Source: Nitrospinota bacterium
GTDB lineage: Bacteria; Nitrospinota; Nitrospinia; UBA9942
DNA length: 59,811 nucleotides
Reading direction: 5' to 3'
NCBI GenBank assembly: GCA_016194325.1
Contig: JACQBS010000026.1
Location: 1 to 59,811, forward strand
Below, piece after piece: positions 1 through 59,811 of the stretch. The position numbers were made by a program, and so were the translations under genes. The notes beneath the pieces were generated by a model. That model had not been told where the DNA came from. It saw nothing but the letters and a program-made list of their open reading frames with translations, and did not search any database. Position 1 is the first letter of the stretch; every line of letters starts with the position of its first letter.

Positions 1-154
1 CCCGTTTGCACCTTAGCCCCTATTAAGCAAGGTTTGGGCTCTGTTGAGACCCTCTAATTACCAGGATCGGGCAAGGTGCTATATTAATATATGTTTTAAA
101 AAGCACTTTAAAAAAGTGCTTGACAACAATAAACCAGACACAAAGAAAAATATA

Positions 155-297
155 GAACACGAATTTCACGAATATACGAATGGCACGAATAATAAATGAT
201 TGTTTCATTGTTCCATTGTTAAATCCAGCAATGAAGCAATAGAACAATGGAGCAATAAAGTATTCGTGTCCTTCGTCCATTTGTGCCATTCGTGTTC
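155..297. repeat. Nested inverted-repeat element: outer CACGAAT-type arms around inner CATTG/CAATG arms
   Basis: GAACACGAAT...CACGAAT (155-190) pairs with ATTCGTG...ATTCGTGTTC (262-297). Inner ATTGTTTCATTGTTCCATTGTT (199-220) pairs with AGCAATGAAGCAATAGAACAATGG (227-250). Confidence 0.75.
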
Positions 298-315
298 AAG
301 TTTTTTTTTCTGAAA

Positions 316-365
316 TTGACAATACTCTTTATCCGGTTTATCATAAAATGACCACAATGACCACT
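316..365 (+). promoter_or_regulatory. Sigma70-type promoter and likely TA operator
   Basis: TTGACA (316-321), 17 bp spacer, TATCAT (339-344), then direct repeats TGACCAC-AA-TGACCAC and an AGGAGG RBS before ATG 377. Confidence 0.65.
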
Positions 366-376
366 AAGGAGGCAAA

Positions 377-682
377 ATGGTTAAAGCAGGAATCAAAGAA
401 ATAAGAGATAGATTCACCTATTATTTGAAGCTTGTTAAGAAAGGGGAGGAAATAATTATTGAAAAACATGGTGAGCCTCTGGCAGTTTTAAAACCCTTAA
501 AAGAGAAAGAGGATATGTCTATAGAAGAAAAATTGGAAAGGCTTCAGGATAGAAAAATGATTCAGTTGCCAAAGAAATCTGGACATCTCTCTCCCCATTG
601 GGAAAAACTTGCTCAATATGAAACCGGAGAAGGAAAATCACTTACTGATATAGTTCTTGAGGAGAGAGAAAAGGGATGGTAA
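377..682 (+). CDS. Phd/YefM-family antitoxin
   Basis: N-terminal pattern 'AGIKEIRDRFTYYLKLVKKGEEIIIEKHGEPLAVL' is typical of Phd/YefM; overlaps the downstream PIN toxin. Confidence 0.85.
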   Translation: MVKAGIKEIRDRFTYYLKLVKKGEEIIIEKHGEPLAVLKPLKEKEDMSIEEKLERLQDRKMIQLPKKSGHLSPHWEKLAQYETGEGKSLTDIVLEEREKGW

Positions 683-1110
683 ATATTGCCTATTTTGATA
701 CAAGTGTTCTGGTAAAACTCTATGATAAATTTGAAGAGGGTTCTAAAAAAGCTGAAAGTCTATACAGAAAATATAATGCCTGTTCTTCAATATTAATATA
801 TGCAGAGGTAATTTCAGCCTTATCCCGAAAGAATAGGGAAGGGAAGTATAAGGAAAAGGGATTTGAAATAGCCATTTCTTTATTTAAGCAGGATATTGAA
901 AAGGTTTTTATAATAGAAGTAAATAAGACTGTTATTGAAGAAACAGGTCGTATCATTATAAATCATGAACTGAGGGCATTAGATGCTATCCATCTGGCAT
1001 CCGCTAATATTTTAAGAAGGGAATTATCCACTCATTTTCCTATGATTACAGCTGACGAAAAACTCTCTGTTGCATCTCAAAAAGAAGGGTATAAAGTTTT
1101 TTTACTATGA
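676..1110 (+). CDS. vapC: PIN-domain (VapC) toxin
   Basis: 'AYFDTSVLVKLY', 'EVISAL' and 'LRALDAIHLASA' PIN motifs; follows the antitoxin. Confidence 0.9.
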   Translation: MVNIAYFDTSVLVKLYDKFEEGSKKAESLYRKYNACSSILIYAEVISALSRKNREGKYKEKGFEIAISLFKQDIEKVFIIEVNKTVIEETGRIIINHELRALDAIHLASANILRRELSTHFPMITADEKLSVASQKEGYKVFLL

Positions 1111-1958
1111 AGCCGTCAGAAGCAAAACTTTTTAATTGGCTAATTCTTTTTTTATTTCTTGGAGCGTATACCTTTACCTTTACCCATGTAAAAAGCTATA
1201 GGGAAGGGTTGAGGAAGGGGGAGCCGCTTTTATATCTACCCCCTGAAGAGGTCTTGCAGATTGTATCGCTTGATTATAAAACCCTTATATCAGAATTACT
1301 CTTTTTCCGTGCAATTGTCTATTTTGGAGATAAGCTTGAAACAAAGATTATGCCGAACTGGCACTGGATTCATAAGGCACTTGATGCCTCTACCTATCTT
1401 GACCCATACAATATAGACTCGTATTATTTTGCAGAGGCAGTTCTTGCATGGGATGCTAAAATGCCAAAAGAGGCAAACATAATTCTTGAAAGAGGGGCAA
1501 AGTTCAGAAACTGGGATTGGTATATTCCATTTTTTATGGGGTTTAACAGTTTCTATTTTTTGAAGGATAATAAAGAGGCTGCAAAATGGTTTTCTGAAGC
1601 GGCAAAGATAAATAAAGAAGTTGCCCCTATAGCAGCGAAATTTTACTATAAAGTAAATGAAACTGCCTTTGCCATTGCATTTTTAAAAAAGATGTATGAG
1701 GATGCACAGAATGAAAATGTCAGAATGTCAATTTCTATAAGACTTGATGCATTAGAAAAGATTCTTTCCTTAGAGAAGGCAGTTAATCAATATAAAGACA
1801 AATTTATGAAACTTCCTGAAAATATTGAAGAATTAATAAAAGAAGGAATTATAGAGAAATTACCTGAGGACCCATATGGCGGCGTTTTTTATCTGGATAA
1901 AGAGGGATATATAAAGACTACAAGTAACCTGAATTTTCCATCAGAACAACAAAAATGA
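1107..1958 (+). CDS. Membrane-anchored TPR-like protein with a C-terminal pseudopilin-G-like segment (type IV pilus accessory, XapA-like)
   Basis: N-terminal TM helix, helical repeats ('WDWYIPFFMGFNSFYFLKD') and C-terminal 'LPENIEELIKEGIIEKLPEDPYGG'; translationally coupled to an ABC ATPase. Confidence 0.55.
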   Translation: MKPSEAKLFNWLILFLFLGAYTFTFTHVKSYREGLRKGEPLLYLPPEEVLQIVSLDYKTLISELLFFRAIVYFGDKLETKIMPNWHWIHKALDASTYLDPYNIDSYYFAEAVLAWDAKMPKEANIILERGAKFRNWDWYIPFFMGFNSFYFLKDNKEAAKWFSEAAKINKEVAPIAAKFYYKVNETAFAIAFLKKMYEDAQNENVRMSISIRLDALEKILSLEKAVNQYKDKFMKLPENIEELIKEGIIEKLPEDPYGGVFYLDKEGYIKTTSNLNFPSEQQK

Positions 1959-2872
1959 TTCAAACTATTGACCTTTGTAAGACATATGTAAAAAGGGTGC
2001 AAGAGAAAGTCTATGCACTAAAGTCCTTAAACCTTGAGATTGAAAAGGGAGAAATGTTTGGATTTCTTGGTCCAAATGGGGCAGGTAAAAGCACAACTAT
2101 AAAACTTATATTGGATATTATACGACCAACCTCTGGTAAGGTGAACCTTTTTAATATTGATGTTGCAAATCCTGAATCAAGAAAGAAAGTTGGGTATCTT
2201 CCAGAAAATCCATCATTCTATGATTACCTTACAGCAGAAGAACTTTTATGGTTTGCGGGAAGTGTTTATAACATGGATAATGCCGGTATTAAAAAAAGAA
2301 CTGGAGAATTGCTCGAATTACTGGATTTAACAGAGGCAAGAGCAACCCCTATTAGGAAATACTCTAAAGGGATGGTTCAGAGAGTAGGTCTTGCTCAATC
2401 TCTTATCAATGACCCTGATCTTTTAATTTTAGATGAACCCACTTCAGGACTAGACCCTGTTGGTAGAAGAAAGGTTGCCGACCTGCTTCTTGATTTAAAG
2501 AAAAAGGGCAAAACTATCTTTTTCAGCTCACATATACTCCACGATGTAGAAACAATATGCGATAGAGCAGGAATTATAGTGGAAGGGGAATTACGCTTTT
2601 CAGGGAAATTATCCACTGTTTTGCATCAAAGTTTTCAAGATTTTGAAGTTGTAGTTCAGAATATTTCAGAGGAAATCTTTAAAGAGATTTTAGATAAAGA
2701 TATTAATTGTCATAGAGAGGGAGATACAGCAAGATTGACAATAGCGGAAAATGATTTATGGCAGTTAATAGAATTTATAAAGTCAAAAAATCTATCACTC
2801 TTTGCAATAGAGCCAAAGAGAAAGACTCTGGAAGGATTGTTTTTAGAATTGATAAATAAAAGGATGAGTTGA
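1955..2872 (+). CDS. ABC transporter ATP-binding protein (ABC-2 exporter type)
   Basis: Walker A GPNGAGKST, signature YSKGM, Walker B LILDEP, H-loop SSH. Confidence 0.95.
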   Translation: MIQTIDLCKTYVKRVQEKVYALKSLNLEIEKGEMFGFLGPNGAGKSTTIKLILDIIRPTSGKVNLFNIDVANPESRKKVGYLPENPSFYDYLTAEELLWFAGSVYNMDNAGIKKRTGELLELLDLTEARATPIRKYSKGMVQRVGLAQSLINDPDLLILDEPTSGLDPVGRRKVADLLLDLKKKGKTIFFSSHILHDVETICDRAGIIVEGELRFSGKLSTVLHQSFQDFEVVVQNISEEIFKEILDKDINCHREGDTARLTIAENDLWQLIEFIKSKNLSLFAIEPKRKTLEGLFLELINKRMS

Positions 2873-2953
2873 TTTTAGGATTTAAAGAAAGCCTATTTGA
2901 AACCAATAGCTAAATGTAATATAATTAGGTTAGAATTTTTGGAGAGATTTTAA

Positions 2954-3493
2954 ATGAAGGGTATAAAGATTGATTACATACCGAGATATACTTATAACGA
3001 TTATGTAAAGTGGGAAGGGAGATGGGAATTAATTGAGGGGATACCTTATGCAATGACACCTTCGCCAGTTTTTAAACATCAGATAGTAAGTAACAATATT
3101 AATATCCAGCTATCTAAATTACTGGAAGGGTGTAGAAAGTGTAAGGCTTTATTACCTCTTGACTGGAAGATAGATGATGACACAGTCCTGCAGCCTGATA
3201 ATTCGGTAGTCTGTGAGGAAGTGGAAGGAGATTATCTAATCCATCCCCCTATAATGATATTTGAAATATTATCCCCTGCAACAGCTTTTAAAGATAGAAA
3301 TATCAAATATAAGATTTACGAATCTCAAGGGGTCAAATACTATATAATGGTGGATATTGATGCTAAAGTTGCAGAAGTTTTTGAGCTTATCAACGGAAGT
3401 TATAAAAAGCTTAAGGATGCCCAGAAGGATGTCATCGCCTTTGATTTGGACAATTACAGAATAGATTTTGATTTTGGAAAAATATGGGAATAA
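2954..3493 (+). CDS. Uma2/DUF820 family endonuclease
   Basis: 'RWELIEG...P...HQ', 'QPD', 'FEILSPAT...D...K...Y...GVKYY' pattern. Confidence 0.9.
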   Translation: MKGIKIDYIPRYTYNDYVKWEGRWELIEGIPYAMTPSPVFKHQIVSNNINIQLSKLLEGCRKCKALLPLDWKIDDDTVLQPDNSVVCEEVEGDYLIHPPIMIFEILSPATAFKDRNIKYKIYESQGVKYYIMVDIDAKVAEVFELINGSYKKLKDAQKDVIAFDLDNYRIDFDFGKIWE

Positions 3494-3544
3494 TTATTTA
3501 GCCACCGACAGACCTGAGAGGAGAGGAGAAAAGAGAGGAGTTGT

Positions 3545-4615
3545 TTAAACTAATGCCTTTGATAGGGTAGATTCGTTATCTTTTATCCACTTATAAATAT
3601 CTTCCAATATCTTTTTTGCTGAGTGAGTTGGTGTCCAGCCTGCTTCTGAAATAACCCTCCTACTATCACCAATATATATAGCAATATCAGCAGGTCTTGT
3701 AACTGATTCTTTGCCAATAGCAATCTTGTTTCCAGTGATTTCCTGACAGATTAAAGTCGTTTCAAGAAGGGAAAGGCTTATATCCTTACCACCGCCAACA
3801 TTATAAATCCTGCCATTTACCTTATCTATATTCTTTAGTTCAAAATCAACAAGGTTAAATAAATCCTCAATATGCAAAAGGTCGCGAACCTGTTTACCCT
3901 CTCCTCCAAAGCCGATATATTTTAAATTATCCTTTTTAAAATAATGGGCAAGCATCCAGAGGGTGAATACTCCCTGGTCAACCTTACCAAATTGCCATGG
4001 GCCTGCAATTACTCCGCATCTATTAATAACCCCTCTTAGCCCATACATTGAAATATATTCCTGAAGGAGTAATTCTGAACATAGTTTGGAGGCACCATAA
4101 AGAGAGCGGGAACCTTCAAGCGAAAAATCTTCTGTAATTCCTTCTGGAGACCACCCCTTTATATCCTGTCCCTCTTTCCATATATAATGTGTCTTATCTT
4201 CAGTAGTCTTAATCCCGTTGATTCTTTCATAGGGATAGACCCTGCTTGTTGAGAGAAATATAATATCAGCTTTTCGTTTCCTTGCATTTTCAAGACAATT
4301 AATAGTTCCTGTTAGATTGGTATTTACTACATATAAAGGGTTTCCTTCATATCCTGACAAGACTGATGGCTCTGCAGAGCATTCAATCATAGCATCATAA
4401 TCAATCTGTGGAAAATCTTCAGGGTTTCTTATATCGCCATGAATAAATTCTATACCTGTCTCTTTGAGCCGTTGGATATTAAGTTCTGAGCCACGACGTT
4501 TGAGATTGTCTAAGGCAATCACTCTAATTTTAGGATATTTTCCTTTGAGAGAAACTGATAGAGTGCTTCCTATAAAACCCGCACCACCTGTAATTAAGAT
4601 TGATTTATGTTTCAT
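3545..4615 (-). CDS. NAD-dependent epimerase/dehydratase (CDP-paratose/tyvelose epimerase-like)
   Basis: GGAGFIG Rossmann motif, YGASK catalytic motif, 'GKQVRDLLHIEDL'; start moved to ATG 4615 (MKHKSILITGG). Confidence 0.85.
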   Translation of the reverse strand: MKHKSILITGGAGFIGSTLSVSLKGKYPKIRVIALDNLKRRGSELNIQRLKETGIEFIHGDIRNPEDFPQIDYDAMIECSAEPSVLSGYEGNPLYVVNTNLTGTINCLENARKRKADIIFLSTSRVYPYERINGIKTTEDKTHYIWKEGQDIKGWSPEGITEDFSLEGSRSLYGASKLCSELLLQEYISMYGLRGVINRCGVIAGPWQFGKVDQGVFTLWMLAHYFKKDNLKYIGFGGEGKQVRDLLHIEDLFNLVDFELKNIDKVNGRIYNVGGGKDISLSLLETTLICQEITGNKIAIGKESVTRPADIAIYIGDSRRVISEAGWTPTHSAKKILEDIYKWIKDNESTLSKALV

Positions 4616-4732
4616 GTATAGGAAATTGTAAAAGCATTTAGACAGGATTAACAGTATAAACAAAAATTAATTAACAATTTCTTCTTCCTTTTTAAATCCT
4701 GTATATCCTGTCTAAATTTAGTTTTTGTCCTA

Positions 4733-5794
4733 TCAAAATTTCACCTGTTTCTGCACTTCAAATATTTCCTCCAGAGTTTTTCTTATGTCGTATTTAAAAT
4801 TCCACTCAGGGTAATGACTCTTAAATTTTGATACATCACTTATCCACCAGATATGGTCACCTGCCCTATTCTGGTCAACATATTCATAATTAAGCGTATT
4901 AACTGATATTTCTTCACAGAATTTAATTGCCTCCAAAATAGATATATTAGCATATCTACCTCCGCCAATATTATATACCTCAGCACATCTTGGTTCTTCA
5001 AAAAAGTAATTGAAGGCATTTACAAGGTCATTGGAGTGAATATTATCCCTTACCTGTTTTCCCTTATATCCGTAGATATAATATTTCTTTTTAGTAATAC
5101 AGCATCTCATCAGATATGATAGAAAACCGTGAAGTTTTGTGCCTGAGTGTGCAGGACCTGTAAGACAGCCGCCGCGAAATATGCCGGTCTTAAGTCCAAA
5201 ATATCTTCCGTATTCCTGAACCATTAAGTCTGCCGCTGCTTTTGAGGCACCAAAGAGGCTATGTTTTGACTGGTCAATGGACATTGTTTCATCAATACCG
5301 TTTACCCATCTGTGTCCATCCTCTATTTCAAATCGTGTATCTAATTCTTTTAAAGGGAGTGAGTTTGGCAAATCACCATAGACCTTATTTGTAGAGGTAA
5401 ATATAAATACGGCATCAGGACAGATATGGCGGAATGCCTCAAGAAGGTTAAGGGTCCCATTGGCATTTACAGAAAAATCCATAAATGGGTCATTAGCCGC
5501 CCAGTCATGTGATGGCTGTGCGGCAGTGTGGACAATTAATTTAATGTCGGATGAATAAGTTTTGAAGATATCTGAAATTATTTTAAAATCTCGTATGTCT
5601 GTATCGTAGTGAGTATAATTTTTGAAGTTAGATATAAGCTCCTGTTTGTTCCATTCAGTAGATGCATCTTTACCAAAGAAGACCTCTCTTAGATTATTGT
5701 CTATACCAATTACCCTATATCCTTTATTACAATAAATTTTTACAGTCTCAGAACCAATCAATCCTGCTGAACCGGTGACTATTACTACAGGCAT
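4733..5794 (-). CDS. NAD-dependent epimerase/dehydratase (CDP-tyvelose epimerase-like paralog)
   Basis: GSAGLIG, '[11 protein letters not shown]', 'FGASK', 'GKQVRDNIH'. Confidence 0.85.
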
Positions 5795-5852
5795 GGCTTA
5801 TTCCTTCCTAATTTAATGGCAGATGGGGCAACAAGTTATTTACAGAAACATG

Positions 5853-6665
5853 TTAAACCTTTTTCAAGTTTGATATGTTTTCAATATTGGATTTAATGAA
5901 ATTATTTGGAGGATAAAATCCCTTCTTCACTGTGATATTTGGATAGACCCATGAATTTTTACCAATGATGACACAGGGAGATGTAACAGTATTACATCCA
6001 ATTTCTACATAATCACCCAGCACAGCACCGAACTTTTTTACACCTGTATCTGTAGTCTTTCCCTCTGCATGTATCTTTATTGTATTAATCTTACCGCTTC
6101 TTTTTTCCTCTGATGTCCTGAACTGAAGATTTGCAAGCTTTGTCCCTGCACCTAAATTTACATAGCTGCCCACAATGCTGTCACCGATATAGGCAAAGTG
6201 CCCTGCCTCCGAGTGATTCATGAATATTGAATTTTTTATCTCAGTTGTATGCCCTATTACCGATTTATCCCCCACTATCACATTACCCCTGAAATAAGAA
6301 CCCTGCCTGATTTCGCAGTCATTACCAATAATTGCCGGGGCTTTTATGAGTGCAGTCGGCTCTAATACTGTGCCGCTTCCCACAAATATCCCCATCTCTT
6401 TCAAAAAGAGGTCTGACCTGATTTTAACCTCCCTCCCTACATACAATACCTTATCTATCAGGGTATCTTTTTCATCCCTCACCTCCTGAAGGGTTACCCC
6501 CTCAATTATCATCTTAGGCTGAACACTCTTTTCTATTTCCTTAAACCAGTCCTTTATATATTTGTTAATTCTTCCTGTTACATCCCAGTAATGGTTTATG
6601 CCTTCAAATATAGCCTTATGCCTGAACTCCGGAAGATGCTCAAATAAGTCTTCACTTTTTAGCAT
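5853..6665 (-). CDS. Hexapeptide-repeat sugar-phosphate acetyltransferase (archaeal GlmU C-terminal-like)
   Basis: Left-handed beta-helix repeats; 'GHFAYIGDSIVGSYVNLGAGTKLAN' and 'KFGAVLGDYVEIGCN'. Confidence 0.75.
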   Translation of the reverse strand: MLKSEDLFEHLPEFRHKAIFEGINHYWDVTGRINKYIKDWFKEIEKSVQPKMIIEGVTLQEVRDEKDTLIDKVLYVGREVKIRSDLFLKEMGIFVGSGTVLEPTALIKAPAIIGNDCEIRQGSYFRGNVIVGDKSVIGHTTEIKNSIFMNHSEAGHFAYIGDSIVGSYVNLGAGTKLANLQFRTSEEKRSGKINTIKIHAEGKTTDTGVKKFGAVLGDYVEIGCNTVTSPCVIIGKNSWVYPNITVKKGFYPPNNFIKSNIENISNLKKV

Positions 6666-6678
6666 ATCCCCCTCCCTT

Positions 6679-6724
6679 AAAACGGTTCAAACAGTTTAAA
6701 CGGCTTAAACGGTTTAAACCGCTT
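6679..6724. repeat. Short-period AAACGGTT(T)-type tandem/palindromic repeat
   Basis: AAAACGGTTCAAACAGTTTAAACGGCTTAAACGGTTTAAACCGCTT, overlapping the stop codon of the mutase gene. Confidence 0.6.
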
Positions 6725-8483
6725 TTTTAATTTCAGGTATTAGATAATCCTTTACCCTCTCGCCTATATATATGAGTTTATCACTATCATTTATTGAACC
6801 CCTTACGTTAACACCTGTCTTATCTTCTGTCCCTGAGTTTCTTACAAAGACACATCCCCGTAAAGAGTTCGGAGTTAGATTTACCCTCTGCTTATCATAT
6901 ATCGCAATATAAATCATATCTGGCTCCTCATCCCTCACTTTCAAAGATAATTCTACACTATTTTCAAATTTCTCCATACAGATATTTTTTATAAACCTCT
7001 CTAATTTTTTCCATAACTCAGTCCCCTTTGAAAGTCGGGATTTATCAGTTTTATAAATATAAAATGTTTTTTTAAAACCATGCTCAAACGGGCTATGCAG
7101 TTTTTTAAAATAACCCTTAGAATCCGATTTGCTGAGAATGGATTCTGATGCAACAAAGGTATTTATAGCACTCTTTAAGCCGTTTCCGGCAAATACAGAA
7201 ATTTCTTTATTATCTTTAGTCTTCAAATACCCTTCTGTAATATTGTGCCCACTCTCCTCACTCCCTATTGCAAACCTATTTGACGGTTGCATTGCCTCTT
7301 TAAGAAGCCATTTATCTCCAACCCCTGTGATTACAGCTTTAAACCCAATTTTTCCAGCTGCGATGGCAGTATTTATATCGCTCTCTATTGTATTCACATA
7401 TATAGAGCCTTTATACTTTTCCGGAAGCATTTCCATAAGATACATTGCCTGTAAAAATGCAGTCTCGTCCCCTGACAGGACAATTACAGTATCATCAAAG
7501 GGGTTATAATCAATCCTGTAAAACCTGTCTCCATCTGCATCAAATACAGCCCCTGCTACCCTTACCTCCCCCTTCTTTATTTCTTCTCTTTTATCCCTTC
7601 CAGTTTGGAAGATTTTATTTATAGCTTTGTTCTTTTCAAATCTCTTGCCCTCCTCAATCATATCGGATGTAATTAATGATATGCCTTCAAGGGCAACAAC
7701 GCCACAGTCCAGATTTACAGCACCATTGATGTAGTGGCTAACCTCAATTATTTCTTTAAATCCCAATCTCTTGAAAATATCAGCCGCAATCCCTGAAAAA
7801 GAACCGTTAGCCGGGTCAACAATCAAAACGATTTTTGAAAAAATGCCAGATTCCTTAATCCATGAATTTCTTAAATCACAAGAAAATTCAGTAAATACCC
7901 TGACTGCATCATCATGTACATATTCAAGTTCGCCTAAAAATCCCCTCGCAGCAAACCACCCCTCACCTTTCTCCTCTCCCCTGAGGGGAGAGGGTGGAGT
8001 GAGGGGAATTGATGTTTCAAAAAATTTCTTTGTAAGTCTTATATCATCTTCCGGGAAAAATTTCAATCCTGTTGGCTTAAATATTTTAATCCCATTCTGT
8101 CCCTTTGGGTTATGGGATGCAGTAATCATAAATCCGCCCTTTGCACCCTTGTAGAGCATATATATAGGTATTGCAGGTGTAGGGGTTATACCTAAAACTA
8201 CTGCCTTACCGCCTGCCTTTCTGATTCCGCTCACTGCCGCAGATGTAAATTCGCCTTCAATGTCGCGGGGGTCCCACCCGATGATTATATCTTCGCCAAT
8301 ATTCATTTCACCACTTTCTATCAAATTGGTCACATGGCAAAAAGTGTAAAGCTCCATGAACTCTTCAGTAATAAAACCCTTTTCAACAAATGCCTGAAGC
8401 GGTGACATCCCTTTTATGGCAGGGTCAGATGATAATCTTACATCTCTTCTAACACCATCTGTCCCTTGAAGTCTATTAATCAT
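6714..8483 (-). CDS. Alpha-D-phosphohexomutase (phosphoglucosamine mutase-like)
   Basis: 'GTDGVR', catalytic 'ITASHNP', metal loop 'FDADGDR', 'GSEESGH', 'VRNSGTE'; contains an in-frame hairpin insert. Confidence 0.85.
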   Translation of the reverse strand: MINRLQGTDGVRRDVRLSSDPAIKGMSPLQAFVEKGFITEEFMELYTFCHVTNLIESGEMNIGEDIIIGWDPRDIEGEFTSAAVSGIRKAGGKAVVLGITPTPAIPIYMLYKGAKGGFMITASHNPKGQNGIKIFKPTGLKFFPEDDIRLTKKFFETSIPLTPPSPLRGEEKGEGWFAARGFLGELEYVHDDAVRVFTEFSCDLRNSWIKESGIFSKIVLIVDPANGSFSGIAADIFKRLGFKEIIEVSHYINGAVNLDCGVVALEGISLITSDMIEEGKRFEKNKAINKIFQTGRDKREEIKKGEVRVAGAVFDADGDRFYRIDYNPFDDTVIVLSGDETAFLQAMYLMEMLPEKYKGSIYVNTIESDINTAIAAGKIGFKAVITGVGDKWLLKEAMQPSNRFAIGSEESGHNITEGYLKTKDNKEISVFAGNGLKSAINTFVASESILSKSDSKGYFKKLHSPFEHGFKKTFYIYKTDKSRLSKGTELWKKLERFIKNICMEKFENSVELSLKVRDEEPDMIYIAIYDKQRVNLTPNSLRGCVFVRNSGTEDKTGVNVRGSINDSDKLIYIGERVKDYLIPEIKKAV

Positions 8484-8563
8484 AACTGTAGAATTTTATT
8501 TTTCTAATATGTCTTAGAATGAGGAGAGATTCAGAATCGGATGGGCTCATTTAAAAGCGAGAC

Positions 8564-8624
8564 TGAGGTTAAGGTCAAGGTTAAGAAAAACTTAAAATCT
8601 TAACCTCAGCCTAAACCTTAACCT
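8564..8624. repeat. AGGTT(A/G)-hexamer inverted-repeat element
   Basis: TGAGGTTAAGGTCAAGGTTAAG ... CTTAACCTCAGCCTAAACCTTAACCT. Confidence 0.8.
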
Positions 8625-8630
8625 TTTATT

Positions 8631-9233
8631 TTATGCTGTTGGATTTTTTAAAAGTTCATCTATTGTTTTTATGAAATCCTCAGAAGGCTGCTCATACTCT
8701 ATACCATAATAAGTTGTATCATACGGAGCCTGTTTTATATTTCTGATTATTCCCTTAAATGCTACCGGGCTGCTATTTTCATCATACTCAAATGAGAGCT
8801 GGATGTGATTTCCCGCCTTGTATTGAAGCATTGTCATTAATTTGCATCCGCCAAGACTCATGTCCACGATGGTTCCGTCACCAATCTTTTCATTTTTTTC
8901 ATCCATGATTGATGTCCAGTAGGATGTGGATACTCTATGGTGTTTTCTTATAGATACCCCTTCCGTCTTGGCAGGATATTTTATAATAATATTTGGTATC
9001 TTTCTCTTGAGAAGGACCGTATCAATGTTATATGCCATTCCGTCTTCAGCAATAAATTTAACCTTGCATTCAGTATCAGGCATTATATGAACGAGGGTTG
9101 CATCGGGATTGGAGAGTCTGATGGATATGCTTTCGCCTGCCGAAAACTCCATAATAACCCCCTGATATTTCTTTTCAAAAATCTCCACAAGGATACGAAG
9201 CCCTGTATAAAATATCTCTTTAGCCATTATCAA
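8631..9233 (-). CDS. PilZ-domain c-di-GMP receptor (YcgR/flagellar-brake-like)
   Basis: RxxxR ('RKHHR') and DxSxxG ('DMSLGG') motifs after an N-terminal YcgR-like domain. Confidence 0.85.
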   Translation of the reverse strand: MIMAKEIFYTGLRILVEIFEKKYQGVIMEFSAGESISIRLSNPDATLVHIMPDTECKVKFIAEDGMAYNIDTVLLKRKIPNIIIKYPAKTEGVSIRKHHRVSTSYWTSIMDEKNEKIGDGTIVDMSLGGCKLMTMLQYKAGNHIQLSFEYDENSSPVAFKGIIRNIKQAPYDTTYYGIEYEQPSEDFIKTIDELLKNPTA

Positions 9234-9244
9234 TCACTTTTCCC

Positions 9245-9412
9245 CAAATTCCGCTTTAGCGGAATTTAAAATCGCAGATTCATCCTGAAATACTGCGTTA
9301 TCGTCAATTTTGCTCCTCACCGTATTGGTCATATACGGTTGCGTCGCAAAATTGCCTCTTGTCTTTCAGGCGACTTTGCGATTTTACCCAAAATCCTAAA
9401 TCGGATTTTGGG
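9245..9412. repeat. Long multi-stem palindromic intergenic element
   Basis: Nested pairings AAAATCGCA/TGCGATTTT, CCTGAAA/TTTCAGG, CAATTTTGC/GCAAAATTG and ACCGTAT/ATACGGT, with small flanking hairpins. Confidence 0.7.
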
Positions 9413-9535
9413 TTTTTTCTCTTGATTTTAAGACTGTCTTTATGTATTTTAAAGGGGAAATATTTATTTAAATCCCTTAAAACATTTTTGTATGTTACTA
9501 TAAAAGTCAGATAAATAGCAAACTAATTTCAATTT

Positions 9536-10363
9536 ATGTCTACAATTCTTGGGATTATAATTGGCATATCCCTGTTGTTTGTCGCCATTTTTGTAGAAGG
9601 GGGAGGGATTGGATACTTTATAAACCCGGCCTCTATGATGATTGTTATAGGAGGTGTTATTGCAGCCATATTTATCGGCTTCCCCCTGCCGAGGGTAATG
9701 GGAGTATTCAGGGCTGCGGCACAGGCATTCAGGGCTGACATTCAGCAGCCGTCATGGGTCATAGGACTTATCGTGAGGCTTGCCGTCAAGGCGAGACAAC
9801 AGTCTTTATTGGCTCTGGAGGGAGAGGCGGACAGAATTAATAACAGATTCATAAGGCTTGGATTGGAGATGGTTATAGATGGTCAGCCATCGGACTTAAT
9901 ACGGGATGTGTTGGATACAGAGCTTGATGTCCTACAGGTAAGGCATAGAGCCGGCGGACATATATTAAGAACTGCCGCCAAACTTTCACCTGCCTTTGGA
10001 CTTATCGGAACGCTTATAGGACTTATATCTATGCTTCGGAGTCTTGGGGCAGAGGCCGGTATGGGAGGACTTGGCAAAGGCATGGCTATATCTCTTGTAA
10101 GTACCTTTTATGGTGTTATGGGAACCAATCTACTTTTCCTGCCTCTGGCAGAAAAACTCCGTTCAAGGACAGATGATGAAGTTTTAAGAACAAAGATAAT
10201 TACGGAGGGTATCCTGATGCTTCAGGCAGGTGCAAATCCCAGGGTTATAGAGAGGAAACTGAATTCATTCCTACCGCCGGATCTGAGGATGTCCCATTAC
10301 GAAAAAATAATTAAGAAAATGCGGGTAGAAACCAAAACAGAAGGATCTGAAGAATTTGTATAA
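9536..10363 (+). CDS. motA: Flagellar stator MotA/PomA-family protein
   Basis: TM helices, 'LLALE', 'SPAFGLIGTLIGLISML', 'MAISLVSTFYG', 'EGILMLQAGANPRVIERKL'. Confidence 0.9.
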   Translation: MSTILGIIIGISLLFVAIFVEGGGIGYFINPASMMIVIGGVIAAIFIGFPLPRVMGVFRAAAQAFRADIQQPSWVIGLIVRLAVKARQQSLLALEGEADRINNRFIRLGLEMVIDGQPSDLIRDVLDTELDVLQVRHRAGGHILRTAAKLSPAFGLIGTLIGLISMLRSLGAEAGMGGLGKGMAISLVSTFYGVMGTNLLFLPLAEKLRSRTDDEVLRTKIITEGILMLQAGANPRVIERKLNSFLPPDLRMSHYEKIIKKMRVETKTEGSEEFV

Positions 10364-10368
10364 TTACC

Positions 10369-11037
10369 ATGGGGAAAAAAAACTACGATAAAGGCAGAGA
10401 AGACGGTGTAGAGGAAGGATATGAAGATGGAGAAGAGACTGCAATCTGGGCGCTATCATTCAGTGATATGATAATCCAGTTGATGGTCTTTTTTGTCCTT
10501 TTATTATCTATATCAGTTCCAAATGCAGAGCAATTTAATGCGGTGATGGAGCAGCTTCAGTCAAAATTTAAAAAGACGGTTGAACCCACAAAATTAGAGG
10601 CAGTTCAGGAACAGATAGAGAAGCTAATAGTTGATGAAAATCTTTCAAAGGATGTGCATTTAACATCAGATACGAGGGGTATAGTCCTCTTTGCAAGCGG
10701 CGACCTTTTTTTTAAATCAGGAGAGTCAGAACTGAATGCTGAAATAAAATATTTCCTTGATAATATCAATGACACAATAAAGGATGTCCCTTATAAATTG
10801 CTTGTAGAGGGGCATACTGATGATACCCCAATCAAAACGGAGAGATTTCCGTCAAACTGGGAACTGTCATCTGCCCGTGCGAGCAGTGTTGTGAAATACT
10901 TTATTGAAAAAGGGGTTGCACCTGTCAGACTTTCGGCTGTAGGGTATGCCGAGTATAAACCAAGGTTTCCAAAGACACCCGAAAACCGCCCCAAAAATAG
11001 GAGGGTGGAGATAGTTATATTGAGGGAAAGGGTGTGA
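10369..11037 (+). CDS. motB: Flagellar stator MotB-family protein (OmpA-like peptidoglycan-binding domain)
   Basis: 'WALSFSDMIIQLMVFFVLL' with the conserved Asp; 'VEGHTDD', 'SNWELSSARA', 'NRRVEI'. Confidence 0.9.
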   Translation: MGKKNYDKGREDGVEEGYEDGEETAIWALSFSDMIIQLMVFFVLLLSISVPNAEQFNAVMEQLQSKFKKTVEPTKLEAVQEQIEKLIVDENLSKDVHLTSDTRGIVLFASGDLFFKSGESELNAEIKYFLDNINDTIKDVPYKLLVEGHTDDTPIKTERFPSNWELSSARASSVVKYFIEKGVAPVRLSAVGYAEYKPRFPKTPENRPKNRRVEIVILRERV

Positions 11038-11632
11038 ATACCCTTCTTCCTTTGACAACAATTCTTCCCTCTGCAAATAATTTTATTGCCTCTGGATATA
11101 TTCTGTGCTCCTCCTTTAATATCCTTTCAGACAGAATCTCAGGTGTATCTGTATCCATGATCGGGACAACAGACTGTATGATTATTGGCCCGGAATCTAC
11201 ACCTTCATCTACAAAATGGACAGTGGCGCCTGTGAATTTTACTCCGTAATCCAGTGCCTTTTTTTGTACTTCAAGCCCCGGGAATGCAGGGAGGAGAGAT
11301 GGGTGGATATTAATTATCCTCCTTTTATATTTATTGACGAAATATGGGGTTAATATCCGCATGAAGCCTGCAAGACAGACAAGCCCGATATCCTTTTCCT
11401 CCAGTATCTTTATTATTGCCCTATCGTAGTCATCTTTAGATTTACAAGATGATGGGTCAATAAATACACCTTCAATATTATGCCTCTTTGCCCTCTCAAG
11501 GGCATAGGCATCCTTTTTATTACTGATAATAACTTCAATCACTCCGTTAATCTTGCCAGATTCAATTGCATCTATTATTGCCTGCAGATTTGAACCCCTG
11601 CCTGATACAAGGACAGCAATTTTTAAAGACAT
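11015..11632 (-). CDS. purN: Phosphoribosylglycinamide formyltransferase
   Basis: 'SGRGSNLQA', 'LAGFMRIL', 'NIHPSLLPAFPG', 'TVHFVDEGVDSGPII'. Confidence 0.97.
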   Translation of the reverse strand: MSLKIAVLVSGRGSNLQAIIDAIESGKINGVIEVIISNKKDAYALERAKRHNIEGVFIDPSSCKSKDDYDRAIIKILEEKDIGLVCLAGFMRILTPYFVNKYKRRIINIHPSLLPAFPGLEVQKKALDYGVKFTGATVHFVDEGVDSGPIIIQSVVPIMDTDTPEILSERILKEEHRIYPEAIKLFAEGRIVVKGRRVFTPFPSI

Positions 11633-11638
11633 AGGAAA

Positions 11639-13894
11639 TTATAAAGAAGTGTCAGTGACACTGACACTGACATTTTCAAGGGTTTGTTCTTTTATCTTTT
11701 TCAAAAGGGTGATATTCTCCGTGTGTCCAGTCATCCTTGCAGTTATCCGCCCCTTTATCTGTTTTCCAAGGAGATAAAAATCCCCGATTATATCAAGAAT
11801 CTTGTGCCTGACAAATTCATTATCAAATCTTAATTGTGTATTTATTACCTTCTCATTATCCACTAAGATTACATTACTCAATTTGCCGCCGCTCCCCAAT
11901 CCCATCTCCTCTAATTTCTCATAGTCTTTTATGAATGCAAATGTCCTTGCCGGGGCAATCTCATTTTTAAAAGATTTTTCACCATCTGCTACAAATGTAT
12001 AATCCAATCGTCCTATCGGAGGTGGATAATCCATTGAATAATTTACAGTAAACTTTTCAGAAGGCTCTATGTAGATATACCTGCCCGTTGAGATATCGCC
12101 AACCATATATTTTTTATCTATGACCATTTCATTTGCTATTTCATCCTGCTCTTCTATCCCCCCATCTTCAATCAACTGACAAAAATCAGCGGCAGAGCCG
12201 TCCATTATTGGCACCTCATCTCCTATCTTTATGAGTAGATTTGTAATGCCATACATGTGGAGAACTGCCATGATATGTTCTACAGTCTTTACAGAAGTCA
12301 TTCCATTCTTAAGCGTAGTGGCGTAATCTGTTGATTGAACATATTCTAAATTAGCAGGGACTGTTTCTCCGGATGATATATCACCAAATATTATTCCGCT
12401 GTTGGATGGCAGAGGTGAGAGGATTAAACCTGTTTTCAAGCCTGAATGCAGCCCCTGTCCGCACAAGACCACACTCTGCTTAAGTGTCTTTTGGAGAATT
12501 GTTTCCCTGTAAATATCGGCATCCTTTTGCAGACTGTCTTTTTCGCCCACGGGTATATTGAGTCTTTTTAATTTTCTGATCAGACTTATCCTGTCTGTGT
12601 TTAAGGCTGCTGCAGTTTTTGAAATATCAAAGTTATATTTTTCAAGATGATGGATAATAAATTCTTTCTCCCACGCCTTCTCAGCCTCTTCCATAGAACT
12701 ATAGCCGTCAAACCATGCCGACCTGCTCCTCACTGAAATAACAGGAATTGCAGTAGATACATCTTTTACTGATATAATATTCCCCTGTGCAGTCATTACT
12801 ATATGCTCAATAACATTCTTTAATTCTTTTGCATTCCCCTGCCAGCTGAAGTTTGTAAATATATCCATTGCATCGTCATCAATCTTTTCAATTCTCTTAT
12901 TATATTCATTGCTGAAATATTTGATGAAGTATCTTACAAGTTCAGGTATGTCTTCTCTCCTCTCCTTCAGGGAAGGAAGATTTATTGTTGCTTCATTGAG
13001 GAGATTTAAAAGCCCATCTTTAAACTTGCCCTTCTTGACCTCCTCTCTCAGGACTTGATTTGAGGATGCTATGACCCTTGCATGGAAGGGGATAAAACCC
13101 CTCCCCCCCTTTCTTTTATATTTTTTCTCTCTCAATACTTTTATTAATTTATTCTGGAGTTTTATGCTGAGCCCTTCTATATCGTCAAGAAAGAGGGTTC
13201 CATCTTCTGCCTGTTCAAATTTACCTTTCTTAATGAAGGCATCTTTTCTATTTCCGACTTTTATGCCAAAGAGAAACTCTTCTGCCTCATCCTCTTTTAT
13301 GGCAGAACAGTTTACCCTTATAAATGGGACATCTTTCTTAAGACCTTGAATATGTATCAGCCGTGCAATAAATTCCTTTCCTGTCCCCCTCTCCCCACTG
13401 ATGATTACATTTTTACGGCTGTTAGATGATGCCTTGACCAGCTTTTTTACCTCTGCAATAACATCGCTGTTACCTACAATTTCTTCTACTTCAGTGTTTA
13501 ATGTGATTATGAATTCTTTGGCAGGTTTTTTATGCTCAAATGCTGCCCTGACTGTTGAAATTACATTATCCAGTGACAGAGGTTTTTCTATAAAATCAAA
13601 TGCCCCAAGTTTTGTCGCCCTTACAGCGGTTTCTATAGTGCCATGTCCTGACATCATGATTACATCTAAATCAGACCGCAGCATCTTTATCGTCTTGAGG
13701 GTCTGGATACCGTCAAGCCCTGGTATCCATATATCAAGAAGGACAAGGTCAGGGGATTTAGATTTAATTATTTTCAATGCCTCTGAGCCGTCCTTTGCCT
13801 TTGATACAGAGAAGCCCTCATCTGCTAATATGCCTTCCAGGGAGGAAAGTATATTCTCTTCATCATCTACAACCAATATATGACCTTTGTCCAT
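11639..13894 (-). CDS. lpxC: NtrX-like response regulator (REC-AAA+-HTH) fused to UDP-3-O-acyl-GlcNAc deacetylase LpxC
   Basis: REC 'LLDIW...SGHG...EKP'; AAA+ 'GERGTGKE'; Fis-type HTH; then LpxC 'QKTL...GQGLHSG', 'TVEHIM', 'EIAPARTF', 'HKILDIIGD' in one reading frame. Confidence 0.88.
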   Translation of the reverse strand: MDKGHILVVDDEENILSSLEGILADEGFSVSKAKDGSEALKIIKSKSPDLVLLDIWIPGLDGIQTLKTIKMLRSDLDVIMMSGHGTIETAVRATKLGAFDFIEKPLSLDNVISTVRAAFEHKKPAKEFIITLNTEVEEIVGNSDVIAEVKKLVKASSNSRKNVIISGERGTGKEFIARLIHIQGLKKDVPFIRVNCSAIKEDEAEEFLFGIKVGNRKDAFIKKGKFEQAEDGTLFLDDIEGLSIKLQNKLIKVLREKKYKRKGGRGFIPFHARVIASSNQVLREEVKKGKFKDGLLNLLNEATINLPSLKERREDIPELVRYFIKYFSNEYNKRIEKIDDDAMDIFTNFSWQGNAKELKNVIEHIVMTAQGNIISVKDVSTAIPVISVRSRSAWFDGYSSMEEAEKAWEKEFIIHHLEKYNFDISKTAAALNTDRISLIRKLKRLNIPVGEKDSLQKDADIYRETILQKTLKQSVVLCGQGLHSGLKTGLILSPLPSNSGIIFGDISSGETVPANLEYVQSTDYATTLKNGMTSVKTVEHIMAVLHMYGITNLLIKIGDEVPIMDGSAADFCQLIEDGGIEEQDEIANEMVIDKKYMVGDISTGRYIYIEPSEKFTVNYSMDYPPPIGRLDYTFVADGEKSFKNEIAPARTFAFIKDYEKLEEMGLGSGGKLSNVILVDNEKVINTQLRFDNEFVRHKILDIIGDFYLLGKQIKGRITARMTGHTENITLLKKIKEQTLENVSVSVTDTSL

Positions 13895-13903
13895 AGTAAC
13901 AGC

Positions 13904-13970
13904 AGGTTAAGGTTGAGGTTAAGGTTTAGATTTTAGATTTTTTTCTTAACCTCGACCTTGACCTTAACCT
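13904..13970. repeat. AGGTT(A/G)-hexamer inverted-repeat element
   Basis: AGGTTAAGGTTGAGGTTAAGGTT ... CTTAACCTCGACCTTGACCTTAACCT between the ntrY-like and ntrX-lpxC genes. Confidence 0.8.
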
Positions 13971-13977
13971 ATATTTT

Positions 13978-16206
13978 TCATGCCGGCAGTTCAATTATAA
14001 AATTTGCACCTCTCGGCTGATTATCCTCAATTCTTATGATTCCACTATGGTCTACCACTATTCTATTTGCAATGGCAAGCCCCAGCCCTGACCCTTTTTT
14101 CTTTGTGGAAAAATATGGCAGGAACAGCTTATCCTTATTCTCATCAGGTATGCCTATACCATTATCCTTCACTTCAATCCTTACCGTTTTACCATCCTTT
14201 GTTAGAGATGTATCAATTTCTATAATCCCGTTACCATGCACTGCATCTATAGAATTTTCTATAAGATTTATGAATACCCGTTTGAACTGCTCATGGTCTA
14301 CATTTATTATATCTATTTTTGAATCATAGTTGGTTAAAAACTTTATCCCCTTCCTTATATCTTTGTAAAGGGCAAGCGTGTCATCTATAATGCGGTGGAG
14401 TTTGTAAGGCTTTGGATTAGGCTCAGGCATACGAGCGAACTTGGAAAATTCATCAATCAGCTTTTTAAGCCCCTCAACCTCTTGAATAATTACATTCGTG
14501 CTTTCATCAAATACCTCTATAAAATCTGGAGAACCCTCCTTAAACTTCTTTTTCAATCTCTGTGTATTCAACTGGATTGGCGTAAGGGGATTTTTTATTT
14601 CGTGTGCTATACCCCTTGCAACCTCCCGCCAGGCAGCGGTTTTCTGGGCCTTTATGAGTTCTGTCAGGTCATCAAATACTATTACTATGCCAAGGTATTT
14701 CCCCTCTGTATTTTTTAAGGCAGTTGCATTTACAAGGAGGGTAATTAATCTCCCTGATACCATAATCTGAATCTGGCCGTTTACACTCTCCCTTCTCGCC
14801 TCGTTCATGACTTTTATCATTGCCCTTACAGGGTCTAAATATGATGCATCAAATGCCTTTTTATACGGCTCTCCTTTAACCTTTTTCGCCTGAATATTTA
14901 ATATCTTTGATGCAGCTTCATTTATGGTAGAGACCCTCCCGTGGCTGTCAACGGAGATTACACCTGTGGCGATATTTTCCAATACAGTTTCCATGTAGCC
15001 CTTCCTCTGCTCCAGCTCGATGTTGGTCTCTTTTAATTCCTCATTTGCCTTTTCTATTGCAAGCTTCCCTTCTTTTAGATCAGAGGTCATCTGATTAAAT
15101 GATTCCACCAGCATTCCTATTTCATCATTTGCCTTGGCAGTAATTTTAAAATCTAAATTTCCCTCTGCTACCGACTTGGTTGCCTCAGCCAATTCCTTTA
15201 TTGGAACTGTTATACCCTTAGCCAGATAGAAACCAAACCATATTGCCGAGAATAGTATCAAAAGCGTAATAAGAAGAAGTGTTATCTCGTAGCTCAGTTT
15301 TATTGGATATTTGAGGAGTTTTAGCTGTTTGTATTCCTCAAAGGCATTCACAATATTCTCAATCTTACTAACCATATCCTTTGAAATGAACCAGGAGACA
15401 ACTGTTATGCCGGCTATATTCTGACTGCCGGCAGCAGACTGCTGAGAGATTTTTATAGGAGATACCCCGACTACGAGATTTTTTTTGTCTATCAATATAA
15501 TCTCCGATACATCTTCCCCGCTCAATGCCTTTTCAAGTAATGGGTTTAATTTTTCATTGAGTATCTTCTCTTTAAGGGCAGATTCTATGGATTCAGCAAC
15601 AAGATTTAGATTGCTGTCAAAGACAAGTATTCCGTCAACTTTGTAATCAACCCTCTTTTTAAGGACACTATTTTTAAGATACTGGAGATTTTCTTTATTG
15701 ACCATGTTCTTCTCTGAAATGAGTTCATTCAGCATGTTTGCATACAGGAGTATATTTTTTCCCGAGCCTGCATAATAACCCTCCGCGACATCTAAAGAAC
15801 CTTTCAGGGAGTTTTCTATCTGTTGATTGAACCAGTTATTTATACTGTTTGTAAGGAGTCCGCTGGCTACCAAAAACAGAAGAAGAGAGGGGACGAATGT
15901 AAGGACTGCAAATGACAAAACTAATTTTGTCCTGAACCTTGCACCGATAATTTTCCATTTTCTATCTAAATATAGTTTTACCAGATTTTTGCCTACTATC
16001 AGCACCAATACAGATAGGAGGATTATGTTTATATTGACAAGGAGCAGAACTGCAATATTGCTGGCAATCGGGGTTGATACATGAGACTGCTGTATATATA
16101 CTTCTACTGAAGTTAAGACAATAAGGAGCAGAAGGATACCGAATACTATCCAACGTGTTCTTTTCCTTTTTTTTCTGATGTATTCGTCAGAAAGACGGTA
16201 ATCCAT
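13978..16206 (-). CDS. ntrY: NtrY-family sensor histidine kinase (HAMP-PAS-HisKA-HATPase)
   Basis: Multi-TM N-terminus, HAMP 'DEIGMLVESFNQMT', H-box 'AHEIKNPLTPIQL', N-box 'NLIENSIDA', G-boxes 'DNGIG' and 'GSGLGL'. Confidence 0.88.
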   Translation of the reverse strand: MDYRLSDEYIRKKRKRTRWIVFGILLLLIVLTSVEVYIQQSHVSTPIASNIAVLLLVNINIILLSVLVLIVGKNLVKLYLDRKWKIIGARFRTKLVLSFAVLTFVPSLLLFLVASGLLTNSINNWFNQQIENSLKGSLDVAEGYYAGSGKNILLYANMLNELISEKNMVNKENLQYLKNSVLKKRVDYKVDGILVFDSNLNLVAESIESALKEKILNEKLNPLLEKALSGEDVSEIILIDKKNLVVGVSPIKISQQSAAGSQNIAGITVVSWFISKDMVSKIENIVNAFEEYKQLKLLKYPIKLSYEITLLLITLLILFSAIWFGFYLAKGITVPIKELAEATKSVAEGNLDFKITAKANDEIGMLVESFNQMTSDLKEGKLAIEKANEELKETNIELEQRKGYMETVLENIATGVISVDSHGRVSTINEAASKILNIQAKKVKGEPYKKAFDASYLDPVRAMIKVMNEARRESVNGQIQIMVSGRLITLLVNATALKNTEGKYLGIVIVFDDLTELIKAQKTAAWREVARGIAHEIKNPLTPIQLNTQRLKKKFKEGSPDFIEVFDESTNVIIQEVEGLKKLIDEFSKFARMPEPNPKPYKLHRIIDDTLALYKDIRKGIKFLTNYDSKIDIINVDHEQFKRVFINLIENSIDAVHGNGIIEIDTSLTKDGKTVRIEVKDNGIGIPDENKDKLFLPYFSTKKKGSGLGLAIANRIVVDHSGIIRIEDNQPRGANFIIELPA

Positions 16207-16229
16207 AAGTTTATCCTAAATAGAGAGTA

Positions 16230-16414
16230 GAACGCAGATTTACAGGATTTAAAATGAGTTACGCAGATAAATTCAATTTTTTCTTAGGAAACGCATGAAT
16301 AAAAGAATATCATTTCCTGTTCTCATGGATTCCTTATAATAATTTTCTTAAATCATATATTTTCTGCGTTCACCCCGTAAGACCTTCGGTCTCTTACGTG
16401 GTTCATCTGCGTCC
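16230..16414. repeat. CGCAGAT/ACAGGAT-type inverted-repeat element with an internal hairpin
   Basis: GAACGCAGAT (16230) and ACGCAGAT pair with TCTGCGT and ATCTGCGTCC (to 16414); internal CGTAAGACCTTCGGTCTCTTACG hairpin. Confidence 0.6.
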
Positions 16415-16427
16415 AATTGCATTTTTT

Positions 16428-17126
16428 TTAGTCAGCAGAAAATGGGGACGAAACTTCCCAGTCGGTTGTAACATCCCACAATGATACAAAGAAGAGGATA
16501 TAATTAAATGGGAACCAGAGTTTAATAGTTTTTAAATCTGCCTTTATATTTACATAATATTTACTACCGGATGCCGGCGGTTTTGTGGGCGTAATTTTTA
16601 TTGACTCTAAGTTGGCGAGCCACTTTTTTAATTCATCAAAATCCTTTGTAGCCTTTTCATTAATTAAAGGGGGCGAGGATTCAAGGGTTCCATGGTTCAA
16701 GGTTTTACTTTCACTTGACCCCTCAACTCCTTGACCCTTCAAATCCTTTTCACTATTATTCTTCTTATCAGGAGGCAATGCAGACTCCTCTATCTCTTCA
16801 CTAAATTTATATTCCTTTTTTAAGACATCATATTTAACAGTCCTTTTAATTGTCTTTGAGTATTCAGTTCTATCGTACCACCCTGAACGGTAGCGCATCA
16901 GCTTGATGTAATATGTAAATGTAGTAGGGGCGCCACTATGAATAATCTCTTCAATCTCGGTTGTAAAGCCCCCTTTTAATTTTGCAGAAAGGAGCAGTTC
17001 TGAAGATGAATTAGTTACAGATATATCCGCCATAAACGGACTTGAGGCATATGAATAGCCGGAAAAAAACAGATAGCAAAAAACAAATATAAAGCAATAA
17101 AATAAAAAGTTTTTAAATATTTTCAT
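16428..17126 (-). CDS. DUF4390-domain exported protein
   Basis: Signal peptide; 'IHSGAPTTFTYYIKL...WYD...VKYDVLKKEY'; located upstream of ntrY, the usual DUF4390 context. Confidence 0.75.
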   Translation of the reverse strand: MKIFKNFLFYCFIFVFCYLFFSGYSYASSPFMADISVTNSSSELLLSAKLKGGFTTEIEEIIHSGAPTTFTYYIKLMRYRSGWYDRTEYSKTIKRTVKYDVLKKEYKFSEEIEESALPPDKKNNSEKDLKGQGVEGSSESKTLNHGTLESSPPLINEKATKDFDELKKWLANLESIKITPTKPPASGSKYYVNIKADLKTIKLWFPFNYILFFVSLWDVTTDWEVSSPFSAD

Positions 17127-17172
17127 AATTGAGCTAATATCTTATCACAAATAAGAAAAAAAGTATTAAATA

Positions 17173-17204
17173 ATCTGTGTTTATCTGTGTAAATCTGTGG
17201 CTAA
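17173..17204. repeat. Single arm of a CACAGAT-family repeat
   Basis: ATCTGTGTTTATCTGTGTAAATCTGTGGCTAA. Confidence 0.6.
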
Positions 17205-17217
17205 TAATCTTTTTCTT

Positions 17218-18138
17218 TTATTCGTTTTCAAAAAATCTTATAGTTTTTGAAAGTCCGTCTTTGAGAGGATATTTGGGAGTCCAATTATATTCAGAATTTA
17301 TTTTGTTATAGCTTATAACACTCCTCCTCTGTTCCCCCATCTTTGCAGGGCCATGGATAGGCTTTATATCTGTCTCTGAAATTTTAAGCATGAGGTTGCA
17401 GAGTTCGTTAACCGATGTCTCTATACCTGTGCCAATATTATATGTTCCATTAATGTCGCTTTTTATAGCCATAATATTAGCCTCCACTACATCTTCCACA
17501 AATGTATAATCTCTTGTCTGTCCCCCATCGCCATTTATAATAGGCGGTTCCCCCTTTAGAATCTTTTTTGCAAATATAGCCACTACGCCTGCCTCTCCAT
17601 GCGGGTCCTGCCTTGGGCCATATACATTGGCATATCTCAGTATTGTAAATTCAAGATTATATGTCCTTTTATAAAAATAGAGATATTTCTCTGAAGCCAA
17701 TTTTGAGATACCGTAAGGGCTTAACGGATTTTGCGGGTGTTTCTCATCAGCAGGAAAATAATCCTGCTCGCCATAGACAGCACCACCTGTAGAGGCGAAG
17801 ATAAATTTCTTAATTTTATACTTAACTGCCAATTGCAGAAGATTTAATGAGCCGAGTATATTGACATCCGCATCATAAATAGGGTCATCAACAGATTTTC
17901 TCACATCCATCTGGGCTGCGTGGTGGTTTATAATATCAATCTTGTTTTCTTTAAATATACCCTCTAACCCTTCCCTGTTTCTTATATCAATCTTATAAAA
18001 TTTTGCCTTAGGGTTTAAATTCTTTAATTTACCTGTTATTAAATTATCTACAACTATTACCTGATGACCTTCTTTTATAAATCTATCTGCTGCATTGGAC
18101 CCTATGAAACCTGCACCGCCTGTAATAAGTATATTCAT
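17218..18138 (-). CDS. UDP-glucose 4-epimerase-like SDR (extended)
   Basis: GGAGFIG, 'HHAAQMDVRKS', YGISK, 'NVYGPRQDPHGEAGVVAIF', 'QTRDY'. Confidence 0.9.
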   Translation of the reverse strand: MNILITGGAGFIGSNAADRFIKEGHQVIVVDNLITGKLKNLNPKAKFYKIDIRNREGLEGIFKENKIDIINHHAAQMDVRKSVDDPIYDADVNILGSLNLLQLAVKYKIKKFIFASTGGAVYGEQDYFPADEKHPQNPLSPYGISKLASEKYLYFYKRTYNLEFTILRYANVYGPRQDPHGEAGVVAIFAKKILKGEPPIINGDGGQTRDYTFVEDVVEANIMAIKSDINGTYNIGTGIETSVNELCNLMLKISETDIKPIHGPAKMGEQRRSVISYNKINSEYNWTPKYPLKDGLSKTIRFFENE

Positions 18139-18158
18139 TTAACCTCCATATTAATAAG

Positions 18159-18222
18159 AGGCTAAGGTTTAGGTTGAGGTTAAGTTTTAATCTTTCTTAA
18201 CCTTGACCTTAACCTTAACCTT
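18159..18222. repeat. AGGTT(A/G)-hexamer inverted-repeat element abutting the mutS stop codon
   Basis: AGGCTAAGGTTTAGGTTGAGGTTAAG ... CTTAACCTTGACCTTAACCTTAACCT. Confidence 0.8.
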
Positions 18223-18225
18223 TTG

Positions 18226-20811
18226 TCATAACAGGTGCATCTGTTTAACAGGAGGCTCTTTTATGCCTGACTTTTTTGTCAGCCTCGGTTTCCCCCCTTC
18301 ATCAAACTCTTTATTTTCCAGATTGGTGAGAACCTCTCTTGCCCTTTCTATGATCTCTTTAGGCAGTCCGGCAAGTCTTGCCACCTGAATCCCGTAACTC
18401 TTATCCGCCCCTCCCACTGCAATTTTTCTTAAAAATATTATCTCATCATTCCATTCCTTTACGGCAATATTATAATTTTTTACACTATCAAGTGTCATTG
18501 ATAGCTCAGTAAGCTCATGGTAGTGAGTGGCAAAGAGGGTCTTTGCCTTTGTATTATTGTGTATATATTCCACCACAGACCATGCGATACTTATTCCATC
18601 AAATGTGCTTGTCCCCCTACCAATCTCATCAAGTATTATAAGACTTCTTTGTGTAGCATTATTTAAGATATTGGCTGTCTCATTCATCTCAACCATGAAT
18701 GTGCTCTGCCCCTTTTGCAGATAATCCTGTGCCCCGACCCTTGTGAATATCCTGTCAACAATGCCAATCCTTGCCTCCCTTGCAGGGACAAAAGAGCCTG
18801 TCTGGCTCAAAAGGACAATCAGTGCCACCTGTCTCATATATGTAGATTTGCCTGCCATATTGGGCCCTGTAATTATCATGATTTGATTGTCAGTATTATC
18901 AAGACAGGTATCATTTGGGACAAATCTTTCGCCCTCAATTATCCTTTCTAATATAGGGTGTCTTCCATCTACTATCTCAATAGTATCACCCTCATTTATA
19001 TCCGGGCAGATATAATCGTATCTACTGGCAGTCTCAGATAATGTAGATAATACATCAATCTCCGATATTATCCCGGCCATCTTCAGTATCCTCTTTGCCT
19101 CTTCTGCAATCTTTTTCCTTATATCTTCAAAAATCTGATACTCTATATTCTTAATCTTTTCCTCTGCACCAAGTATCTTATCCTCATATTCCTTGAGTTC
19201 CTGAGATATATACCTCTCTCCTGTTGCCACAGTCTGCTTCCTTACATAGCCTTCGGGAACTTTTGATAAATGTTTCTTTGTTATCTCTATAAAATATCCG
19301 AATACCTTGTTATAACTAACCTTGAGATTGGCAATTCCTGTCCTCTCCCTCTCCCTTACCTCCATCCGGACAATCCAGTCTTTACCATCCCTGCTAATAC
19401 TCCTTAATTCATCCAGTTCCTTACTATAACCATCCTTGATTAGCCCTCCATCCTTCAGAGACAGGGGAGGTTCATCTTTAATTGAAATATCTATAAGCTT
19501 CTCAATATCAGTGAGGTCATCCCATTTTGAAAGCATCTCTTTGAATATTTCGGAAGGAGTTTTTTCTAAGAGTCCATTTATAGTTTCTATAGGGGCAATA
19601 GAATTTTTTAGGGCAATCAGGTCCCTCGCATTTGCAGCAGAGAGGGTAATGCGGGCGGTAAGCCTCTCCATATCAAGTATCTTGCTCAGATTATTTCTAA
19701 TCTCTTCCCTTGTCCTGTGAGAGTCTTTCAGTTTGCCTACTGTATCATGTCTCGTTTTAATTTTATTTGCATTAAGGAGAGGTTTTAAGAGCCATTCCTT
19801 CAGCCTCCTCCCCCCCATTGATGTAACAGTTAAATCTAATAGTCCCAATAGAGACCCCTCTTTTGAGCCATCATAACTTCTTCTTGTCAATTCAAGGTTT
19901 CTCTGTGTGGAGAAATCAAGATTCATGTATTCATCAGACTTTAAAAGCGATATGCGGTAGAGATGTGTAAGAGGGGACTTTTGTGTCGCCTTAAAATAAT
20001 AGATTGCAGCACCTGCGGCAGATACAGCAAGGGGCATATTCTCGCATCCAAAGCCATCAAGGGAGGCTGTCTTAAACTGTGATAGGAGTGTCTTATATGC
20101 ATAATCATAATCATAAACCCAATCCTCGCATGAATTGACAGCAGCAGAGAGCTCATTTTTTAAGAGATGGAGTAATCCCCCCATCCCCCCTTTATCAAAG
20201 GGGGGTGAAGGGGGATTGAAACTTTTAGGGACAAGAATCTCTTTCGGTTCCAATTTGAGAAACTCATTTTTAATGATTTTTATAATATTTTCTTCTGAAT
20301 TTTCTTGCCCCTTACCCATTGCCTCTTGCCCCTCATTTTTAAATTCCGCTACCCTGAAATCTCCTGTGGATATATCAATTACTGCAATGCCATATCCATT
20401 TTGGTCAGGATATAGGCTTACAAAAAAGTTGTTATCCTTATCACCGAGCAGATTGGGATTTAAAACAGTCCCGGGTGTAATGACTCTTATCACCTCTCTC
20501 TTTACAACACCCTTTACAGTCTTTGGGTCTTCCATCTGCTCGCATACTGCAACCTTAAAGCCTTTTCTTATCAAGCGGCCTATATAAATATCAACTGCAT
20601 GGTGAGGGACTCCGCACATTGGGACAGGATTCTCTTTGTTTTTATCACGGGATGTAAGTGTGATATTGAGGGCTTTGGATGCAGTTATTGCGTCATCAAA
20701 AAACATCTCATAAAAATCACCAATGCGAAAAAAGAGTATGGAATCAGGATAATCCCCCTTTATATTCTGATACTGCTTCATCGCAGGGGTGGTCTCGTTT
20801 TTCATAATCAT
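18226..20811 (-). CDS. mutS: DNA mismatch repair protein MutS
   Basis: 'TPAMKQY', 'GDFYEMFFDDA', Walker A 'GPNMAGKSTY', 'DEIGRGTSTFDG', 'FATHYHEL', 'SYGIQVARLAGLP'. Confidence 0.98.
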   Translation of the reverse strand: MIMKNETTPAMKQYQNIKGDYPDSILFFRIGDFYEMFFDDAITASKALNITLTSRDKNKENPVPMCGVPHHAVDIYIGRLIRKGFKVAVCEQMEDPKTVKGVVKREVIRVITPGTVLNPNLLGDKDNNFFVSLYPDQNGYGIAVIDISTGDFRVAEFKNEGQEAMGKGQENSEENIIKIIKNEFLKLEPKEILVPKSFNPPSPPFDKGGMGGLLHLLKNELSAAVNSCEDWVYDYDYAYKTLLSQFKTASLDGFGCENMPLAVSAAGAAIYYFKATQKSPLTHLYRISLLKSDEYMNLDFSTQRNLELTRRSYDGSKEGSLLGLLDLTVTSMGGRRLKEWLLKPLLNANKIKTRHDTVGKLKDSHRTREEIRNNLSKILDMERLTARITLSAANARDLIALKNSIAPIETINGLLEKTPSEIFKEMLSKWDDLTDIEKLIDISIKDEPPLSLKDGGLIKDGYSKELDELRSISRDGKDWIVRMEVRERERTGIANLKVSYNKVFGYFIEITKKHLSKVPEGYVRKQTVATGERYISQELKEYEDKILGAEEKIKNIEYQIFEDIRKKIAEEAKRILKMAGIISEIDVLSTLSETASRYDYICPDINEGDTIEIVDGRHPILERIIEGERFVPNDTCLDNTDNQIMIITGPNMAGKSTYMRQVALIVLLSQTGSFVPAREARIGIVDRIFTRVGAQDYLQKGQSTFMVEMNETANILNNATQRSLIILDEIGRGTSTFDGISIAWSVVEYIHNNTKAKTLFATHYHELTELSMTLDSVKNYNIAVKEWNDEIIFLRKIAVGGADKSYGIQVARLAGLPKEIIERAREVLTNLENKEFDEGGKPRLTKKSGIKEPPVKQMHLL

Positions 20812-20901
20812 CTAATTTTATCACATTTTTACAGATGTACATGGATAAATCTTTTTCTATTGTGTTGCCAAAAAGCACACAATGTGTTAACTTATTAATA
20901 A

Positions 20902-21195
20902 GTGAAGCATATAAATTGGAACACAGAAAAGAGCCTGAAACTCAAAGAATCAAGAGGAATATGCTTTGAGGATATTGTTTATCATATTGAAAAAGGCGAC
21001 ATTTTGGATGACTATTTACATCCAAATCAGAAGAGGTCTCCAGAACAACGGATAATGGTAATCAGAATAAATAATTATGCATACCTTGTTCCTTATGTCG
21101 AAGATGCGGAAGAAATATTTCTAAAAACCATTATCCCCAGTAGAAAGGCAACAGACATTTATTTAGGAGGAAAAAATGAAAACCAAATTAACTAA
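20902..21195 (+). CDS. BrnT-like toxin
   Basis: 'INWNTEKSLKLKESRGICFEDIV...HPNQ...YAYLVPYVE...FLKTIIPSRKAT'; GTG start; overlaps its partner. Confidence 0.8.
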   Translation: MKHINWNTEKSLKLKESRGICFEDIVYHIEKGDILDDYLHPNQKRSPEQRIMVIRINNYAYLVPYVEDAEEIFLKTIIPSRKATDIYLGGKNENQIN

Positions 21196-21454
21196 AGAAG
21201 AACAAAAAATATTAGATAGCTTTGAAAAGGACGAATGGGTTCCTGTAAAAAACCTTTCAAAAAGGAAAGCAGAACTAATGAGATATGCAAGAAATACTTT
21301 AAAAAAAGATAAAAGACTAAACATAAGAATTTCAGAAAGAGACCTAACTGAATTGCAAAAAAAGGCAGTAAATGAGGGATTGCCTTATCAGACATATGTT
21401 TCCAGCATAATTCATAAATTTGTTAGTGGTAAGCTAATAGAAGCAAAAAATTAA
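21176..21454 (+). CDS. Antitoxin partner (BrnA/CopG-like, ribbon-helix-helix C-terminus)
   Basis: 'RLNIRISERDL...KAVNEGLPYQTYVSSIIHKF'. Confidence 0.8.
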   Translation: MKTKLTKEEQKILDSFEKDEWVPVKNLSKRKAELMRYARNTLKKDKRLNIRISERDLTELQKKAVNEGLPYQTYVSSIIHKFVSGKLIEAKN

Positions 21455-21580
21455 ATTACTGACATATCACTCCATTTATCTGAGAAGTTTATTTTGCGGC
21501 TCCAAGATATTTCCTTGTTTGTAATGTAAATTAAATTAGCCCCTCTATTTAACCCTCTCCCTACAGTAATTTCTTTTTCT

Positions 21581-21610
21581 ATCTGCATTAATCTGCATCC
21601 ATCTGTGGCT
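21581..21610. repeat. Single arm of a GCAGAT/CACAGAT-family repeat
   Basis: ATCTGCATTAATCTGCATCCATCTGTGGCT. Confidence 0.55.
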
Positions 21611-21811
21611 GCTTTTGTAGTTTTTTTGGCATCAAAATTTCTATTGACAGCCATTCTTCTTGAGTTCTATAATCCGCCCATAAGTGCTATTTGTTAGCCA
21701 GCGAAAGTTGGGGATATTAATCATAAGAATTTGACATCTCCCCGATTAAAGCCTTAGATGACAAGCCTTCTGCCTATCATGCAAAAAGTAATGATAGACA
21801 GAAACTGTATA

Positions 21812-22024
21812 ATAACTTATTCTACCTTCGCTTCGCTCAGGGAGAACAAGGAGTTCAAGACCAATACGCCCCTACGGGGCTACGGCTTAACTCCGCATTC
21901 TCCCTCGCTCCGCGAGGGAGAACGCGGGGCTGAGCCATGGTGCCCCATCCCTTCGCTTCGCTCGGGAGAACCAGGGGCACGAAACCAATGACCCTACGGG
22001 TCATGGCTCAGCCCCGCGTTATAT
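21812..22024. repeat. GC-rich multi-hairpin element with CTTCGCTTCGCTC motifs
   Basis: Perfect 18-bp inverted repeat AACGCGGGGCTGAGCCAT (21921-21938)/ATGGCTCAGCCCCGCGTT (22003-22020), several small hairpins and two CCTTCGCTTCGCTC copies. Confidence 0.7.
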
Positions 22025-22311
22025 GTGCAGGATGAAAATGTTGAGAACTCTTAACGCCCGATTAATACCTTAGAAAATCCGTGGCTGGATTCTCTCAATA
22101 CAGCACTTCTATAAAACCTTATCTTTTAATTTCTTAATCCATTTAAAACCGCCTCTGACAATAGACAAAGGCATTGAGCGTAGAAAGGGGTATGGGTGTA
22201 TTATCAATATATACCTTATTCATTGCCTATTATATCGGCATCTTAAAATCTTGCATTAACCTATGAAAAATGGTAATTTTGAAATTCTAAGGAGATACTA
22301 AGGAGATAGTG

Positions 22312-23136
22312 ATGGAAGCTGATATTGAAAAACTTAAAAGCATTGCAAGACAGATAAGGATTGATATACTCACCATGCTGGTTGAGTCCGGCTCAGGGCA
22401 TACCGGAGGCTCTCTCTCTGCCACAGACATACTGACAGTCTTATATTTTTATAAGATGCGTTATGACCCAAAAAATCCTAAATGGGAGGATAGGGATAAA
22501 TTTGTCCTATCAAAAGGACATGGTGCACCAGCACTTTATGCAGTCCTCGGGAGGGCAGGTTATTTCGGTCTTGAACACTTTCATACATTGAGAAAGTTAG
22601 GGAGTATTTTAAGGGGGCATCCAAACAGTGCTGTAACACCCGGTATTGAGGTATGCACAGGCTCTCTTGGGCAGGGGTTATCACAGGCTAATGGATTGGC
22701 ACTTGCGGCAAGACTTGATAATAAGCCTGCAAGGATATATGTTGTGCTTGGAGATGGGGAGGTTGATGAAGGACAGGTCTGGGAGGCGGCAATGACTACA
22801 GCCCACTACAAGATAGATAATCTCTGTGCAATAATGGACAATAATGGCTTGCAGATAGATGGAACAAATAAAGAGGTCATGAATATTGACCCTGTTTCTG
22901 AAAAATGGAAGGCGTTTGGCTGGCATGTAATAGAAATAAATGGACATGATATTAAAGCAATTGTTGACGCCATTAATGAGGCAGAGAAAATCAAAGGGAA
23001 ACCTACAATGATTATTGCCCATACTGTAAAAGGTAAAGGTGTCTCCTTTATGGAAAATAAGGTGGAGTACCACGGTGTAGCTCCGACAAAAGATGAATAT
23101 GAGAGGGCGATGAAGGAACTGGGGGTAACCCATTAG
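22312..23136 (+). CDS. Transketolase, N-terminal (TPP-binding) subunit
   Basis: 'GSGHTGGSLS', 'LSKGH', 'TGSLGQG', 'GDGE', 'AHTVKGKGVSFMEN..EYHG'. Confidence 0.95.
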   Translation: MEADIEKLKSIARQIRIDILTMLVESGSGHTGGSLSATDILTVLYFYKMRYDPKNPKWEDRDKFVLSKGHGAPALYAVLGRAGYFGLEHFHTLRKLGSILRGHPNSAVTPGIEVCTGSLGQGLSQANGLALAARLDNKPARIYVVLGDGEVDEGQVWEAAMTTAHYKIDNLCAIMDNNGLQIDGTNKEVMNIDPVSEKWKAFGWHVIEINGHDIKAIVDAINEAEKIKGKPTMIIAHTVKGKGVSFMENKVEYHGVAPTKDEYERAMKELGVTH

Positions 23137-23266
23137 CCACGAATTGACACGAATAATCACGAAGAACAAAATAACAACTAAGACAGGATAAACAGGATTT
23201 TATTATCTTCTAATCTTAAGGTTTTAGAGTAATTTTTGGTGTTATTTCGTGTTCATTCGTGGCTAA
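23133..23266. repeat. CACGAAT-family inverted-repeat element between the transketolase halves
   Basis: TTAGCCACGAAT (23133) and ATTCGTGGCTAA (to 23266) form perfect 12-bp ends; internal ACAGGAT repeats. Confidence 0.85.
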
Positions 23267-23290
23267 ATAATTTATTGGAGGTAGATTCAA

Positions 23291-24247
23291 TTGACAAAGA
23301 TGCTTGGGACAAGGGATGTATATGGGGATGTCCTGATAGAACTTGGAACAGAGAATAAGGATATAGTTGTTCTTGATGCAGATTTAGCGAGTTCTACAAG
23401 GACTGCAAAATTTAAAAAGAAATTTCCTGAAAGGTTTTTTAATATGGGTGTATCCGAGCAGGATATGATGGGGACTGCTGCAGGGTTTGCCTCTGCAGGC
23501 AAGATTCCATTTGCAAGCACATTTGCTATATTTGCCACAGGGAGGGCGTGGGAACAGGTCAGACAGTCTATCTGTCTCCCAAAAATGAATGTAAAGATTG
23601 TTGCAACCCACGGAGGCATAACTGTCGGCGAGGATGGGGCATCGCATCACTCAACTGAGGATATTGCACTGATGAGGGTGCTTCCAAATATGACAGTTAT
23701 TATCCCGGCGGATGGCTATGAGGCAGGGGCTGCTATAAAGGCTGCGGCAAAATACAGGGGACCTGTATTCATAAGATTATCAAGGGAGAAATTTCCTGTT
23801 ATATATCCTGAAAATTGCGAGTTTGAAATAGGCAAGGCAAAGGTTCATAGTATTGGCGAAGATGCCACAATCATTTCGTGCGGTTTAATGGTTCATATGT
23901 CTCTTGAAGCAGCTGAAGAACTTAAAAAGGATGGTTTAAATGTAGGTGTTATAAATATGTCCACCATAAAACCCCTTGATACTGATGCAGTATTAAATGC
24001 GGCAAGAAACAGCGGTGCAATAGTTACTGCTGAAGAACATTCTATAATTGGCGGGCTTGGCGGTGCGGTTGCTGAGGTAATATCAGAGAACGAGCCGGTT
24101 CCCTTAAAACGGGTTGGAATAAATGATAAATTTGGAATGTCAGGAAGCACAGCTGATTTATTGAAGCATTACGGATTGACAAAAGAAACTGTTAAAGAGG
24201 CAGTTCATCATGTTGTAAAAATGAAGGGGATAAAAGTCAGAGATTAA
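23291..24247 (+). CDS. Transketolase, C-terminal subunit
   Basis: 'DADLASST', 'FNMGVSEQ', 'GEDGASHHSTED', 'TAEEHSIIGGLG'; TTG start with a GGAGG RBS. Confidence 0.95.
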   Translation: MTKMLGTRDVYGDVLIELGTENKDIVVLDADLASSTRTAKFKKKFPERFFNMGVSEQDMMGTAAGFASAGKIPFASTFAIFATGRAWEQVRQSICLPKMNVKIVATHGGITVGEDGASHHSTEDIALMRVLPNMTVIIPADGYEAGAAIKAAAKYRGPVFIRLSREKFPVIYPENCEFEIGKAKVHSIGEDATIISCGLMVHMSLEAAEELKKDGLNVGVINMSTIKPLDTDAVLNAARNSGAIVTAEEHSIIGGLGGAVAEVISENEPVPLKRVGINDKFGMSGSTADLLKHYGLTKETVKEAVHHVVKMKGIKVRD

Positions 24248-24289
24248 TCTTTTACTAATCCCTAACCCCTGTCCCCTGTCCCCTGATTT

Positions 24290-24943
24290 ATGATTCAGTT
24301 ATATCATGTCTCTAAAAGCTATAGCAATTATCAGGCACTCATAGACATAAGCCTCAAGGTAGAAAAGGGGGAGTTTTTATATATAACAGGGCCAAGCGGT
24401 GCAGGTAAGACTACCCTTCTTAATATTGTATTCTGCGGTGTAAAGGCTGACCAGGGGCAGATAATTGTAAATGGAAAGAATATCCTTAAACTAAAGGATT
24501 CCGATATACCATATTACAGAAGAGAAATCGGTGTAGTATTTCAGGATTTTAAACTCCTTCCTAAAAAGACAGTAGCTGAAAATATTGCCTTTGCACAGCG
24601 AGTGATAGGGGTAGGCAATAAGGAAATTAAGAAGAGGGTCTGGATGTCACTCAAGATGGTAGGATTAAGCCACAAGAAAGATACCTTTCCTTTAAGGCTT
24701 TCAGGTGGTGAGCAGCAGAGGGTTGCAATAGCAAGGGCACTTATAAATGAGCCTCAGATAATCCTCGCTGACGAGCCTACAGGTAATCTTGATTACGATA
24801 TCTCAATGGAGATAATGAAGCTGTTTGAAGATTCCAATACAAAGGGCGCTACAATAATTGTTGCTACGCATAACAGAGAGATTTTGAAAAACTTCCCCCA
24901 CAGGATAGTTAAGTTGAATCAAGGGAGAGTAGTTGCAGAGTGA
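24290..24943 (+). CDS. ftsE: Cell division ATP-binding protein FtsE
   Basis: 'GPSGAGKTT', 'RREIGVVFQDFKLL', 'LSGGEQQRVAIARA', 'ADEPTGNLD'. Confidence 0.85.
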   Translation: MIQLYHVSKSYSNYQALIDISLKVEKGEFLYITGPSGAGKTTLLNIVFCGVKADQGQIIVNGKNILKLKDSDIPYYRREIGVVFQDFKLLPKKTVAENIAFAQRVIGVGNKEIKKRVWMSLKMVGLSHKKDTFPLRLSGGEQQRVAIARALINEPQIILADEPTGNLDYDISMEIMKLFEDSNTKGATIIVATHNREILKNFPHRIVKLNQGRVVAE

Positions 24944-25034
24944 ATATATCACCTGTCAGTCTTGACCTTCATCAGACAATGATAAAAGACATGAAGCCCA
25001 CTTTTTTCTTCCTCTATTTTTAAGATATTAATAA

Positions 25035-26111
25035 ATGCAAAAGATTAATTTAAAAAACCTCTCCCTTCAGGAGATAGAAGGTCTTGTAGAATCTCTCGGA
25101 GAGAAACCATACAGAGCCCGCCAAATTTATGAATGGGTATTTCAGAAGGATGTGAGTGATATTGGAGAGATGACAAATCTCTCCCTAAATCTTAGAGAGC
25201 AGTTAAACAAACCAGCCTATATATCCCGCCTCTCTATTGCCAATAAAAGAACTTCATCTGACGGCACATCAAAATATCTTTTTTTATTGGAGGATGGTAA
25301 TAGTATAGAGAGTGTCCTCATTCCTGATGAAGACAGGCTCACATTATGTATATCCACACAGGTTGGATGTAAATTAGGCTGTGCATTCTGTCTTACAGGG
25401 AAGAGTGGGTTTGTCAGGAATCTAAGTCAATCTGAGATAATAGAGCAGATTCTTTCTGTCCAGAGAGAAATTCGACCTCCCCTTTCTTCCCTCCTTACGA
25501 AGGAGGGGAATGGGGTGGTAGGGGATATAACAAATATAGTTCTCATGGGGATGGGTGAGCCGCTTGATAATTACGAAAATATAATAAAATCCATAAAAAC
25601 CATGATATCCCCTAATGGATTAAAGATACCTGCAAGAAGAATAACCCTATCCACATCGGGGCTAATTCCTGAAATTAAAAAACTCGCAAAAGAGAACCTT
25701 AAAATAAATCTGGCAATCTCCCTTAATGCATCAGATAATGAGACAAGAGATAAAATCATGCCTGTAAATAAAAAATATCCAATTGAAGAATTGCTTGAGG
25801 CATTAAAAGAATATCCCCTTCCGCCTAATAGGAGGATTACCTTTGAGTATGTTATTATAAAGGGGTTAAATGATTCTATTGAGGATGCAAAAAGGCTTTC
25901 AAATATACTTAAGAATATAAAATGTAAGATTAACCTCATTCCATTTAATAGCTTTGAAGGGTCAGATTATGAGACCCCTGACTATAAAAATGTTGAGGAG
26001 TTTCAAAATTTTCTTATTTCAAGACATTATACTGCTATTATAAGAAAAAGTAAGGGGGCTGATATATGTGCCGCCTGTGGACAACTGAGGAGCAAAAGAT
26101 TAGAAGGTTGA
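25035..26111 (+). CDS. rlmN: 23S rRNA/tRNA m2A methyltransferase RlmN
   Basis: Radical SAM 'CISTQVGCKLGCAFC', 'MGMGEPL', 'ACGQL'. Confidence 0.97.
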   Translation: MQKINLKNLSLQEIEGLVESLGEKPYRARQIYEWVFQKDVSDIGEMTNLSLNLREQLNKPAYISRLSIANKRTSSDGTSKYLFLLEDGNSIESVLIPDEDRLTLCISTQVGCKLGCAFCLTGKSGFVRNLSQSEIIEQILSVQREIRPPLSSLLTKEGNGVVGDITNIVLMGMGEPLDNYENIIKSIKTMISPNGLKIPARRITLSTSGLIPEIKKLAKENLKINLAISLNASDNETRDKIMPVNKKYPIEELLEALKEYPLPPNRRITFEYVIIKGLNDSIEDAKRLSNILKNIKCKINLIPFNSFEGSDYETPDYKNVEEFQNFLISRHYTAIIRKSKGADICAACGQLRSKRLEG

Positions 26112-26121
26112 GGCTTTTGTT

Positions 26122-26814
26122 ATGAGCGGAATACTATACATAGTCTCAACACCAATAGGCAATTATGATGATATAACTCTACGGGCATTAAATATTCTTA
26201 AAATAGTTGATGAGGTAATATGTGAGGAATTTAAAGAAGGCAGAAGGCTCTTAAATCAATATGGAATTGACAAGTCCTTAAGAAGACTTAGTGAACATAA
26301 TGAAAAGAAGGATACGCCGCAGATTATAAAAGAGATAAAAGAGGGGAAAAATTTTGCCCTTATTACCGATTGTGGAACACCTGTCTTTGCTGATACAGGA
26401 AACTATCTTATAAAGGAGGCAATCTCAACAAACATAAAATTAGTCCCTGTTCCAGGTGCCTCATCAATCATGTCAGCACTTGTTACAGCAGGAATCCCTA
26501 TTGATAAGTTTAGCTATTACGGTTTTTTATCTCCCAAGAGTGATATACGGAAAAAGGAGCTTTTAAGTATTAAAAGAGAGATGCCTGTTATCCTTATGGA
26601 TACACCTTACAGGCTTCTTACCCTCTTAAAAGATATTATAGATATGTTGGGGAGGGAAACTTATATTATCCTGTGTATGGACCTCACAACTGATACTGAA
26701 GAAATCTTAAGAGGGAGGATAGATGAGGTATTGGAAAAAATAAAAGACAGGGAGAAGAAGAGAGAGTTTGTATTGATTATTAAGCCAAAAGAAAAAAGAC
26801 CTGAACACGAATAA
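26122..26814 (+). CDS. rsmI: 16S rRNA C1402 2'-O-methyltransferase RsmI (or close homolog)
   Basis: 'LYIVSTPIGNYDDITLRAL', 'DCGTPVFADTG', 'PGASS', 'YGFL'. Confidence 0.85.
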   Translation: MSGILYIVSTPIGNYDDITLRALNILKIVDEVICEEFKEGRRLLNQYGIDKSLRRLSEHNEKKDTPQIIKEIKEGKNFALITDCGTPVFADTGNYLIKEAISTNIKLVPVPGASSIMSALVTAGIPIDKFSYYGFLSPKSDIRKKELLSIKREMPVILMDTPYRLLTLLKDIIDMLGRETYIILCMDLTTDTEEILRGRIDEVLEKIKDREKKREFVLIIKPKEKRPEHE

Positions 26815-26903
26815 CACGAATGGACGAATTACACGAATAATTATATTATGGTTTTAATTTGCTTCTTATTAGTGCTATTTGTATATTCGTGTTATTCGTG
26901 TTC
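26803..26903. repeat. CACGAAT-family inverted-repeat element overlapping the rsmI stop codon
   Basis: GAACACGAATAACACGAAT ... ATTCGTGTTATTCGTGTTC. Confidence 0.85.
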
Positions 26904-26917
26904 CAGATTTTAATACC

Positions 26918-29143
26918 ATGAAAATTACAAATCAGGAAATATTAAAATTTATGCGGGAGTCTGTTTATCGTCCCCTTACAATGAAGGAATTGATAAAGAG
27001 TTTTAATATCCCTTCAGAGGAGAGAAGCTCCTTCAGGAGATTAATCAGGGGGCTGACAGGTGATGGAGAGATTATAAAGATAAAGGGAAATAGATTTGGA
27101 CTCCCCGAAAAGATGAATCTTGTTACAGGTGTTGTGCAGGGGCATCCTGACGGTTATGGATTTGTTATCCCTGAAGCCTGTAGTGACCCTGATCGGAGCG
27201 AAGGGGAATCTAACAGAGGAGAAGACCTATTTATAAATCCAAGAAATATGAGAGAGGTAATGCACGGTGATAAAGTTATCTGCAGGGCTGAACCAGCCCA
27301 AAAAGGCGGGAAGAGAGAGGGGAGGATTGTAAGAATATTAGAGAGAGGGCATAAGACATTAGTCGGTATATACGAGCCGAGTGGTCATTTTGGCTTTGTG
27401 ATACCTGATGACAGGAGGATAAGCCATGATATTTACATACCGCTTAAATATAGCGGAAAGGCTAAGATGGGGCATGCAGTCATAACAGAGATTACAGCCT
27501 ATCCAATGAAAAACAGAAACCCTGAAGGCAGGATAATAGAGATTATCGGTTATCCCGATAACCCCGATGTAGAGATAGATATTGTTCTGAGAAAATATGA
27601 TATACCCTCAAAATTTCCAATAGATGTTTTAAAAGAGGCAGATGCCGTTCAAAAAGAGGTTACAGATGATGAAATTATAGGAAGACTGGATTTAAGAGAT
27701 AAAAATATAGTTACCATAGACGGAGAAAAGGCAAAGGATTTTGATGATGCTGTAAATGTTGAGAGGCTTAATAATGGCAATTATATGTTAGGGGTCCATA
27801 TTGCCGATGTGAGTCATTATGTGAAAGAGGAAAATAACCTTGATAATGAGGCAGTTAAGAGGGGAACGAGTGTATATTTTCCTGACAGGGTAATCCCTAT
27901 GCTCCCCTTTCAACTCTCCAATGAGATATGCAGTCTAAAGCCAAATGTAGACAGGCTGACTCTGAGTGCATTTATGGAGTTTGACATGCAGGGAGAACTG
28001 ATAAATTATAGTTTTGCAGAGACAGTTATAAACAGCAAAGAGAGGATGACCTATACAGATGTGGCAGCAATACTGGAAGAGGGGCAAGGGGCAAGCCTGC
28101 CCCTGCAAGTAGTAAGCAGGGGGGGCAAGGGGCAAGGAGAAAATAAGGATTTAAAAGAAAGATATTCTTATCTCCTGAATGATTTTTATTTAATGAGGGA
28201 ATTGTGCGAGGTTTTGAGAGAAAGAAGAGTGAAAAAGGGGAGTATAGATTTTGACCTCCCTGAGCCTGATATAATCCTTGACCTGATGGGCAAACCTGAA
28301 AATATAATAAAGGCTGAAAGGAATATTGCCCATAAAATCATTGAGGAATTTATGCTCGTGGCGAATGAAACTGTAGCAACACACTTTACAAAACTTGAAA
28401 TACCTGCTCTTTACAGGGTGCATGATGAACCTGACCCGGCAAAAATAATAGAACTGAGTGAATTTGTATCAAATTTTGGTTATCATTTAAAAATAGATTC
28501 CCGCCTTCGCGGGAACAAGTTTCATCCAAAGAGATTTCAGGAACTGCTAAATAGTATCAGGGGGAAACCTGAAGAGCTGCTTATATCTACAATAACCTTA
28601 AGGCACATGAAACAGGCAAGGTATTCACCTGAAAATATCGGTCACTTTGGCCTTGCCTTTGAGAACTATACCCACTTTACATCTCCAATAAGGAGATACC
28701 CTGACTTAATCGTCCACAGACTCTTAAAAGAAATAATAAAAAAGAAACATATTCCAAAAAAGAGATTAGACTTATGGAAGGAGAAACTCCCTGAGATTGC
28801 CCGACACTCTTCAGAGAGAGAAAGGACGGCAGATGCGGCAGAAAATGATATTGTTGAATTAAAGAGGGTCCAGTTCATGGTGGATAAGATTGGTGAAGAG
28901 TATGAAGGGATTATATCAGGCGTAACCTCTTTTGGATTGTTTGTGGAACTGGAGGAGATATTTGTTGAAGGGCTTATCCATGTATCGGGTATGGCTGATG
29001 ATTACTATGCCTTAAATGAGAGAGACCATTCACTGACAGGAAGACGGACAAAGAAAAGATTCAAGATGGGAGATAGGGTAAAGGTAAAGATTGAAAATGT
29101 CAGTCTGGCAAAAAAACAGATTGATTTTAAATTGATTAAATGA
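26918..29143 (+). CDS. rnr: Ribonuclease R
   Basis: HTH plus cold-shock domains, RNB 'TIDGEKAKDFDDA', 'HFTSPIRRYPDL', C-terminal S1; start moved to ATG 26918. Confidence 0.97.
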   Translation: MKITNQEILKFMRESVYRPLTMKELIKSFNIPSEERSSFRRLIRGLTGDGEIIKIKGNRFGLPEKMNLVTGVVQGHPDGYGFVIPEACSDPDRSEGESNRGEDLFINPRNMREVMHGDKVICRAEPAQKGGKREGRIVRILERGHKTLVGIYEPSGHFGFVIPDDRRISHDIYIPLKYSGKAKMGHAVITEITAYPMKNRNPEGRIIEIIGYPDNPDVEIDIVLRKYDIPSKFPIDVLKEADAVQKEVTDDEIIGRLDLRDKNIVTIDGEKAKDFDDAVNVERLNNGNYMLGVHIADVSHYVKEENNLDNEAVKRGTSVYFPDRVIPMLPFQLSNEICSLKPNVDRLTLSAFMEFDMQGELINYSFAETVINSKERMTYTDVAAILEEGQGASLPLQVVSRGGKGQGENKDLKERYSYLLNDFYLMRELCEVLRERRVKKGSIDFDLPEPDIILDLMGKPENIIKAERNIAHKIIEEFMLVANETVATHFTKLEIPALYRVHDEPDPAKIIELSEFVSNFGYHLKIDSRLRGNKFHPKRFQELLNSIRGKPEELLISTITLRHMKQARYSPENIGHFGLAFENYTHFTSPIRRYPDLIVHRLLKEIIKKKHIPKKRLDLWKEKLPEIARHSSERERTADAAENDIVELKRVQFMVDKIGEEYEGIISGVTSFGLFVELEEIFVEGLIHVSGMADDYYALNERDHSLTGRRTKKRFKMGDRVKVKIENVSLAKKQIDFKLIK

Positions 29144-31022
29144 ACCCTTTTGTTATCTTTATCCTCCCTGTATCCTCAGCCGTCTTTTTTGTATTTTCAA
29201 TCCACTGCTGGTAAGTATAATTTTGTTTTTCTGTCAGCAGTCTGTTTGTAAATTCCTTTTCCTCTTCCTGAAATTTCTTTTCATCAATTCCCAATCTATC
29301 CTTGATATATACCAGAAAATAATTATCGTTCAGCTTGACCTTATTATAATCACCCTTTTTTGTATTAAAAACTGTCTGCACCAGATTTTCATCTCTCCCG
29401 ATGCTTGATGCTATCGTATTCCTTGTAACATATCCTGTAGTCCCCTTCATAGCCTTTAGTTCATCAGCTGCCTTCTTAAACTCCTTCCCCTTTTTCAAAT
29501 CTTCAAGAATCTTGCCTGCCTCAAGGTCAACGATTTTTTTTGCCTCCTCATCCCTATATGCCTTCTCCACCTCTCCCTTTATCTCTTCAAATTTAGGTAT
29601 GAATGCATCCTTTTTCTCTTTATATCTTAATATATAAAATTTTCCGCCATCCTCTAAAATCTCACTTACATCTCCCTTCTTTAATGCAAACGCAGCCTTA
29701 CTTAAGATAGGGTGTTCTCTATCATCTTTTTTAAAACCGCCTCCAGAAGCAGTAACATATTGTTTTCCTTTTATAACAGTATTAAAATCAGCACTCTTTA
29801 AATCTGTACCCTTTCTTATGCCGTCAAGTTCAGTCTTTGCAATATTTTTTGCGTCACCCTCTTTCAAAATCTTTACAATATCATCTCTTACCTCTGACAG
29901 TCCTTTTGTCCTCTCATCTTCAATCTTCTCAACCTTTATTATGTGGTAGCCGAACGGAGTCCTGACAGGCTCGCTCAGTTCCCCCTCTTTTAAGGCGAAT
30001 GCGGCGTCCTCAAATTGTTTTACCATCTGTCCCTTTGAAAAGAAGCCAAGGTCTCCACCTTTACCCTTATTGGGGTCATCAGAATATTTCTTTGCCAGTT
30101 CAGCAAAATCCCCGCCCCCCTTCAATTCCTGCAAGACCTTTACTGCCTTTGCCCGCCCCTCAACTTCTACCTTCTCATCTGCCTCAGGTGAAACAGCAAT
30201 GAGTATATGCATTGCCTTCACTCTCTTCGGAATTTTATATTCATTTATATGCCTGTTATAATATTCATTTACCCTGTTGTCCTCTATTTTAATATTAGCC
30301 TCAAAACCCTTTGAGTCTGCCGAGACATATTCAACAACCATCTCCTCCCCTCTTTGAAAAAGGGATTTATTATTATTATAAAATTCTTCTATTTTGTCTG
30401 GAGCAAATGTTACCCTGTTTATAAAATTGGAAGGGCTCAATATAAGATAGTCAACATCCACCTTTTCATTTGCACGGGCATAGGCATCCTTCACCTCTTT
30501 TTTTGAAATCTTCACACCATCCTTAATCAGATTTTCTATCTTTTTTATCAGGAGGTCTTCCCTCACCGCATCTTCAAAACCGCCTGGGTTCATCCTGTTT
30601 GTCTGAAGTATTCTTATATATAAATCCTTATCAAACCTGCCATCCTTTTTAAATACATCCATCCCCTGAATTTCATCAATAACCTCTTCATCTATTACAA
30701 CCAGACCCTCCTTTTTAGCAATGGATAACTGCAGCTTTCTTGTTATAAGGGAATCTATTGCAGCCTTTTTTACAATAGGGGCGAACAGTTCTTCATTCAA
30801 ATTCCCCTGCTGTTTCTTATAAAAATCTAATATCCTCTTATAAAATTCCTGATATTCAGTGTATATTATTTTCTTGCCGTCAACTGTGGCAACAACGGCT
30901 GCCGATGTCTCCTTCCCCATACCCCATACTAAAAACATCGTGCCGACAAATGATGCAACCACTGTCCACAGCATAATTTTTATAAACCACGATTTTGCAT
31001 AATCTCTCATGAACTGAAGCAT
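29136..31022 (-). CDS. ppiD: PpiD/SurA-type periplasmic peptidyl-prolyl isomerase chaperone
   Basis: 'MLQFMRDYAKSW' N-terminal anchor, SurA-N domain, parvulin 'HILI...FAELAKKYSDD...GGDLGFF...PFGYHII'. Confidence 0.85.
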   Translation of the reverse strand: MLQFMRDYAKSWFIKIMLWTVVASFVGTMFLVWGMGKETSAAVVATVDGKKIIYTEYQEFYKRILDFYKKQQGNLNEELFAPIVKKAAIDSLITRKLQLSIAKKEGLVVIDEEVIDEIQGMDVFKKDGRFDKDLYIRILQTNRMNPGGFEDAVREDLLIKKIENLIKDGVKISKKEVKDAYARANEKVDVDYLILSPSNFINRVTFAPDKIEEFYNNNKSLFQRGEEMVVEYVSADSKGFEANIKIEDNRVNEYYNRHINEYKIPKRVKAMHILIAVSPEADEKVEVEGRAKAVKVLQELKGGGDFAELAKKYSDDPNKGKGGDLGFFSKGQMVKQFEDAAFALKEGELSEPVRTPFGYHIIKVEKIEDERTKGLSEVRDDIVKILKEGDAKNIAKTELDGIRKGTDLKSADFNTVIKGKQYVTASGGGFKKDDREHPILSKAAFALKKGDVSEILEDGGKFYILRYKEKKDAFIPKFEEIKGEVEKAYRDEEAKKIVDLEAGKILEDLKKGKEFKKAADELKAMKGTTGYVTRNTIASSIGRDENLVQTVFNTKKGDYNKVKLNDNYFLVYIKDRLGIDEKKFQEEEKEFTNRLLTEKQNYTYQQWIENTKKTAEDTGRIKITKGFI

Positions 31023-31045
31023 CTATTAACCTCCAAAAAAAAATC

Positions 31046-31119
31046 AGCCACGAATGAATACGAATTAACACTAAATTATATGGTAAATCATCGTATCTGA
31101 TTCGTGTAAATTCGTGGCT
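31046..31119. repeat. CACGAAT-family inverted-repeat element
   Basis: AGCCACGAAT ... ATTCGTGGCT, perfect 10-bp ends. Confidence 0.85.
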
Positions 31120-31138
31120 AATAAGTTTCTGTTTTGAC

Positions 31139-32434
31139 TTATAATGCTACATCAAACCCGACTGTAATCTTACTCCCATCTATACTCTTCTGTTCACCGC
31201 CGACGGTGTATTTGTCTTTATATTTATTATCCTGAAAATCCCACAGGGATTTAAAAGTTATCCGTGCATTCTGGGTGACATACCATGCGCCCTCAACTGC
31301 AAAATCAGCGTTTTTATTTGAATCTGTCCCGCCATCTTTTTCTGTGAGTGTCTCATAAATTGCACCGAATTGAAAAGATTCACTAAGGCGTAAAAGCCCC
31401 TCCATCATAAAACCGGTTGATTCCCTTTTTGTCCCGATTCCTGTTGATGAAACATCGCTCTGGGATACGGTGTCATAAAGAAAATCTAAGTCAAATCTCT
31501 GTGATGAATACCTGATACCCGCCACCCATTCTCCCACATCATTCCTGTATTTTCTATTACCTGTTGTCCCTCCAAATCCCTGAGGATTGGCGAAGTATCT
31601 GACAGAGGCAGCAACTGCCCCAAAATCCCCCCTCAACATCCCTGTATAGGCGGTGTTTGGGTCATTATCATTATCGGCACTTCCGCCATTACCCTGATTT
31701 ACGGCGAGCTCATAGGTAAAATAACCAAACCCGGGACGTCCGTAAAGACTAATTCCAAGGTCATTACTGCCTGCCCTGCCTGTATTGTATCCTGAGCTTG
31801 CCGAAGGATTGTTTCCGCTGCTCCAGTTCATAGGCATCGGGATAAGAGACTTGCCGCTTATAACCCGCCTTGTGCTGTGGACAGCATCAAGGTCAGAACT
31901 CATAAGCGAGCCAAATCTGATATTAAAATTACCAGGGCCCCATATATTATGAAAACCTAAAAACATTGAGTCGGTTATGCGGCCTGTAATCTTATCCTGC
32001 GATGACCCTTGAGGAAGTTCAAACCAGTAAGAAACATTTTTTGTAAGTGTCCCCCCTCCAATAATATTGCCAGCCATTTCACCGGATGAGAGCAGCCCCC
32101 CCGCCTGTTCATTCTCACCAGCAGTTGTATGTGTTGTCCTGCTTAAATAGGTTCTGCCCTCTAATCTCAGGCTAAACGGCGGGAATGTAGCAGGGTTATC
32201 CAATGGTAGGTCTTCGGCAATCTTTATCTTGCCTGCCTCTCCCCCGCTTTCTGTATCAGGCAGTTGATAGCCATTGAGCATATAATTAAATCCAAACTCA
32301 TTCAGCCTTGGCCAAGTGGAATGGCAGAGCATACAGGCGATCTCATGTTTTCTAGCAAACCCCGGTTGCGCATCTGCAGGTTTATATGCCACCGCAATAA
32401 ATGATATACCGATGAAAATAATTAATAAAAGCAT
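31139..32434 (-). CDS. Cyc2-like fused monoheme cytochrome c / outer-membrane beta-barrel
   Basis: Signal peptide, then 'PGFARKHEIACMLCHSTWPRLNEFG...NGY' (single CxxCH) and alternating beta-strand patterns. Start is uncertain (32434 or 32491) because repeats overlap it. Confidence 0.7.
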   Translation of the reverse strand: MLLLIIFIGISFIAVAYKPADAQPGFARKHEIACMLCHSTWPRLNEFGFNYMLNGYQLPDTESGGEAGKIKIAEDLPLDNPATFPPFSLRLEGRTYLSRTTHTTAGENEQAGGLLSSGEMAGNIIGGGTLTKNVSYWFELPQGSSQDKITGRITDSMFLGFHNIWGPGNFNIRFGSLMSSDLDAVHSTRRVISGKSLIPMPMNWSSGNNPSASSGYNTGRAGSNDLGISLYGRPGFGYFTYELAVNQGNGGSADNDNDPNTAYTGMLRGDFGAVAASVRYFANPQGFGGTTGNRKYRNDVGEWVAGIRYSSQRFDLDFLYDTVSQSDVSSTGIGTKRESTGFMMEGLLRLSESFQFGAIYETLTEKDGGTDSNKNADFAVEGAWYVTQNARITFKSLWDFQDNKYKDKYTVGGEQKSIDGSKITVGFDVAL

Positions 32435-32491
32435 CCTGAGCTTGTCGAAGGATGCATGGTTCGACTTTTCGACAAGCTCAAAGCTCACCAT
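32432..32491. repeat. CCTGAGCTTGTCGAAGG / TTCGACAAGCTCA-family hairpin repeats
   Basis: CATCCTGAGCTTGTCGAAGGATG followed by TGGTTCGACTTTTCGACAAGCTCAAAGCTCACCAT. Confidence 0.8.
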
Positions 32492-32513
32492 GCTTGCCTT
32501 CGGGCTTACCACT

Positions 32514-32792
32514 TTACTTTCTCGACTTTGAGTATTCAATCAATTTCTCCCATTCGCCATTAATTAAAGCCTCTTTCTTCTTTCTTGTCCATCCTTTTAT
32601 TTGCCTTTCCCTGAGAAATGCGTCATGAATTGTTGGCATTTCACAATAATAAACCAATTTTACAGGCAATCTCTTTGCTGTATAGCCATCAAACATTTTA
32701 GTGTTATGTTCAGCTAATCGTTTTTCTAAATTTTTAGCAGAGCCAGTATAGTATGACCCGTCAGCACATTTCAATATGTATAACCATGTCAT
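32514..32792 (-). CDS. GIY-YIG nuclease (YhbQ/UPF0213-like)
   Basis: 'WLYILKCADGSYYTGS...RLAEHN...YT..RLPVKLVY...RERQIKGWTRKKKEALI'; start moved to ATG 32792. Confidence 0.92.
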   Translation of the reverse strand: MTWLYILKCADGSYYTGSAKNLEKRLAEHNTKMFDGYTAKRLPVKLVYYCEMPTIHDAFLRERQIKGWTRKKKEALINGEWEKLIEYSKSRK

Positions 32793-32800
32793 TATTATTG

Positions 32801-32823
32801 CATCCTGAGCTTGTCGAAGGATC
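32801..32823. repeat. CCTGAGCTTGTCGAAGG-family repeat upstream of the GIY-YIG gene
   Basis: CATCCTGAGCTTGTCGAAGGATC, matching the copy at 32432. Confidence 0.8.
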
Positions 32824-33685
32824 ACTCCTTCTCCATATTCATCTCAAGTTCTGTTTTTTGTCCTTTCCTTATAGATACCTTTTCCTTTTTCTCCTTAAAG
32901 CTCTCAAGCTTTACAGTTACATCATATATACCTGATTCAATATCAACACTCAGCGGCGATAGTCCAAAGTATATGTCGCCAATATATATCTTGGAGCGGG
33001 GAGGCTCTGTCTTTATGGAAATTCTCCCTGCCCCTTCAGGAATTGGTGTTTCTTCTGCAGATGCAGTCCCTGCCTTTCCAAAATTTTTATTTATCTCTAT
33101 AATTGTTTTATTAATAACCTTTGCAAGTGTCTTTGAGATATATGAATTGATTGTCTTCTTGGAATTACCAGAGACCCCTGCAAACCTATCTTCTTTTTCT
33201 GTTATTACACCCTCCCATATGCCCTTCCCTGTTTTACCTGATATTAACCTGCTTTCAATCTCAATTTCTATTTCGTCTCTTCCCTTTATATCAAGCCTGA
33301 ATTTTTTTATCTCCCCGCTCATTATTATATCCGCCTGACCTCCCCCCTCTCCTCCTTCTAAAGGAGGGGATGAAGGGATGGTAACAATAAAACCGGCAGA
33401 AGTTAGATGTGTCTTAATAGCTTCATTAACAGATATAGCAACATCCTTTTCCAAAATAATTTTATCGGCATGCATATCAGTAACAGTTGACTCAATTTTT
33501 CCAACATAGTTTGGGGCGACATCTCCCCTTGAATCAATATATGGTTTAAGGATGATGGTTAGGGGTTTAGTGGCTTTTGATGTATCAGGGATTTGTCCGG
33601 GCTTATAGTTAAGCTTAACCGCCCCTGAACAGCCTGTTATAAATAGGAATAGTAAGAAAGGAAGGGAATAGCGGGTTATTGTCAT
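32822..33685 (-). CDS. Lipoprotein with a C-terminal PEGA domain
   Basis: Lipobox 'ITGC'; C-terminal 'ISIKTEPPRSKIYIGDIYFGLSPL...GIYDVTVKLESF' PEGA pattern. Confidence 0.8.
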   Translation of the reverse strand: MTITRYSLPFLLFLFITGCSGAVKLNYKPGQIPDTSKATKPLTIILKPYIDSRGDVAPNYVGKIESTVTDMHADKIILEKDVAISVNEAIKTHLTSAGFIVTIPSSPPLEGGEGGGQADIIMSGEIKKFRLDIKGRDEIEIEIESRLISGKTGKGIWEGVITEKEDRFAGVSGNSKKTINSYISKTLAKVINKTIIEINKNFGKAGTASAEETPIPEGAGRISIKTEPPRSKIYIGDIYFGLSPLSVDIESGIYDVTVKLESFKEKKEKVSIRKGQKTELEMNMEKE

Positions 33686-34059
33686 TTTATCTTCTCAATA
33701 AATGATCCTGCTGATTTAAGGGCTGCCTTTACCATATCTACATCCTCTAACAATCCTCTATAGTATCCAGCTATATGCAATTCCTTATAGAGGGCTTCAA
33801 AATTTCTAATAATCTTGCCGTTATGAACCGACAGATGTTTCTTTAGCATCTCTCTGTAACCATCTATGGATTTAGGTAATTTTTTTTCACCTACTCCTCG
33901 TTTTATGAGATATTCATCTATGGCTATCAACACAGAAAGATAGGCAGTAGAACAAGCCTCACGGACAAACTTAATATCTCTGTACCTATTCTCCTCAATT
34001 CCTGACTTACTCAGGATTTCTTTTGCATTTTCCAAATATCTTAAAGCCTCTTTTGACAT
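33682..34059 (-). CDS. DUF5618-like (HEPN-fold) small protein
   Basis: 'EALRYLENAKEIL...TAYLSVLIAIDEYL...LHIAGYYRG'; clear paralog of 35686-36090. Confidence 0.7.
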   Translation of the reverse strand: MSKEALRYLENAKEILSKSGIEENRYRDIKFVREACSTAYLSVLIAIDEYLIKRGVGEKKLPKSIDGYREMLKKHLSVHNGKIIRNFEALYKELHIAGYYRGLLEDVDMVKAALKSAGSFIEKIK

Positions 34060-34094
34060 AGTCAAATAATACACCAGATTTTTACTTTTTCAAA

Positions 34095-34135
34095 ATAAAA
34101 AAAGGGGAGGGTTTTAAACCCTCCCCTTTTTATTT
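34095..34135. terminator. Rho-independent terminator downstream of cyc2
   Basis: AAAAAAAGGGGAGGG-TTTTAAA-CCCTCCCCTTTTT: GC stem with T-runs on both strands. Confidence 0.85.
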
Positions 34136-34149
34136 GCTTCACCATTAAG

Positions 34150-34185
34150 CATGGTGAGCTTTGAGCTTATCTAAAAGTCAAACCA
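34150..34185. repeat. Degenerate TGGTTCGAC...AAGCTCACCATG repeat copy
   Basis: CATGGTGAGCTTTGAGCTTATCTAAAAGTCAAACCA is the reverse complement of the 32457-32492 copy with a few mismatches. Confidence 0.75.
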
Positions 34186-35409
34186 TTAGAATGCGGAGAA
34201 GACCATCAGTGTTGTTTTCTGGTCAGAACCATATGCTGTCTTCTGGTTTACATCGCCGCTCATTGTTGCATAATCTAACTGCACCTTAACATTCTGGGCT
34301 ATCTTATATATAAGGGCAATATCCATGCGGTTTTCACCGGCACTGGATGCAGCTCCATTTTTACCCATAAGATAACTCAATGCTACAGATGCCTTGTTCG
34401 GAATAATACCAAGATTTGCAGCTATAGATGTTGCATTTTTGTCTGCACCAGATGCTGCGATGGCATATGTCTTACCATCGGTCCCTGCCTTAGGTACTGT
34501 CGCATAGGTCAGATAGACTCCCAGAGGCATACCACCAATCTCACCTTGTGCCTGTGCATCAATGGCAGTTCCCTGAACTACATAAGTTGCAGAAGTTGCT
34601 TCACCCAATTTTGTCTCACCGCCCCAATACTGAACACCTATTGCTGTATCAAAGCCGCCAAGATTAGGTGTTACTGCTGCACGGATATACTGTGCGAGAT
34701 TGAGACCCGAAGAAATCGCATCGGAATGACTTGGACCCCATAGTGAGGCATTTACAAAGAACATATCACTGGCGCCATAGAGAACAATACCTGTGGCTGC
34801 AGTACCGCTAAGACCCGTATACTGCTGTGCTGAGGTATCTATACCTTCACCAATAGGTTTATGTATCTTTATTGCACCTGTGTTTAAAACCTCAAACCCA
34901 TAGCCCGCTCCCTGATCTGCTGTTGTAAAAGCACCTGCTGCCAGAGTGGTCCCGCCCATATCAAATGGGAATATTAATTTAAAATTATCAAAACCTCCAG
35001 TCTCCTTTAAGCCTCTCTCAAGTAAAAATCCAACATGCTCTCCACCACGACCCCCAGCCATTAATGATGCCTCATCAGGAACCTGTATTTGACCCCTGTC
35101 TGTCCCGGCCTTAGTATCACCATTTGTCTGCTGGTACCTTGCTTTAACTATAAGAGACATATTAAGGACATTTGGAATTGATAAGTCATCATCCTTAATC
35201 TGGCCCTGCTCGCCAATCTGTGTATAACCGCTTGCCTTAAATGCCCTGCCAAAAGAATTTAAGCTTGGAAAAGCCTGGAAATGGCATGTATTACAGGCAT
35301 GACCTGTCTGCCTTGAAAATGCTGGAATTGCCTGTGCATCCTGCGTAATTATAAATGAACCTACGAAGGATAAGGCTACTGCTAATGTTATTACTAATAT
35401 CTTCTTCAT
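34186..35409 (-). CDS. cyc2: Cyc2 cytochrome-porin fusion, Cluster 1-like (putative outer-membrane Fe(II) oxidase)
   Basis: Signal peptide ending AQA; 'IPAFSRQTGHACNTCHFQAFPSLNSFGRAFKASGY'; 'PDEASLMAGGRGGEHVGFLLE'; beta-barrel ending in Phe. Confidence 0.85.
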   Translation of the reverse strand: MKKILVITLAVALSFVGSFIITQDAQAIPAFSRQTGHACNTCHFQAFPSLNSFGRAFKASGYTQIGEQGQIKDDDLSIPNVLNMSLIVKARYQQTNGDTKAGTDRGQIQVPDEASLMAGGRGGEHVGFLLERGLKETGGFDNFKLIFPFDMGGTTLAAGAFTTADQGAGYGFEVLNTGAIKIHKPIGEGIDTSAQQYTGLSGTAATGIVLYGASDMFFVNASLWGPSHSDAISSGLNLAQYIRAAVTPNLGGFDTAIGVQYWGGETKLGEATSATYVVQGTAIDAQAQGEIGGMPLGVYLTYATVPKAGTDGKTYAIAASGADKNATSIAANLGIIPNKASVALSYLMGKNGAASSAGENRMDIALIYKIAQNVKVQLDYATMSGDVNQKTAYGSDQKTTLMVFSAF

Positions 35410-35531
35410 CTTTTACCTCCTCAAATTTAAAAACTAAAAAAATATAAACTCCATTACTTATGTGTAAAATCCTAAAAACCTACTTACCACCACCTCCTTT
35501 CTTATTTAAAAATTTACTGTGTACTTAATTT

Positions 35532-35631
35532 AGATTCTTCCCCTTCCCCTTCACTTTGTTCAGGGTCAGGGTCAGAATGACACTTCTGCTATTGCTTGTC
35601 ATTCTGAAGGAGCAAAGCGACTGAAGAATCT
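35532..35631. repeat. GTCATTCTG...GAAGAATCT-family palindromic element with a nested CCCTTCACTTTGTTCAGGG unit
   Basis: Ends AGATTCTTC/GAAGAATCT; inner CAGAATGAC/GTCATTCTG. Confidence 0.75.
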
Positions 35632-35685
35632 CAACATTAAATTATGTGAATAAATATCATACCCTCTTTACTTTGTCAAGGTTTT

Positions 35686-36090
35686 TTAATGTTCAATCTT
35701 CTCAATAAATATCCTTGCAGCTTTTATGGCATCTTTCACCATATCTACATTATAGATAAGCCCTCTATAATATCCTGCTATATGCAGGGTATCATAAAGC
35801 ATTTCAAATTCTCTCATAAGTTTTCCATTGCGAATTGCCAGATGCCTTTTCAATGCCTCTCTATAGGCATCTACCGATCCTTCGGCTTCGCTCAGGACAG
35901 GTTTAGGAAGTTCTTTTTTTATTAAGCCATGTTTAGTAATAAGGTACTCGTTTATTGCTTCTAAAATAGCAAGATAGGCTGTCCCAAAAGCCTCTCTTAC
36001 TGGCTTTACATCTGTATAGACATTTTCCTCTATAGGGATTTTTTTGAGTATCTCCTTTGCATTGTTTAAATATCTAATAGATTCCCTCAT
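35686..36090 (-). CDS. DUF5618-like small protein (second paralog, with an 8-aa repeat-derived insert)
   Basis: 'ESIRYLNNAKEIL...LHIAGYYRG'; carries PVLSEAEG, which the 33682 paralog lacks. Confidence 0.7.
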   Translation of the reverse strand: MRESIRYLNNAKEILKKIPIEENVYTDVKPVREAFGTAYLAILEAINEYLITKHGLIKKELPKPVLSEAEGSVDAYREALKRHLAIRNGKLMREFEMLYDTLHIAGYYRGLIYNVDMVKDAIKAARIFIEKIEH

Positions 36091-36187
36091 AGGGTTTAAG
36101 TGGGCTTTGGGGATTTTTAAACTGCCTCAAATTATATCAAGGCAGAGAGATATGTCAAGAGAAAAATTAAAAAGAAAAACCTAATCA

Positions 36188-36267
36188 AACCACAGATTCA
36201 CACAGATTAACACGAATTTAAAAAGAAAAAAGTTTTTATCTGTGTTCATCCGTGTTTATCTGTGGTT
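36188..36267. repeat. CACAGAT-family inverted-repeat element
   Basis: AACCACAGAT ... ATCTGTGGTT, perfect 10-bp ends. Confidence 0.85.
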
Positions 36268-36276
36268 GCTTTTATT

Positions 36277-38049
36277 TTAGGGGGTATCAAGCCTGATACT
36301 CAGTTCCTTCAACTGTCTCTTTTCTACATCCGATGGGGCGTCGGTCATAAGACAGATTGCCTTCTGGGTCTTTGGGAATGCAATTACATCCCTTATGGAT
36401 TTTGACTTTGTAAGGATTGCCATCAATCTGTCCAAGCCAAATGCAATCCCGCCATGGGGCGGTGTCCCATATTCAAGTGCCTCAAGCAGAAACCCGAACT
36501 TTGCCTTTGCCTCATCATCTGTCATGCCAAGTGTATCAAACATCTGCTTCTGAACCTCCTGCTTAAATATCCTTATACTCCCACCGCCAATCTCCGAGCC
36601 ATTCAGAACCAAATCATAAGCCTTTGCCCTCATTTTCTTGGGGTCAGTTTTAAATAATGATAAATCCTCATCCACAGGTGATGTAAATGGATGGTGCATT
36701 GCAACCCATCTCTTTTCTTCCTCATCCCAATCCAATAATGGGAAATCCGTTACCCATAGGAAATTGAATTTATTTTCATCTATTAATTTGAGCCTCTCAG
36801 CCAGTTTTAAACGAAGGTGTGATAGTGAATCAAAAACAACCTTCGGCTTATCTGCAACAAATAGTAGCAAGTCTCCAGATACCCCTTCCATTACTTGGAC
36901 AATTTCATCAAGAACCTCTTTTTTGAAAAACTTGGCTATTGGAGATTGAACCCCCTCAGAAGTAATCTTTAACCATGCAAGCCCCTTTGCACCAAAGATA
37001 CCTGCCTCTGCTGTCAAATCATCCAAATCCTTTCTTGAAAACTCAGCACACCCTTTAGCATTAATTCCTCTAACCGTTCCGCCATTTTTTATAGCCTCAG
37101 TAAAGACTTTAAAATCAGATTTAGATGCAGAAGAAGTTATATCTTTTAGCTCAAGTTCAAACCTCGTATCAGGTTTATCACTTCCGAATCTATCCATAAC
37201 CTCATGGTAGCTTAAAACAGGAAAGGTCCTTTCTATTTCAACACCTATAGATTTTTTAAATACCTCGGAGAGCATCTCTTCAATCAGAGGGAATATATCC
37301 TCCCTGTCTATAAAGGAGAGCTCCATATCTATCTGTGTAAATTCAGGCTGTCTATCTGCCCTTAAGTCTTCATCTCTGAAACATTTAACTACCTGAAAAT
37401 ATCTTTCATATCCTGCCACCATCAGAATTTGCTTAAAAAGTTGTGGGGATTGTGGGAGTGCATAAAACTTACCGGGGTTTAATCTACTCGGGACAAGATA
37501 ATCCCTTGCCCCTTCAGGCGTGCTTTTTGTCAAGAATGGCGTCTCTATCTCAAGAAAACCTCTGTTATCAAGGAAGTCACGAACAGTCTTTGCAACCTTA
37601 TGCCTTAAGATGATATTGCTTTTTAAAGAAGGTCTCCTTAAATCAAGGTATCTGTATTTTAGCCTCAGCATCTCGGACACCTCCTCACCATCTTCTACGA
37701 AAAATGGCAGTGGCTTGGACTCATTCAGAATCTCCAAATCTTCAACAGTAATTTCAATCTCTCCTGTCAGAAGTTTCGGATTGACAGTCCCTTCAGGTCT
37801 TGCAATAACCTTCCCCTTGATTGCCAGCACATATTCACTCCTTATTTCATGTGCCTTCTTATGTGCAATCTTATCAATCTCAGGATTTACCACCACCTGT
37901 GTAATCCCATCCCTGTCCCTTAAATCTATAAAGATTAATCCGCCGTGGTCCCTTCTCTTATGCACCCAGCCCATAAGTATTACAGTGTTGCCAGCATTAC
38001 TGCCCCTCAATTCACCACAGGTATGTGTTCTTTTAAATTTTTCAGCCAT
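36277..38049 (-). CDS. aspS: Aspartyl-tRNA synthetase (probably non-discriminating Asp/Asn)
   Basis: 'RTHTCGEL', 'PQSPQLFKQ', '[16 protein letters not shown]', '[12 protein letters not shown]'. 'RRDHGG' and 'RPEG' match the ND-type residues. Confidence 0.97.
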
Positions 38050-38132
38050 AGTTTATTACTATACCAAATTTTTTCTGATTTTTACAATTTAAAAACTACA
38101 AATGAATTAACGGGCTGTGGTAGAATTCTTTT

Positions 38133-40103
38133 ATGAATGAACTTCCATTATTAAGAGATATAATCATTATCCTTGCCTTTACCCTTCCGATTACTTTCAT
38201 ATTCCATAAATTAAAACTGCCTGCCATTATCGGTTACCTCCTTACAGGAATGGTTATTGGTCCCTATGGTATCAGGCTGATATATGAACTCAGCATGGTG
38301 AAGATATTGGCAGAGATCGGAGTTGCACTTTTATTGTTCACTGTAGGGCTTGAATTCTCTCTGACCCGTATGGCAAGAAATATTAAGACCATTGTCGGCA
38401 GCGGCGGGATTCAGGTCGTCCTGACAATTATCGGCACATTTATTATTTTTCATATCTCAGGCTACACCCTCCAGCAATCGCTCTTTTTTGGTTTTCTTGT
38501 CTCACTAAGCAGCACTGCAATTGTCCTCAAGATGTATACTGACAGGGGGGAAATTGATTCTCCTCACGGAAAATTTTCTGTAGGCATCCTCCTATTTCAG
38601 GACCTCTGTGTTGTCCCGATGATATTGCTGATTCCGATTCTTGGAAGCGGGGAGGGCGCCTCACTACAGATTATTATTACAGCAATTCTCAAGGCAGTAA
38701 TAGCAGTGGTGTTTATATTCTTTGCATCCCGTATCTTAGTGCCAAAACTGCTTCATCATATAGTCAGGCTGAAGAACCGTGAATCCCTCATCCTTTTTAT
38801 TATCCTTATTTGTCTTGGCACTGCATGGATTACACAGTATTTTGGCTTATCCCTCGCTATGGGTGCATTCATTGCAGGGTTGATTATATCCGAATCGGAA
38901 TACAGCAGTCAGGTTGTTGTTGATATATTGCCATTCCGGGATTTCTTCAGCAGTATCTTTTTTATCTCCATCGGGATGCTTTTTAAAATATATCATCTAA
39001 TCGAAAATCCAATATATTTACTATTTTTAACTGCATCTCTTATTGTGTTAAAGGCGATTCCTGCATTTCTTTCTGTCGTAATATTCCAGAAATCCCCCCG
39101 TATAGCATTTATATCCGCCCTGAGACTTGCCCAGATTGGTGAGTTTTCTTTTTTGTTGGCAGGAGAGGGGCTGTCACTGCAATTAATCGGGAATGATGAT
39201 TTTCAGACTTTTCTCATTACTGCAATCCTTACAATGATGGCGGCACCATTTTTAATTCAGGTATCCTATGGATTATCCCTTAAACTGCAGTCCCTTTTCT
39301 CAACCTCTGAGAAAAAGTGGGACGAGGGGGAAGGGGAAAAATTAAATGACCATGTCATCATTGCCGGTTACGGATTAAACGGAAAGAATCTCACTCAAGT
39401 TTTAAAGGAGACACGAATTCACTTTACTGTTATTGAAATGAATCCAGAGAGAATAGAAGCGGGAAAATCGGCAGGAATTCCAATAATGTATGGCGATATA
39501 ACAAGTAAAGAGATTCTCCATAAGGCAGGAATTGAACGGGCAAAGATTATTGTCTTTGCTATCTCAGACCTGCTGTCAGTCCGCAGGGGCATTGATATAG
39601 CCCGTCAGATGAATCCCAATATCCACATTATTGCCCGGACACTGTATGCATCAGAGGTAGAAGAATTGAACAGCCTTGGGGCGAATCAGGTCATTCCTAT
39701 GGATTTTGAAACTTCTGTGGAAATATTTTCACGGGTCTTGAAAGAGTATCACATACCAGGAAATATTATTAATCAATATGTGAGCATGATTAGAATGGAT
39801 GGCTACGGTATGCTCAGAGGACTCTCCATATCTCAGGAGAGACTTAAAGACCTTTATAGCTATTTATTAATGAGTACAATAGAAAGCTATCTGGTAATTG
39901 AAGGTTCAGTAGCAAATAAAAAGAGTTTAAAAGAGCTTGATTTGCGGCATAACACAGGGGCAGTTATTATTGCTCTTGTCAGGAAAGGAGATGCTAAGAT
40001 AAACCCCGACCCCGAATTAAAGATTGAGGCAGGAGACATTTTAATCTTGCTGGGGAGCCATGCACAGTTAGACAAGGCACTAAATTTATTGAGCCACGAA
40101 TAA
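38133..40103 (+). CDS. CPA2-family cation:proton antiporter (KefB/KefC-like) with TrkA-N and TrkA-C domains
   Basis: 'AEIGVALLLFTVGLEFS', 'LSSTAIV', 'QIGEFSF', 'IIAGYG', C-terminal RCK-C. Confidence 0.92.
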   Translation: MNELPLLRDIIIILAFTLPITFIFHKLKLPAIIGYLLTGMVIGPYGIRLIYELSMVKILAEIGVALLLFTVGLEFSLTRMARNIKTIVGSGGIQVVLTIIGTFIIFHISGYTLQQSLFFGFLVSLSSTAIVLKMYTDRGEIDSPHGKFSVGILLFQDLCVVPMILLIPILGSGEGASLQIIITAILKAVIAVVFIFFASRILVPKLLHHIVRLKNRESLILFIILICLGTAWITQYFGLSLAMGAFIAGLIISESEYSSQVVVDILPFRDFFSSIFFISIGMLFKIYHLIENPIYLLFLTASLIVLKAIPAFLSVVIFQKSPRIAFISALRLAQIGEFSFLLAGEGLSLQLIGNDDFQTFLITAILTMMAAPFLIQVSYGLSLKLQSLFSTSEKKWDEGEGEKLNDHVIIAGYGLNGKNLTQVLKETRIHFTVIEMNPERIEAGKSAGIPIMYGDITSKEILHKAGIERAKIIVFAISDLLSVRRGIDIARQMNPNIHIIARTLYASEVEELNSLGANQVIPMDFETSVEIFSRVLKEYHIPGNIINQYVSMIRMDGYGMLRGLSISQERLKDLYSYLLMSTIESYLVIEGSVANKKSLKELDLRHNTGAVIIALVRKGDAKINPDPELKIEAGDILILLGSHAQLDKALNLLSHE

Positions 40104-40190
40104 ACACGAATTTGCACTAATAAATAAAATTAAAAATTTAACTTTTTGATTTTTCTTTTCATTCGTGTTCATTCGTGTAAATTCGTGGCT
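40092..40190. repeat. CACGAAT-family inverted-repeat element overlapping the antiporter stop codon
   Basis: AGCCACGAAT ... ATTCGTGGCT. Confidence 0.85.
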
Positions 40191-40200
40191 AAGTGGTTTT

Positions 40201-42705
40201 ATGAAAAAACCAGTTATCCCAATCCTTCTATTCTACATTGCCGGTATTTTATACGGCAGATACCTCCCCATGCATCTCATTCATCTAACTGTATTTATAA
40301 TCTTTACATTATTGGTAGCCGCAACCCTTCACTTTGTTCAGGGCAAGCTCTTAAGGTTGCGTTTTCTTACGCAGGCTAAAGCCTGCGGCTACCTTATTCT
40401 CCTTCCTACTCTCTCCATTCTCGCAGGTGCTGTTGCCATAAACTATCAGTCCCTAACACTCCCCGATAATCATCTATCTCACCTTCTATCAGATAAAAAA
40501 GTGTCTATTGAGGGCATCATTTATAAACCGCCTGAGGTTCTGGAAAACAAGACAAGACTATATTTAGATGTGGAAAAGCTGTCTGGCAGAGATACTAATG
40601 GAAAAGTAAAAATAACACTATATAGAGACACCACCGATGCTAACTATAAAGACAGGGTCAGAATAAAAGATGTAAAGTTACATATCCCAAGGAATTTCAA
40701 AAATCCCGGCGGATTTGATTACAAGAGATTCATGGAGGACCAGGGCATTTATGTAATTGGAAGTATCAGTAAGGGGAATCAGATAGAGGTATTAGATAAA
40801 GATAAGGGGTGCATACTTTCATATATATATAAATCAAAAGAAAGGTTGTCACTTTTCATAGAGAAAAACGCCCCTCCCGAAGAGTCATCAATATTAAAGA
40901 CAATGGTCTTTGGTGAGAGGAGTGCAATCTCAAAAGAGATGAGGAATATATTCAGTTCTACAGGTATTGCCCACCTCCTGGCAGTATCAGGCTTGCATGT
41001 AGGGTTTGTAGCCTTTGCCGCCTTTTTAATATTCAAAAAGTTTTTCTCATTCTTGTTTTTACGCTTCTACCACAGACTCTTTTTAATTGGTGCAGTTCAG
41101 AGATTTGCGGCATTTTTCACCATGTTTCCTGTTTTATATTATTCAATATTAGTCGGTGCAAGTCCTTCAACAGTGAGGGCAGCAATAATGGCAATTGTAT
41201 ATCTATTGTCTATTGTCCTGTATAGAGAGGGGGACATATACAATACCCTATCCCTTGCCGCACTTATTATTCTGATATGGCATCCACCTTCCCTCTTTAA
41301 TATAGGCTTCCAGTTGTCATTTATCGCAGTTCTATCCATAGCTTATGGATTTACAATCCTGAATCAAGTTCAGGGTCAGGACAGCTTTAAGCCTTCACCC
41401 CTTAGTCCTTCGGTAGCCGCAGGCTTCAGCCTGCGTGAGTTTTTTCTAAGACACCGATGGCTGTATAACTATACCTTTTCATCTATATTTGCAACACTTG
41501 GAACTCTGCCAATAATCGCATATCATTTTAATCTTGTATCAATTATTGGGCCTATTGTAAATATACTTGCAATCCCTCTTGCATCTCTTATAGTCCCCCT
41601 TACACTCATTTTTTCACTATTGTCAAATATAAATGAACAGATTGCCTCTCTTCTAATAAATATACCTGTCTTTCTAACATTTATTTTGGTTAAGATAGCG
41701 AAATTTTTCACAAATATTCCTTATTACTCAATTAGGGTTCAGACCCCCTCTTTATTAACTATATTTATGATTTACCCTCTGCTCGTTGGGATATTAAACT
41801 TCAAACGACACAGGTGGATAAAAATAGGAACTATTTCAATATGCTTATTTTTAGTAATTTCTTCTGGATTCAGAATTCTATCTCATCACTCATCACTCAT
41901 CACTCATCACTTTTTGAGGGTTACCTTCATTGATGTAGGGCAGGCTGAATGCTCATTGATTCAATTCCCAAATGGAAAGACCCTGCTTATAGATGGAGGG
42001 AGATTGATGGATGATTTTGATGCGGGCGGAAGCATAGTAGCCCCTTATCTCTGGGATAAGGGTATTACAAAGATTGATTATGTTGTTGGTTCTCATCCAG
42101 ACAGTGACCATGTGGGCGGGCTATTGTTTATATTAAACGAAATGTCTGTTAAAAATTATTTTGATAATGGACAGGAATCAACTGATTTAATCCATGTAAA
42201 ACTGCGTGAGATTGCCAGAGAGAAAAATATTCTATACAGAGTTTTGGGGACAGGCGATAAAATAGAAGTTGATGAAAGGGTTAAGGTGGAGATATTACAC
42301 CCACCCAAAGGAAGTTCCAAGTTAGAAAAGAAAGGACACGATAACAACCTATCTATAGTCATGAAGATTACCTATGGCAATTTTTCTATTCTCTTTACAG
42401 GTGATATAGAAAAGGAGGCGGAGGAATTTTTAATTAGACAACAAAGTGAGGAGCTTAAAGCTAAAATTTTGAAAGTTCCTCATCACGGTAGTAGTTCTTC
42501 AAGCTCAGAAGAATTTATAAAAAAAGTAAGTCCAGAGGCTGCAACTTTTTCTGTTGGGTATAATAATCCTTTCAGACATCCCAATAAAAAAGTTTTAGCA
42601 AGATACAGAGATGCAGGGGCTAAAATATACAGGACAGATAGGGAGGGGTTGATAGAGATAGAATCAGATGGAAAAGGTTACACTGTAAAAACACATGATT
42701 TTTAA
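40201..42705 (+). CDS. comEC: DNA internalization competence protein ComEC/Rec2
   Basis: DUF4131/OB region, 'AHLLAVSGLHVG', 'GFQLSF', beta-lactamase fold 'DVGQ...HPDSDHVGG...PHHGS'; start ATG 40201. Confidence 0.93.
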   Translation: MKKPVIPILLFYIAGILYGRYLPMHLIHLTVFIIFTLLVAATLHFVQGKLLRLRFLTQAKACGYLILLPTLSILAGAVAINYQSLTLPDNHLSHLLSDKKVSIEGIIYKPPEVLENKTRLYLDVEKLSGRDTNGKVKITLYRDTTDANYKDRVRIKDVKLHIPRNFKNPGGFDYKRFMEDQGIYVIGSISKGNQIEVLDKDKGCILSYIYKSKERLSLFIEKNAPPEESSILKTMVFGERSAISKEMRNIFSSTGIAHLLAVSGLHVGFVAFAAFLIFKKFFSFLFLRFYHRLFLIGAVQRFAAFFTMFPVLYYSILVGASPSTVRAAIMAIVYLLSIVLYREGDIYNTLSLAALIILIWHPPSLFNIGFQLSFIAVLSIAYGFTILNQVQGQDSFKPSPLSPSVAAGFSLREFFLRHRWLYNYTFSSIFATLGTLPIIAYHFNLVSIIGPIVNILAIPLASLIVPLTLIFSLLSNINEQIASLLINIPVFLTFILVKIAKFFTNIPYYSIRVQTPSLLTIFMIYPLLVGILNFKRHRWIKIGTISICLFLVISSGFRILSHHSSLITHHFLRVTFIDVGQAECSLIQFPNGKTLLIDGGRLMDDFDAGGSIVAPYLWDKGITKIDYVVGSHPDSDHVGGLLFILNEMSVKNYFDNGQESTDLIHVKLREIAREKNILYRVLGTGDKIEVDERVKVEILHPPKGSSKLEKKGHDNNLSIVMKITYGNFSILFTGDIEKEAEEFLIRQQSEELKAKILKVPHHGSSSSSSEEFIKKVSPEAATFSVGYNNPFRHPNKKVLARYRDAGAKIYRTDREGLIEIESDGKGYTVKTHDF

Positions 42706-42713
42706 CACAGAGA

Positions 42714-43337
42714 CTATCTTTCTCTCCTCTTCTCAGCCTCTCCGACCATTGGGACAAAGGCTACACCGGTTATATGCTGGACATCAAGCTCACCTTTTAT
42801 TTTAGTAATTAGTGTTAAGGTCTGATAATAGGTAGTGCTTCCAAGTGGGATAATGAGCCTGCCCCCCTCTTTAAGCTGTTTTGTCAGGGGTGGAGGTATA
42901 TAGTTTGCTGCACAGGTAACAATTACAGCATCAAACGGCGCATATTCCTCCCATCCAAAATAACCATCACCTGCCTTTGCTTTTACATTCCCATATCCTA
43001 ATTCTTTAAGTCTTACCTCCGCCTTATCAGCAAGATTTTTTCTGATTTCAATTGTATAAACATTCGGGGTAATTTCAGAAAGGACTGCCGCCTGATAACC
43101 TGAGCCTGTGCCGATTTCAAGAACCTTCTCACCGTGCTTCAACTTGAGTATCTGGGTCATCAGAGCAACAATATATGGCTGCGAGATTGTCTGTCCTTCA
43201 TCTATTGGAAGGGGGTGGTCTGCATAGGCAACATCTTGAAGCTGTTTATCAACAAACCTATGCCTCTCAACCCTTCCCATTATTTCAAGAACCTTCGGGT
43301 CTGTTATATCCCGCCCTTTAAGATTGCTCTCAACCAT
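42714..43337 (-). CDS. pcm: Protein-L-isoaspartate O-methyltransferase
   Basis: 'VERHRFV', '[13 protein letters not shown]', '[13 protein letters not shown]', '[11 protein letters not shown]'. The true start may lie further upstream (signal-peptide-like stretch). Confidence 0.9.
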
Positions 43338-43479
43338 CTTTTTTCTTGCGGAGGCAAATCTGTCTTCATCGGCATTGATTTGTGATGAGAAAAAAAGGAT
43401 AAGAAATAGTGAGGCAAGAATATAGAAAATCTGATGCAGGGGGCAGGATAGATTCAGATAGCCATTCTCGTATCCTGTA

Positions 43480-43842
43480 TCATGTACCTTCTTCTTCCAG
43501 GGTAATACCCGCCTTTTTAAGCCACTCCTTCTCATTGAAGTTTTTTGAGCAGTAATCAAGAAATGCAATCTCGCCGGGGGTGAGCTCCCTTCCATCAATA
43601 TACTGCTTTGTGCTTTTCTTTTTTGATGGCTTTTTTGCTTTAGTATCTTTTTCTGCCAGATCGGCAAGCTCAGAGAGTGCCTGTACCTTTATCATCAGCA
43701 TCATAAAACCTTTGTCAACTATTACATTCTTTTCAATCAGGCGGGATAATATGCTTTTTACCTCTTTTGAGCCTACTATGGCATCTACAATTGCCCTTGA
43801 GAGTTTTTCTATGTCTTCTTCTGCGTTATTATGAAATTCCAT
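43480..43842 (-). CDS. Hypothetical protein
   Basis: 120-aa ORF with a GGAG RBS, in line with ligA and pcm; no family recognised. Confidence 0.7.
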
Positions 43843-43899
43843 TTTTCTCCCTAACTAATCCGAATAAACTCTACCTGTATTTCAAATATAAATAACATT

Positions 43900-45993
<2,094 letters not shown>

Positions 45994-46012
45994 CTATAGA
46001 TTGAGGAGAAAA

Positions 46013-46371
46013 TGGTGGAGGTGGCGGGAATCGAACCCGCGTCCGAAAATGCTCAACTGAAAGCATACTACATGCTTATCCTCTGTTTTAAAGTCTCGTT
46101 GCTCTCAACTCCCTGAGGCAGGATTCTTGAGCAACCAGCCTGATTAGTCTCGCCCCACACCCTCAGACATGATGTGCAGCCAGCCTGTATTTATAACATC
46201 CTTTTTCCATCCTACAGACAAAGACAGAGAGGATGCCGGCTGTTAATTAAGCAGCCAGTGCATATTCATAAGTGTTTGCACTTATGAGTTTCCATCAGGA
46301 TTTACGAGGTCAATGGATCCCTCGGCATGCAGCTTTAGTATCACTATTCCCGTCGAGACCAGGTCACCCCC
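46013..46371 (-). ncRNA. ssrA: tmRNA
   Basis: 5' GGGGGTGACCTGGTCTCGACGGG; 3' GGACGCGGGTTCGATTCCCGCCACCTCCACCA; tag ORF 46279-46247 encodes (A)ANTYEYALAA*. Confidence 0.95.
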
Positions 46372-46537
46372 TTTAAAAATTATACCATAAAATCTTCAGA
46401 TATTTACTTTGTTTTTTTATTTTTGATATGCTATATTTCACCTAAATTCAAATAAAATCAGGTAAAGTCTTTGATGTTTAGGCGAAAGAGCAAGAGATAT
46501 AAATTTGATATTCTATAACTGAAAGGAGGTTGTTTGA

Positions 46538-46723
46538 ATGGCTTCACTTAAAGAGGTTGCTATTGGGACTATACAACAGTTGCCTGACGAGTGCTCATTA
46601 GAGGATATAATGTATAAAATAGACTTTGTTGCTCAGGTTTTAGAGGGATTGAAGGACGCTGAAGCAGGAAAGCTGTTGACTGCTGAAGAACTTCTTAAAA
46701 GAGCTGAACAATTGGCAAAATAA
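46538..46723 (+). CDS. Small antitoxin (partner of a RelE/ParE toxin)
   Basis: 'IQQLPDECSLEDIMYKIDFVAQVLEGLKDAEAGK'; strong AAGGAGGT RBS; overlaps the toxin. Confidence 0.8.
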   Translation: MASLKEVAIGTIQQLPDECSLEDIMYKIDFVAQVLEGLKDAEAGKLLTAEELLKRAEQLAK

Positions 46724-47025
46724 GATGGACTGAGAAGGCGAGCAATCATTTATATGCGATTCATGAATATATTGCCAGAGATTCTAAAACTTACGCTACA
46801 AGATTCATTAGGTCTCTTGTTAAATCTATTATGAAACTCGAAACAATGCCTCATATTGGTCGCATTGTTCCAGAGCTTGCAGATTATGGTTTCAGAGAGA
46901 TTATTTATCAAAATTACAGAGTCGTCTATAGAATTGTTGACGATGAAGATATAGAAATTCTTGCTGTGCTACATGCTGCACGAAATTTTAAAAAGTCCTT
47001 GTATGAGGAATGGGAATTAAGTTGA
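46711..47025 (+). CDS. RelE/ParE-family toxin with an apparent non-canonical ATT start
   Basis: The frame is open from ATT 46711: 'IGKIRWTEKASNHLYAIHEYIARDS...GRIVPE...REIIYQNYRVVYRI'. An in-frame TGA lies just upstream (46705-46707). Confidence 0.75.
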   Translation: MGKIRWTEKASNHLYAIHEYIARDSKTYATRFIRSLVKSIMKLETMPHIGRIVPELADYGFREIIYQNYRVVYRIVDDEDIEILAVLHAARNFKKSLYEEWELS

Positions 47026-47113
47026 AGGAATATTTGCCTATCCCTTTGCCCAACTGCGAATAAATTGATAAATTATATGGGATGGAATGTAACCTTAACC
47101 ATATTGAAAAATC

Positions 47114-48097
47114 ATGAAAAGGCACTTTACTGATGAAAAACAATTTATACTTCTTCGTATGCTGGATGATTTCGCTCGCTCAAAAGGATTATCAATAAAT
47201 AACGAGAAAACCTTCTATAAGTTCATGGAGCATCTCTCGAAAACTGTCAAAAAACACCGTGACAAACCTACATTGGTTCATGGATTCCGTATTGAGTCAA
47301 TGTTTGCGCACATGGCAGCATCAATGGGAGAATGTAACATTATAACCGAAGAGGATTCTGGGTCTTTTTTTAGTTTAAATGATAATATTCGGCGTCCTGA
47401 TTTCCGTGTGCTTACCAGAGGCGGTGAGCAGTATTTTATTGAGGTTAAAAATTTTCATAAAGAAGACCCACTTGAACCATATAAAATAAAAAAAGATTAT
47501 CTATCTACTCTTAAAGAGTACGCCGAGCAGTTCGACACACCTCTAAAAGTTGCTATTTACTGGTCCCGATGGAAACTATGGGCATTGGTTGATTCAAGAT
47601 ATTTTAATAAAGATAATTCTGATTTCAATATTACTTTGTTTGACGCAATGAAACGAAATGAAATGGCTTTGTTAGGAGACCGCATGATAGGAACATTTCC
47701 GCCTCTATCATTTCGCATTTATGCTGATTCACAAAAGCCCCGAACAGTAGATGAAAATTGCCAAGTTCATTTCACCATTGGAAATGCCGTTATTTGTGCT
47801 GGTGGCAAAGAAATTACCGATGAATTAGAAAAAAAGCTTGCATGGGTTTTCATGCTTTATGGGGGGTGGGATAAAGTAAATCAGCCTGCAAAGACAGTTA
47901 ACGGTTTCCTTGATTATACAGAATTTTCTGTTGAACCTGAGGAATGGGATAGAAATCAGGGTTTTGCAATATTGGATTTTTTAAGTAAAATGATTAGCTC
48001 GCATTATAATTATTTAACATCTCCTGAAGGAAAAATCCGTCAGTTAGTGCCAAATCAGCAATATGAAGACATAACCAAAAAAGAAGCTATTACTTAG
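47114..48097 (+). CDS. Hypothetical protein with a PD-(D/E)xK nuclease-like motif
   Basis: 'RRPDFRVLTRGGEQYFIEVKNF' fits PD-x(10-20)-ExK; the rest is unrecognised. Confidence 0.6.
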   Translation: MKRHFTDEKQFILLRMLDDFARSKGLSINNEKTFYKFMEHLSKTVKKHRDKPTLVHGFRIESMFAHMAASMGECNIITEEDSGSFFSLNDNIRRPDFRVLTRGGEQYFIEVKNFHKEDPLEPYKIKKDYLSTLKEYAEQFDTPLKVAIYWSRWKLWALVDSRYFNKDNSDFNITLFDAMKRNEMALLGDRMIGTFPPLSFRIYADSQKPRTVDENCQVHFTIGNAVICAGGKEITDELEKKLAWVFMLYGGWDKVNQPAKTVNGFLDYTEFSVEPEEWDRNQGFAILDFLSKMISSHYNYLTSPEGKIRQLVPNQQYEDITKKEAIT

Positions 48098-48300
48098 CTG
48101 TATAATGACAATTAGTAAACTCACGGCATTTGAGCCGAGGTGTTGGTGTTAGCAACAATTGTAAATGAGATGATTCTATTTAAATTGTCTGCAATAGTTG
48201 ATAACAGAGTGGACGAGGTTAAAAACTGAATTTTACTTTATCAAACACCTTTGTTTTTTTATTTTCGGTATGCTATATTCAAACTAAATTATTTATCTTT

Positions 48301-49074
48301 ATGGGCAAGGTTATCTGTATAGCTAATCAAAAGGGGGGGGTAGGAAAAACCACTACTGCAATAAACCTATCTGTCTGTCTCGCTGTTGCGGAAAAAAAGG
48401 TTCTGCTTATAGATATAGACCCTCAGGGAAATGCCACAACGGGATTGGGCATCAGTAAAAATAATAATGTAAATATATATAATGCATTAATTGGCGATAA
48501 GCATATAGCCGAGGTGATTACAGGCAGCGGTATTGACAATCTGGACATCCTCCCCTCAAATATCGACCTCATAGGTGCAGAGATAGAACTGGTAAGTTTT
48601 GACCACAGGGAATCAAGGTTGAAGGATGTTCTAAAAGAGATAAGAGAGAATTATGATTTTATAATAATTGACTGCCCCCCATCTCTCGGGCTGCTTACAT
48701 TAAATTCATTAACAGCGGCAGGCTCGGTATTAATTCCACTCCAGTGCGAGTATTTTGCACTTGAGGGACTGAGCCAGCTTATGAATACAATAAGGCTTGT
48801 CAGAGACTCTTTAAATCCTGAACTATCTATAGAGGGGATATTATTTACCATGTTTGACAACAGGACTGCAATTGCATATCAGGTAATGGAGGAAGTAAAG
48901 GGGCATTTCAATGGAGAGGTTTTAAACACCATAATCCCAAGAAATGTCAGATTGAGTGAGGCACCAAGCCACGGCAAGCCTATTATCTTTTACGATTGCA
49001 AGTCAAAAGGGTCAGATGCCTATATTGACCTCGCAAAGGAGATAATTTTAAATGCAAAGAAGGGCACTGGGTAA
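48301..49074 (+). CDS. parA: Chromosome partitioning ATPase ParA/Soj
   Basis: 'NQKGGVGKTTT', 'DIDPQGNAT', 'DCPPSLGLLT', 'IPRNVRLSEAPSHG'. Confidence 0.97.
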   Translation: MGKVICIANQKGGVGKTTTAINLSVCLAVAEKKVLLIDIDPQGNATTGLGISKNNNVNIYNALIGDKHIAEVITGSGIDNLDILPSNIDLIGAEIELVSFDHRESRLKDVLKEIRENYDFIIIDCPPSLGLLTLNSLTAAGSVLIPLQCEYFALEGLSQLMNTIRLVRDSLNPELSIEGILFTMFDNRTAIAYQVMEEVKGHFNGEVLNTIIPRNVRLSEAPSHGKPIIFYDCKSKGSDAYIDLAKEIILNAKKGTG

Positions 49075-49888
49075 GGGGCTAAAGGCACTTATTCCGGTTA
49101 CAGATGAAAAGGTCGGCGGGGCTTTTGAAATAGCGGTGGAAGATGTTCGTCCCAACAGGTATCAGCCAAGAAAGATTTTTAATGATTTAAAACTCACCGA
49201 ATTAGTTAATTCCATTAGAGAAAAAGGTGTTGTCCAGCCAATAATTGTCCAGAAGTCAGACAGCGGTTATGAATTAATTGCCGGAGAGAGGCGGTGGAGG
49301 GCGGCGCAGAAGGCAGGGCTAAACAAAATCCCCGCCATTATAAAAGAGGTCAGCAGTGAAGAATCGCTGGAGCTTGCCCTTATTGAAAATATACAGAGGG
49401 AAAACTTAAACCCGATTGAAGAGGCGAGGGCATATCACAGACTATCGGATGAATTCTACCAAACTCAGGAGGACATAGCAAAGAAGGTAGGAAGGGACAG
49501 GTCATCTGTTGCAAATTTCCTCAGACTATTGAAGCTCCCGAAGGAGATTCAGGATAGCATCTCAAATGAAGAACTGACAATGGGGCATGCAAGGGCACTC
49601 CTCTCTTTAGATTCTGCTAAGGAACAAATCTCTCTTAAAGACAGGATTGTAAAGAGAAAGATGTCTGTCAGGGAGGTGGAATCTTATGTAAATAGAAGCA
49701 GGGAAATAAAAAAGGAGAGCAGTAAAAAAAAGGTAGATATTTTCAAAGACAGGCTTGAGGGGGAATTGCAAAGGTTCTTTGGGACTGAGGTTAAAATTCT
49801 TAAGGGGAGAAACAAAGGAAAAATTGAAATTATTTTTTATACTGATGAAGATTTGGAAAGGATAATAGAATTAATAAAAGGAGAGTGA
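49052..49888 (+). CDS. parB: Chromosome partitioning protein ParB/Spo0J
   Basis: 'RALGKGLKALI', 'PNRYQPR', 'IAGERRWRAA', 'ENIQRENLNPIEEA', HTH 'RSSVANFLRLL'. Confidence 0.97.
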   Translation: MQRRALGKGLKALIPVTDEKVGGAFEIAVEDVRPNRYQPRKIFNDLKLTELVNSIREKGVVQPIIVQKSDSGYELIAGERRWRAAQKAGLNKIPAIIKEVSSEESLELALIENIQRENLNPIEEARAYHRLSDEFYQTQEDIAKKVGRDRSSVANFLRLLKLPKEIQDSISNEELTMGHARALLSLDSAKEQISLKDRIVKRKMSVREVESYVNRSREIKKESSKKKVDIFKDRLEGELQRFFGTEVKILKGRNKGKIEIIFYTDEDLERIIELIKGE

Positions 49889-50307
49889 TTTTTATGAACA
49901 AGCCAGAGGTAAAAGAAGAGGTAAAGGCGTTTTTAGGAGAGGGGACGGAATTTAATGGGCTGCTCAGTTTTGAAGGGACTGTGAGGATTGATGGGAAATT
50001 TGAAGGGGAGGTTGTAAGTAAAGATACCCTGATATTGGGTGAGAGTGCGGTAATGAATGCTGAGGTATCAGTCGGCATAATTATCGTGAGAGGGAAGATT
50101 GCAGGAAATATAGTGGCAAGTAAAAAGATAGAAATCCGTGCAGAGGGAGAGGTTATAGGAAATATTAAAACACCCCTCCTTTTTGTTGAAGAAGGGGCGA
50201 TATTAGACGGCAAGTGTGAGATGATTAAAAAGGATAAAAAGGTAACTGTCCTTCCGATAAAAGAGAGTGTTGTCTCAGAACCGAAAATACCGGCAGTGGC
50301 ATCATAA
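49885..50307 (+). CDS. Bactofilin (polymer-forming cytoskeletal protein)
   Basis: 'FLGEGTEFNGLLSFEGTVRIDGKFEG...VEEGAILDGKC' beta-helix; start GTG 49885 or ATG 49894. Confidence 0.9.
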   Translation: MIFMNKPEVKEEVKAFLGEGTEFNGLLSFEGTVRIDGKFEGEVVSKDTLILGESAVMNAEVSVGIIIVRGKIAGNIVASKKIEIRAEGEVIGNIKTPLLFVEEGAILDGKCEMIKKDKKVTVLPIKESVVSEPKIPAVAS

Positions 50308-50309
50308 GA

Positions 50310-50735
50310 ATGTTTATACTTGATATTAAAAAACTAAAAGACTTATTCAAGGATTACCCCTATATTGCCTCAGCATATCTCTTTGGCTCTTATGTCTCGG
50401 GCAGGATAAGCCCTATGAGCGATGTGGATATAGCGGTATTATTAAAAGAGTCTTATCCAAAGGGGAGATACCTGATACATCAGATGGATTATCTTGCTGT
50501 TAAAATAGAGGAAGTCCTGAAAAAAGAGGTTGATCTTGTAGAAATGAACAGGCAGGGGCTTATCTTTCAGTATAATGTATTAAGAACAGGGAAACTGATT
50601 TACGATGCAGACCCCTCATTCAGAGTCAACTATGTGAGCCGTCTAATCTCCACATATTGTGATTTTGAGCCGACACTAAGATTTATGAATAACTATTACT
50701 TTGACGGCTACAGGAGGAGACTTGCAAGACTATGA
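50310..50735 (+). CDS. MntA-type minimal nucleotidyltransferase antitoxin
   Basis: 'YLFGSYVSGRISPMSDVDIAV' GSx10DxD motif and 'VDLVEMN'. Confidence 0.88.
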   Translation: MFILDIKKLKDLFKDYPYIASAYLFGSYVSGRISPMSDVDIAVLLKESYPKGRYLIHQMDYLAVKIEEVLKKEVDLVEMNRQGLIFQYNVLRTGKLIYDADPSFRVNYVSRLISTYCDFEPTLRFMNNYYFDGYRRRLARL

Positions 50736-51154
50736 AGAAAGAAGATATTCAGACAAAGATTGATGTCATATTTAATAACCTTGAGAAACTAAAAATTTTC
50801 TCCTCAAAGAGCTATGAAGATTTTATCTCTGACTTTAGGAATATAGACTCCGCCCTTTATAGATTGCAGACCTCGATACAGGCACTTCTTGATATTGGCA
50901 GCTATATTATCGCCTCTCTCGGTTTAAGAACTCCAAATACGAATGCAGAAATTATAGATATATTAAACGAGGCAGGATATATTCCCAAAGACAAAATAGA
51001 AAAATATAAAAAGATGAGCCAGTGCAGAAACAGAATAGTGCATCTTTATAATCACATAGATACAGAGATGCTTTACGATATTCTGATGAATGAATTGGAT
51101 GATATAAAAGAATTTTACGCAAGCCTGCTAAATATTATTGAGCAGCATGAATAA
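50732..51154 (+). CDS. HepT/DUF86 HEPN toxin
   Basis: 'LQTSIQALLDIG' and RNxxxHxY motif 'RNRIVHLY'. Confidence 0.88.
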   Translation: MKKEDIQTKIDVIFNNLEKLKIFSSKSYEDFISDFRNIDSALYRLQTSIQALLDIGSYIIASLGLRTPNTNAEIIDILNEAGYIPKDKIEKYKKMSQCRNRIVHLYNHIDTEMLYDILMNELDDIKEFYASLLNIIEQHE

Positions 51155-51210
51155 GGTGTGAGCAGTTTGAGAATAATCCTGATAATCTGAGTCCATCTGC
51201 GTCCTAAATT

Positions 51211-51765
51211 TCAGGATAAGGGTTTTAAATCCCTTGCCCTTTCAAAACCTATCTGGAGCGCCTTTTTATTTAATTCGAGGAATGCAGGGGGAACCCTTGA
51301 CAGGACTGCCTTTTCGATAGCATCGTGAGACACAATTTTGGTTAATTCTACAATCATGCCGAGGGAGATGATGTTTGCAACTATTATCTTTCCGAGCTCA
51401 TCTCTGGCAACAGTTGATATTGGAAAACTGTATACTTTATAGTCTCCCTTTGGAATATTTTTTACCTCTGTTGAATCAATGAGCAGGACACCATCTTTTT
51501 TAATATCCTTATTATATTTATTGCATGCCTCCTGTGTCATGGCAAGCATTGCATCAATACTCGTTGCCTTTGGATAATCTATCTCCTCATCACTTATTAT
51601 AACCTCACTCCTTGAGGCGCCTCCCCTTGACTCAGGGCCATAAGACTGGCTCTGGGATGCCATTTTACCATCATAGATAGAGGCAGCTTCTGCTATAATA
51701 ATACCTGCCAAAATCATCCCCTGCCCGCCTGAGCCGCTGAATCTCATCTCATATCTGTAACCCAT
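51211..51765 (-). CDS. korC: 2-oxoglutarate:ferredoxin oxidoreductase gamma subunit
   Basis: 'SGSGGQGMILAG', 'QSYGPESRGGAS'. Confidence 0.88.
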   Translation of the reverse strand: MGYRYEMRFSGSGGQGMILAGIIIAEAASIYDGKMASQSQSYGPESRGGASRSEVIISDEEIDYPKATSIDAMLAMTQEACNKYNKDIKKDGVLLIDSTEVKNIPKGDYKVYSFPISTVARDELGKIIVANIISLGMIVELTKIVSHDAIEKAVLSRVPPAFLELNKKALQIGFERARDLKPLS

Positions 51766-51789
51766 ACTCCCTCCCCTTTTTTATCATAA

Positions 51790-51842
51790 AGGTTAAGGTC
51801 AAGGTTAAGAAAGCACTAAATCTCAACCTAAGCCTGAACCTT
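51790..51842. repeat. AGGTT(A/G)-hexamer inverted-repeat element
   Basis: AGGTTAAGGTCAAGGTTAAG ... CTCAACCTAAGCCTGAACCT between korB and korC. Confidence 0.75.
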
Positions 51843-51847
51843 TATTT

Positions 51848-52717
51848 TTACTTTGGTTTGCTTCCTCCTGCCTTTTCCACAAGTTTAGCATACTCGGCAG
51901 TATATTCTGGTCTCTCCTTATTATATAAGACACCTCTTAATAGCTTTCCTTCAAGCTTCTCCAGCGGGAGGCTGTCTGCCTGTTTAACAGATACAGTCCC
52001 CTCCTTCTCTATCTTTTCCATCATATCTGCCGCAGATTTGTATTTATTGAATCTGCCATAGTATGTTGGGCAGGAGTCAAGTATATCTATAACGGCAGTC
52101 CCTTTGTGCATAATTGCCTCATAAAGAATCTTCTCAAGCTCGCCGTAATGGTATGCAGTCCCCCTTGCAACAAATGTAGCACCGGCAGCCTCAGCCATCT
52201 TGCAGACATCAAAAGGAGGGTCAATATTCCCATAACGGCTTGTTGTTGCTATCATCCCCGGTAAAGTGGTCGGCGAGAACTGGCCGCTTGTCATACCGTA
52301 TATAAAGTTATTATAAACCATGATGACTATATCAAGATTTCGCCTGCAGGTATGAATGAAGTGGTTCCCTCCGATTGCAAGTGCATCTCCATCCCCTGTT
52401 GTAACAATAACTTTTAGGTTAGGCTTTGCCATCTTAAGCCCTGTTGCAAAGGCAAGCGCCCTCCCATGCAAGGTATGAAGGGTATTGAAATTTACATAGC
52501 CAGGTGTCCTGCTTGAGCATCCTATTCCTGAGACCAATGCAAAATCATCATTGGGACGGCCAGTTGTTGCAATTGCCCTCAAAAGGGATTTTAAAACTAT
52601 GCCGTGCCCGCATCCAGGACACCATATATGAGGAAGCTTTCCCTTCCTTATATAATTTGAATAATCAAATGGCACCGGTTTTTCTTTCTTTTTCTTTTTT
52701 ACTGCTACTGTTTCCAT
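51848..52717 (-). CDS. korB: 2-oxoglutarate:ferredoxin oxidoreductase beta subunit
   Basis: 'WCPGCG', 'SGIGCSSR', 'LHGRAL', 'GDGD', 'YGMTSGQFSPTT'. Confidence 0.9.
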   Translation of the reverse strand: METVAVKKKKKEKPVPFDYSNYIRKGKLPHIWCPGCGHGIVLKSLLRAIATTGRPNDDFALVSGIGCSSRTPGYVNFNTLHTLHGRALAFATGLKMAKPNLKVIVTTGDGDALAIGGNHFIHTCRRNLDIVIMVYNNFIYGMTSGQFSPTTLPGMIATTSRYGNIDPPFDVCKMAEAAGATFVARGTAYHYGELEKILYEAIMHKGTAVIDILDSCPTYYGRFNKYKSAADMMEKIEKEGTVSVKQADSLPLEKLEGKLLRGVLYNKERPEYTAEYAKLVEKAGGSKPK

Positions 52718-52729
52718 ATTAGCCTCCAT

Positions 52730-53866
52730 TTATGTAAACTTTTTTATCTCTTCTATAATCTGATTTGGATGTATTGCCTCTGTGTCCACCTTAAAGATTC
52801 CCTTTACTTCACACTGCCCCTTTGATGCCCTCTCTACTTCATAATAGACCTGTCCAAGATTCATTTCAGGGACAAGAATTGCCTTTACCTGTTTTGCTAA
52901 TTTATTGACTGCCTTATCAGGAAAGGGCCATATAGTTTTTGGCCTCAGAAGCCCCGCCTTTACCCCTTTTTTCCTCATCTCTTTTACTGCAAACTTTGCC
53001 GATTTTGAGGATACGCCATAGGCAACTACACCTATCTCTGCATCATCAGTGTAGAACTCTTCATTTGCACATATCTTATCTGCATTCTTATTTATCTTAT
53101 TTACAATCCTCTCGTTAGCCTCGCCTATAAGCTTTGTATTATTTGTCGGGAAGCCGTCCTCTGCATGGTATAAGCCTGTTACATGAAATTTATAACCCTC
53201 ACCGTATGCAGCAAGCGGCGCAATACTGCCATTACTCTGTGCATAGGGTTTATACTCCTCAGGCTTGCATGTCGGCTTCTTCCTCTCTATAACCTCTATC
53301 TCACCCGGTTCAGGGAGTGCAATTGCCTCTCTCATATGCCCTATAATTTCATCATATAGGACAATAACTGGCGTCCTATATGTTTCAGCAAGATTAAATG
53401 CCCTTACTGTTTCGTAAAAAATCTCCTGAACTGTTGCAGGTGTTAAGACCACCGACGGATGGTCGCCATGTGTCCCCCACTTTGCCTGCATAACATCAGA
53501 CTGGCTCGGTCCTGTCGGGAAACCGGTAGAGGGTCCACTTCTCATTACATTAACAATCACACATGGGATCTCTGCTATACAGGCAAAACCGAGCCCCTCC
53601 TGCATCAGGGAAAAACCAGGACCGCTTGTAGCTGTCAATGACTTTGCCCCGCCAAGCGAGGCACCGATGATAGCACAGACTGAGGCAATCTCATCCTCCA
53701 TCTGCATAAAGACCCCGCCTATCTTTGGAAGCCTTACGGAAAGCATCTCCGCAACCTCTGTTGAAGGAGTTATAGGATAACCAGCATAGAACATGCAGCC
53801 TGCATATAATGCACCCTCACTGCATGCCTCATTACCCTGCATAAATTTTTTCTTTTTATCAGCCAT
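52730..53866 (-). CDS. korA: 2-oxoglutarate:ferredoxin oxidoreductase alpha subunit
   Basis: 'GYPITPSTE', 'QMEDEIAS', 'TSGPGFSLM', 'MRSGPSTG'. Confidence 0.9.
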   Translation of the reverse strand: MADKKKKFMQGNEACSEGALYAGCMFYAGYPITPSTEVAEMLSVRLPKIGGVFMQMEDEIASVCAIIGASLGGAKSLTATSGPGFSLMQEGLGFACIAEIPCVIVNVMRSGPSTGFPTGPSQSDVMQAKWGTHGDHPSVVLTPATVQEIFYETVRAFNLAETYRTPVIVLYDEIIGHMREAIALPEPGEIEVIERKKPTCKPEEYKPYAQSNGSIAPLAAYGEGYKFHVTGLYHAEDGFPTNNTKLIGEANERIVNKINKNADKICANEEFYTDDAEIGVVAYGVSSKSAKFAVKEMRKKGVKAGLLRPKTIWPFPDKAVNKLAKQVKAILVPEMNLGQVYYEVERASKGQCEVKGIFKVDTEAIHPNQIIEEIKKFT

Positions 53867-53888
53867 AATTACCTCCAAAAATTAGTTC

Positions 53889-53950
53889 CAAGTTGCAGGT
53901 TTCAAGTTTCAAACTTTACAACTTGTATCTTGCATCTTGCAACTTGCATC
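53889..53950. repeat. CAAG(T)T/CTTG-heptamer inverted-repeat element
   Basis: CAAGTTGCAGGTTTCAAGTTTCAA ... CTTGTATCTTGCATCTTGCAACTTGCATC between korD and korA. Confidence 0.65.
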
Positions 53951-54157
53951 TCAGAACACTTGTATTGCAAAATCAGGACATCTTAAATCACATAACTGAC
54001 AGCGAGTGCATGCCTCAAGATTTTTTACTGTCATCATATTCCCTTTAAGCTCAAGAACTTCAGTGGGGCAAAAGACTGCACATATATCACATCCTTTACA
54101 AAGCTCTTCATATATTAAAATTCTTGGTAAATCCTTTTCTGTCTCTGTAGTAGTCAA
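53951..54157 (-). CDS. korD: 2x[4Fe-4S] ferredoxin, oxidoreductase delta subunit
   Basis: 'CKGCDICAVFCP' and 'CTRCQLCDLRCPDFAI'. Confidence 0.9.
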   Translation of the reverse strand: MTTTETEKDLPRILIYEELCKGCDICAVFCPTEVLELKGNMMTVKNLEACTRCQLCDLRCPDFAIQVF

Positions 54158-54175
54158 TTAATATCCCTCCTCTCG

Positions 54176-55054
54176 CTACTTTTTCTTCTTTAAACCTTCT
54201 ACAACTGTTTTTCCAATATCAGCTGGGCTATTGCAGACCTTAATACCTGCCCTTTTCATTGCCTCCATCTTTTCTGCTGCAGTCCCTTTACCTCCTGATA
54301 TTATAGCGCCTGCATGACCCATTCTCTTGCCCTTTGGCGCTGTAACCCCTGCTATATAGCCTATTACAGGCTTTTTCATTTTGTTTTTTACAAAATCGGC
54401 AGCCTCCTCTTCTGCTGTTCCGCCTATCTCACCTATCATAACTACTGCCTCTGTTTTCTTGTCTTTTGCAAACATCTCAAGGACATCAACAAAATTTGTC
54501 CCATTTACAGGGTCTCCACCAATACCGACACAGGTGGACTGCCCAAGATCGAGCCTTGTCAACTGGTCAACTGCCTCATAGGTCAATGTCCCGCTTCTTG
54601 ATACAACACCGATTCTACCTGCTTTATGAATATGTCCGGGCATAATACCAATTTTACATTCTTCAGGTGTTATCACCCCAGGACAATTTGGCCCAATTAG
54701 TCTTGATTTCTTTCCACCCATAAACCTTTTAACTTTAACCATATCAAGAACAGGTATCCCCTCTGTTATACAGATTACCAGTTCTACTCCTGCATCCACT
54801 GCCTCCATTATTGCATCACCTGCAAAGGCTGCGGGCACATATATTACAGATGCATTTGCATCTGTCTTTTTAACCGCCTCATCAACCGTATCAAATACAG
54901 GGATGCCGTCAACATTTGTGCCGCCCTTTCCCGGTGTAACACCGCCAACCATCTTTGTGCCATAAGCAACCATCTGTCTTGTATGGAATGTCCCCTGCTC
55001 TCCTGTAATCCCCTGACATATAACCTTTGTTTTTTTATTAACAAGAATGCTCAT
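54176..55054 (-). CDS. sucD: Succinyl-CoA synthetase alpha subunit
   Basis: 'QGITG', 'CITEGIP', 'IGPNCPG', 'SRSGTLTYE', 'RMGHAGA' (phospho-His); start ATG 55054. Confidence 0.97.
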
Positions 55055-55350
55055 GAATCCTCCACTTTTCTCATCTCCCAAATAGTCCCTTTTTTTGAAG
55101 GGCAATGTATTCTATAAACTTTTCTATCATCCGATTCCCACGAGGGGAAATCCAAAGCTGCCCTCCATGTATACAAATCCAGAACATGCAATAAAGCATT
55201 GCAAACATTTTGCGGTTTTTCATAAGGCGAATTATAAAGATATTTCTCTCCCATTTCATGTTTGCACTTTCCTGTTTTCTCAATCATTTTTATCTCGATT
55301 TTCAATTCCTTCCATAAATTCTTATATTCCTCATCAGACAAATTATTCAT
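55051..55350 (-). CDS. Small Cys-containing hypothetical protein (TIGR04076-like)
   Basis: Conserved-looking 'GKC', 'VC', 'FPSW', 'HCP'; its stop overlaps the sucD start (ATGA). Confidence 0.55.
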
Positions 55351-55411
55351 ATCATTTTTTAATCCAAAAGTAATTCATAACACATTTGTGAGTTACAGAT
55401 TTACAACGATC

Positions 55412-55621
55412 TTATGCTCCTGCAAGCTCATACTTTACAGGCAATAGTCTCTCTAATAATACATGTTTTGAAGCATCGAGAATCTCTATTCCAATAATTC
55501 TATCACCTTCACCTATATCAAGCACAATATCTTCAGCAACTCGCCTGTTTATGACATCCTGCTTCCTATCATCCAATCTAATATAGAGAAGGTCTGTTTT
55601 GTCATTGTAAACAATATTCAT
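55412..55621 (-). CDS. DUF2283-family protein (putative antitoxin)
   Basis: 'YNDKTDLLYIRL...DIVLDI...IIGIEILDASK'. Confidence 0.85.
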   Translation of the reverse strand: MNIVYNDKTDLLYIRLDDRKQDVINRRVAEDIVLDIGEGDRIIGIEILDASKHVLLERLLPVKYELAGA

Positions 55622-55885
55622 TTATTCCTCCCATCTTCCATAAAATACATAGACCGTAATGGTTATGATTTTATCTCTTTCAATAGTATAAAACACCTCA
55701 ACCCTTTTCTGCTCATAATATTTATTAAGGCGTTTTTGTTTATAGTCATACACTTTGGCTTTACCTATGTGTCCATACTTGGCAGGAATAGAAGACCCTG
55801 TCTGAATCACCTCTTTAATTTCATGTTCATTCGTGCCCCGTTCTTCTGCACGCTCCAATGTATGAGGATCTATCTGGATATCCAT
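55622..55885 (-). CDS. DUF4258-family protein (putative RelE-like toxin)
   Basis: 'HTLERAEERG...EIKEVI..G...IITITVY'; the usual partner of DUF2283. Confidence 0.75.
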   Translation of the reverse strand: MDIQIDPHTLERAEERGTNEHEIKEVIQTGSSIPAKYGHIGKAKVYDYKQKRLNKYYEQKRVEVFYTIERDKIITITVYVFYGRWEE

Positions 55886-55942
55886 TTAAAGCCTTTATCC
55901 CTATTATTGCCTCTCAATTTGCCCCCTTTTCTTTAATCTTAA

Positions 55943-57109
55943 TTATCTTGTCGCCTTTACTACCTTCTCTCCAGCCTCATCCATCTTCTCTGCAGTAATA
56001 ATATTTAAACCTGATTCAGATAAAATCTTTCTTCCCAACTCAACATTTGTCCCCTGAAGCCTGACAACAAGAGGAACTTTTATTCCAACCTCTTTAACAG
56101 CGGCAATAACACCCTCTGCAATAATATCGCATCTCATAATACCGCCGAAGATGTTTATCAAAACTGCCTTAACCTTAGAATCGGACATCAAAATCTTGAA
56201 GGCTGCAGTAACCTGTTCCTTATTTGCACCGCCGCCTACATCAAGGAAGTTTGCAGGCATGCCTCCGTATAGTTTTATAATATCCATTGTTGCCATGGCA
56301 AGCCCTGCACCATTCACCATACAGCCGATATTACCATCAAGGGCGACATAATTCAAACTATGCCTTGACGCCTCTATCTCCTTTGTGTCCTCTTCATCCA
56401 AATCACGCATATCATGGACTTCCTTATGCCTGAAAAGTCCATTATCATCAAAGCCCATCTTTGCATCAAGTGCAAGGATATTCCCATCCTTTGTTATAAC
56501 AAGAGGGTTTATCTCAGCCATTGCCGCATCAGTTTCTGTGAATGCTTTATAAAGCCCATCCATAAATTTCACAGTCTTATTAACAAGTGATTTATCAATT
56601 CCGAGACCGAAGGCGAGTTTCCTTGACTGGAACGGTATCAAGCCTACTGCAGGGTCAACATATTCCTTTAAAATCTTCTCAGGGTTTTTTGCAGCAACCT
56701 CTTCTATCTCAACACCACCCTCTGAAGATGCCATCACAACAACACGCTGTGCTGCCCTGTCAACAACCATTCCAAGATATAGCTCCCTATTAATCTGGCA
56801 CCCTTCTTCTATCAAAACCTTTTTTACCTCTTTTCCTTCAGGTCCAGTCTGATGGGTTATGAGTTTTTTGCCGAGCATTCCTTCCGCATACTGTCTTGCC
56901 TCTGAATGGCTCCTTGCAAGCTTAACCCCACCTGCCTTACCCCTTCCGCCTGCATGTATCTGTGCCTTGACAACACAGACACTATTGTTTTTCAAAATAC
57001 CCTTTGCAGTCTCCTCCGCTTCATCGGCGGTAAATGCAACTCTCCCCTTCGGCACAGGAACACCATATTTTGAAAGCAACTCTTTAGCCTGATACTCGTG
57101 GATATTCAC
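55943..57109 (-). CDS. sucC: Succinyl-CoA synthetase beta subunit
   Basis: 'MNIHEYQAK', '[16 protein letters not shown]', '[11 protein letters not shown]', '[10 protein letters not shown]', 'VRLQGTN'; GTG start. Confidence 0.97.
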
Positions 57110-57168
57110 CCTGTTAGACCTCCTTATAAAAAATTAAAAGTATTATTTTAACTATAGACTCAATATTT

Positions 57169-57282
57169 ACCCCGTTAGAAAACCCCAACCTGTGGGCGGG
57201 TATGAATAAAATTCCTTTCGGAGCAAACACGGGGTTTAAAGCCCTGTGTGAGCCCTGTAAGAGACCAAAGGTCTAACAGGGT
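57169..57282. mobile_element. MITE-like element with ACCC(C/T)GTTAGA terminal inverted repeats
   Basis: ACCCCGTTAGA (57169) and TCTAACAGGGT (57272-57282), one mismatch; internal hairpins ACACGGGG-TTTAAA-GCCCTGTGT. Confidence 0.55.
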
Positions 57283-57410
57283 TCATTAACCCTCCCCCTC
57301 AGTTTTTTTCAATATGCAGTCTTAAAAAATGCGTCTAAAAAGAATAGCATAAACTTAAAATATTTCAATAAAAAAGGTAATAAAAAAGATAGGTATAGAT
57401 GGATTAAAAA

Positions 57411-58124
57411 TTAACCCTTCAGATAAGGGTCTATCACGATATCTTCAATATCCACTCTGAGGGGTAATGAGGCGAGATATACAACCAAATCTGCAATATC
57501 ATCTACACTGTTAATATTAAGGGGGGCTTCCTTTGACCGGTCAATAGTGTTATTGGAATCCACCATATATGGATAGATAATATGAACTTTTATATTGTAA
57601 GGTTTTAGCTCCTTAGATAGAGCCTTTGAAAATCCTACAACACCAAACTTTGATGCCGAATAAAGAGCCTTCCCTTTAAGACCAATCCTGCCGCCTACTG
57701 ATGAGAAATTTATTATTGTCCCGCTCTTTCTCTCCATCATCCCTTTAAGCACACCCTTTGTGCAGAGGAACATACCTTTTAGATTTGCACCCATTATTTT
57801 TTCCCAGTCTTCAACAGTAGTATCCAAAACAGGTTTTTCTAAAAACTGCCCTGCATTGTTCACAAGAATATCTATCTTTTTAAATTTACTAAGGGCTTTT
57901 TCAACCATTTTATTAACCTGTCTCTCATCAGAAATATCAGTCTTTATTGGTAGTGCTGTTCCACCTGATTCATTTATAATTTTTGCTGTATTTTCTAATT
58001 CTGATTGATTCCTTGATACGAGAATTACAGATGAGCCTGCCTTTGCCATAGCAATGGCAATCCCCCGTCCTATCCCCCTCCCCGCACCTGTAATTAATGA
58101 AACCTTATCTTTAAATTTATTCAC
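57411..58124 (-). CDS. Classical short-chain dehydrogenase/reductase
   Basis: 'TGAGRGIG', 'NNAG', 'YSASK'; start moved to GTG 58124. Confidence 0.92.
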   Translation of the reverse strand: MNKFKDKVSLITGAGRGIGRGIAIAMAKAGSSVILVSRNQSELENTAKIINESGGTALPIKTDISDERQVNKMVEKALSKFKKIDILVNNAGQFLEKPVLDTTVEDWEKIMGANLKGMFLCTKGVLKGMMERKSGTIINFSSVGGRIGLKGKALYSASKFGVVGFSKALSKELKPYNIKVHIIYPYMVDSNNTIDRSKEAPLNINSVDDIADLVVYLASLPLRVDIEDIVIDPYLKG

Positions 58125-58150
58125 CTGAAAATACCCCCAGGGAACCGCAA

Positions 58151-58561
58151 CTAATCCTCTTTTGGCAACATTCCAGCCACCCAATCAAGAAACCTCTTTG
58201 CATGTTCTACCATATCTCTTGCCTCTGCCTGTATAATGTGTCTCTCTTCATATTCAACAAGATTCTTTTTTGCAATAACCCTTGAGACATGCCTCCCTGC
58301 TGTTGACGCTTTTTCTCCTATGATATCTTGAAGTAGTCCAACGACTTCCCTGTGGTCAAGTTCTACACTCCTTACCCCTCCATAATATACAATCACCGCA
58401 TCGCTGGCTGAGATTACAGTGTGGACAGCCTGCAACCCTGCAGAGTTCCACTTGCCTTCCCGAAGGGACATATCCATCATGGATGAGAAATCCTTTGCTT
58501 TTGCAAGAAAAGCCCTGTATTGATTTTTGTCAACAACCCTTGTCTTCCGCTTCTTTGTCAC
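58151..58561 (-). CDS. HEPN-domain protein
   Basis: 'WNSAGLQAVHTVISASDAV...HREVVGLL...KKNLVEY...MVEHAKRFLDW' HEPN helical pattern; follows an MNT gene. Confidence 0.75.
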   Translation of the reverse strand: MTKKRKTRVVDKNQYRAFLAKAKDFSSMMDMSLREGKWNSAGLQAVHTVISASDAVIVYYGGVRSVELDHREVVGLLQDIIGEKASTAGRHVSRVIAKKNLVEYEERHIIQAEARDMVEHAKRFLDWVAGMLPKED

Positions 58562-59166
58562 TTGAGCAGTTCCCCTAATGGCTTGCCGGAAAGCCTTATC
58601 CCTTCCCTCATTGCAGACTTGAGCATGGGGAGAGTCTTTTTATCCTTAATCTCATTGAATGTAAAACAATGCAGGGATAAAAGGCCGTTGAACCTTACAT
58701 TAAAGTAATGGACTTTTGATGATGCCTTCTCTTCCACCTCTCTTTTTCTTCTTTCATCCTTCACTATTGCTATAATATCTATGTCACTCCCCTTCTTCTC
58801 TTCACCTCTGACAATGCTTCCAAAGAGGACGAGACTCATCGTGTCTTTCCCGAAATGTGCCGTGATTTCTTTTTTCAGGTCATCAAACAGCGATGCCTCT
58901 GCCACGATACAAGGAATAATAATCTTTTCAACAAATATACTGTCTTTTGAGAAGGAGTACTGGTAGGCTTTCCCTGCTCTCCGCTGTTTTACTGCACCGA
59001 GTTCAACTAATGATTCCAATGCCTGTATCGCACCCTTGTGAGTAAATCCGGAAAGTTCCCCGATTTGTCTTCCACTCAGGGGTTGAGGAGAGTTAAATAG
59101 TACCCGAAGGATGCGAATCTTTGCAGGGCTGCTAAAGATTGACTCAAGAACTTTGTGCATCCTCAT
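58558..59166 (-). CDS. Winged-HTH plus minimal nucleotidyltransferase fusion
   Basis: N-terminal wHTH 'KIRILRVLF...SGRQIGEL'; C-terminal 'LFGSIVRGEEKKGSDIDII'. Confidence 0.8.
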   Translation of the reverse strand: MRMHKVLESIFSSPAKIRILRVLFNSPQPLSGRQIGELSGFTHKGAIQALESLVELGAVKQRRAGKAYQYSFSKDSIFVEKIIIPCIVAEASLFDDLKKEITAHFGKDTMSLVLFGSIVRGEEKKGSDIDIIAIVKDERRKREVEEKASSKVHYFNVRFNGLLSLHCFTFNEIKDKKTLPMLKSAMREGIRLSGKPLGELLK

Positions 59167-59281
59167 GCATGGATAGTATACTATCCACAATAAGAAGTCA
59201 AGTATCCATTGGCGAGGAGGTTTTCATATCTCCCCCTCCACAATCTCAATCTCCTGCCTTATGATAGCCTTCCTACTATCA

Positions 59282-59509
59282 TTATTTCCCACTCAAATAG
59301 TCAGCAAGGAGCCCCCGGCTGTGCTCATCATCATGGCAATACACGCACAAGTTTTCCCAGTTAGAGCCGTCAGGGGGATTATTAAGGTGGTTACCGTCTT
59401 TATGGTGCACGGTCAGCAATCGCTTATTTTTGTAAGTAAACTCCCGGGCGCATTTGGCGCAAATGAGCCCGTGGATTTTTAATGAACGTTCGCGGTAGTC
59501 GTTTTTCAT
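59282..59509 (-). CDS. YajD-family HNH nuclease
   Basis: 'DYRERSLKIHGLICAKC...LTVHHKDGNHLNNPPDGSNWENLCVYCHDDEHSR'; start moved to ATG 59509. Confidence 0.9.
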   Translation of the reverse strand: MKNDYRERSLKIHGLICAKCAREFTYKNKRLLTVHHKDGNHLNNPPDGSNWENLCVYCHDDEHSRGLLADYLSGK

Positions 59510-59811
59510 TGTCTCTATCCTAAAATAGGTGCTGTCACTAATTGCACCTTGCTTTAAAAAGTGGAGGCACAATCCCTTTATATATCCATACGGCAAGGAT
59601 GAGCAATTCTCCAACAAAAAAGCTATAATTCAAGATTTGACCAGACCCTATTTTCATTTAGACATAGGTAACACCTAACGAGTCTGTAGAAAAAGTCAGT
59701 TTACAATAGGATATTTTTTCTTGGTTGCTTTGTAAAGCATTTTTTATTAGTTGTTTTCTTGCAATGAACTCATTCTATTCTCTTTTTGTTGTTGTCTGCC
59801 GCTGCACTCAG

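Follow-up and report, generated by a model that had tools for sequence, protein, structure and literature searches.

Inverted repeats lie inside four housekeeping genes of a groundwater Nitrospinota genome, in a window consisting of a single contig of 59,811 nt (JACQBS010000026.1). Each repeat is a two-stem hairpin of 44 to 48 nt placed in frame. The host genes and the elements that they carry are listed below.

6714..8483, - strand: phosphoglucomutase/phosphomannomutase-family (PGM/PMM) mutase gene (Pfam PF02878, residues 31-156, and PF02880)
7959..8006, - strand: family A (BoxC/TMECO-like) four-block palindrome, inside the mutase gene
18226..20811, - strand: MutS gene (Pfam MutS domains I-V)
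20174..20217, - strand: family B palindrome, inside MutS domain II (connector)
25035..26111, + strand: RlmN gene (radical-SAM 23S rRNA/tRNA methyltransferase; Pfam)
25475..25519, + strand: family C palindrome, inside RlmN
32822..33685, - strand: PEGA-domain lipoprotein gene (Pfam PF08308)
33338..33382, - strand: worn family C palindrome, inside the lipoprotein gene

On the coding strand the mutase element reads CCCCTCAC TCCAC CCTCTCCCC TCA GGGGAGAGG AGAAAG GTGAGGGG and encodes PLTPPSPLRGEEKGEG, just past domain I of the enzyme. The MutS element is AATCCCCC(C) nnn CCCCCCTTT nnn AAAGGGGGG nn GGGGGGATT (peptide NPPSPPFDKGGMGG) and that of RlmN is ACCTCCCC tttctt CCCTCCTT acg AAGGAGGG gaatg GGGTGGT (peptide (R)PPLSSLLTKEGNGVV). 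The PEGA element, given on the + strand, is ACCTCCCCCCTCTCCTCCTTCTAAAGGAGGGGATGAAGGGATGGT and encodes IPSSPPLEGGEGGG. The first-pass annotation had reported all four hairpins with these sequences and peptides, and they are indeed present, the PEGA element being slightly wider than described (33338-33382). All four fold as DNA with a dG of -10.6 to -17.8 kcal/mol, with z-scores of -3.2 (mutase), -3.6 (MutS), -3.3 (RlmN) and -1.9 (PEGA, the weakest). Each keeps the frame and encodes a Pro-rich and then a Gly-rich peptide, as originally noticed; this order arises because C-runs precede G-runs on either strand. The intact frames imply that the inserts are translated as Pro/Gly segments. RlmN, which matches PDB entry 3rf9 (E = 5e-81), is the sole site modelled. 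In its AF2 model the insert corresponds to residues 150-162 (pLDDT below 50), between helix 132-146 and strand 167-170, and is thus predicted to form a disordered surface loop, in agreement with the expectation that such segments fall in surface loops.

Alignment with orthologues of all four genes bears out the proposal that the segments are insertions or replacements and not ancestral loops, because they are absent from most orthologues, and gene length differs by a net multiple of 3 nt. The mutase element is shared with G002, the closest genome, but not with G001, G003, G004, G005 or G006 (net +45 nt), and in G007 a family-B element takes its place. In MutS the element is missing from 18 of 18 relatives whose protein covers the site, with about 20 nt of other sequence there in G001 and G003 (net +24 nt), and the insert region is unalignable with E. 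coli MutS. The RlmN comparison, to which 47 metagenome homologues were added, gave a net change of +48 nt against G001, G003 and G004; the element is also absent from G006 (net +45 nt) and from class-level relatives, and different sequences occupy the codon site in G002, G007 and G005. The PEGA element is again common to G002 and there is none in G005, while the site holds a family-B element in G007 and a family-A-like half element in G004. The first reading, that hairpins add protein loops, is therefore right as to insertion but too simple, since resident sequence or another repeat was replaced at several sites. The same protein loops have been hit repeatedly by differing hairpin repeats in different lineages.

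Repeat families, copy number and turnover

The four hairpins had been described as related. They do have a common architecture (C-rich outer arm, C-rich inner arm, loop, G-rich inner arm, G-rich outer arm) but fall into three sequence families: A (mutase), B (MutS) and C (RlmN and the PEGA protein). At least five families, A to E, follow this one design. This genome has about 130 to 200 copies in total. A census of hairpins with a 9-bp stem and at most one mismatch gave 131 with the C arm first and 5 of reverse polarity in the whole genome, an excess well beyond chance, and within the window returned exactly the four elements. A degenerate pattern for the inner stem had 79 matches, against 2 for its reversed control.

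The elements are not limited to four proteins, as had first appeared, since about 90 copies lie inside genes of this genome. The genic share by family is 52 to 85% (B, 34/40 or 85%; C, 18/22 or 82%; A, 22/42; D, 12/22), compared with 84% for random positions. Genic copies were seen solely as variants with a 3n length change and an open frame. Element termini are (A/T)AATCCCC, ACCTCC, CCCCTCAC and AACAACCCC, and half and truncated copies are also present.

Nor is this an independent family. The family B architecture occurs on at least 118 contigs from at least 12 phyla and on viral contigs, and family A is already known from E. coli (below). The degenerate pattern detected up to 249 copies in relatives (controls 0-4). 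Sixteen genomes of other phyla have 7 to 240 copies (controls 0-13), and the families are found in closed genomes as well.

Copies turn over quickly, even between genomes that share about 95% identity. Only 5 of 16 copies of this genome (G000) were conserved at the orthologous site in G002, as were 7 of 17 G002 copies in the opposite direction. Length differences between the two were 18, 72, 36, 72, 51, 78, 48, 57, 33, 42 and 33 nt in genes and 68, 113, 43 and 68 nt in intergenic DNA; at one such polymorphism the flanks were 98.7-99.7% identical. Elements also nest. At C149:1899 a family-C element sits within the tip loop of a family-B element, where G002 has B alone (+51 nt); four further B[C] composites exist in the genome, and the relation of B to B[C] was found at two RlmN sites. 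About 16 filled/empty pairs revealed no consistent target-site duplication and no definable target motif, the A at -1 and the T at +1 that family B conserves being indistinguishable from the palindrome itself. Many 'empty' alleles contain 3 to 30 nt of unrelated sequence, and simple insertion is therefore not demonstrated.

Relation to BoxC repeats and DUF559 nucleases

BoxC/PIT repeats have been recognized in E. coli since the 1990s; to our knowledge their origin, spreading mechanism and role are without explanation. By its sequence, family A is this BoxC/PIT/TMECO 'intrastrand triplex' repeat. The TMECO consensus, CCCTCNCCC N3-6 GGGNGAGGG N3 GGGNGAGGG (PMC4666352), is matched by family A (the mutase element) only and not by families B and C (MutS, RlmN, PEGA). 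When a perfect copy of family A on contig C165 of the present genome, rather than the one in the mutase, served as BLAST query, it gave 50-nt matches of 84% identity in intergenic DNA of 5402 of 5426 E. coli genomes. One copy has a 23-nt string identical to the E. coli loci, and the matched locus reads ACCCCTCACCCTAACCCTCTCCCCTGTGGGGAGAGGGCTGGGGTGAGCGG.

The triplex motif has three consecutive blocks: pyrimidines first, then complementary purines across a loop of 3-6 nt, and last a further set of purines that mirrors block two (PMC4666352). Scored by this mirror rule (G opposite G; A or T opposite A), the four window elements reach 6 to 8 of 8 for both outer blocks (mutase element: Co 7/8, Go 8/8). 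Mirror pairs picked out by eye are GGGGAGAGG/GGTGAGGGG for family A, AAAGGGGGG/GGGGGGATT for B and AAGGAGGGG/GGGGAGGT for C. Families A and C obey the rule clearly; genome-wide, because of the G-runs, it is barely better than a direct-repeat control (141/196 hairpins versus 119/196).

Genes for DUF559 proteins (Vsr-like PD-(D/E)XK nucleases) had hairpins close by in 41 of 42 cases examined. At the 12 best loci of relatives, hairpins were found on both sides of eight and on one side of four; among 30 loci from 13 genomes in other phyla they flanked 20 on both sides, nine on one side and one not at all. The orientation is near-constant across families A to E: inner hairpin plus G outer arm, gene, C outer arm plus inner hairpin. 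In the congeneric G003 the left end of the DUF559 element, CCCCCTTTGGAAAAGGGGGATTAAGGGGGATTTT, closely resembles family-B solo copies of the present genome. Where flanked, the gene is often multi-copy. This fixed arrangement suggests, but does not prove, a partnership like that of REP and RAYT. No DUF559 gene or parent copy was found in the genome under study (a 90%-complete assembly); its copies are therefore orphans or are served by an unassembled gene. E. coli controls contained BoxC but no DUF559. Among 31 relatives, copy number correlated weakly with DUF559 count (Spearman rho 0.30, p = 0.10). The block order of solo elements (C outer, hairpin, G outer) is that of joined ends, and hence not the order expected from internal deletion of a DUF559 cassette.

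The window elements probably belong to a superfamily of non-autonomous G/C-rich palindromes, each about 40-50 nt long, which represent the palindromic form of the BoxC/PIT/TMECO motif. They would be selfish or neutral DNA filtered by selection: copies would persist where they fall in flexible surface loops, and there be read as disordered Pro/Gly segments. For their spread they would depend on DUF559 nuclease cassettes, which end in these half-elements as inverted terminal repeats, much as REPs flank RAYT genes. Put more boldly, and only tentatively, DUF559 nucleases may be the missing mobilizing partners of the BoxC/PIT class, a REP/RAYT-like system on a different enzyme fold in at least a dozen phyla. 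Its orphan palindromes would favour hairpin tips for insertion and would serve essential proteins, among them RlmN, MutS and ComEC, as exchangeable Pro/Gly loop cassettes.

Alternatively, no dedicated enzyme may be involved: a hairpin or triplex could stall replication and lead to template switching, slippage or gene conversion, with DUF559 genes merely accumulating at unstable sites. The lack of a consistent target-site duplication, fuzzy borders, replacement of resident nucleotides, half and truncated copies and insertion at hairpin tips all fit such a process, as does C20:24611, whose near flanks are locally diverged despite outer flanks that are 97-98% identical. In E. coli the flanks of TMECO sites show increased variability, and the sites block polymerase in vitro (PMC4666352); G000, G029 and E. 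coli have copies without DUF559. However, this explanation is rather unlikely, as it leaves without account both the near-identical 42-45 nt elements in at least 12 phyla and the hairpins at nearly all DUF559 loci, mostly in one fixed inverted orientation.

The inserts might instead be useful, as flexible Pro/Gly linkers or as mRNA or DNA structures tuning translation, stability or recombination of their host genes. Families B and C show no depletion in genes relative to random positions, the same loops are filled in several lineages and phyla, and the family-C 3' arm, AAGGAGG, reads as a Shine-Dalgarno-like sequence that pairs with an anti-SD-like arm. Yet sister genomes carry wholly different sequences and peptides at one site, and many close relatives carry no insert there. 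All three codon phases occur genome-wide, and copies decay as point mutations disrupt their stems. Together with the disorder predicted for the RlmN insert, in its loop between helix and strand, this makes a useful function improbable.

Mobilization as REP/REPIN elements by RAYT, an IS200-like Y1 HUH transposase, is more doubtful still. In size, hairpin form and number of families per genome the elements are REP-like, REPs are also reported within DNA-repair genes (PMC3733652), and this genome has two PF01797 matches. But the termini are without a GTAG or CGTC tag, both Y1 genes are flanked by other sequences rather than by C/G-run hairpins, and the complete genomes G016, G019, G029 and G030 have 11 to 51 copies and no Y1_Tnp match. 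Finally, although the genome is a 175-contig MAG, the idea of an assembly artefact, or of variable ancestral loops with a mere likeness to palindromes, is refuted: G002, which was assembled independently, has these copies with substitutions, the families occur in closed genomes and E. coli, and orthologues are without the segments.

BoxC-class repeats live mostly inside genes in some lineages, where they rewrite the same protein loops repeatedly. Their tie across phyla to one small nuclease gene family provides a concrete, testable candidate for how they move. They also supply a natural catalogue of where conserved enzymes accept 15 to 30 extra residues in a loop (RlmN alone has three such positions), and account for many of the Pro/Gly-rich 'insertions' and spurious small ORFs annotated in metagenome-assembled genomes.

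Comparison with known repeat systems

Rickettsia palindromic elements (RPEs) were cited as a precedent by the first-pass annotation, and functionally they are a fair one. In both cases several palindromic families without a transposase of their own lie in frame, and compatibly with the fold, within unrelated housekeeping genes (PMC10969869, PMC3733652). RPEs (families RPE-1 to RPE-10) are about 100-150 bp long and confined to Rickettsia (PMC10969869, PMC3733652), whereas the present elements are 40-50 nt, G/C-rich, two-stemmed and cross-phylum, are hosted by a Nitrospinota MAG and specify Pro/Gly-rich peptides predicted to be disordered.

REP/REPIN-RAYT systems (Di Nocera et al. 2013, PMC3733652) are likewise short hairpins of many families, with some copies in repair genes and with a gene flanked by inverted repeat copies. 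Here that gene encodes a PD-(D/E)XK nuclease (DUF559), often multi-copy, instead of RAYT; most copies are genic, the GTAG/CGTC tag is lacking and there is no correlation with Y1 transposases. No link to RAYT (Y1 HUH) genes emerged, either as hairpins around the two Y1 genes of this genome or as co-occurrence with the repeats.

Intragenic MITEs (Coxiella QMITE1, ERIC/RU and cyanobacterial elements) are also non-autonomous and can give in-frame fusions, but they measure 70-300 bp, end in terminal inverted repeats and as a rule have target-site duplications (PMC10969869, PMC2759123); no consistent duplication was seen here in the roughly 16 filled/empty pairs. As with MITEs, terminal sequences are common to a gene-carrying element, in this case as the inverted half-elements around DUF559 in relatives and other phyla.

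The BoxC/PIT/TMECO motif (Holder et al. 2015, PMC4666352) is reported to be always intergenic in E. coli K-12, unlike the present elements, which are in frame; ORFs contain 22 of the 42 copies of family A and all four elements of the window. Families B, C and D differ from it in block sequences, and the DUF559 link, hairpin-tip nesting and hot-spot swapping are absent from that report. The block design is nevertheless the same, a palindromic form exists, and in both cases the repeats are dispersed and widespread, have unusually variable flanks and lack an associated transposase (PMC4666352).

In-frame palindromic elements and their host genes

The window carries four palindromic elements inside open reading frames, each built of a C-rich outer arm, a C-rich inner arm, a loop, a G-rich inner arm and a G-rich outer arm. 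Coordinates and translation confirmed the four in-frame segments located by the first-pass annotation, and the identity of the host genes was backed by Pfam.

6714-8483, minus strand: PGM/PMM-family mutase with a family-A element; peptide PLTPPSPLRGEEKGEG, in frame
18226-20811, minus strand: MutS with a family-B element; peptide NPPSPPFDKGGMGG, in frame
25035-26111, plus strand: RlmN with a family-C element; peptide PPLSSLLTKEGNGVV, in frame
32822-33685, minus strand: PEGA-domain lipoprotein with a family-C element; peptide PSSPPLEGGEGG, in frame

Each element folds as a two-stem hairpin in which 7 to 8 bp form the outer stem and 8 to 10 bp the inner, separated by an internal loop and capped by a 3-nt tip loop (folding z-scores -3.2, -3.6 and -3.3, with the worn PEGA copy at -1.9). 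All four do encode the Pro-rich then Gly-rich peptides first described, an order imposed by the DNA because C-runs precede G-runs on either strand of a palindrome. Intact reading frames suggest that the inserts are translated; the junction stretches predicted from the frame for RlmN are EIRPPLSSLLTK and EGNGVVGDITNIVLMGMGEPLDNYENIIK.

Comparison of the host proteins with those of 30 relatives, of which G001 to G003 are congeneric and G002 is the nearest (approximately 95% amino-acid identity), established by orthologue alignment of all four genes that the segments are insertions and not ancestral loops. None of the 18 relatives with MutS sequence across the site has the MutS element (the G002 contig stops short of it), and G001 and G003 (91% identical) have approximately 20 nt of other sequence there. 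The RlmN element, a net gain of 48 nt relative to G001, G003 and G004 and of 45 nt relative to G006, is missing in every class-level relative. G000, the source genome, and G002 share both the mutase element (+45 nt relative to G001, G003, G004 and others) and the PEGA element, the latter missing in G005.

The expected placement in surface loops was borne out for RlmN. An AlphaFold2 model (mean pLDDT 86.9, pTM 0.87) puts the insert (residues 150-162, pLDDT < 50) in the loop that joins helix 132-146 to strand 167-170, directly ahead of the GGEP strand; the corresponding loop of E. coli RlmN is likewise longer and gapped. In MutS the insert falls in a weakly conserved stretch of connector domain II that is unalignable to E. 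coli MutS.

Which hairpin repeat fills a given codon site varies between lineages. RlmN site 148 holds family C in G000, a palindrome of the unrelated CGCAATGAC type, 37 residues long, in G002 (locus L028, G002:C341; GATTGCTTTGTCACTTCGTTCCTCGCAATGAC...GTCATTGCGAGCCAAAGGCGAAGCAATC, peptide RLLCHFVPRNDTTASTVIASQRRSNL), a hairpin with tandem GAGGGAC arms in G007, another sequence in G005 and nothing in four other relatives. Independent inserts occupy this site in Nitrospirota RlmN proteins that are 55 to 58% identical. Among 47 metagenomic RlmN homologues there were six close variants of the family-C insert and three internal hot spots, after residues 85, 148 and 306. In G007 both the mutase and the PEGA sites hold family B, and in G004 the PEGA site is occupied by a half element resembling family A. 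ComEC (ORF 40165-42705, plus strand) is a fifth case in the window, with other in-frame palindromes of the GTCCTGACCCTGAACTTGATTCAGGA and GCAGGCTTCAGCCTGC types at approximately 41345-41440 (peptide ILNQVQGQDSFKPSPLSPSVAAGFSLREFF); G002 has a C-first G/C hairpin at this site, with total length identical (179 and 179 nt with flanks).

Two further kinds of palindrome were observed in the window. A distinct family of hairpins with tandem-heptamer arms (AGGTTAAGGTTGAGGTTAAG / CTTAACCTCGACCTTGACCT) is intergenic at 8566-8618, 13904-13964 and 18156-18224, near the ends of the mutase and MutS ORFs and in the gap that separates ORFs 11639-13894 and 13978-16206. At least six copies of another palindrome, GTTCTCCCTCGC-nnn-GCGAGGGAGAAC with conserved flank GGCTCAGCCCCGCG, are present in the genome (window 21884-21936; C32:11809 and 12485; C40:10081; C124:6498; C133:4951). 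Its two copies on contig C32 bracket a 165-residue ORF, and the window copy adjoins a BrnT/CopG-like toxin-antitoxin pair at 20902-21454, for which neither Pfam score reaches its curated cut-off.

Families, polarity and distribution

The window is contig C60 of the source assembly (3.12 Mb, 39% G+C), which the names of near-identical proteins assign to the Nitrospinota. All 175 contigs were scanned. A perfect 7-bp pyrimidine-then-purine inner stem gave 150 hairpins, compared with 5 of opposite polarity; with a 9-bp stem and at most one mismatch there were 131 C-first and 5 reverse, and the window held exactly the four reported sites. A looser rule found 196 hairpins, 63 with both outer blocks, 78 with one and 55 with none. 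The elements had been described as one family. Those of the window instead represent three (A, B and C) of a superfamily, common in design and different in sequence.

Element families in the source genome
Family A (mutase): CCCCTCACC..CCTCTCCCC nnn GGGGAGAGG..GGTGAGGGG
Family B (MutS): AATCCCCCC..CCCCCCTTT nnn AAAGGGGGG..GGGGGGATT
Family C (RlmN, PEGA): ACCTCCCC..CCCCTCCTT nnn AAGGAGGGG..GGGGAGGT
Family D: AACAACCCCCT..CCCCCTT nnnn AAGGGGG..AGGGGGTTGTT
Family E: CCCTCCCC/GGGGAGGG types

Approximately 63 to 71% of copies in this genome lie within long ORFs. Genic copies numbered 34/40 for B, 18/22 for C, 22/42 for A and 12/22 for D, and random positions scored alike gave 84%; B and C thus show no depletion from genes, which sets them well apart from classical REPs. 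All three codon phases are in use, least often the one with a stop codon in the tip loop. Three tandem family-A units, spaced at 36 to 39 nt, were seen inside one 553-residue ORF (C81:28985-29080; peptide SSPMKGE...PSPFMGEGQ...SSPLRGEGQGEG).

At least 118 contigs, of 30 to 69% G+C, contain the exact family-B architecture (30 fixed bases). They come from phyla that include Nitrospirota, Nitrospinota, Methylomirabilota, anammox Planctomycetota, Desulfobacterota/Syntrophales, Chloroflexota, Gamma- and Betaproteobacteria, Elusimicrobia, Omnitrophota and Poribacteria, and 12 IMG/VR viral contigs contain family B too. The borders of family B are conserved ((A/T)A-ATCCCCC...GGGGGAT-T(T/A)), and 38 of 85 copies among the matches listed lie in long open frames. 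A degenerate inner-stem pattern had 0 to 249 copies in 31 class-level genomes, closed ones included (reversed control 0 to 4), and 7 to 240 copies in 16 genomes of other phyla (control 0 to 13). Across the source genome and 46 others, C-first hairpins were 20- to 100-fold commoner than G-first in most of those rich in repeats, a strict polarity that is explained by neither a hairpin model nor a triplex model.

When ORFs lying up to 1.5 kb from the 118 family-B loci of other phyla were clustered, no transposase was among them. The recurrent genes were those for UvrA (7 loci) and IleRS (4 loci), read as permissive hosts. UvrA was neighbour or host of family B at its 7 of 118 loci, and at locus L173 two copies lie directly before and after uvrA; this echoes the reported preference of intragenic REPs for repair genes (PMC3733652). 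A MAG labelled Hyphomicrobiales (G033, 31% G+C; L280-L288) has a composite arrangement, [C outer + hairpin], a 21-nt AT-rich palindromic spacer and [hairpin + G outer], and its family-B blocks lie inside a larger dispersed repeat with ends CAATGACATC...GATGTCATTG, of which there are many copies per genome.

Turnover and target sites

Orthologous sites were compared between G000 and 505 kb of G002. Both flanks were available for 16 G000 copies, of which 5 were conserved, 4 were replaced by another repeat and 7 were absent; conversely, 7/17 G002 copies were conserved in G000. Genic net length differences were all multiples of three (18, 72, 36, 72, 51, 78, 48, 57, 33, 42 and 33 nt; the 78-nt difference reads as 79 in the alignment owing to a one-base offset at its edge), and intergenic differences were 68, 113, 43 and 68 nt. 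At one polymorphism a truncated B copy of approximately 34 nt and a nearby 1-nt change give a net +33 nt; its flanks are 98.7 to 99.7% identical, so turnover is recent. Since 'empty' alleles mostly contain 3 to 30 nt of unrelated sequence, elements often replace rather than simply insert.

Filled and empty pairs and flank profiles revealed no consistent target-site duplication or target motif beyond A at -1 and T at +1. A purine-rich microhomology target (GAAAAGG-like) was inconsistent between sites and was discarded. One target is clear, namely the tip loops of hairpins already in place. At C149:1899 a B-like element stands alone in G002, and in G000 its tip loop contains a complete family-C element (+51 nt). 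Four more such B[C] composites occur elsewhere in G000, and two RlmN hot spots carry B in some sequences and B[C] or B[other] in their close homologues. A new element landing in a resident tip loop, followed by decay, would change the occupant of a site.

BoxC, DUF559 and a possible route of spread

The E. coli BoxC/PIT/TMECO repeat has the consensus CCCTCNCCC N3-6 GGGNGAGGG N3 GGGNGAGGG, with a palindromic form too (Holder et al. 2015, PMC4666352). That study reports that every K-12 copy is intergenic and that the repeat is common among prokaryotes, has variable flanks and is unconnected with mobile elements. A family-A copy from G000 matched unannotated sites of 5402 of 5426 E. coli genomes over 50 nt, with 84% identity; one of these sites lies between wcaJ and cpsG (ACCCCTCACCCTAACCCTCTCCCCTGTGGGGAGAGGGCTGGGGTGAGCGG). 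Judged by these sequence matches, family A is BoxC. The BoxC block logic, in which the outer G block mirrors the inner with A changed to T, also applies to families B, C and D; this rule is weakly diagnostic for G-runs.

It is clear that the window carries in-frame copies of BoxC-class palindromic repeats; the literature searched contained no paper on such in-frame elements. Most probably they are neutral or selfish DNA that selection has filtered into permissive loops; turnover is rapid, hot spots are reused and insertion takes place at hairpin tips.

The best-supported candidate for their spread is a putative route dependent on DUF559 (PF04480), a Vsr-like PD-(D/E)XK nuclease. At the best 12 loci of relatives, a DUF559 gene of approximately 110 to 150 residues is bracketed by C-first hairpins within approximately 100 nt, on both sides at 8 loci and on one side at 4. 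Orientation is fixed (left, inner hairpin and G outer block; right, C outer block and inner hairpin), such that the flanks are inverted copies of a three-block unit with the third block toward the gene. Hairpins accompanied 29 of 30 DUF559 loci in 13 genomes of other phyla (both sides 20, one side 9, none 1), in the same orientation with one clear exception and with families A to E all present. The family-B end of a DUF559 locus in congeneric G003 (L294) closely resembles the solo family-B copies of G000, and the closed genome G030 has a DUF559 gene flanked by family A (L289).

The chief alternative mechanism of spread is structure-induced template switching. Solo elements have the block order of joined ends (C outer, hairpin, G outer), an order that also occurs unmerged in a composite repeat from another MAG. 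The repeats occur without a DUF559 gene in E. coli and G000 (a profile search of G000 gave no PF04480 match), and copy number correlates weakly with DUF559 count (rho 0.30, p = 0.10). A search of G000 for [hairpin + G arm] ... [C arm + hairpin] yielded a single pair, whose arms enclose no nuclease, and BLAST of relatives' loci found no clean empty site for a DUF559 cassette in G000. Covariation in family B is too modest an argument for fold-back synthesis (middle segment 51% paired compared with 41% in shuffles; 10 of 57 copies perfectly paired). A RAYT/IS200 mobiliser was dismissed, as neither of the two Y1 genes in G000 is hairpin-flanked and closed relatives with 11 to 51 copies have no Y1.

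The literature searched gave no report of a link between DUF559 and palindromes. The layout of the putative DUF559 route is the same as that of RAYT flanked by REPs, but it is centred on a Vsr-like PD-(D/E)XK nuclease.

Follow-up and report, generated by a model that had tools for sequence, protein, structure and literature searches.

Lipid A synthesis is controlled at the level of LpxC, which is also an important target for antibiotics. After translation, LpxC is subject to proteolysis through FtsH/LapB/YejM in E. coli and through Lon in some alphaproteobacteria, and to activation by MurA in Pseudomonas aeruginosa (PMC12444477). These routes depend on separate partners, with a C-terminal degron or an activator, whereas the controller proposed below would be covalent and driven by phosphotransfer. 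How LpxC is balanced with phospholipid and cell-wall synthesis beyond the Enterobacteria is largely unsettled (PMC12444477), and the words "fusion", "fused" and "response regulator" do not occur in that review. At the level of transcription, NtrYX represses lpxC in R. sphaeroides and Caulobacter (PMC7240162, PMC12444477), and in Desulfovibrio vulgaris lpxC is the single target of the response regulator DVU2934, for which orthologues have been reported from Geobacter and Acidobacterium; in S. fumaroxidans, lpxC adjoins the regulator operon (PMC3333781). The alphaproteobacterial NtrY-NtrX systems (Rhodobacter sphaeroides, Caulobacter, Brucella; PDB 5m7n) resemble the system described here in that both have an NtrY-type kinase and a GAFTGA-less REC-AAA+-HTH protein, and both are tied to envelope control and lpxC expression. 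They differ in that alphaproteobacterial NtrX regulates many genes and lpxC only indirectly, and our kinase and regulator have their nearer relatives among GAFTGA-type systems.

Response regulators with an enzymatic output, i.e. the methylesterase CheB, the diguanylate cyclases PleD and WspR, and the HD-GYP protein RpfG, consist of an N-terminal receiver, a linker, and a C-terminal enzyme. The short REC-LpxC proteins described below have the same layout, but their output is an envelope biosynthetic enzyme and not a signalling enzyme. Another natural LpxC fusion is LpxC-FabZ (NCBIfam NF009667), in which LpxC is N-terminal and joined to a lipid enzyme, whereas our protein has LpxC at its C-terminus, behind a signalling domain. 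Our protein scored 217 bits with the LpxC-FabZ model (cut-off 465), and a Pfam scan revealed no FabZ domain. Literature searches retrieved no published description of a receiver-LpxC fusion or of LpxC as a receiver output. In public records, the fused proteins carry the product names "LpxC" or "NtrX" only, and the fusion architecture is therefore hidden from name-based users.

The window, i.e. the whole stretch of 59,811 nt that was analysed, contains the following features at the locus of interest, listed by coordinates and strand:

11015..11632 (-): purN-like formyltransferase gene (PF00551, 191 bits), starting 6 nt past the stop of the fusion
11639..13894 (-): fused ORF of 751 aa with an ATG start, in the order receiver (REC), decayed AAA+, lid, weak HTH, linker, LpxC
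11642..12499 (-): complete LpxC, residues 466-751 (PF03331, 276 bits, model positions 1-267 of 268)
12500..12553 (-): linker, residues 448-465, variable and disordered, lacking an internal start that could be used
12560..12670 (-): weak Fis-type HTH, residues 409-445 (PF02954, HTH_8, 20.5 bits)
12746..12967 (-): AAA+ lid, residues 310-383 (PF25601, 79 bits)
12983..13480 (-): sigma-54-type AAA+ core, residues 139-304 (Pfam PF00158, 141 bits)
13550..13879 (-): receiver, residues 6-115 (Pfam Response_reg, PF00072, 107 bits)
13904..13970 (-): hairpin of short tandem repeats (inverted repeat, 27-nt arms) that fills the spacer between ntrY and the fusion
13978..16206 (-): NtrY-type sensor histidine kinase, 742 aa (Pfam NtrY_N, HAMP, PAS, HisKA, HATPase_c)
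16428..17126 (-): DUF4390 protein, PlrP-like, 232 aa, first gene of the cassette (PF14334, 98 bits)

The best explanation of this locus, which we consider fairly probable, is a working LpxC tethered to the receiver of an NtrY system, so that phosphorylation would set the lipid A flux, in a protein that would descend from a sigma-54 activator. An earlier note on this DNA had described a single ORF with the architecture REC-AAA+-HTH-LpxC, which is borne out by the ORF call and by the Pfam and NCBIfam domains (Response_reg 6-115, Sigma54_activat 139-304, AAA_lid_14 310-383, HTH_8 409-445, LpxC 468-735). All motifs that it quoted (REC, GNRKDA, DD, FKDGLLNLL, and the LpxC zinc motifs) were found in the fused ORF, its LpxC part at about 11639-12499 agrees with our mapping, and the NtrY-like kinase that it reported lies directly upstream.

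We searched for the architecture and its taxonomic spread. The full long form was present in at least 120 clusters (90% identity clustering), with identities of 45-93% and source names including Nitrospinae, Tectomicrobia, Schekmanbacteria, and Thermodesulfobacteriota; because the same architecture recurs in so many clusters, the fusion is far beyond chance. Two scans of contigs, in which most of the matches listed were ordinary NtrX-like regulators or LpxC genes, represent a sample of fused genomes and no census. Hundreds of independent assemblies, which belong to several phyla, contain the ORF without interruption, as do three metagenomes from the same lineage as the window (L163-L165). The chance that it represents an assembly chimera, or a recent stop loss between adjacent ntrX and lpxC genes, as had been considered in the earlier note, is negligible, because the fusion is conserved across assemblies. 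Sequence comparison thus supports a genuine fusion of ancient origin that is maintained by selection.

The LpxC domain scored 247 bits with the NCBIfam model TIGR00325 (187-bit cut-off) and aligns end-to-end with solved LpxCs. It contains the motifs TVEH, ARTF, HKILDxxGD, and TGH. The reference residues of the E. coli enzyme are H79, H238, and D242 for zinc binding and E78, H265, T191, K239, and D246 for catalysis; the zinc and catalytic residues of the window protein are E539, H540, T651, H697, K698, D701, D705, and H724. These residues are invariant in 58 long forms, and also in 63 short forms except for the Thr, which is at least 90% conserved. With 64% mean identity, LpxC is the best-conserved domain of the long forms. 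By its residues, the domain is complete and catalytically intact.

It could instead serve as a sensor or moonlighting module that binds the lipid A precursor and signals its presence to the regulator, with a separate stand-alone lpxC at another place in the genome performing the housekeeping function. A few stand-alone LpxC-like proteins do occur near the fused clade (P0276, P0284), but the invariance of the zinc and catalytic residues in long and short forms argues against this role, as do short forms without any output domain other than LpxC. Furthermore, a genome of 1.09 Mb (CP070817.1) retains a REC-LpxC gene, and the 59.8-kb window holds no second lpxC. We regard a sensory role as very improbable, and the fused LpxC is probably the main one of the cell.

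The receiver of the window protein has all expected residues, i.e. D10, D11, the phospho-acceptor D54, S82, and K104. D54, S/T82, and K104 are retained in all 121 long-form proteins, and the mean pairwise identity of the domain is 63%. As judged from these residues, the receiver is intact.

The middle module presents a different picture. We aligned the AAA+ domain to Aquifex NtrC4 (PDB 4l4u). Walker A is kept (GERGTGKE), but GAFTGA is replaced by GNRKDA, Walker B reads FLDDIE instead of FLDEI, and the arginine region reads FKDGLLNLL instead of FREDLYYRL. None of the 120 fused long forms has GAFTGA, and none has the arginine-finger motif FRxDLxxRL. The Walker B Glu is retained in nine of 121 long forms and the Walker A Lys in 119 of 121. 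The mean identity of the AAA+ core is 34% among the fused long forms, versus 66% in 50 stand-alone NtrY-linked relatives. Nevertheless, the module is more than junk, because conservation persists at the Walker A Lys and in some stretches of the lid. Of the characters that define a sigma-54 bEBP, the window protein has the AAA+ domain; GAFTGA, the Walker B DE and arginine finger, and the -24/-12 promoter are missing, and no -24/-12 element was detected on either strand between positions 11000 and 17400 of the window.

For comparison, we determined the nearest stand-alone relatives. The regulator half shares 38-45% identity with the regulators encoded at loci L002-L050, nearly all of which have a GAFTGA-type loop, and 34-37% with alphaproteobacterial-type regulators. 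The kinase gives the same ranking, with 40-44% identity to kinases beside GAFTGA-type regulators in Nitrospira, Deltaproteobacteria, and Acidobacteriota MAGs and 25-31% identity to those of alphaproteobacterial-type loci. Among the matches listed, the nearest stand-alone relatives of both kinase and regulator half are NtrY-linked and have GAFTGA, Walker B DE, and FREDLYYRL intact. The decay of the AAA+ domain is thus specific to the fused proteins. The earlier note had pointed out that NtrX acts without sigma-54; inheritance of the degeneracy from such an NtrX was rejected in view of the intact motifs of these relatives.

Six unfused loci among the matches listed have the gene order lpxC, ntrY, GAFTGA-type regulator, with lpxC and ntrY close together on one strand; in four of the six, a DUF4390 gene was identified between these two. 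The 400 nt preceding lpxC contain a -24/-12 element in four of the six syntenic loci, compared with three of the 61 loci with an ordinary lpxC (Fisher P = 6e-4). The taxa and synteny of the nearest stand-alone relatives match the distribution reported for orthologues of DVU2934 (DVU2931/DVU2934 of D. vulgaris Hildenborough), so that the regulator half may be orthologous to DVU2934, as judged by distribution and synteny and not by sequence. In DVU2931/DVU2934, regulator and LpxC are separate and control is transcriptional, whereas in the window both are parts of a single protein that has lost the sigma-54 determinants. We infer that an lpxC-specific sigma-54 two-component system would have become fused to its target, and that control would have moved from transcription to the protein.

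The DNA-binding part could still matter. The long form might be mainly a sigma-54-independent, NtrX-like DNA-binding protein with LpxC as a passenger that was attached for co-expression or stoichiometry alone, so that phosphorylation would govern DNA binding instead of the enzyme and LpxC levels would follow operon autoregulation. NtrX (NF051870) is indeed the best-scoring NCBIfam model for the window protein, yet with 359 bits versus a cut-off of 600 bits. The HTH_8 region is still detectable, graded as weak because its score lies just under the 22-bit gathering score; the helix ahead of it has the near-invariant residues A404, W408, and L417. The conserved Walker A Lys and the known repression of lpxC transcription by alphaproteobacterial NtrYX also fit such a function. 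However, the HTH is the least conserved of three groups, with mean identities of 40% in the fused long forms, 49% in the stand-alone relatives, and 83% in alphaproteobacterial-type NtrX, and only three of its 47 columns reach 90% conservation in the long forms. In the loci sampled, alphaproteobacterial-type NtrX also keeps Walker B DE and FREDL, unlike the window protein. In addition, footprinting revealed no conserved operator: upstream of DUF4390, only an extended -10-like block near the start of this gene is conserved, and no shared operator-like repeat was found there or in the spacer between ntrY and the fusion.

Further evidence against DNA binding as the main function comes from a second family, REC-linker-LpxC, which comprises at least 120 clusters of proteins with a length of about 420-475 aa (e.g. 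UCD70876.1 and MBW2040173.1). Besides CP070817.1, the short form is encoded in CP070774.1 (2.07 Mb), and a long form (P0092) on an ENA contig of 3.25 Mb. The HTH and the AAA+ domain are deleted in these large sister families, while REC and LpxC are intact. Among the matches listed, two loci (L091, L094) have the order ruvA-ruvB-ntrY-(REC-LpxC), i.e. a complete kinase is followed by an output protein without a DNA-binding domain. Taken together, we consider a protein that acts mainly on DNA unlikely. Autoregulation of transcription by the enzyme, a second option of the earlier note, is likewise less favoured, given the low conservation of the HTH and its loss on several occasions. Its first option, an action of phosphorylation on LpxC itself, gains comparative support from the lineages with REC-LpxC only, from the two loci in which this gene follows ntrY, and from the conservation of REC and LpxC; the effect and its direction are what we infer.

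Intermediates between the two families are also present, namely REC-HTH-LpxC (P0254) and REC-x-LpxC (P0243). In a tree of LpxC, all fused LpxC domains form one clade (bootstrap 97/100), within which monophyly of the long forms and of the short forms was each recovered in 0/100 replicates; the middle module was therefore lost or gained more than once. In a tree of receiver domains, the fused receivers were not recovered as having a single origin (0/50). The deletion scenario is therefore based on the intermediates and on the tree of LpxC.

A free LpxC could be released by internal initiation or by proteolysis of the linker, and the fusion would then merely serve to express the enzyme. The linker is variable (12% mean identity among long forms) and disordered (pLDDT <50 for residues 451-463 in the AlphaFold2 model), and one fused gene, L085, has a Met exactly at the LpxC boundary, all of which would suit release. 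In the window protein, the boundary has no Met, in agreement with the earlier note; the 35 codons before LpxC contain no ATG, and the sole in-frame alternative is a GTG at codon -19, which lacks a Shine-Dalgarno-like sequence. In L084, the corresponding 35 codons are devoid of ATG, GTG, and TTG. Separate translation of LpxC, which had been named as a possible refutation of the fusion reading, was rejected, as no Shine-Dalgarno-backed start codon is conserved in the linker. Moreover, one reading frame is kept across phyla and in the short forms, which would be needless if the parts worked separately. Release of LpxC thus appears quite improbable.

AlphaFold2 models of the monomers have confident domains, disordered tethers, and no defined packing between domains. 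Because of the disordered tethers and pTM values of only 0.51 (long form) and 0.65 (short form), no REC-LpxC interface can be claimed. In the model of the short form, helix alpha5 is prolonged into a long helix.

Returning to the tethered, receiver-controlled LpxC, the comparison with hundreds of relatives suggests that a membrane sensor kinase may control LpxC directly and not via gene expression. NtrY would phosphorylate Asp54, and the DUF4390/PlrP-like protein would probably modulate NtrY. Phosphorylation would change the dimerisation or oligomerisation of the receiver, and the helical linker would relay this change. In the long form, the signal would also cross the AAA+ scaffold, which may bind nucleotides but be dead for hydrolysis. 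The outcome would be an altered activity, substrate or membrane access, or stability of LpxC, and the lipid A flux would then be set at the committed step. In the proposed history, an ancestral NtrY-paired sigma-54 activator would have switched on the transcription of a neighbouring lpxC and become fused to this very target; the sigma-54-contacting and ATPase determinants would have decayed after the fusion, and AAA+ and HTH would have been deleted in several lineages, leading to REC-LpxC. Whether REC-LpxC, long and short, constitutes an undescribed class of response regulators, with the committed enzyme of lipid A synthesis as output, tuning by NtrY phosphotransfer, and a former sigma-54 factor as origin, seems to us evenly balanced.

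If this is true, the control of LpxC would include a mode distinct from the FtsH/LapB/YejM, Lon, and MurA routes, and a sigma-54 factor that was fused to the product of its own target would have lost its transcription machinery and turned into a post-translational switch. Taken in this order, separate genes with a sigma-54 promoter, a full fusion with a decayed ATPase, REC-HTH-LpxC, and REC-LpxC make up an unusually complete natural record of regulatory rewiring in which domains are fused and lost. A covalent receiver-LpxC would be a testable case of phosphorylation-dependent control of the committed lipid A step; the short forms are suited for in vitro work because they are small and soluble-looking. 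For NtrY-family kinases, whose signals and physiological role are debated, it would offer a concrete readout with a single output.

The remainder of the cassette is also conserved. The cassette DUF4390-ntrY-fusion-purN is common to the three independent metagenomes of the window's lineage. The DUF4390 gene has the same position there, in L001, L089, and in several unfused loci. DUF4390 is reported to act as a third component of NtrY-family systems (PMC13001219), and the protein is presumed to be the periplasmic partner of the NtrY-type kinase. In the PlrP-PlrS-PlrR system of Bordetella (PMC13001219), a DUF4390 gene is likewise directly upstream of an NtrY-family kinase gene, and the window has both an NtrY/PlrS-type kinase and the directly upstream DUF4390 gene; the output of the Bordetella system is the transcription factor PlrR, whereas that of the window carries LpxC. 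An NtrY-type kinase gene adjoins the fusion in the window, L001, L085, L089, L091, L094, and L163-L165. Many fused genes, those of L081, L082, L083, and L086 among them, lack an adjacent kinase gene, and for these a partnership with NtrY is assumed. The purN-like gene, which is probably co-transcribed with the fusion, is also found directly 3' of it in L001, L081, L083, L088, and L163-L165.

A scan for sigma-70 promoters yielded 22 matches versus 21.3 expected and was thus uninformative. The hairpin in the spacer between ntrY and the fusion has a predicted RNA folding energy of -30.4 kcal/mol (z = -8.3). No hairpin is present in this spacer in L163 and L164; L165 has an analogous hairpin built from different repeats.

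The coding region at 11639–13894 (−) is a single uninterrupted ORF of 751 aa with an ATG start codon. Its domains, and the genes that lie upstream, are as follows:

Residues 6–115: Response_reg (REC), Pfam 107 bits
Residues 139–304: Sigma54_activat (AAA+ core), Pfam 141 bits
Residues 310–383: AAA_lid_14, Pfam 79 bits
Residues 409–445: HTH_8, Pfam 20.5 bits (gathering score 22)
Residues 468–735: LpxC, Pfam 276 bits, model positions 1–267 of 268
13978–16206: complete NtrY-type kinase (Pfam), upstream of the fusion
16428–17126: DUF4390 protein (PlrP-like), directly upstream of ntrY

The fusion scores 247 bits against the NCBIfam lpxC equivalog (cut-off 187 bits), and its LpxC domain can be aligned over the full length with LpxCs of known structure, placing the native N-terminus at about residue 463–465. 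The motifs that an earlier note had read from the sequence are all present. The receiver has D10, D11, D54, S82 and K104, LpxC has TVEH, ARTF, HKILDxxGD and TGH, and the AAA+ domain has Walker A GERGTGKE together with the changes of GAFTGA to GNRKDA, of Walker B FLDEI to FLDDIE and of FREDLYYRL to FKDGLLNLL in the arginine region. These motifs and domain matches place the protein in the LpxC family and identify its receiver as canonical. We moderately favor the view that it works as an LpxC, probably as the housekeeping enzyme, under direct two-component control. It is very improbable that the LpxC domain serves as a sensor and that a separate housekeeping lpxC is encoded elsewhere; the 59.8-kb window contains no second lpxC.

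The earlier note had also proposed a search for the architecture and its taxonomic spread. At least 120 clusters of this long form, each with REC, Sigma54_activat and LpxC, were found in a collection of 5.8 billion proteins, and they span several phyla (source names include Nitrospinae, Nitrospinaceae, Nitromaritima, Tectomicrobia, Schekmanbacteria, and Thermodesulfobacteriota). Among the matches listed, the lengths are 701–773 aa and the identities 45–93%; contigs as long as 2.3 and 3.25 Mb carry some of the members. Of the relatives examined, the three closest (74–90% identity) stem from three different metagenomes, and each has the DUF4390-ntrY-fusion-purN cassette with an uninterrupted fusion ORF. 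The cluster number and the three independent metagenomes thus exclude a recent stop-codon loss or an assembly error, and the probability that the fusion is an artefact is practically negligible. Public records of fused sequences carry only the labels “LpxC” or “NtrX”.

Release of a free LpxC, via cleavage or internal initiation, is improbable. The absence of a Met at the LpxC boundary was verified: the junction contains no ATG, and its sole in-frame GTG, 19 codons upstream of LpxC, is not preceded by a Shine–Dalgarno (SD) sequence. No conserved start codon with SD was found in the linker across the long-form relatives, and the 35 codons preceding LpxC in a Nitrospina locus (L084) contain no ATG, GTG or TTG. 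The long form of a Thermodesulfobacteriota MAG (L085, 5181 region) has a Met exactly at the boundary (..RLMQKTL..), without SD, which may be left over from the start of a formerly separate lpxC.

The domains of the long form differ in their conservation.

Mean pairwise identities of the domains in fused and stand-alone regulators
Long fused forms (n = 58): REC 63%, AAA+ core 34%, lid 40%, HTH region 40%, LpxC 64%
Stand-alone NtrY-linked regulators (n = 50): REC 54%, AAA+ core 66%, lid 46%, HTH region 49%
Alphaproteobacterial-type NtrX (n = 15): REC 67%, AAA+ core 61%, lid 56%, HTH region 83%

The linkers of the long forms have identities of 12–20%. In the stand-alone NtrY-linked relatives the order is reversed, the AAA+ core being the best-conserved domain. 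GAFTGA and the FRxDLxxRL arginine motif are missing in 120 of 120 fused proteins. Of 121 proteins, 9 retain the Walker B Glu, 64 the first Walker B Asp, 119 the Walker A Lys, and all 121 D54, S/T82, and K104. To judge from these motifs, the AAA+ module of the long forms probably still binds nucleotide, and it cannot make contact with sigma-54 or hydrolyze ATP in the canonical manner. The window's fusion retains the fold of a sigma-54 activator; the defining GAFTGA, Walker B Glu, arginine finger, and −24/−12 target promoter are all lacking, with no −24/−12 element in the window's cassette.

Its highest-scoring regulator model is NtrX (NCBIfam), at 359 bits against a cut-off of 600 bits, and other regulators are closer to it than NtrX. 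It is rather unlikely that the long form is chiefly an NtrX-like DNA-binding regulator with LpxC as a passenger. The AAA+ degeneracy had been ascribed to kinship with the sigma-54-independent NtrX, an explanation at odds with the closer relatives, which keep GAFTGA. Among the matches listed, the closest stand-alone relatives are NtrY-linked regulators of Nitrospira, Deltaproteobacteria, Geobacter, and Acidobacteriota MAGs (38–45% identity for the regulator half, mostly 30–44% for the kinase), with GAFTGA or GSFTGA, Walker B DE, and FREDLYYRLN intact. Alphaproteobacterial-type NtrX is more distant (regulator 34–37%, kinase 25–31%) and lacks GAFTGA, but keeps DE and FREDL. As the closest stand-alone relatives are intact, the AAA+ decay came after the fusion.

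A deltaproteobacterial MAG with a 1.09-Mb chromosome encodes a short form (locus L005), a 447-aa protein in which a linker of about 50 residues joins REC to LpxC and no further domain is present. With this protein as query, at least 120 further clusters were retrieved, almost all of 430–474 aa and with PF00072 and PF03331 only (source names include Deltaproteobacteria, Syntrophobacterales, and Thermodesulfobacteriota). Scans of species-representative genomes, which are samples of loci, listed 14 loci with an LpxC 50–73% identical to that of the window, and all 14 are fusions, i.e. eight long forms (Nitrospinota, Nitrospina, Thermodesulfobacteriota, Desulfomonile) and six short forms (Deltaproteobacteria, Syntrophobacter, Holophagales); the remaining LpxCs among these matches are at most 47% identical. 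Two short-form loci (L091, L094) have the gene order ruvA-ruvB-ntrY-(REC-LpxC), with a complete kinase (NtrY_N, HAMP, PAS, HisKA, HATPase_c) and no DNA-binding domain. When 1.84 billion representatives were searched exhaustively with the LpxC domain (HMMER), about 45 representatives, at 50% clustering, had a C-terminal LpxC on a longer protein. Intermediates among these include a REC-HTH_8-LpxC protein of Candidatus Entotheonellia, in which AAA+ is missing (P0254), and a protein with about 120 residues between REC and LpxC (P0243).

Neighbour-joining trees were calculated for single domains. In the LpxC tree (58 domains), the fused domains form one clade (97/100 bootstrap), neither the long nor the short forms are monophyletic (0/100 each), and a subclade of short forms (94/100) sits among long forms. 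The short forms, the intermediates, and this tree together identify REC and LpxC as the constant parts. The AAA+/HTH module appears to have been lost more than once, repeated gain being less likely. The receiver tree gave 0/50 for a single origin of the fused receivers and is too weak for independent confirmation. Two stand-alone LpxC-like proteins (P0276, P0284; 283–290 aa, 43–49% identical) have altered motifs (GLHSG to GLLSG or GLFSG, IMDGSA to NVDGSG, ARTFGF to ARSFNT) and may be divergent paralogues or LpxCs of an unusual lineage.

Under direct two-component control of LpxC, DUF4390/NtrY would sense an envelope-related signal and set the phosphorylation state of D54, and the receiver would change the activity, localization or stability of LpxC. 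The route could be the dimerization surface of the receiver and the helical linker, to which the long form would add a hydrolysis-dead AAA+ scaffold. In the short-form model, helix α5 runs on as a 38-residue helix (108–145), followed by a 23-residue disordered tether, a predicted layout typical of receivers that signal by a change in dimer geometry. The models have a pTM of 0.51 for the long form and 0.65 for the short form, and neither contains a confident REC-LpxC interface; how the receiver would act on LpxC, and in which direction, is thus inferred. Response regulators with enzymatic outputs form a known class (CheB, PleD, RpfG), which the fusion resembles in its layout and from which it differs in having LpxC as output. 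Full-text literature searches found no description of a receiver-LpxC fusion, and “fusion”, “fused”, and “response regulator” are absent from the text of a 2025 review on lipid A regulation (PMC12444477).

Many fused genes lack a neighbouring kinase gene. None was found at L081, an orphan fusion (upstream GreA and a TrmB-like methyltransferase, downstream purN, lolA, and rseP-like genes), or at the Nitrospinota locus L083 (upstream ORFs that carry no annotation and match in size and position, downstream purN), so that a kinase partner must come from another locus. In Desulfomonile (L093, 1438–4002) the fused gene is preceded by an 854-aa ORF with a receiver-like start and a weak kinase-like match, and in Holophagales (L095, 2290–4712) the upstream ORFs are weakly kinase-like and receiver-like; partner switching is possible at both loci.

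The linkage also exists without fusion. At six stand-alone loci (L008, L014, L019, L027, L040, L068), lpxC lies on the same strand shortly upstream of ntrY, followed by a GAFTGA-type regulator, with DUF4390 detected between lpxC and ntrY in four (L008, L019, L027, L068). In four of the six, the 400 nt upstream of lpxC contain a −24/−12 element of the sigma-54 type (0.17 matches expected by chance over the six regions), versus 3 of 61 ordinary lpxC loci (Fisher P = 6e-4). These three controls (L097, Pyxidicoccus; L106, Verrucomicrobiaceae MAG; L161, Acidobacteriota MAG) hint that lpxC may be under sigma-54 control in more lineages than those with the syntenic arrangement. The unfused loci agree with Desulfovibrio vulgaris, in which lpxC is the single target of the response regulator DVU2934; the same work noted orthologues for Geobacter and Acidobacterium, and the regulator operon of Syntrophobacter fumaroxidans has lpxC beside it (PMC3333781). 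From distribution and synteny we infer that the stand-alone regulators are orthologous to DVU2934. The NtrYX system of alphaproteobacteria is an indirect repressor of lpxC transcription (PMC7240162, PMC12444477). The window's DUF4390 protein is the counterpart of PlrP; according to a recent proposal, PlrP is a third, periplasmic component and keeps the phosphatase activity of the NtrY-family kinase PlrS in check (PMC13001219). With DUF4390 directly upstream of ntrY in the window, the reported DUF4390/NtrY-family pairing reaches beyond Proteobacteria, into this Nitrospinota-like lineage as well as into MAGs of Acidobacteriota and Deltaproteobacteria (the four loci with DUF4390).

Within the cassette, the lone conserved block upstream of DUF4390 resembles an extended −10. 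The 83-nt ntrY-fusion spacer is nearly filled by a very stable hairpin of short tandem repeats with AGGTTAAGGTTG units (13904–13970; RNA fold −30.4 kcal/mol, z = −8.3), which could be a processing site, a stabilizer or a translational element. Among the loci of the window's own lineage, L165 has an analogous hairpin with other repeats at the same position, and the spacers of L163 and L164 comprise only 16–32 nt. The fusion stop codon is 6 nt from the purN start. Just before purN, a 9-bp GTGTCA-repeat hairpin with a modest fold (11648–11668, z = −3.1), followed by a T-rich stretch, overlaps the final fusion codons, those for the window-specific tail VSVSVTDTSL, and may act as an attenuator between lpxC and purN. 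Beside purN (8631–11037) are PilZ/YcgR-like (8631–9233), MotA/ExbB-like (9536–10363), and MotB/OmpA-like (10369–11037) genes, a trio also kept in L163–L165. Sugar-nucleotide and envelope polysaccharide genes flank the cassette (3545–8483 and 17218–18138), their products being three NAD-dependent epimerases/dehydratases, a hexapeptide-repeat transferase, and a PGM/PMM-like protein that is long at 589 aa; L163 has a Glyco_transf_9 gene of the heptosyltransferase type next.

Follow-up and report, generated by a model that had tools for sequence, protein, structure and literature searches.

In this study, we found that a PEGA lipoprotein gene of a groundwater Nitrospinota genome belongs with the cyc2A type of cytochrome-porin gene, directly downstream of which it lies across phyla, and not with cyc2B, the second and very different Cyc2 copy of the same locus. 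The lipoprotein is a widely conserved and apparently undescribed candidate partner of cyc2A, and we infer its function from sequence. No PEGA-Cyc2 link was found in the Cyc2 literature searched, and the PEGA lipoprotein as a cyc2 neighbour is the new part of this case. On the other hand, two divergent Cyc2 copies per genome, together with the hypothesis of their condition-specific use, have already been published for Cluster 1 and Cluster 3 of the Zetaproteobacteria (PMC7029218).

We consider it fairly probable that the locus brings together two outer-membrane electron-transfer units of separate origins. The first would be a cassette found in many phyla, consisting of a Cluster-1-like cyc2A, a hairpin, rich in G, that would serve as terminator or attenuator, and the gene of a non-redox outer-membrane lipoprotein, in which an LpoB/YajG/LptE-like domain would be followed by a PEGA beta-sandwich. 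The second would be cyc2B, a Nitrospinota-type Cyc2 paralogue resident upstream of ppiD in the host's family. The lipoprotein would most likely be a structural partner of Cyc2A, attached to the outer membrane by its inner leaflet, and its role would be to dock on the barrel, to cap it or to assist in its assembly, in analogy to LptE/LptD and PelC/PelB, and the hairpin would hold its expression well below the cyc2 level. The window is the whole stretch of 59,811 nucleotides that was analysed, and it contains the following features.

36277-38049, minus strand: AspRS gene
35686-36090, minus strand: DUF5618 gene, upstream copy, between AspRS and cyc2A
35441-35468, minus strand: sigma-70-like promoter match 5' of cyc2A (TTTACA-16-TATATT, 10/12; consensus match only)
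34186-35409, minus strand: cyc2A, Cluster-1-like Cyc2 fused monohaem cytochrome-porin, 407 aa, C-terminal Phe
34147-34186, strand not assigned: 40-nt repeat copy between the cyc2A stop codon and the terminator (inverted repeat I1, overlapping base 34186)
34099-34131, minus strand: intrinsic-terminator-like hairpin AAAAAGGGGAGGG..CCCTCCCCTTTTT 3' of cyc2A, a perfect 16-bp palindrome and then a T-run
33682-34074, minus strand: small DUF5618 (HEPN-like) gene (Pfam E 1e-37), its stop overlapping the lipoprotein start (ATGA)
32822-33685, minus strand: PEGA lipoprotein gene, candidate Cyc2 partner (lipobox ITGC; PEGA E 1.6e-12)
32514-32825, minus strand: GIY-YIG nuclease gene (Pfam E 2.4e-17)
32427-32453, strand not assigned: downstream copy of the repeat flanking GIY-YIG, in place of the native cyc2B start (MNKLRL..)
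31139-32491, minus strand: cyc2B, divergent Cyc2-family cytochrome-porin with C-terminal Leu, 431 aa (ATG 32434) or 450 aa (ATG 32491)
31787-31810, minus strand: repeat-derived in-frame 24-nt insert in cyc2B (NPSASSGY, residues 209-216), third copy of repeat D1
29136-31022, minus strand: PpiD-like periplasmic chaperone gene (SurA_N_3 and rotamase), neighbour of cyc2B

The initial annotation gave the minus-strand order as cyc2, terminator, DUF5618, lipoprotein, GIY-YIG, cyc2-like and ppiD-like, which agreed with the gene and Pfam calls, including the SurA_N_3 and rotamase matches of the chaperone; the full order is AspRS, DUF5618, cyc2A, hairpin, DUF5618, PEGA lipoprotein, GIY-YIG, cyc2B and PpiD-like. 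It had also described two divergent Cyc2-type cytochrome-porins, the second with a barrel unlike that of the first, and both descriptions were borne out. Each gene encodes a signal peptide and one CXXCH within the Cyc2 signature as defined in PMC8406198, and each protein misses the strict regex PXFAR[Q/K][T/Y] by one residue: cyc2A (AIPAFSRQTGHACNTCH-FQAF-PSL...GY) has FSR for FAR, and cyc2B (AQPGFARKHEIACMLCH-STW-PRL...GY) has KH after it. The structure prediction proposed for the barrel gave 16 strands in both AlphaFold2 models, long ones in cyc2A (pLDDT 82.6, pTM 0.82) and at low confidence in cyc2B (pLDDT 56, pTM 0.58), and Foldseek matched both models to 16-strand general porins such as OmpF, OmpT, PorB and OprP/OprO with E values of 1e-10 to 1e-12. 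By motif and predicted fold, both are Cyc2-type cytochrome-porins, in each of which a 16-strand porin is presumably joined to a cytochrome c with one haem. Their likeness is confined to about the first 140 residues. The sole BLASTP alignment covered 84 N-terminal columns at 33% identity (cyc2B residues 1-80), and hhalign extended the match between the two families to 141 columns (probability 99.2%), beyond which it aligned nothing. In the tree, cyc2A fell in an 80-row clade with all locus Cyc2s (support 100%) and cyc2B in an 18-row clade (support 99%). The latter belongs to a small Nitrospinota/Nitrospiria clade within the Cyc2 superfamily, and a search with the cyc2B-family profile (A1) matched 4471 representative proteins, many of them along their entire length.

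Cluster 1 Cyc2, as known from Cyc2PV-1 of Mariprofundus ferrooxydans and from Gallionellaceae (PMC8406198, PMC7029218), likewise has a signal peptide and a single CXXCH in AXPXFAR[Q/K][T/Y]...PXL, and cyc2A resembles it as a ~400-aa, 16-strand porin similar to OprO/OprP with 40-46% full-length identity to the Cyc2 of Gallionella, Gallionellaceae and Sideroxyarcus. From these proteins of neutrophilic iron oxidisers, however, cyc2A differs in its Nitrospinota host and in the FSR of its motif; downstream of it come a conserved hairpin and the gene of a PEGA lipoprotein, an arrangement not mentioned in the Cyc2 literature searched.

The Zetaproteobacteria also carry two very divergent Cyc2 paralogues per genome, of Cluster 1 and Cluster 3 (PMC7029218), but here the copies lie ~1.7 kb apart in one locus, and in the cyc2B clade FAR precedes KH or KY, and the distance from the haem motif to PXL is one residue shorter. 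It is possible, though we lean against it, that each copy is adapted to its own redox potential, Fe(II) species or oxygen regime and serves under conditions different from those of the other, as that paper proposed for its pair. The retention of the pair in at least five genomes of the host's family is in line with such a division of labour, as are barrels unrelated in sequence and the different haem surroundings (KH in cyc2B and QT in cyc2A; PXL-to-CXXCH spacing of 3 residues in cyc2B against 4 in cyc2A). The sequence, however, carries no measure of potential or regulation, and a relative has cyc2B without cyc2A, indicating that the pairing is not obligate.

Homology to the Cyc2 of Mariprofundus PV-1 suggests that these proteins would oxidise dissolved Fe(II) at the cell surface and hand the electrons on to periplasmic cytochromes, from which they would reach a terminal oxidase. 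In having an outer-membrane barrel with a lipoprotein that would help carry electrons across the outer membrane, the locus recalls MtrCAB, MtoAB and PioAB with their lipoprotein or periplasmic partners; those partners are multihaem cytochromes, whereas here the barrel itself carries the fused haem, and no redox motif occurs in the lipoprotein. Somewhat unlikely, in our judgement, is a different electron route that the lipoprotein would then serve: electrons might, for example, be exported to minerals or to partner cells, be taken up from solids, or come from an anaerobic, nitrate-linked oxidation of Fe(II). Multihaem cytochromes are numerous in the genome (36, 26, 20, 15 and 11 CXXCH), and a relaxed search revealed on another contig (C79:7300-8571) a third cytochrome-porin, more divergent and embedded in a multihaem cluster, so that the two genes of the window are not the only ones of the genome. 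The closest loci with cyc2A and the lipoprotein came mostly from groundwater Thermodesulfobacteriota/'Deltaproteobacteria', Desulfuromonadales and Nitrospirota and not from classical iron oxidisers, and Cyc2 papers caution on function outside the well-supported iron-oxidiser clades. Given so many multihaem cytochromes and cyc2A relatives often of the Thermodesulfobacteriota type, one cannot take aerobic oxidation of Fe(II) for granted. Against another route, cyc2A groups with Gallionellaceae-type sequences, haem-copper oxidase genes are present in the genome, and a monohaem porin is predicted to act on dissolved Fe2+ and not on solids (PMC8406198).

Repeats had been noted at the start of cyc2B, and the downstream copy of the 27-nt direct repeat that flanks GIY-YIG (32796-32822 and 32427-32453) indeed covers the ATG at 32434, a start with no spaced Shine-Dalgarno sequence. 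The repeat stands where the native start reads MNKLRL.. in the related genome G113 and MNSRIT.. in G119. The NPSASSGY insert adds 8 residues relative to all 15 homologues in the alignment, in the long loop that connects strands 5 and 6 (loop pLDDT <50). These changes could mean that cyc2B is decaying through repeat invasion, leaving cyc2A as the only functional copy. We regard this as improbable, since nothing interrupts the 431-residue reading frame, both the hydrophobic core and the ADA/QP cleavage site are preserved, the ATG at 32491, with GAAGG 5 nt upstream, supplies a new n-region again reading ..DKLR, and the protein is 95% identical to its same-genus orthologue. Its ending in Leu instead of Phe (...GFDVAL), as reported initially, is a family trait and not a truncation, because 13/16 relatives end in Leu or Ile.

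Orthologues of cyc2B were found in 7/8 genomes of the host's family. The PpiD gene comes next after cyc2B in five genomes (G119, G118, G113, G114 and G117) and at L081 and L184, and in 0/80 other cyc2 loci; this adjacency is a synteny of this family only. Relatives of cyc2B at 68% identity keep PpiD downstream, with neither cyc2A nor the PEGA gene upstream.

The DUF5618 and GIY-YIG genes are lineage-specific inserts, and they were rejected as parts of the module, as their sites are empty or differently filled in relatives. DUF5618 had no match in any of the first 84 loci examined, and the related contig L081 has an unrelated 86-aa ORF at its position. Neither G113 nor G119 has GIY-YIG at the corresponding site, the insert being present in this genome only; a sister genus has the PEGA gene, 28 nt and then cyc2B, and in a genome of the same genus this position is taken by a YefM/YoeB-like pair. 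In addition, the two arms of inverted repeat I1, 34147-34186 and 32456-32495, are 93% complementary.

The lipoprotein has its PEGA domain at the C-terminus and a single Cys, with no redox, haem or metal-cluster motif; C19, D51, R53, D137, R167, G170 and G173 are invariant in the family alignment (A3). There are hints that the N-domain is LpoB/YajG/LptE-like, coming from recurrent matches to Lipoprotein_16 (11/35 members), LpoB (8), GNA1162-like (5) and LptE (2) and from PelC in the PDB, all of them weak and sub-threshold (PDB E 0.3-1.6; Pfam mostly >1e-3). With the same reservation about these matches, the arrangement is comparable to LptD-LptE and PelB-PelC, where a beta-barrel gene is tied genetically to the gene of a small outer-membrane lipoprotein with an alpha/beta fold of the LptE/LpoB/PelC kind. 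Unlike those systems, the lipoprotein here, a putative partner of its barrel, has an additional C-terminal PEGA domain, and the cargo would be electrons and not LPS or polysaccharide.

The lipoprotein had been put forward as a candidate accessory, with its co-occurrence with cyc2 across genomes as a check. The linkage proved very strong elsewhere, but it goes with the cyc2A type and not with cyc2B. The lipoprotein was the best-conserved cyc2 neighbour, found at 43/80 loci (15 for the runner-up family). Among the 75 informative loci, which came from different species of several phyla, 43 had a homologue adjacent to cyc2 or close by: immediately downstream in the same orientation in 34, near downstream in 7, where c4 and c5 cytochrome genes come between, and upstream in 2. 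In a reciprocal metagenome scan, a cyc2A-type match was found at 41/80 loci of the closest lipoprotein relatives, directly upstream on the same strand in 40/41 and downstream on the opposite strand in 1/41. At 32/75 cyc2 loci, among them all those of Thiodiazotropha and the majority of those of Gallionellaceae, no such lipoprotein was adjacent. In a sample of 251 genomes from a single betaproteobacterial order, 10 had the lipoprotein and 15 a full-length cyc2A-type gene; all 10 lipoprotein-positive genomes were also cyc2A-type-positive, on separate contigs in 5 of them, and 0/236 cyc2A-type-negative genomes had the lipoprotein (Fisher p = 1.3e-14, uncorrected for shared ancestry). It was missing altogether from 5/15 cyc2-positive genomes of this sample and, as the 32 loci also have none adjacent, it is not universally required. 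Within Nitrospinota, the full-length lipoprotein is confined to the host genome's own family.

A terminator-like hairpin follows cyc2 in 25/34 loci with an adjacent lipoprotein, and it recurs there across phyla. The strict GGGAGGG/CCCTCCC-T pattern was found in 16/34 of these loci, compared with 1/32 loci without the lipoprotein and 23/5492 background windows. It is quite improbable that the lipoprotein is a mere hitch-hiker in a mobile cyc2 cassette, with an unrelated envelope function and an adjacency due to co-transfer and not cooperation: the occurrence of the cassette in several phyla, with a near-identical GGGGAGGG hairpin, fits horizontal spread, and in a more distant branch of the family the gene has housekeeping neighbours (ProS, RppH, CBS protein, lipoprotein, dut, coaBC) and no adjacent cyc2, but a pure hitch-hiker is expected to lose its association when unlinked, whereas here the association persists on different contigs, and in Betaproteobacteria the lipoprotein gene closes an operon of cyc2, c4, c4 and c5 cytochrome genes. 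We favour a structural partnership, in which we infer contact between the lipoprotein and Cyc2A. At another 12 loci, a second type of lipoprotein, with PEGA plus SHOCT, was observed in the vicinity of cyc2 and of a gene for a c4 cytochrome.

The two genes for Cyc2-type cytochrome-porins, cyc2A and cyc2B, lie on the minus strand of the Nitrospinota contig with a PEGA lipoprotein gene between them. The gene order, the terminator, the C-terminal Leu of cyc2B and its repeat-overlapped start were all right in the initial annotation, as the locus annotation below indicates.

Gene order and features of the cyc2 locus
36277-38049, minus strand: AspRS
35686-36090, minus strand: first DUF5618 gene
34186-35409, minus strand: cyc2A, 407 aa
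34099-34131, minus strand: hairpin, a perfect 16-bp palindrome with a T-run
33682-34074, minus strand: second DUF5618 gene, its stop overlapping the lipoprotein start
32822-33685, minus strand: lipoprotein with a C-terminal PEGA domain (PEGA E 1.6e-12; lipobox ITGC)
32514-32825, minus strand: GIY-YIG nuclease gene
31139-32434, minus strand: cyc2B, 431 aa, C-terminal Leu
29136-31022, minus strand: PpiD-like chaperone gene
beyond the PpiD-like gene, plus strand, convergent: RNase R

The promoter-like site 5' of cyc2A is a consensus match only. Long imperfect palindromes of CACGAAT/CACAGAT-type units, belonging to the I2/I3 set of inverted repeats, were found in two intergenic places of the window, at 31034-31131 after cyc2B and at 36188-36267, 5' of DUF5618/AspRS.

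A related 102-kb Nitrospinota contig carries AspRS, cyc2A, an 86-aa ORF, the PEGA lipoprotein, cyc2B, PpiD and RNase R, with neither DUF5618 nor GIY-YIG. In a sister genus the PEGA gene and cyc2B are separated by 28 nt, and a same-genus genome has a YefM/YoeB-like pair at the GIY-YIG site. Because a different gene occupies each position among relatives, DUF5618 and GIY-YIG were rejected as Cyc2 accessories. PpiD as a Cyc2 chaperone was rejected as unsupported, since its adjacency is limited to the source genome's family. A relative of cyc2B (68% identity) still has PpiD downstream, and upstream it has neither cyc2A nor a lipoprotein gene. From this arrangement and the variable inserts, it follows that the locus is a juxtaposition, in which a widespread cyc2A-hairpin-lipoprotein cassette stands beside a resident cyc2B-ppiD pair.

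The interval separating the lipoprotein gene from cyc2B (32435-32821 in the window; also loci L086 and L088 of the related genomes G119 and G113) is an insertion hot spot of small selfish genes. The interval from cyc2A to the lipoprotein gene is likewise variable, with DUF5618 in the window and an unrelated 86-aa ORF in locus L081. Direct repeats of 27 nt bracket GIY-YIG, and their downstream copy has taken the place of the native start of cyc2B, so that the MNKLRL.. of the sister genus contrasts with a repeat-encoded FDKLRM in the window. Two ATGs are the likely candidates for the cyc2B start, one at 32434 and one at 32491, the latter with GAAGG five bases upstream. A third copy of the repeat forms an in-frame 24-nt insert in cyc2B (31787-31810) that encodes NPSASSGY; none of the 15 homologues has this insert, which falls in a long loop joining strands 5 and 6.

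Keffer et al. (2021, PMC8406198) described Cyc2 by a signal peptide, one CXXCH with AXPXFAR[Q/K][T/Y] just upstream, PXL 4 residues downstream of CXXCH, a length of at least 365 aa and a 16-strand porin. By inspection, both proteins have an N-terminal signal peptide, which is MKKILVITLAVALSFVGSFIITQDAQA/IP in cyc2A, while in cyc2B the hydrophobic core LLLIIFIGISFIAVA leads to ADA/QP and the n-region is rebuilt out of repeat sequence. Each protein contains two Cys residues in total and one CXXCH, at residue 39 in cyc2A (haem-site stretch AIPAFSRQTGHACNTCH-FQAF-PSL) and at residue 34 in cyc2B (AQPGFARKHEIACMLCH-STW-PRL), and the lengths of 407 and 431 aa are above 365 aa. The upstream motif is one residue off the strict expression in both, reading AIPAFSRQT in cyc2A (Ser for Ala) and AQPGFARKH in cyc2B (His for Thr/Tyr). 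The cyc2A family consensus, AVPAFARQT, is an exact fit to the published motif, the motif of the cyc2B family alignment is PAFARKH or PAFARKY, and the spacing from motif to CXXCH equals that in Gallionella-type relatives. PXL follows CXXCH after 4 residues in cyc2A (CH-FQAF-PSL), as published, and after 3 in cyc2B (CH-STW-PRL), as it does in 15 of the 16 members of the cyc2B family alignment. Judged from these alignments, the departures of both proteins from the published motif appear to be lineage traits.

The AlphaFold2 model of cyc2A is a confident 16-strand barrel (pLDDT 82.6, pTM 0.82; strands by DSSP), and that of cyc2B also has 16 long strands by DSSP, but at low confidence (pLDDT 56, pTM 0.58). 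The top Foldseek matches of both models were 16-strand general porins. Those of cyc2A include OprP (2o4v) and OprO (4rjw), which were reported as structural relatives of Cyc2PV-1 (PMC8406198). Since cyc2B was modelled with 16 strands and matched porins, the second cytochrome-porin is best regarded as a barrel, as had been supposed initially, with the low confidence of its model in mind. Pfam and NCBIfam scans found no model matching cyc2A or cyc2B, and a PDB sequence search returned weak MauG haem-motif matches only for cyc2A and none for cyc2B. By homology, each Cyc2 is predicted to oxidise dissolved Fe(II) at the cell surface and to pass the electrons inward.

The sole similarity found by BLASTP between cyc2A and cyc2B was an 84-column N-terminal alignment at 33% identity, and profile-profile comparison of the two families aligned 141 columns at 99.2% probability and none past them. 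The relatives of cyc2A number in the hundreds. Full-length identity is 40-46% to Gallionella, Gallionellaceae and Sideroxyarcus proteins (contigs, one genome per species), and the closest loci come from groundwater Nitrospinota, 'Deltaproteobacteria'/Thermodesulfobacteriota, Desulfuromonadales and Nitrospirota. A word-indexed search yielded only 15 relatives of cyc2B. The cyc2B family profile matches 4471 representative proteins (E <= 1e-3), many over the whole barrel, and cyc2B therefore falls within the same large superfamily. A tree of 195 sequences grouped cyc2A with all 79 locus Cyc2s, among them those of Gallionella, Gallionellaceae and Sideroxyarcus, at 100% support; cyc2B was in another clade, of 18 rows and 99% support, whose named members are Nitrospinota and Nitrospiria. 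Cluster look-ups of cyc2B-type representatives gave 'hypothetical protein' only, from Nitrospinota and Nitrospiria. We regard cyc2A as probably Cluster-1-like on the strength of its grouping with Gallionellaceae-type sequences.

A Cyc2-like match was present in 45 of 120 Nitrospinota genomes, and close cyc2B orthologues in 7 of the 8 genomes of the source genome's family. McAllister et al. (PMC7029218) already reported Zetaproteobacteria with both Cluster 1 and Cluster 3 cyc2 and proposed that the variants are optimised for different conditions, and several metagenomic papers report cyc2 in Nitrospinota. The Cyc2 pair itself is therefore not a novelty in kind: cyc2A and cyc2B add two unremarkable members to a known family, and cyc2 of this phylum is known already from metagenomes. 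The novelty rests on the Cyc2-lipoprotein module rather than on the Cyc2 genes themselves.

Among 80 loci from different species, the PEGA lipoprotein family was the most conserved neighbour of cyc2A-type genes, being found at 43 loci versus 15 for the runner-up family. Of the 75 loci with enough flank, 34 have its gene as the next one downstream on the same strand, 7 have it downstream after a few other genes, and 2 have it upstream. The seven loci with a nearby gene are betaproteobacterial operons consisting of cyc2, a dihaem c4 gene, a second c4 gene, a monohaem c gene and, last, the lipoprotein gene, and this ties the lipoprotein gene to a cytochrome operon. Betaproteobacterial operons of this kind at L054, L055, L064, L072, L073 and L078 have cyc2, one or two dihaem c4-type genes and in some cases a monohaem c gene, again with the PEGA lipoprotein gene last. 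At 12 loci without this family, a shorter lipoprotein with an N-terminal PEGA-like domain and a C-terminal SHOCT domain lies near cyc2 and a dihaem c4 gene instead (loci including L032, L036, L039, L042, L052, L058, L065, L067, L070, L071 and L074). Its hosts are Thiodiazotropha, tubeworm symbionts, Thiobacillus and other Gammaproteobacteria/Betaproteobacteria, and the PEGA score was above the Pfam cut-off in 2 of the 3 such lipoproteins tested.

In the reciprocal test, metagenome contigs were scanned with the lipoprotein alignment, and 80 loci were retained. A cyc2A-type match was near the lipoprotein in 41 of these, directly upstream on the same strand in 40 and downstream on the opposite strand in one, and the upstream flank was too short to judge in 15. 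The other 24 loci, which are more distant relatives, had enough flank and no cyc2; most of them stand in a housekeeping string of ProS, RppH, a CBS protein, the lipoprotein, dut and coaBC. In loci L144-L172, this distant branch keeps the DRFAGVSGN motif with no adjacent cyc2, and the housekeeping string extends to radC.

At the genome level, 251 genomes were drawn evenly from the order holding Sideroxyarcus. A full-length cyc2A-type gene was detected in 15 of them. The lipoprotein was detected in 10, each of which belongs to these 15, and in 0 of the 236 others (Fisher p = 1.3e-14, not corrected for phylogeny). The two genes were on different contigs in 5 of the 10 genomes, and thus the association survives loss of linkage. 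In the same sample, the 11 genomes with only N-terminal Cyc2-motif matches, representing other Cyc2 types, were all without the lipoprotein. Among Gallionellaceae-type genomes lacking a lipoprotein gene beside cyc2, three of six carry it elsewhere. Within Nitrospinota, the full-length lipoprotein was found in the source genome's family only. The initial annotation had proposed the lipoprotein as a candidate accessory of Cyc2, and its linkage to cyc2 elsewhere was borne out at 43 of 80 loci and, with the gene directly downstream, at 40 of the 41 metagenome loci with a cyc2A-type match. Within the library searched, no relevant paper was found on Cyc2 with PEGA or on the PEGA domain with iron oxidation, and no lipoprotein is mentioned in a protein-focused review of iron oxidation from 2026.

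Where the lipoprotein gene adjoins cyc2 (34 loci), 25 loci have a terminator-like hairpin within about 20-30 nt after cyc2. The GGGAGGG...CCCTCCC-T form occurred in 16 of these 34 loci, compared with 1 of the 32 lipoprotein-less loci and 23 of 5492 background windows; outside loci in which the lipoprotein gene comes next, it is nearly absent. A near-identical stem, GGGGAGGG/CCCTCCCC, with a T-run follows cyc2 in several phyla (first 160 nt, L002-L081). Terminators seldom keep their primary sequence to this degree. In an Rfam scan of 30900-36400, generic hairpins were the only matches, all sub-threshold, and no known RNA family covered this hairpin. The hairpin fits strong cyc2 transcription with the lipoprotein gene reached by read-through, and also fits horizontal spread of the whole cassette.

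The lipoprotein matches PEGA (PF08308) over residues 220-286 with 47.6 bits against a gathering cut-off of 20.8, and the match is present in all 35 family members. Its lipobox is LFITG-C-SG, in which C19 is invariant in 35 of 35 sequences and the +2 position is Ser, Ala, Thr or Gly and never Asp. By the E. coli +2 rule, carried over to Nitrospinota, the lipoprotein would be sorted to the outer membrane. An alpha/beta N-domain with the conserved motifs D-x-R, F-x-L-D-I-x-x-R-D-E and D-R-F-A-G-V-x-G-N-S-R (35-sequence alignment) is followed by a variable linker and then the PEGA domain. The protein has a single Cys and neither a haem nor a cluster motif, indicating that it is not a redox carrier.

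Sub-threshold Pfam matches recur in the N-domain, to YajG/Lipoprotein_16 in 11 of the 35 sequences (best E 5e-5), LpoB in 8, GNA1162-like in 5 and LptE in 2, with further ones to DUF4136, ABC_trans_aux and CsgG, and 4 of 6 weak PDB profile matches were PelC-type lipoproteins (E 0.29-1.6). The YajG/LpoB/LptE/PelC-type families are small outer-membrane lipoproteins, and LptE (with LptD) and PelC (with PelB) act on beta-barrels. The likeness of the N-domain to these barrel partners, coming from sub-threshold matches, is suggestive only. Because of its non-redox nature, lipid anchor, fold hints and genetics, our best guess is that the lipoprotein may serve as a structural partner, cap or assembly factor of Cyc2.

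A more far-reaching model, which we put forward tentatively and consider rather unlikely, is that in many bacteria Cluster-1-type Cyc2 would work not as a stand-alone iron oxidase but in an outer-membrane complex of two proteins. The obligate second subunit would be the conserved LptE/PelC-like PEGA lipoprotein, acting as cap or plug, in assembly, or in docking of the periplasmic electron acceptor, and would be kept at low stoichiometry via the attenuator hairpin. For neutrophilic microbial iron oxidation, Cyc2 is the principal marker gene, and it is regarded as a fused cytochrome-porin that needs no partner; its production in E. coli, in which Cyc2PV-1 was expressed with the ccm plasmid, is difficult. 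If the two-protein model is true, a missing component would be added to the model of neutrophilic iron oxidation, together with a second marker gene setting apart a functional subclass of cyc2. A tied partner lipoprotein would alter conduit models and the expression of Cyc2 in other hosts, and as a marker it would divide cyc2 homologues of uncertain function into subclasses.

The strict motif P.F.R[QKRH]...C..CH finds only two cytochrome-porins in the genome. A third, more divergent one (SAWARKY) was found by a CXXCH census outside the window, at 7300-8571 of contig C79; it is a protein of 423 aa (AISAWARKYGVDCSVCH), ends with ..VQYMF and matches the cyc2B-family HMM at 9.6e-21. It is flanked by ORFs with 11, 9 and 1 CXXCH, so this locus may be a separate porin-cytochrome cluster. 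Multihaem ORFs on contigs C110, C174, C69, C13 and C79 have 36, 26, 20, 15 and 11 CXXCH, and this wealth suggests an extensive extracellular electron-transfer capacity of the source Nitrospinota genome. Haem-copper oxidase genes are also present, and most close cyc2A relatives belong to lineages not known as aerobic iron oxidisers. In view of the multihaem wealth, the third porin and these relatives, we can only infer the direction of electron flow and the substrate of the Cyc2 proteins. The initial interpretation is partly supported: the observation of two divergent cytochrome-porins is confirmed and the lipoprotein linkage stands, and a division of labour between the two in substrate or direction stays conjectural.

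On a contig of Nitrospinota HZB29 (loci L082/L083), a distant cyc2B relative at 32% identity is divergent to three FlgO-type lipoprotein genes, with a gene for a 200-aa PEGA protein and a CsgG-like gene also beside it. It represents another pairing of a cytochrome-porin with envelope lipoproteins.

Follow-up and report, generated by a model that had tools for sequence, protein, structure and literature searches.

A clade of small GIY-YIG nucleases and a short hairpin repeat that encloses the nuclease gene travel together across phyla, and the link between them is leaky. The pairing is described here from a contig of a Nitrospinota bacterium (JACQBS010000026.1, positions 1–59,811, hereafter called the window), in which gene and hairpins make up a cassette of about 390 bp (32432–32822) that is inserted between two operon genes and is absent at the orthologous site in relatives. 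Moreover, the hairpin units are demonstrably mobile, as revealed by filled and empty sites in comparison with genomes of the same genus. As an overall explanation, we lean towards a flanked nuclease cassette with a cognate mobile hairpin, in which cutting would trigger spread by host repair; mobilisation by the nuclease is plausible.

The nuclease is encoded between two hairpin copies by the following gene:

32514 to 32792, minus strand: GIY-YIG nuclease gene, 92 aa, with the ATG at 32790–32792 and the stop codon TAA at 32514–32516.

The reading frame (32517–32792, minus strand) matched the Pfam GIY-YIG domain PF01541 over residues 2–73 (E=1.7e-17). The catalytic set formed by Y5, Y15, R25, H29 and E62 showed no variation within the clade, and a KGW-R-KK patch was likewise invariant. 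The AF2 model (pLDDT 93) presented the GIY-YIG fold, and its top two Foldseek matches among PDB chains were the UPF0213 proteins BH0048 and EF2693, followed by Slx1; BH0048 (PDB 1ZG2, 8e-11) and EF2693 (PDB 1YWL, 2.6e-9) were also the closest solved relatives by sequence. To our knowledge, neither a function nor a DNA partner has been assigned to the UPF0213 proteins, a large family. In the phylogenetic tree, the window clade grouped with UPF0213 (cd10456-like) across a 94% branch, with low internal support, and the NTS-flanked GIY-YIG proteins L426 and L427 joined the clade named C17 with 99% bootstrap. The core of the Ssn nucleases was represented by L426 and L427 as a proxy, in place of SsnA (CAX49033.1), and because this proxy tree was built on short sequences, the apparent position of the window protein outside the SsnA/cd10448 clade is moderately firm. 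No specific NCBIfam model was found for the Ssn core, and SsnA was absent from the PDB in sequence and structure searches of PDB chains.

The cassette and the borders of its insertion site comprise the following features:

32801 to 32822, plus strand (antisense to the nuclease gene): hairpin unit directly upstream of the nuclease gene, exact 22-mer CATCCTGAGCTTGTCGAAGGAT.
32456 to 32495, minus strand: composite unit downstream of the nuclease gene, with a CATGG...CCATG stem.
32432 to 32453, plus strand: outer hairpin unit, exact 22-mer, with a 7-bp stem formed with its flanks and an 11-nt apical loop.
32822 to 33685, minus strand: PEGA-domain lipoprotein gene (Pfam PEGA), left boundary of the insertion site.
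31139 to 32436, minus strand: Cyc2-like gene (syntenic in G002 and G007 by tblastn), right boundary of the insertion site.

The stand-alone UPF0213-like gene is enclosed by exact copies of the 22-mer, as the first-pass annotation had claimed, and a copy with two mismatches lies at 31788–31809. The upstream unit overlaps the PEGA stop codon TGA by its final base, which is the T of that codon, and the AGGA of the unit is placed 10 nt ahead of the nuclease ATG; alone, this unit has a weak fold (-1.6 kcal/mol). At this upstream edge, homology to G002 (same genus) and G007 (same family) stops straight after ...GGAGAAGGAGT. Downstream of the gene, the core of the composite unit, TGAGCTTGTCGAA (32467–32481, minus strand), forms an inverted pair with the upstream unit and makes 13 bp with the neighboring outer unit (-14.6 kcal/mol, z -3.1), which by itself folds as ssDNA with -6.1 kcal/mol (z -2.9). 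The terminal CAT of the outer unit is, in reverse complement, the ATG of the Cyc2-like gene, which here lacks the original first codons that G002 and G007 retain, the start having been rebuilt by hairpin units; an in-frame ATG within the composite unit (~32488–32490) could start this gene. The site is empty in G007, where the PEGA stop and the Cyc2 ATG are only 27 nt apart, and in G002, whose PEGA ortholog is 95% identical, a YefM/YoeB-like pair occupies the orthologous spot. Neither an own promoter nor an own terminator of the cassette was detected above chance, and the cassette contained no HUH gene and no known transposase fold. The earlier picture of directly repeated copies holds for their presence on both sides of the gene and fails as a general architecture: across the family the units around the ORF are generally inverted, +/- being the commonest order (20 of the 79 loci examined below), and in the window the upstream unit pairs with the inverted unit at 32467–32481, the second direct 22-mer lying outside that pair.

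The hairpin of the clade consists of a 3-bp covarying stem, an invariant 13–14-nt loop (TGAGC-N2-3-GYCGAA) and a 5′ GTCA tag. Stem positions were Watson-Crick paired in 88–93% of cases, against 33–65% in shuffles, with four pair types represented, and the TGTCA tag was found on the 5′ side of the hairpin only; the units of the genome under study (G000) have TTGCA or AAGCA in place of this canonical tag. Two longer units already listed as related, 32457–32491 and 34150–34185, are indeed mutually inverted copies (40 nt, 93% complementary) that share the loop of the 22-mer and a CATGG/CCATG stem, the latter belonging to this feature:

34147 to 34186, plus strand: second composite CATGG-type unit, inverted relative to 32456–32495.

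The stretch at 35532–35631, listed with them, is related and belongs to a different subfamily, being composed of a GTCATTCTGA-type doublet and one CCCTTCACTTTGTTCAGGG unit. Since the stem is constant from site to site within a subfamily, derivation of the stems from the target sequence by inverted target duplication was ruled out. ORF-less doublets also occur, in which a plus unit and a minus unit are separated by ~16 nt, an architecture equal to unit-ORF-unit minus the gene. A literature search with the unit sequence returned no match.

The association was evaluated in 79 loci containing relatives of the nuclease (46–62% identity) from at least 10 phyla, over which the clade distribution is patchy. 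A unit was located within 150 nt of the gene in 61 of the 79 loci (77%) and on both sides in 36 (46%), with a density of 6.0 units per kb near the gene, 0.30 in the remaining flanks (a 20-fold difference) and 0.04 in shuffles. Unit positions were conserved, the median distance being 34 nt on the start-codon side of the gene and 23.5 nt beyond its stop codon. Moreover, three GIY-YIG clades are each paired with their own repeat only: the P0001 clade carried the P0001 repeat in 74% of cases and neither of the other two; the C17 clade carried the C17 repeat in 92%, the C121 repeat in 1% and the P0001 repeat in none; and the C121 clade carried only the C121 repeat, in 26%. The genome contains several other abundant repeat families (~116 GTCATTGCGAG-type and ~88 GTCATTCTGAG-type copies, besides heptamer palindromes), and in a genome so saturated with short palindromic repeats any small intergenic gene might end up flanked by coincidence. 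Such chance flanking is extremely improbable and was rejected, considering that the 20-fold local enrichment came from 79 independent loci of other phyla, that the clade-by-repeat table was strictly diagonal and that the 22-mer had no match in 100 shuffles.

The expectation that repeat abundance would track this GIY-YIG clade was confirmed. In a set of 120 genomes of the phylum, the median was 29 copies in genomes with a clade ortholog and 1 in those without it (Mann-Whitney p=7e-5, with only a coarse correction for phylogeny), and repeat number tracked the nuclease clade in 6/6 genera in within-genus contrasts. The leakiness of the link is seen among the 29 repeat-rich genomes (at least 20 units): a clade ortholog was present in only 7, and 14 gave no GIY-YIG match with E<=1e-10. 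For example, G062, a 96% complete genome with 140 units, had a best GIY-YIG match of only 1e-5; its comparison with G061 within this nuclease-free genus yielded one informative site, at which ~92 nt including the unit are missing in G061, the intergenic DNA being too diverged.

Regarding the mobility of the units, 76 exact copies were counted in G000, against none in the shuffled genome and 38, 6 and 7 in its congeners; the nuclease clade was present in G000 only, whose private burst of units exceeded those of all its congeners. The nuclease-free G001, G002 and G003 also had a few private insertions, in assemblies that are only 73–83% complete. Fourteen clean filled/empty alignments were obtained, with indels of 15, 18, 21, 24 and 36 nt, in addition to four further filled/empty sites within the window, and most of the 15 sites checked were private 15–36-nt insertions. 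Recent insertions of the unit, mostly in frame, affect many genes of this genome, and long open frames harbored 60 of the 76 units. The in-frame copies noticed earlier in RNase R, DUF5618 and ComEC were verified as clean insertions relative to same-genus genomes, and the Cyc2-like gene holds another:

31788 to 31812, plus strand: unit in the Cyc2-like porin-cytochrome gene, 24-nt in-frame insertion.
35878 to 35901, minus strand: unit in DUF5618 paralog b, 24 nt in frame, encoding PVLSEAEG.
27177 to 27212, plus strand: decayed unit GTGACCC-TGATCGGAGCGAA-GGGG in RNase R, 36-nt in-frame insertion.
~40326 to 40349, plus strand: sister unit CCCTTCACTTTGTTCAGGG in ComEC, 24-nt in-frame insertion, lacking in the G002 ortholog.

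At the Cyc2-like site, the G002 ortholog reads GGAA followed by ACAGTACAGG, and the window reads GGAA followed by ACAATCCTTCGGCAAGCTCAGGAT and then ACAATACAGG. The DUF5618 insert is missing from both the G002 ortholog and paralog a, and the RNase R insert is shared by G000 and G002 (the latter with the canonical TGAGC loop) and missing from G001 and G003. No consistent or fixed target-site duplication was found among the insertions, imperfect 5–7-nt repeats being seen in two cases only.

Units also occupy apical loops within other palindromic elements, which would suit a homing-type selfish gene that cuts pre-existing hairpins or cruciforms and is copied by repair into their loops, the hairpins being target and not cargo. 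Such homing would agree with the four small GIY-YIG genes of the genome, all of them between inverted arms and one of them inside RNase P RNA, in the tip of its helix P12 (literature searches for a GIY-YIG gene within bacterial RNase P RNA gave organelle papers only), and with the structural neighbor Slx1, a structure-specific nuclease that acts on branched DNA and needs Slx4 and a RING domain. Homing is nevertheless improbable as the origin of this cassette: the empty site of G007 has no hairpin, so that the ORF came here together with its arms, and each clade keeps its own sequence-specific arms and not any hairpin.

It is also possible, although we hold it to be unlikely, that the nuclease is a host or selfish factor using the hairpins as recognition marks, for ssDNA restriction like that of SsnA in Neisseria transformation, for defence or for repair; the hairpins would multiply at replication forks through host processes such as template switching or gene conversion, and the expression or retention of the gene would depend on them. 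The persistence of units at high copy number without the nuclease, the presence of ComEC and other competence genes in the window, and the fact that modulation of natural transformation is the only demonstrated biological role of Ssn are in line with such marks, which nonetheless leave unexplained the hairpin-ended cassette inserted at a site empty in relatives, the patchy spread of the clade over at least 10 phyla at 46–62% identity, and the genus-largest private burst of units in the nuclease-bearing species.

In the favored reading, that of a flanked cassette with a cognate mobile hairpin, the enzyme probably binds, by analogy with the Ssn nucleases, the folded hairpin in ssDNA via its loop and 5′ tag, and would then cut beside it. 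The resulting nicks or breaks might be repaired by host functions with other copies as source, and this repair may perhaps, more tentatively, be how the cassette spreads, along with units or doublets that have no ORF. Cleavage by GIY-YIG enzymes is hydrolytic and passes through no covalent intermediate, which makes rejoining as by an HUH enzyme impossible; consequently, transposition would not be completed by the enzyme alone and, with spread via host repair, the nuclease would be a trigger and not a strand-transferring transposase. Concerning the RAYT-like mobiliser suggested in the first-pass annotation, the clade-hairpin pairing and the mobility of the hairpin were upheld, and the repeat-rich genomes without the nuclease, like the private insertions in nuclease-free congeners, count against the mobiliser role. 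A broader proposal, doubtful in its full extent, is that UPF0213-type GIY-YIG proteins act as partner enzymes in a second class of nuclease-hairpin elements that spans phyla, in which the ~390-bp unit-ORF-unit cassette would be autonomous and ssDNA hairpin cutting would drive host-repair copying of 15–24-nt units. If true, few known mobile units would be as small as these, which enter essential genes without breaking the frame, and their mobility would follow a mechanism beyond all recognised transposase classes.

If the pairing is functional, the UPF0213-like clade would gain a DNA partner, the principle described for Ssn in 2025 would be widened to a second enzyme clade with a different recognition logic of conserved loop and free stem, and the programmable ssDNA cutters proposed as a toolbox would be joined by extra candidate enzyme/site pairs. 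Comparison of filled with empty sites within the genus shows that a ~20-nt hairpin alters proteins, among them RNase R, ComEC and porin-cytochromes, and rebuilds gene starts and stops on a speciation time scale, which is relevant for the annotation of metagenome genomes and for the tolerance of selfish DNA in coding sequences.

The pairing principle itself is already published: for Ssn nucleases, gene-repeat association and hairpin-specific ssDNA cleavage beside the flanking hairpins have been demonstrated (Chenal et al. 2025, Nat Commun 16:2388, PMC11893778), and the analogy with RAYT/REP and insertion sequences was explicitly drawn (PMC11893778). The enzyme clade and hairpin reported here are outside that description. 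Like Ssn (SsnA of Neisseria meningitidis; CDD cd10448), the window protein is a single-domain GIY-YIG enzyme of ~90–95 aa whose gene is bracketed by its own hairpin repeat, also dispersed in the genome and, in the clade at large, bearing a directional 5′ GTCA tag, and the association figures are alike, since 71% of Ssn homologs have at least one repeat nearby and 42% have repeats on both sides (PMC11893778). In contrast, the window protein groups with UPF0213 and not with the NTS-flanked or C17-type Ssn proteins, and its hairpin combines a 3-bp variable stem with a conserved 13–14-nt loop, whereas in NTS/SRM a 4-nt loop tops a GC-rich 7–8-bp stem. In the window, the SRM consensus HGTCWYN(0-2)YYVSBRHN(0-5)WNVSBRGN(0-2)RNCYNB, as published, had 0 matches, and it matched 0/79 clade loci, the NTS positive control being matched, and the GTCA 5′ tag is the only feature common to both. 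Moreover, 2% of NTS lie within genes (PMC11893778), whereas the units described here are not excluded from genes.

Set against an insertion sequence/MITE pair, which has terminal inverted repeats, a target-site duplication and a recognised transposase, the present elements have inverted units and filled/empty sites, with neither a consistent duplication nor a known transposase fold. The Rickettsia palindromic elements attributed to Ogata et al. in 2000 are reportedly ~100–150 bp long, and we know of no partner enzyme established for them. Like these, the units are palindromic selfish DNA lying in frame in protein-coding genes, where they are tolerated as additional stretches of peptide, but the inserts here are of 15–36 nt and have a candidate partner enzyme. 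Finally, as in REP/REPIN and RAYT systems, a single-copy enzyme gene is flanked by the repeats that it presumably serves, singlets and inverted doublets exist without an ORF, and repeat load correlates imperfectly with enzyme presence. The enzyme, however, is a GIY-YIG hydrolase, whereas RAYTs are HUH Y1 enzymes with a covalent tyrosine intermediate, and REPs are extragenic, whereas these units are found in coding sequences as readily as elsewhere. The question of who moves the repeats, first asked of REP/RAYT, can here be put to the test with an enzyme of 92 aa and a substrate of 22 nt.

The 92-aa GIY-YIG ORF of the window (32517-32792, minus strand; Pfam GIY-YIG E=1.7e-17) lies between two exact copies of the 22-mer CATCCTGAGCTTGTCGAAGGAT, at 32432-32453 and 32801-32822, and a third copy with 2 mismatches was found at 31788. 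Dinucleotide-preserving shuffles produced no match to this 22-mer (0/100), and the exact copies thus bore out the first-pass annotation, which had described the gene as bracketed by repeat copies. The window, contig C60, belongs to an assembly of 3.12 Mb in 175 contigs with 39% G+C. Within the cassette (32432-32822, about 390 bp), no site resembling a promoter or terminator exceeded chance level. The cassette is flanked by the genes of a PEGA lipoprotein and of a Cyc2-like protein, and as all are on the same strand, joint transcription is probable.

Comparison with related genomes demonstrated that the cassette is an insertion between the PEGA and Cyc2-like genes. In the same-genus genome G002, whose PEGA protein shares 95% identity with that of the window, the PEGA/Cyc2 gap (L090:5240-5720, orthologous to window 32436-32822) is occupied by a YefM/YoeB-like toxin-antitoxin pair and hairpins are absent, while in the same-family genome G007 the Cyc2 ATG is placed 27 nt past the PEGA stop codon. 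Homology among the three breaks off directly past ...GGAGAAGGAGT. The PEGA stop codon (T|GA) owes its GA to the inserted unit, as the hairpin repeat is called here, and the Cyc2-like gene, having lost its original first codons, takes its ATG from the outer unit; judging from the sequence, an in-frame ATG further upstream, within the composite unit (32456-32495, minus strand), could serve as an alternative start. Between Cyc2a and PEGA, G002 carries a different small gene where the source genome, G000, has DUF5618a, and small selfish genes seem to have used these operon junctions as landing spots.

The AlphaFold model of the 92-aa protein presented a confident GIY-YIG fold (pLDDT 93.2, pTM 0.81), and the closest solved structures were UPF0213 BH0048 and EF2693, followed by Slx1; a search for a specific NCBIfam model found none. 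The alignment of the window clade, formed by its close relatives, revealed the invariant residues Y5, D11, Y15, G17, R25, H29, P43 and E62 and a conserved basic patch, K66-G-W68-x-R70-x-K72-K73. Three other small GIY-YIG genes, sharing 36-42% identity with the window protein, are carried by contigs C17, C66 and C121 of G000. Two larger UvrC-like matches were also found in this genome.

The unit is the cognate, structured hairpin of the window clade. Among the best 80 relatives of the window protein (46-62% identity), which come from Nitrospirales, Ignavibacteria, Cloacimonadales, Zixibacteria, Bacteroidota, Chlorobi, Dependentiae, Parcubacteria, Chloroflexota and Proteobacteria, 79 ORFs were scored for units: 61 had a unit within 150 nt and 36 had units on both sides. 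Unit density reached 6.0/kb near the ORF, against 0.30/kb in the remaining flanks (up to 3 kb) and 0.04/kb in shuffles. The most frequent layout was unit(+), ORF, unit(-), the median distance being 34 nt from the end of the upstream unit to the start codon and 23.5 nt from the stop to the downstream unit. Relatives of the C17 paralog carried TGTCATTGCGAG...CGAAGCAATCT arms instead (92%), those of the C121 paralog had CCCCNCACC / GGTGNGGGG arms, and cross-carriage of another clade's repeat did not exceed 1% in any of the three clades.

The alignment of 186 distinct units from 80 loci in other phyla revealed an invariant loop, TGAGC-(YT or GGA)-G-Y-CGAA. The 3 bp adjoining it were Watson-Crick in 88-93% of cases, against 33-65% with shuffled partners, and CG, GC, AT and TA pairs were all present in the stem. 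A TGTCA tag was conserved on the 5′ side only (113/186 units), with TTGCA or AAGCA in its place in G000. As ssDNA, the 32432 copy folded at -6.1 kcal/mol (z -2.9), and two adjacent inverted units paired in a stem of 13 bp (-14.6 kcal/mol, z -3.1).

Other small GIY-YIG genes in G000 are likewise associated with palindromes. Those at C17:2248-2620 and C66:2981-3351 each have inverted arms of their own on both sides, GTCATTGCGAG...GAAGCAATCT and GTCATGCYGAACTTGTTTCRGCATCTC, respectively, whose motifs occur in about 116 and 14 copies in G000; the arm downstream of C17-clade genes usually begins at the stop codon (TGAgattgc). In C121, an 85-aa GIY-YIG ORF closed by a 20-nt inverted repeat is placed in the terminal loop of a helix of the RNase P RNA gene (model position 136/137, P12), on the same strand as this gene (L001:1172-1812, plus strand; 641 nt, class A, 308 bits). 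The same arrangement was found in G002 (L308:566-1206) and in one other MAG (L093:598-1250). Relatives of the 85-aa ORF are mostly from Patescibacteria, with CCCCCACACC-type arms, and 2 of 79 (L093, L116) had an upstream RNase P CR-I motif, confirmed by Rfam only for L093.

Units have been inserted recently in G000. Exact units ([CG]TGAGC-N2-3-G[TC]CGAA[GC]) numbered 76, against 0 in the shuffled genome, and 60 of the 76 fell within open frames ≥150 aa long, compared with 81% of random positions, which shows no avoidance of genes. The unit is open in five of its six reading frames, the encoded peptides being LSLSKG/LSKVEG, PEPVEG, VRQAHD and GSTGS. Filled and empty sites were compared between G000 and the same-genus genomes G001, G002 and G003.

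Unit insertions in G000 relative to same-genus genomes
RNase R (window): 36-nt unit insertion, common to G002
Cyc2-like gene (window): 24-nt unit insertion
DUF5618b (window): 24-nt unit insertion
ComEC (window): 24-nt unit insertion
14 further G000 sites: clean indels (15, 18, 21, 24 or 36 nt) coinciding exactly with the unit
One of these 14 sites: a CGCAGAT palindrome with two units in its apical loop, which is plain in the G002 ortholog

The indels in RNase R, DUF5618b and ComEC confirmed the earlier proposal that the repeat invades nearby genes. About 10 of the 15 assessable sites were private to G000, and no consistent target duplication was seen at the sites compared.

Further repeats were observed alongside the units. 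Intergenic palindromes of CACGAAT/CACAGAT heptamers are found at window 143-309, 23127-23273, 26792-26911, 31036-31128, 36188-36267 and 40081-40201, and in other parts of G000 the apical loops of related heptamer elements (GACAGGAT, CGCAGAT, CAGAAG) contain units. Cyc2a and DUF5618b are separated by two GTCATTCTGA-type units arranged head to head and one CCCTTCACTTTGTTCAGGG unit (35540-35631; -13.2 kcal/mol as ssDNA). RNase R contains a GGGGCAAG-repeat segment (28078-28138), in a stretch 33 nt shorter in G001 and G003; near-identical copies of this repeat number in the dozens in G004 and G007, genomes of the same family. The window also carries a tmRNA gene (46013-46371, minus strand; Rfam RF00023, 207 bits).

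The association of unit load with the nuclease clade was positive but leaky. Within the genus, unit counts were 76 in G000, the only member with a clade ortholog, 38 in G002, 7 in G003 and 6 in G001; the last three also had a few private insertions. Across a phylum set of 120 genomes, the median number of exact CTGAGC-N2-3-GTCGAAG copies was 29 in the 11 genomes with a clade ortholog, 12 in the 23 with a different small GIY-YIG match and 1 in the 85 with neither (Mann-Whitney p=7e-5, Spearman rho=0.34), and in the genera holding both kinds of genome the mean was higher with the ortholog in 6/6 (sign test p=0.016). The check proposed beforehand, of repeat abundance against clade presence, was thus positive, with leaks: 14 of the 29 genomes with at least 20 units were devoid of a GIY-YIG match at E≤1e-10. 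For example, G062, 96% complete and without the nuclease clade, has 140 units, most of them arranged as convergent doublets (unit(+), about 16 nt, unit(-)). These doublets (L315, L318, L320, L322 and others) frequently lie inside another palindrome, CTTTGCATAAG...CTTATGCAAAG. For a necessity comparison of G062 with G061, a congener likewise free of the nuclease, divergence of the intergenic DNA was too great.

By analogy with the Ssn nucleases, the enzyme would probably recognise the folded unit in ssDNA and cut beside it. That host repair would then process the cut, spreading cassette and units, is a more tentative proposal, somewhat less probable than its opposite. A GIY-YIG hydrolase is unable to rejoin DNA, and consequently any mobilisation could proceed only through repair or replication.

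The Ssn nucleases (cd10448), GIY-YIG enzymes of 94 aa encoded by genes with NTS/SRM hairpins on either side, bind the hairpin and cut ssDNA upstream of it, but not dsDNA or RNA; in N. meningitidis they restrict natural transformation (Chenal et al. 2025, PMC11893778). The gene is present in 81% of genomes with >200 SRMs, and the discussion of that study ascribed insertion-sequence architecture to NTS-ssnA-NTS and drew a comparison with REP/RAYT (Chenal et al. 2025, PMC11893778). Owing to this work, the idea of the first-pass annotation and the tests that it proposed are already published in principle. In the literature searched, no paper on the unit sequence was found. The SRM consensus had 0 matches in the window or in the 79 window-clade loci, while the NTS control matched, and a GIY-YIG gene was adjacent in just 2 of 120 NTS-bearing loci. 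Unlike NTS, 2% of which are inside genes, the units of G000 occur in genes at chance frequency. Moreover, in a tree of short sequences, and hence of moderate firmness, the two NTS-adjacent GIY-YIG proteins group with the C17 clade (99% bootstrap), whereas a 94% branch separates them from the window clade, which is placed with UPF0213.
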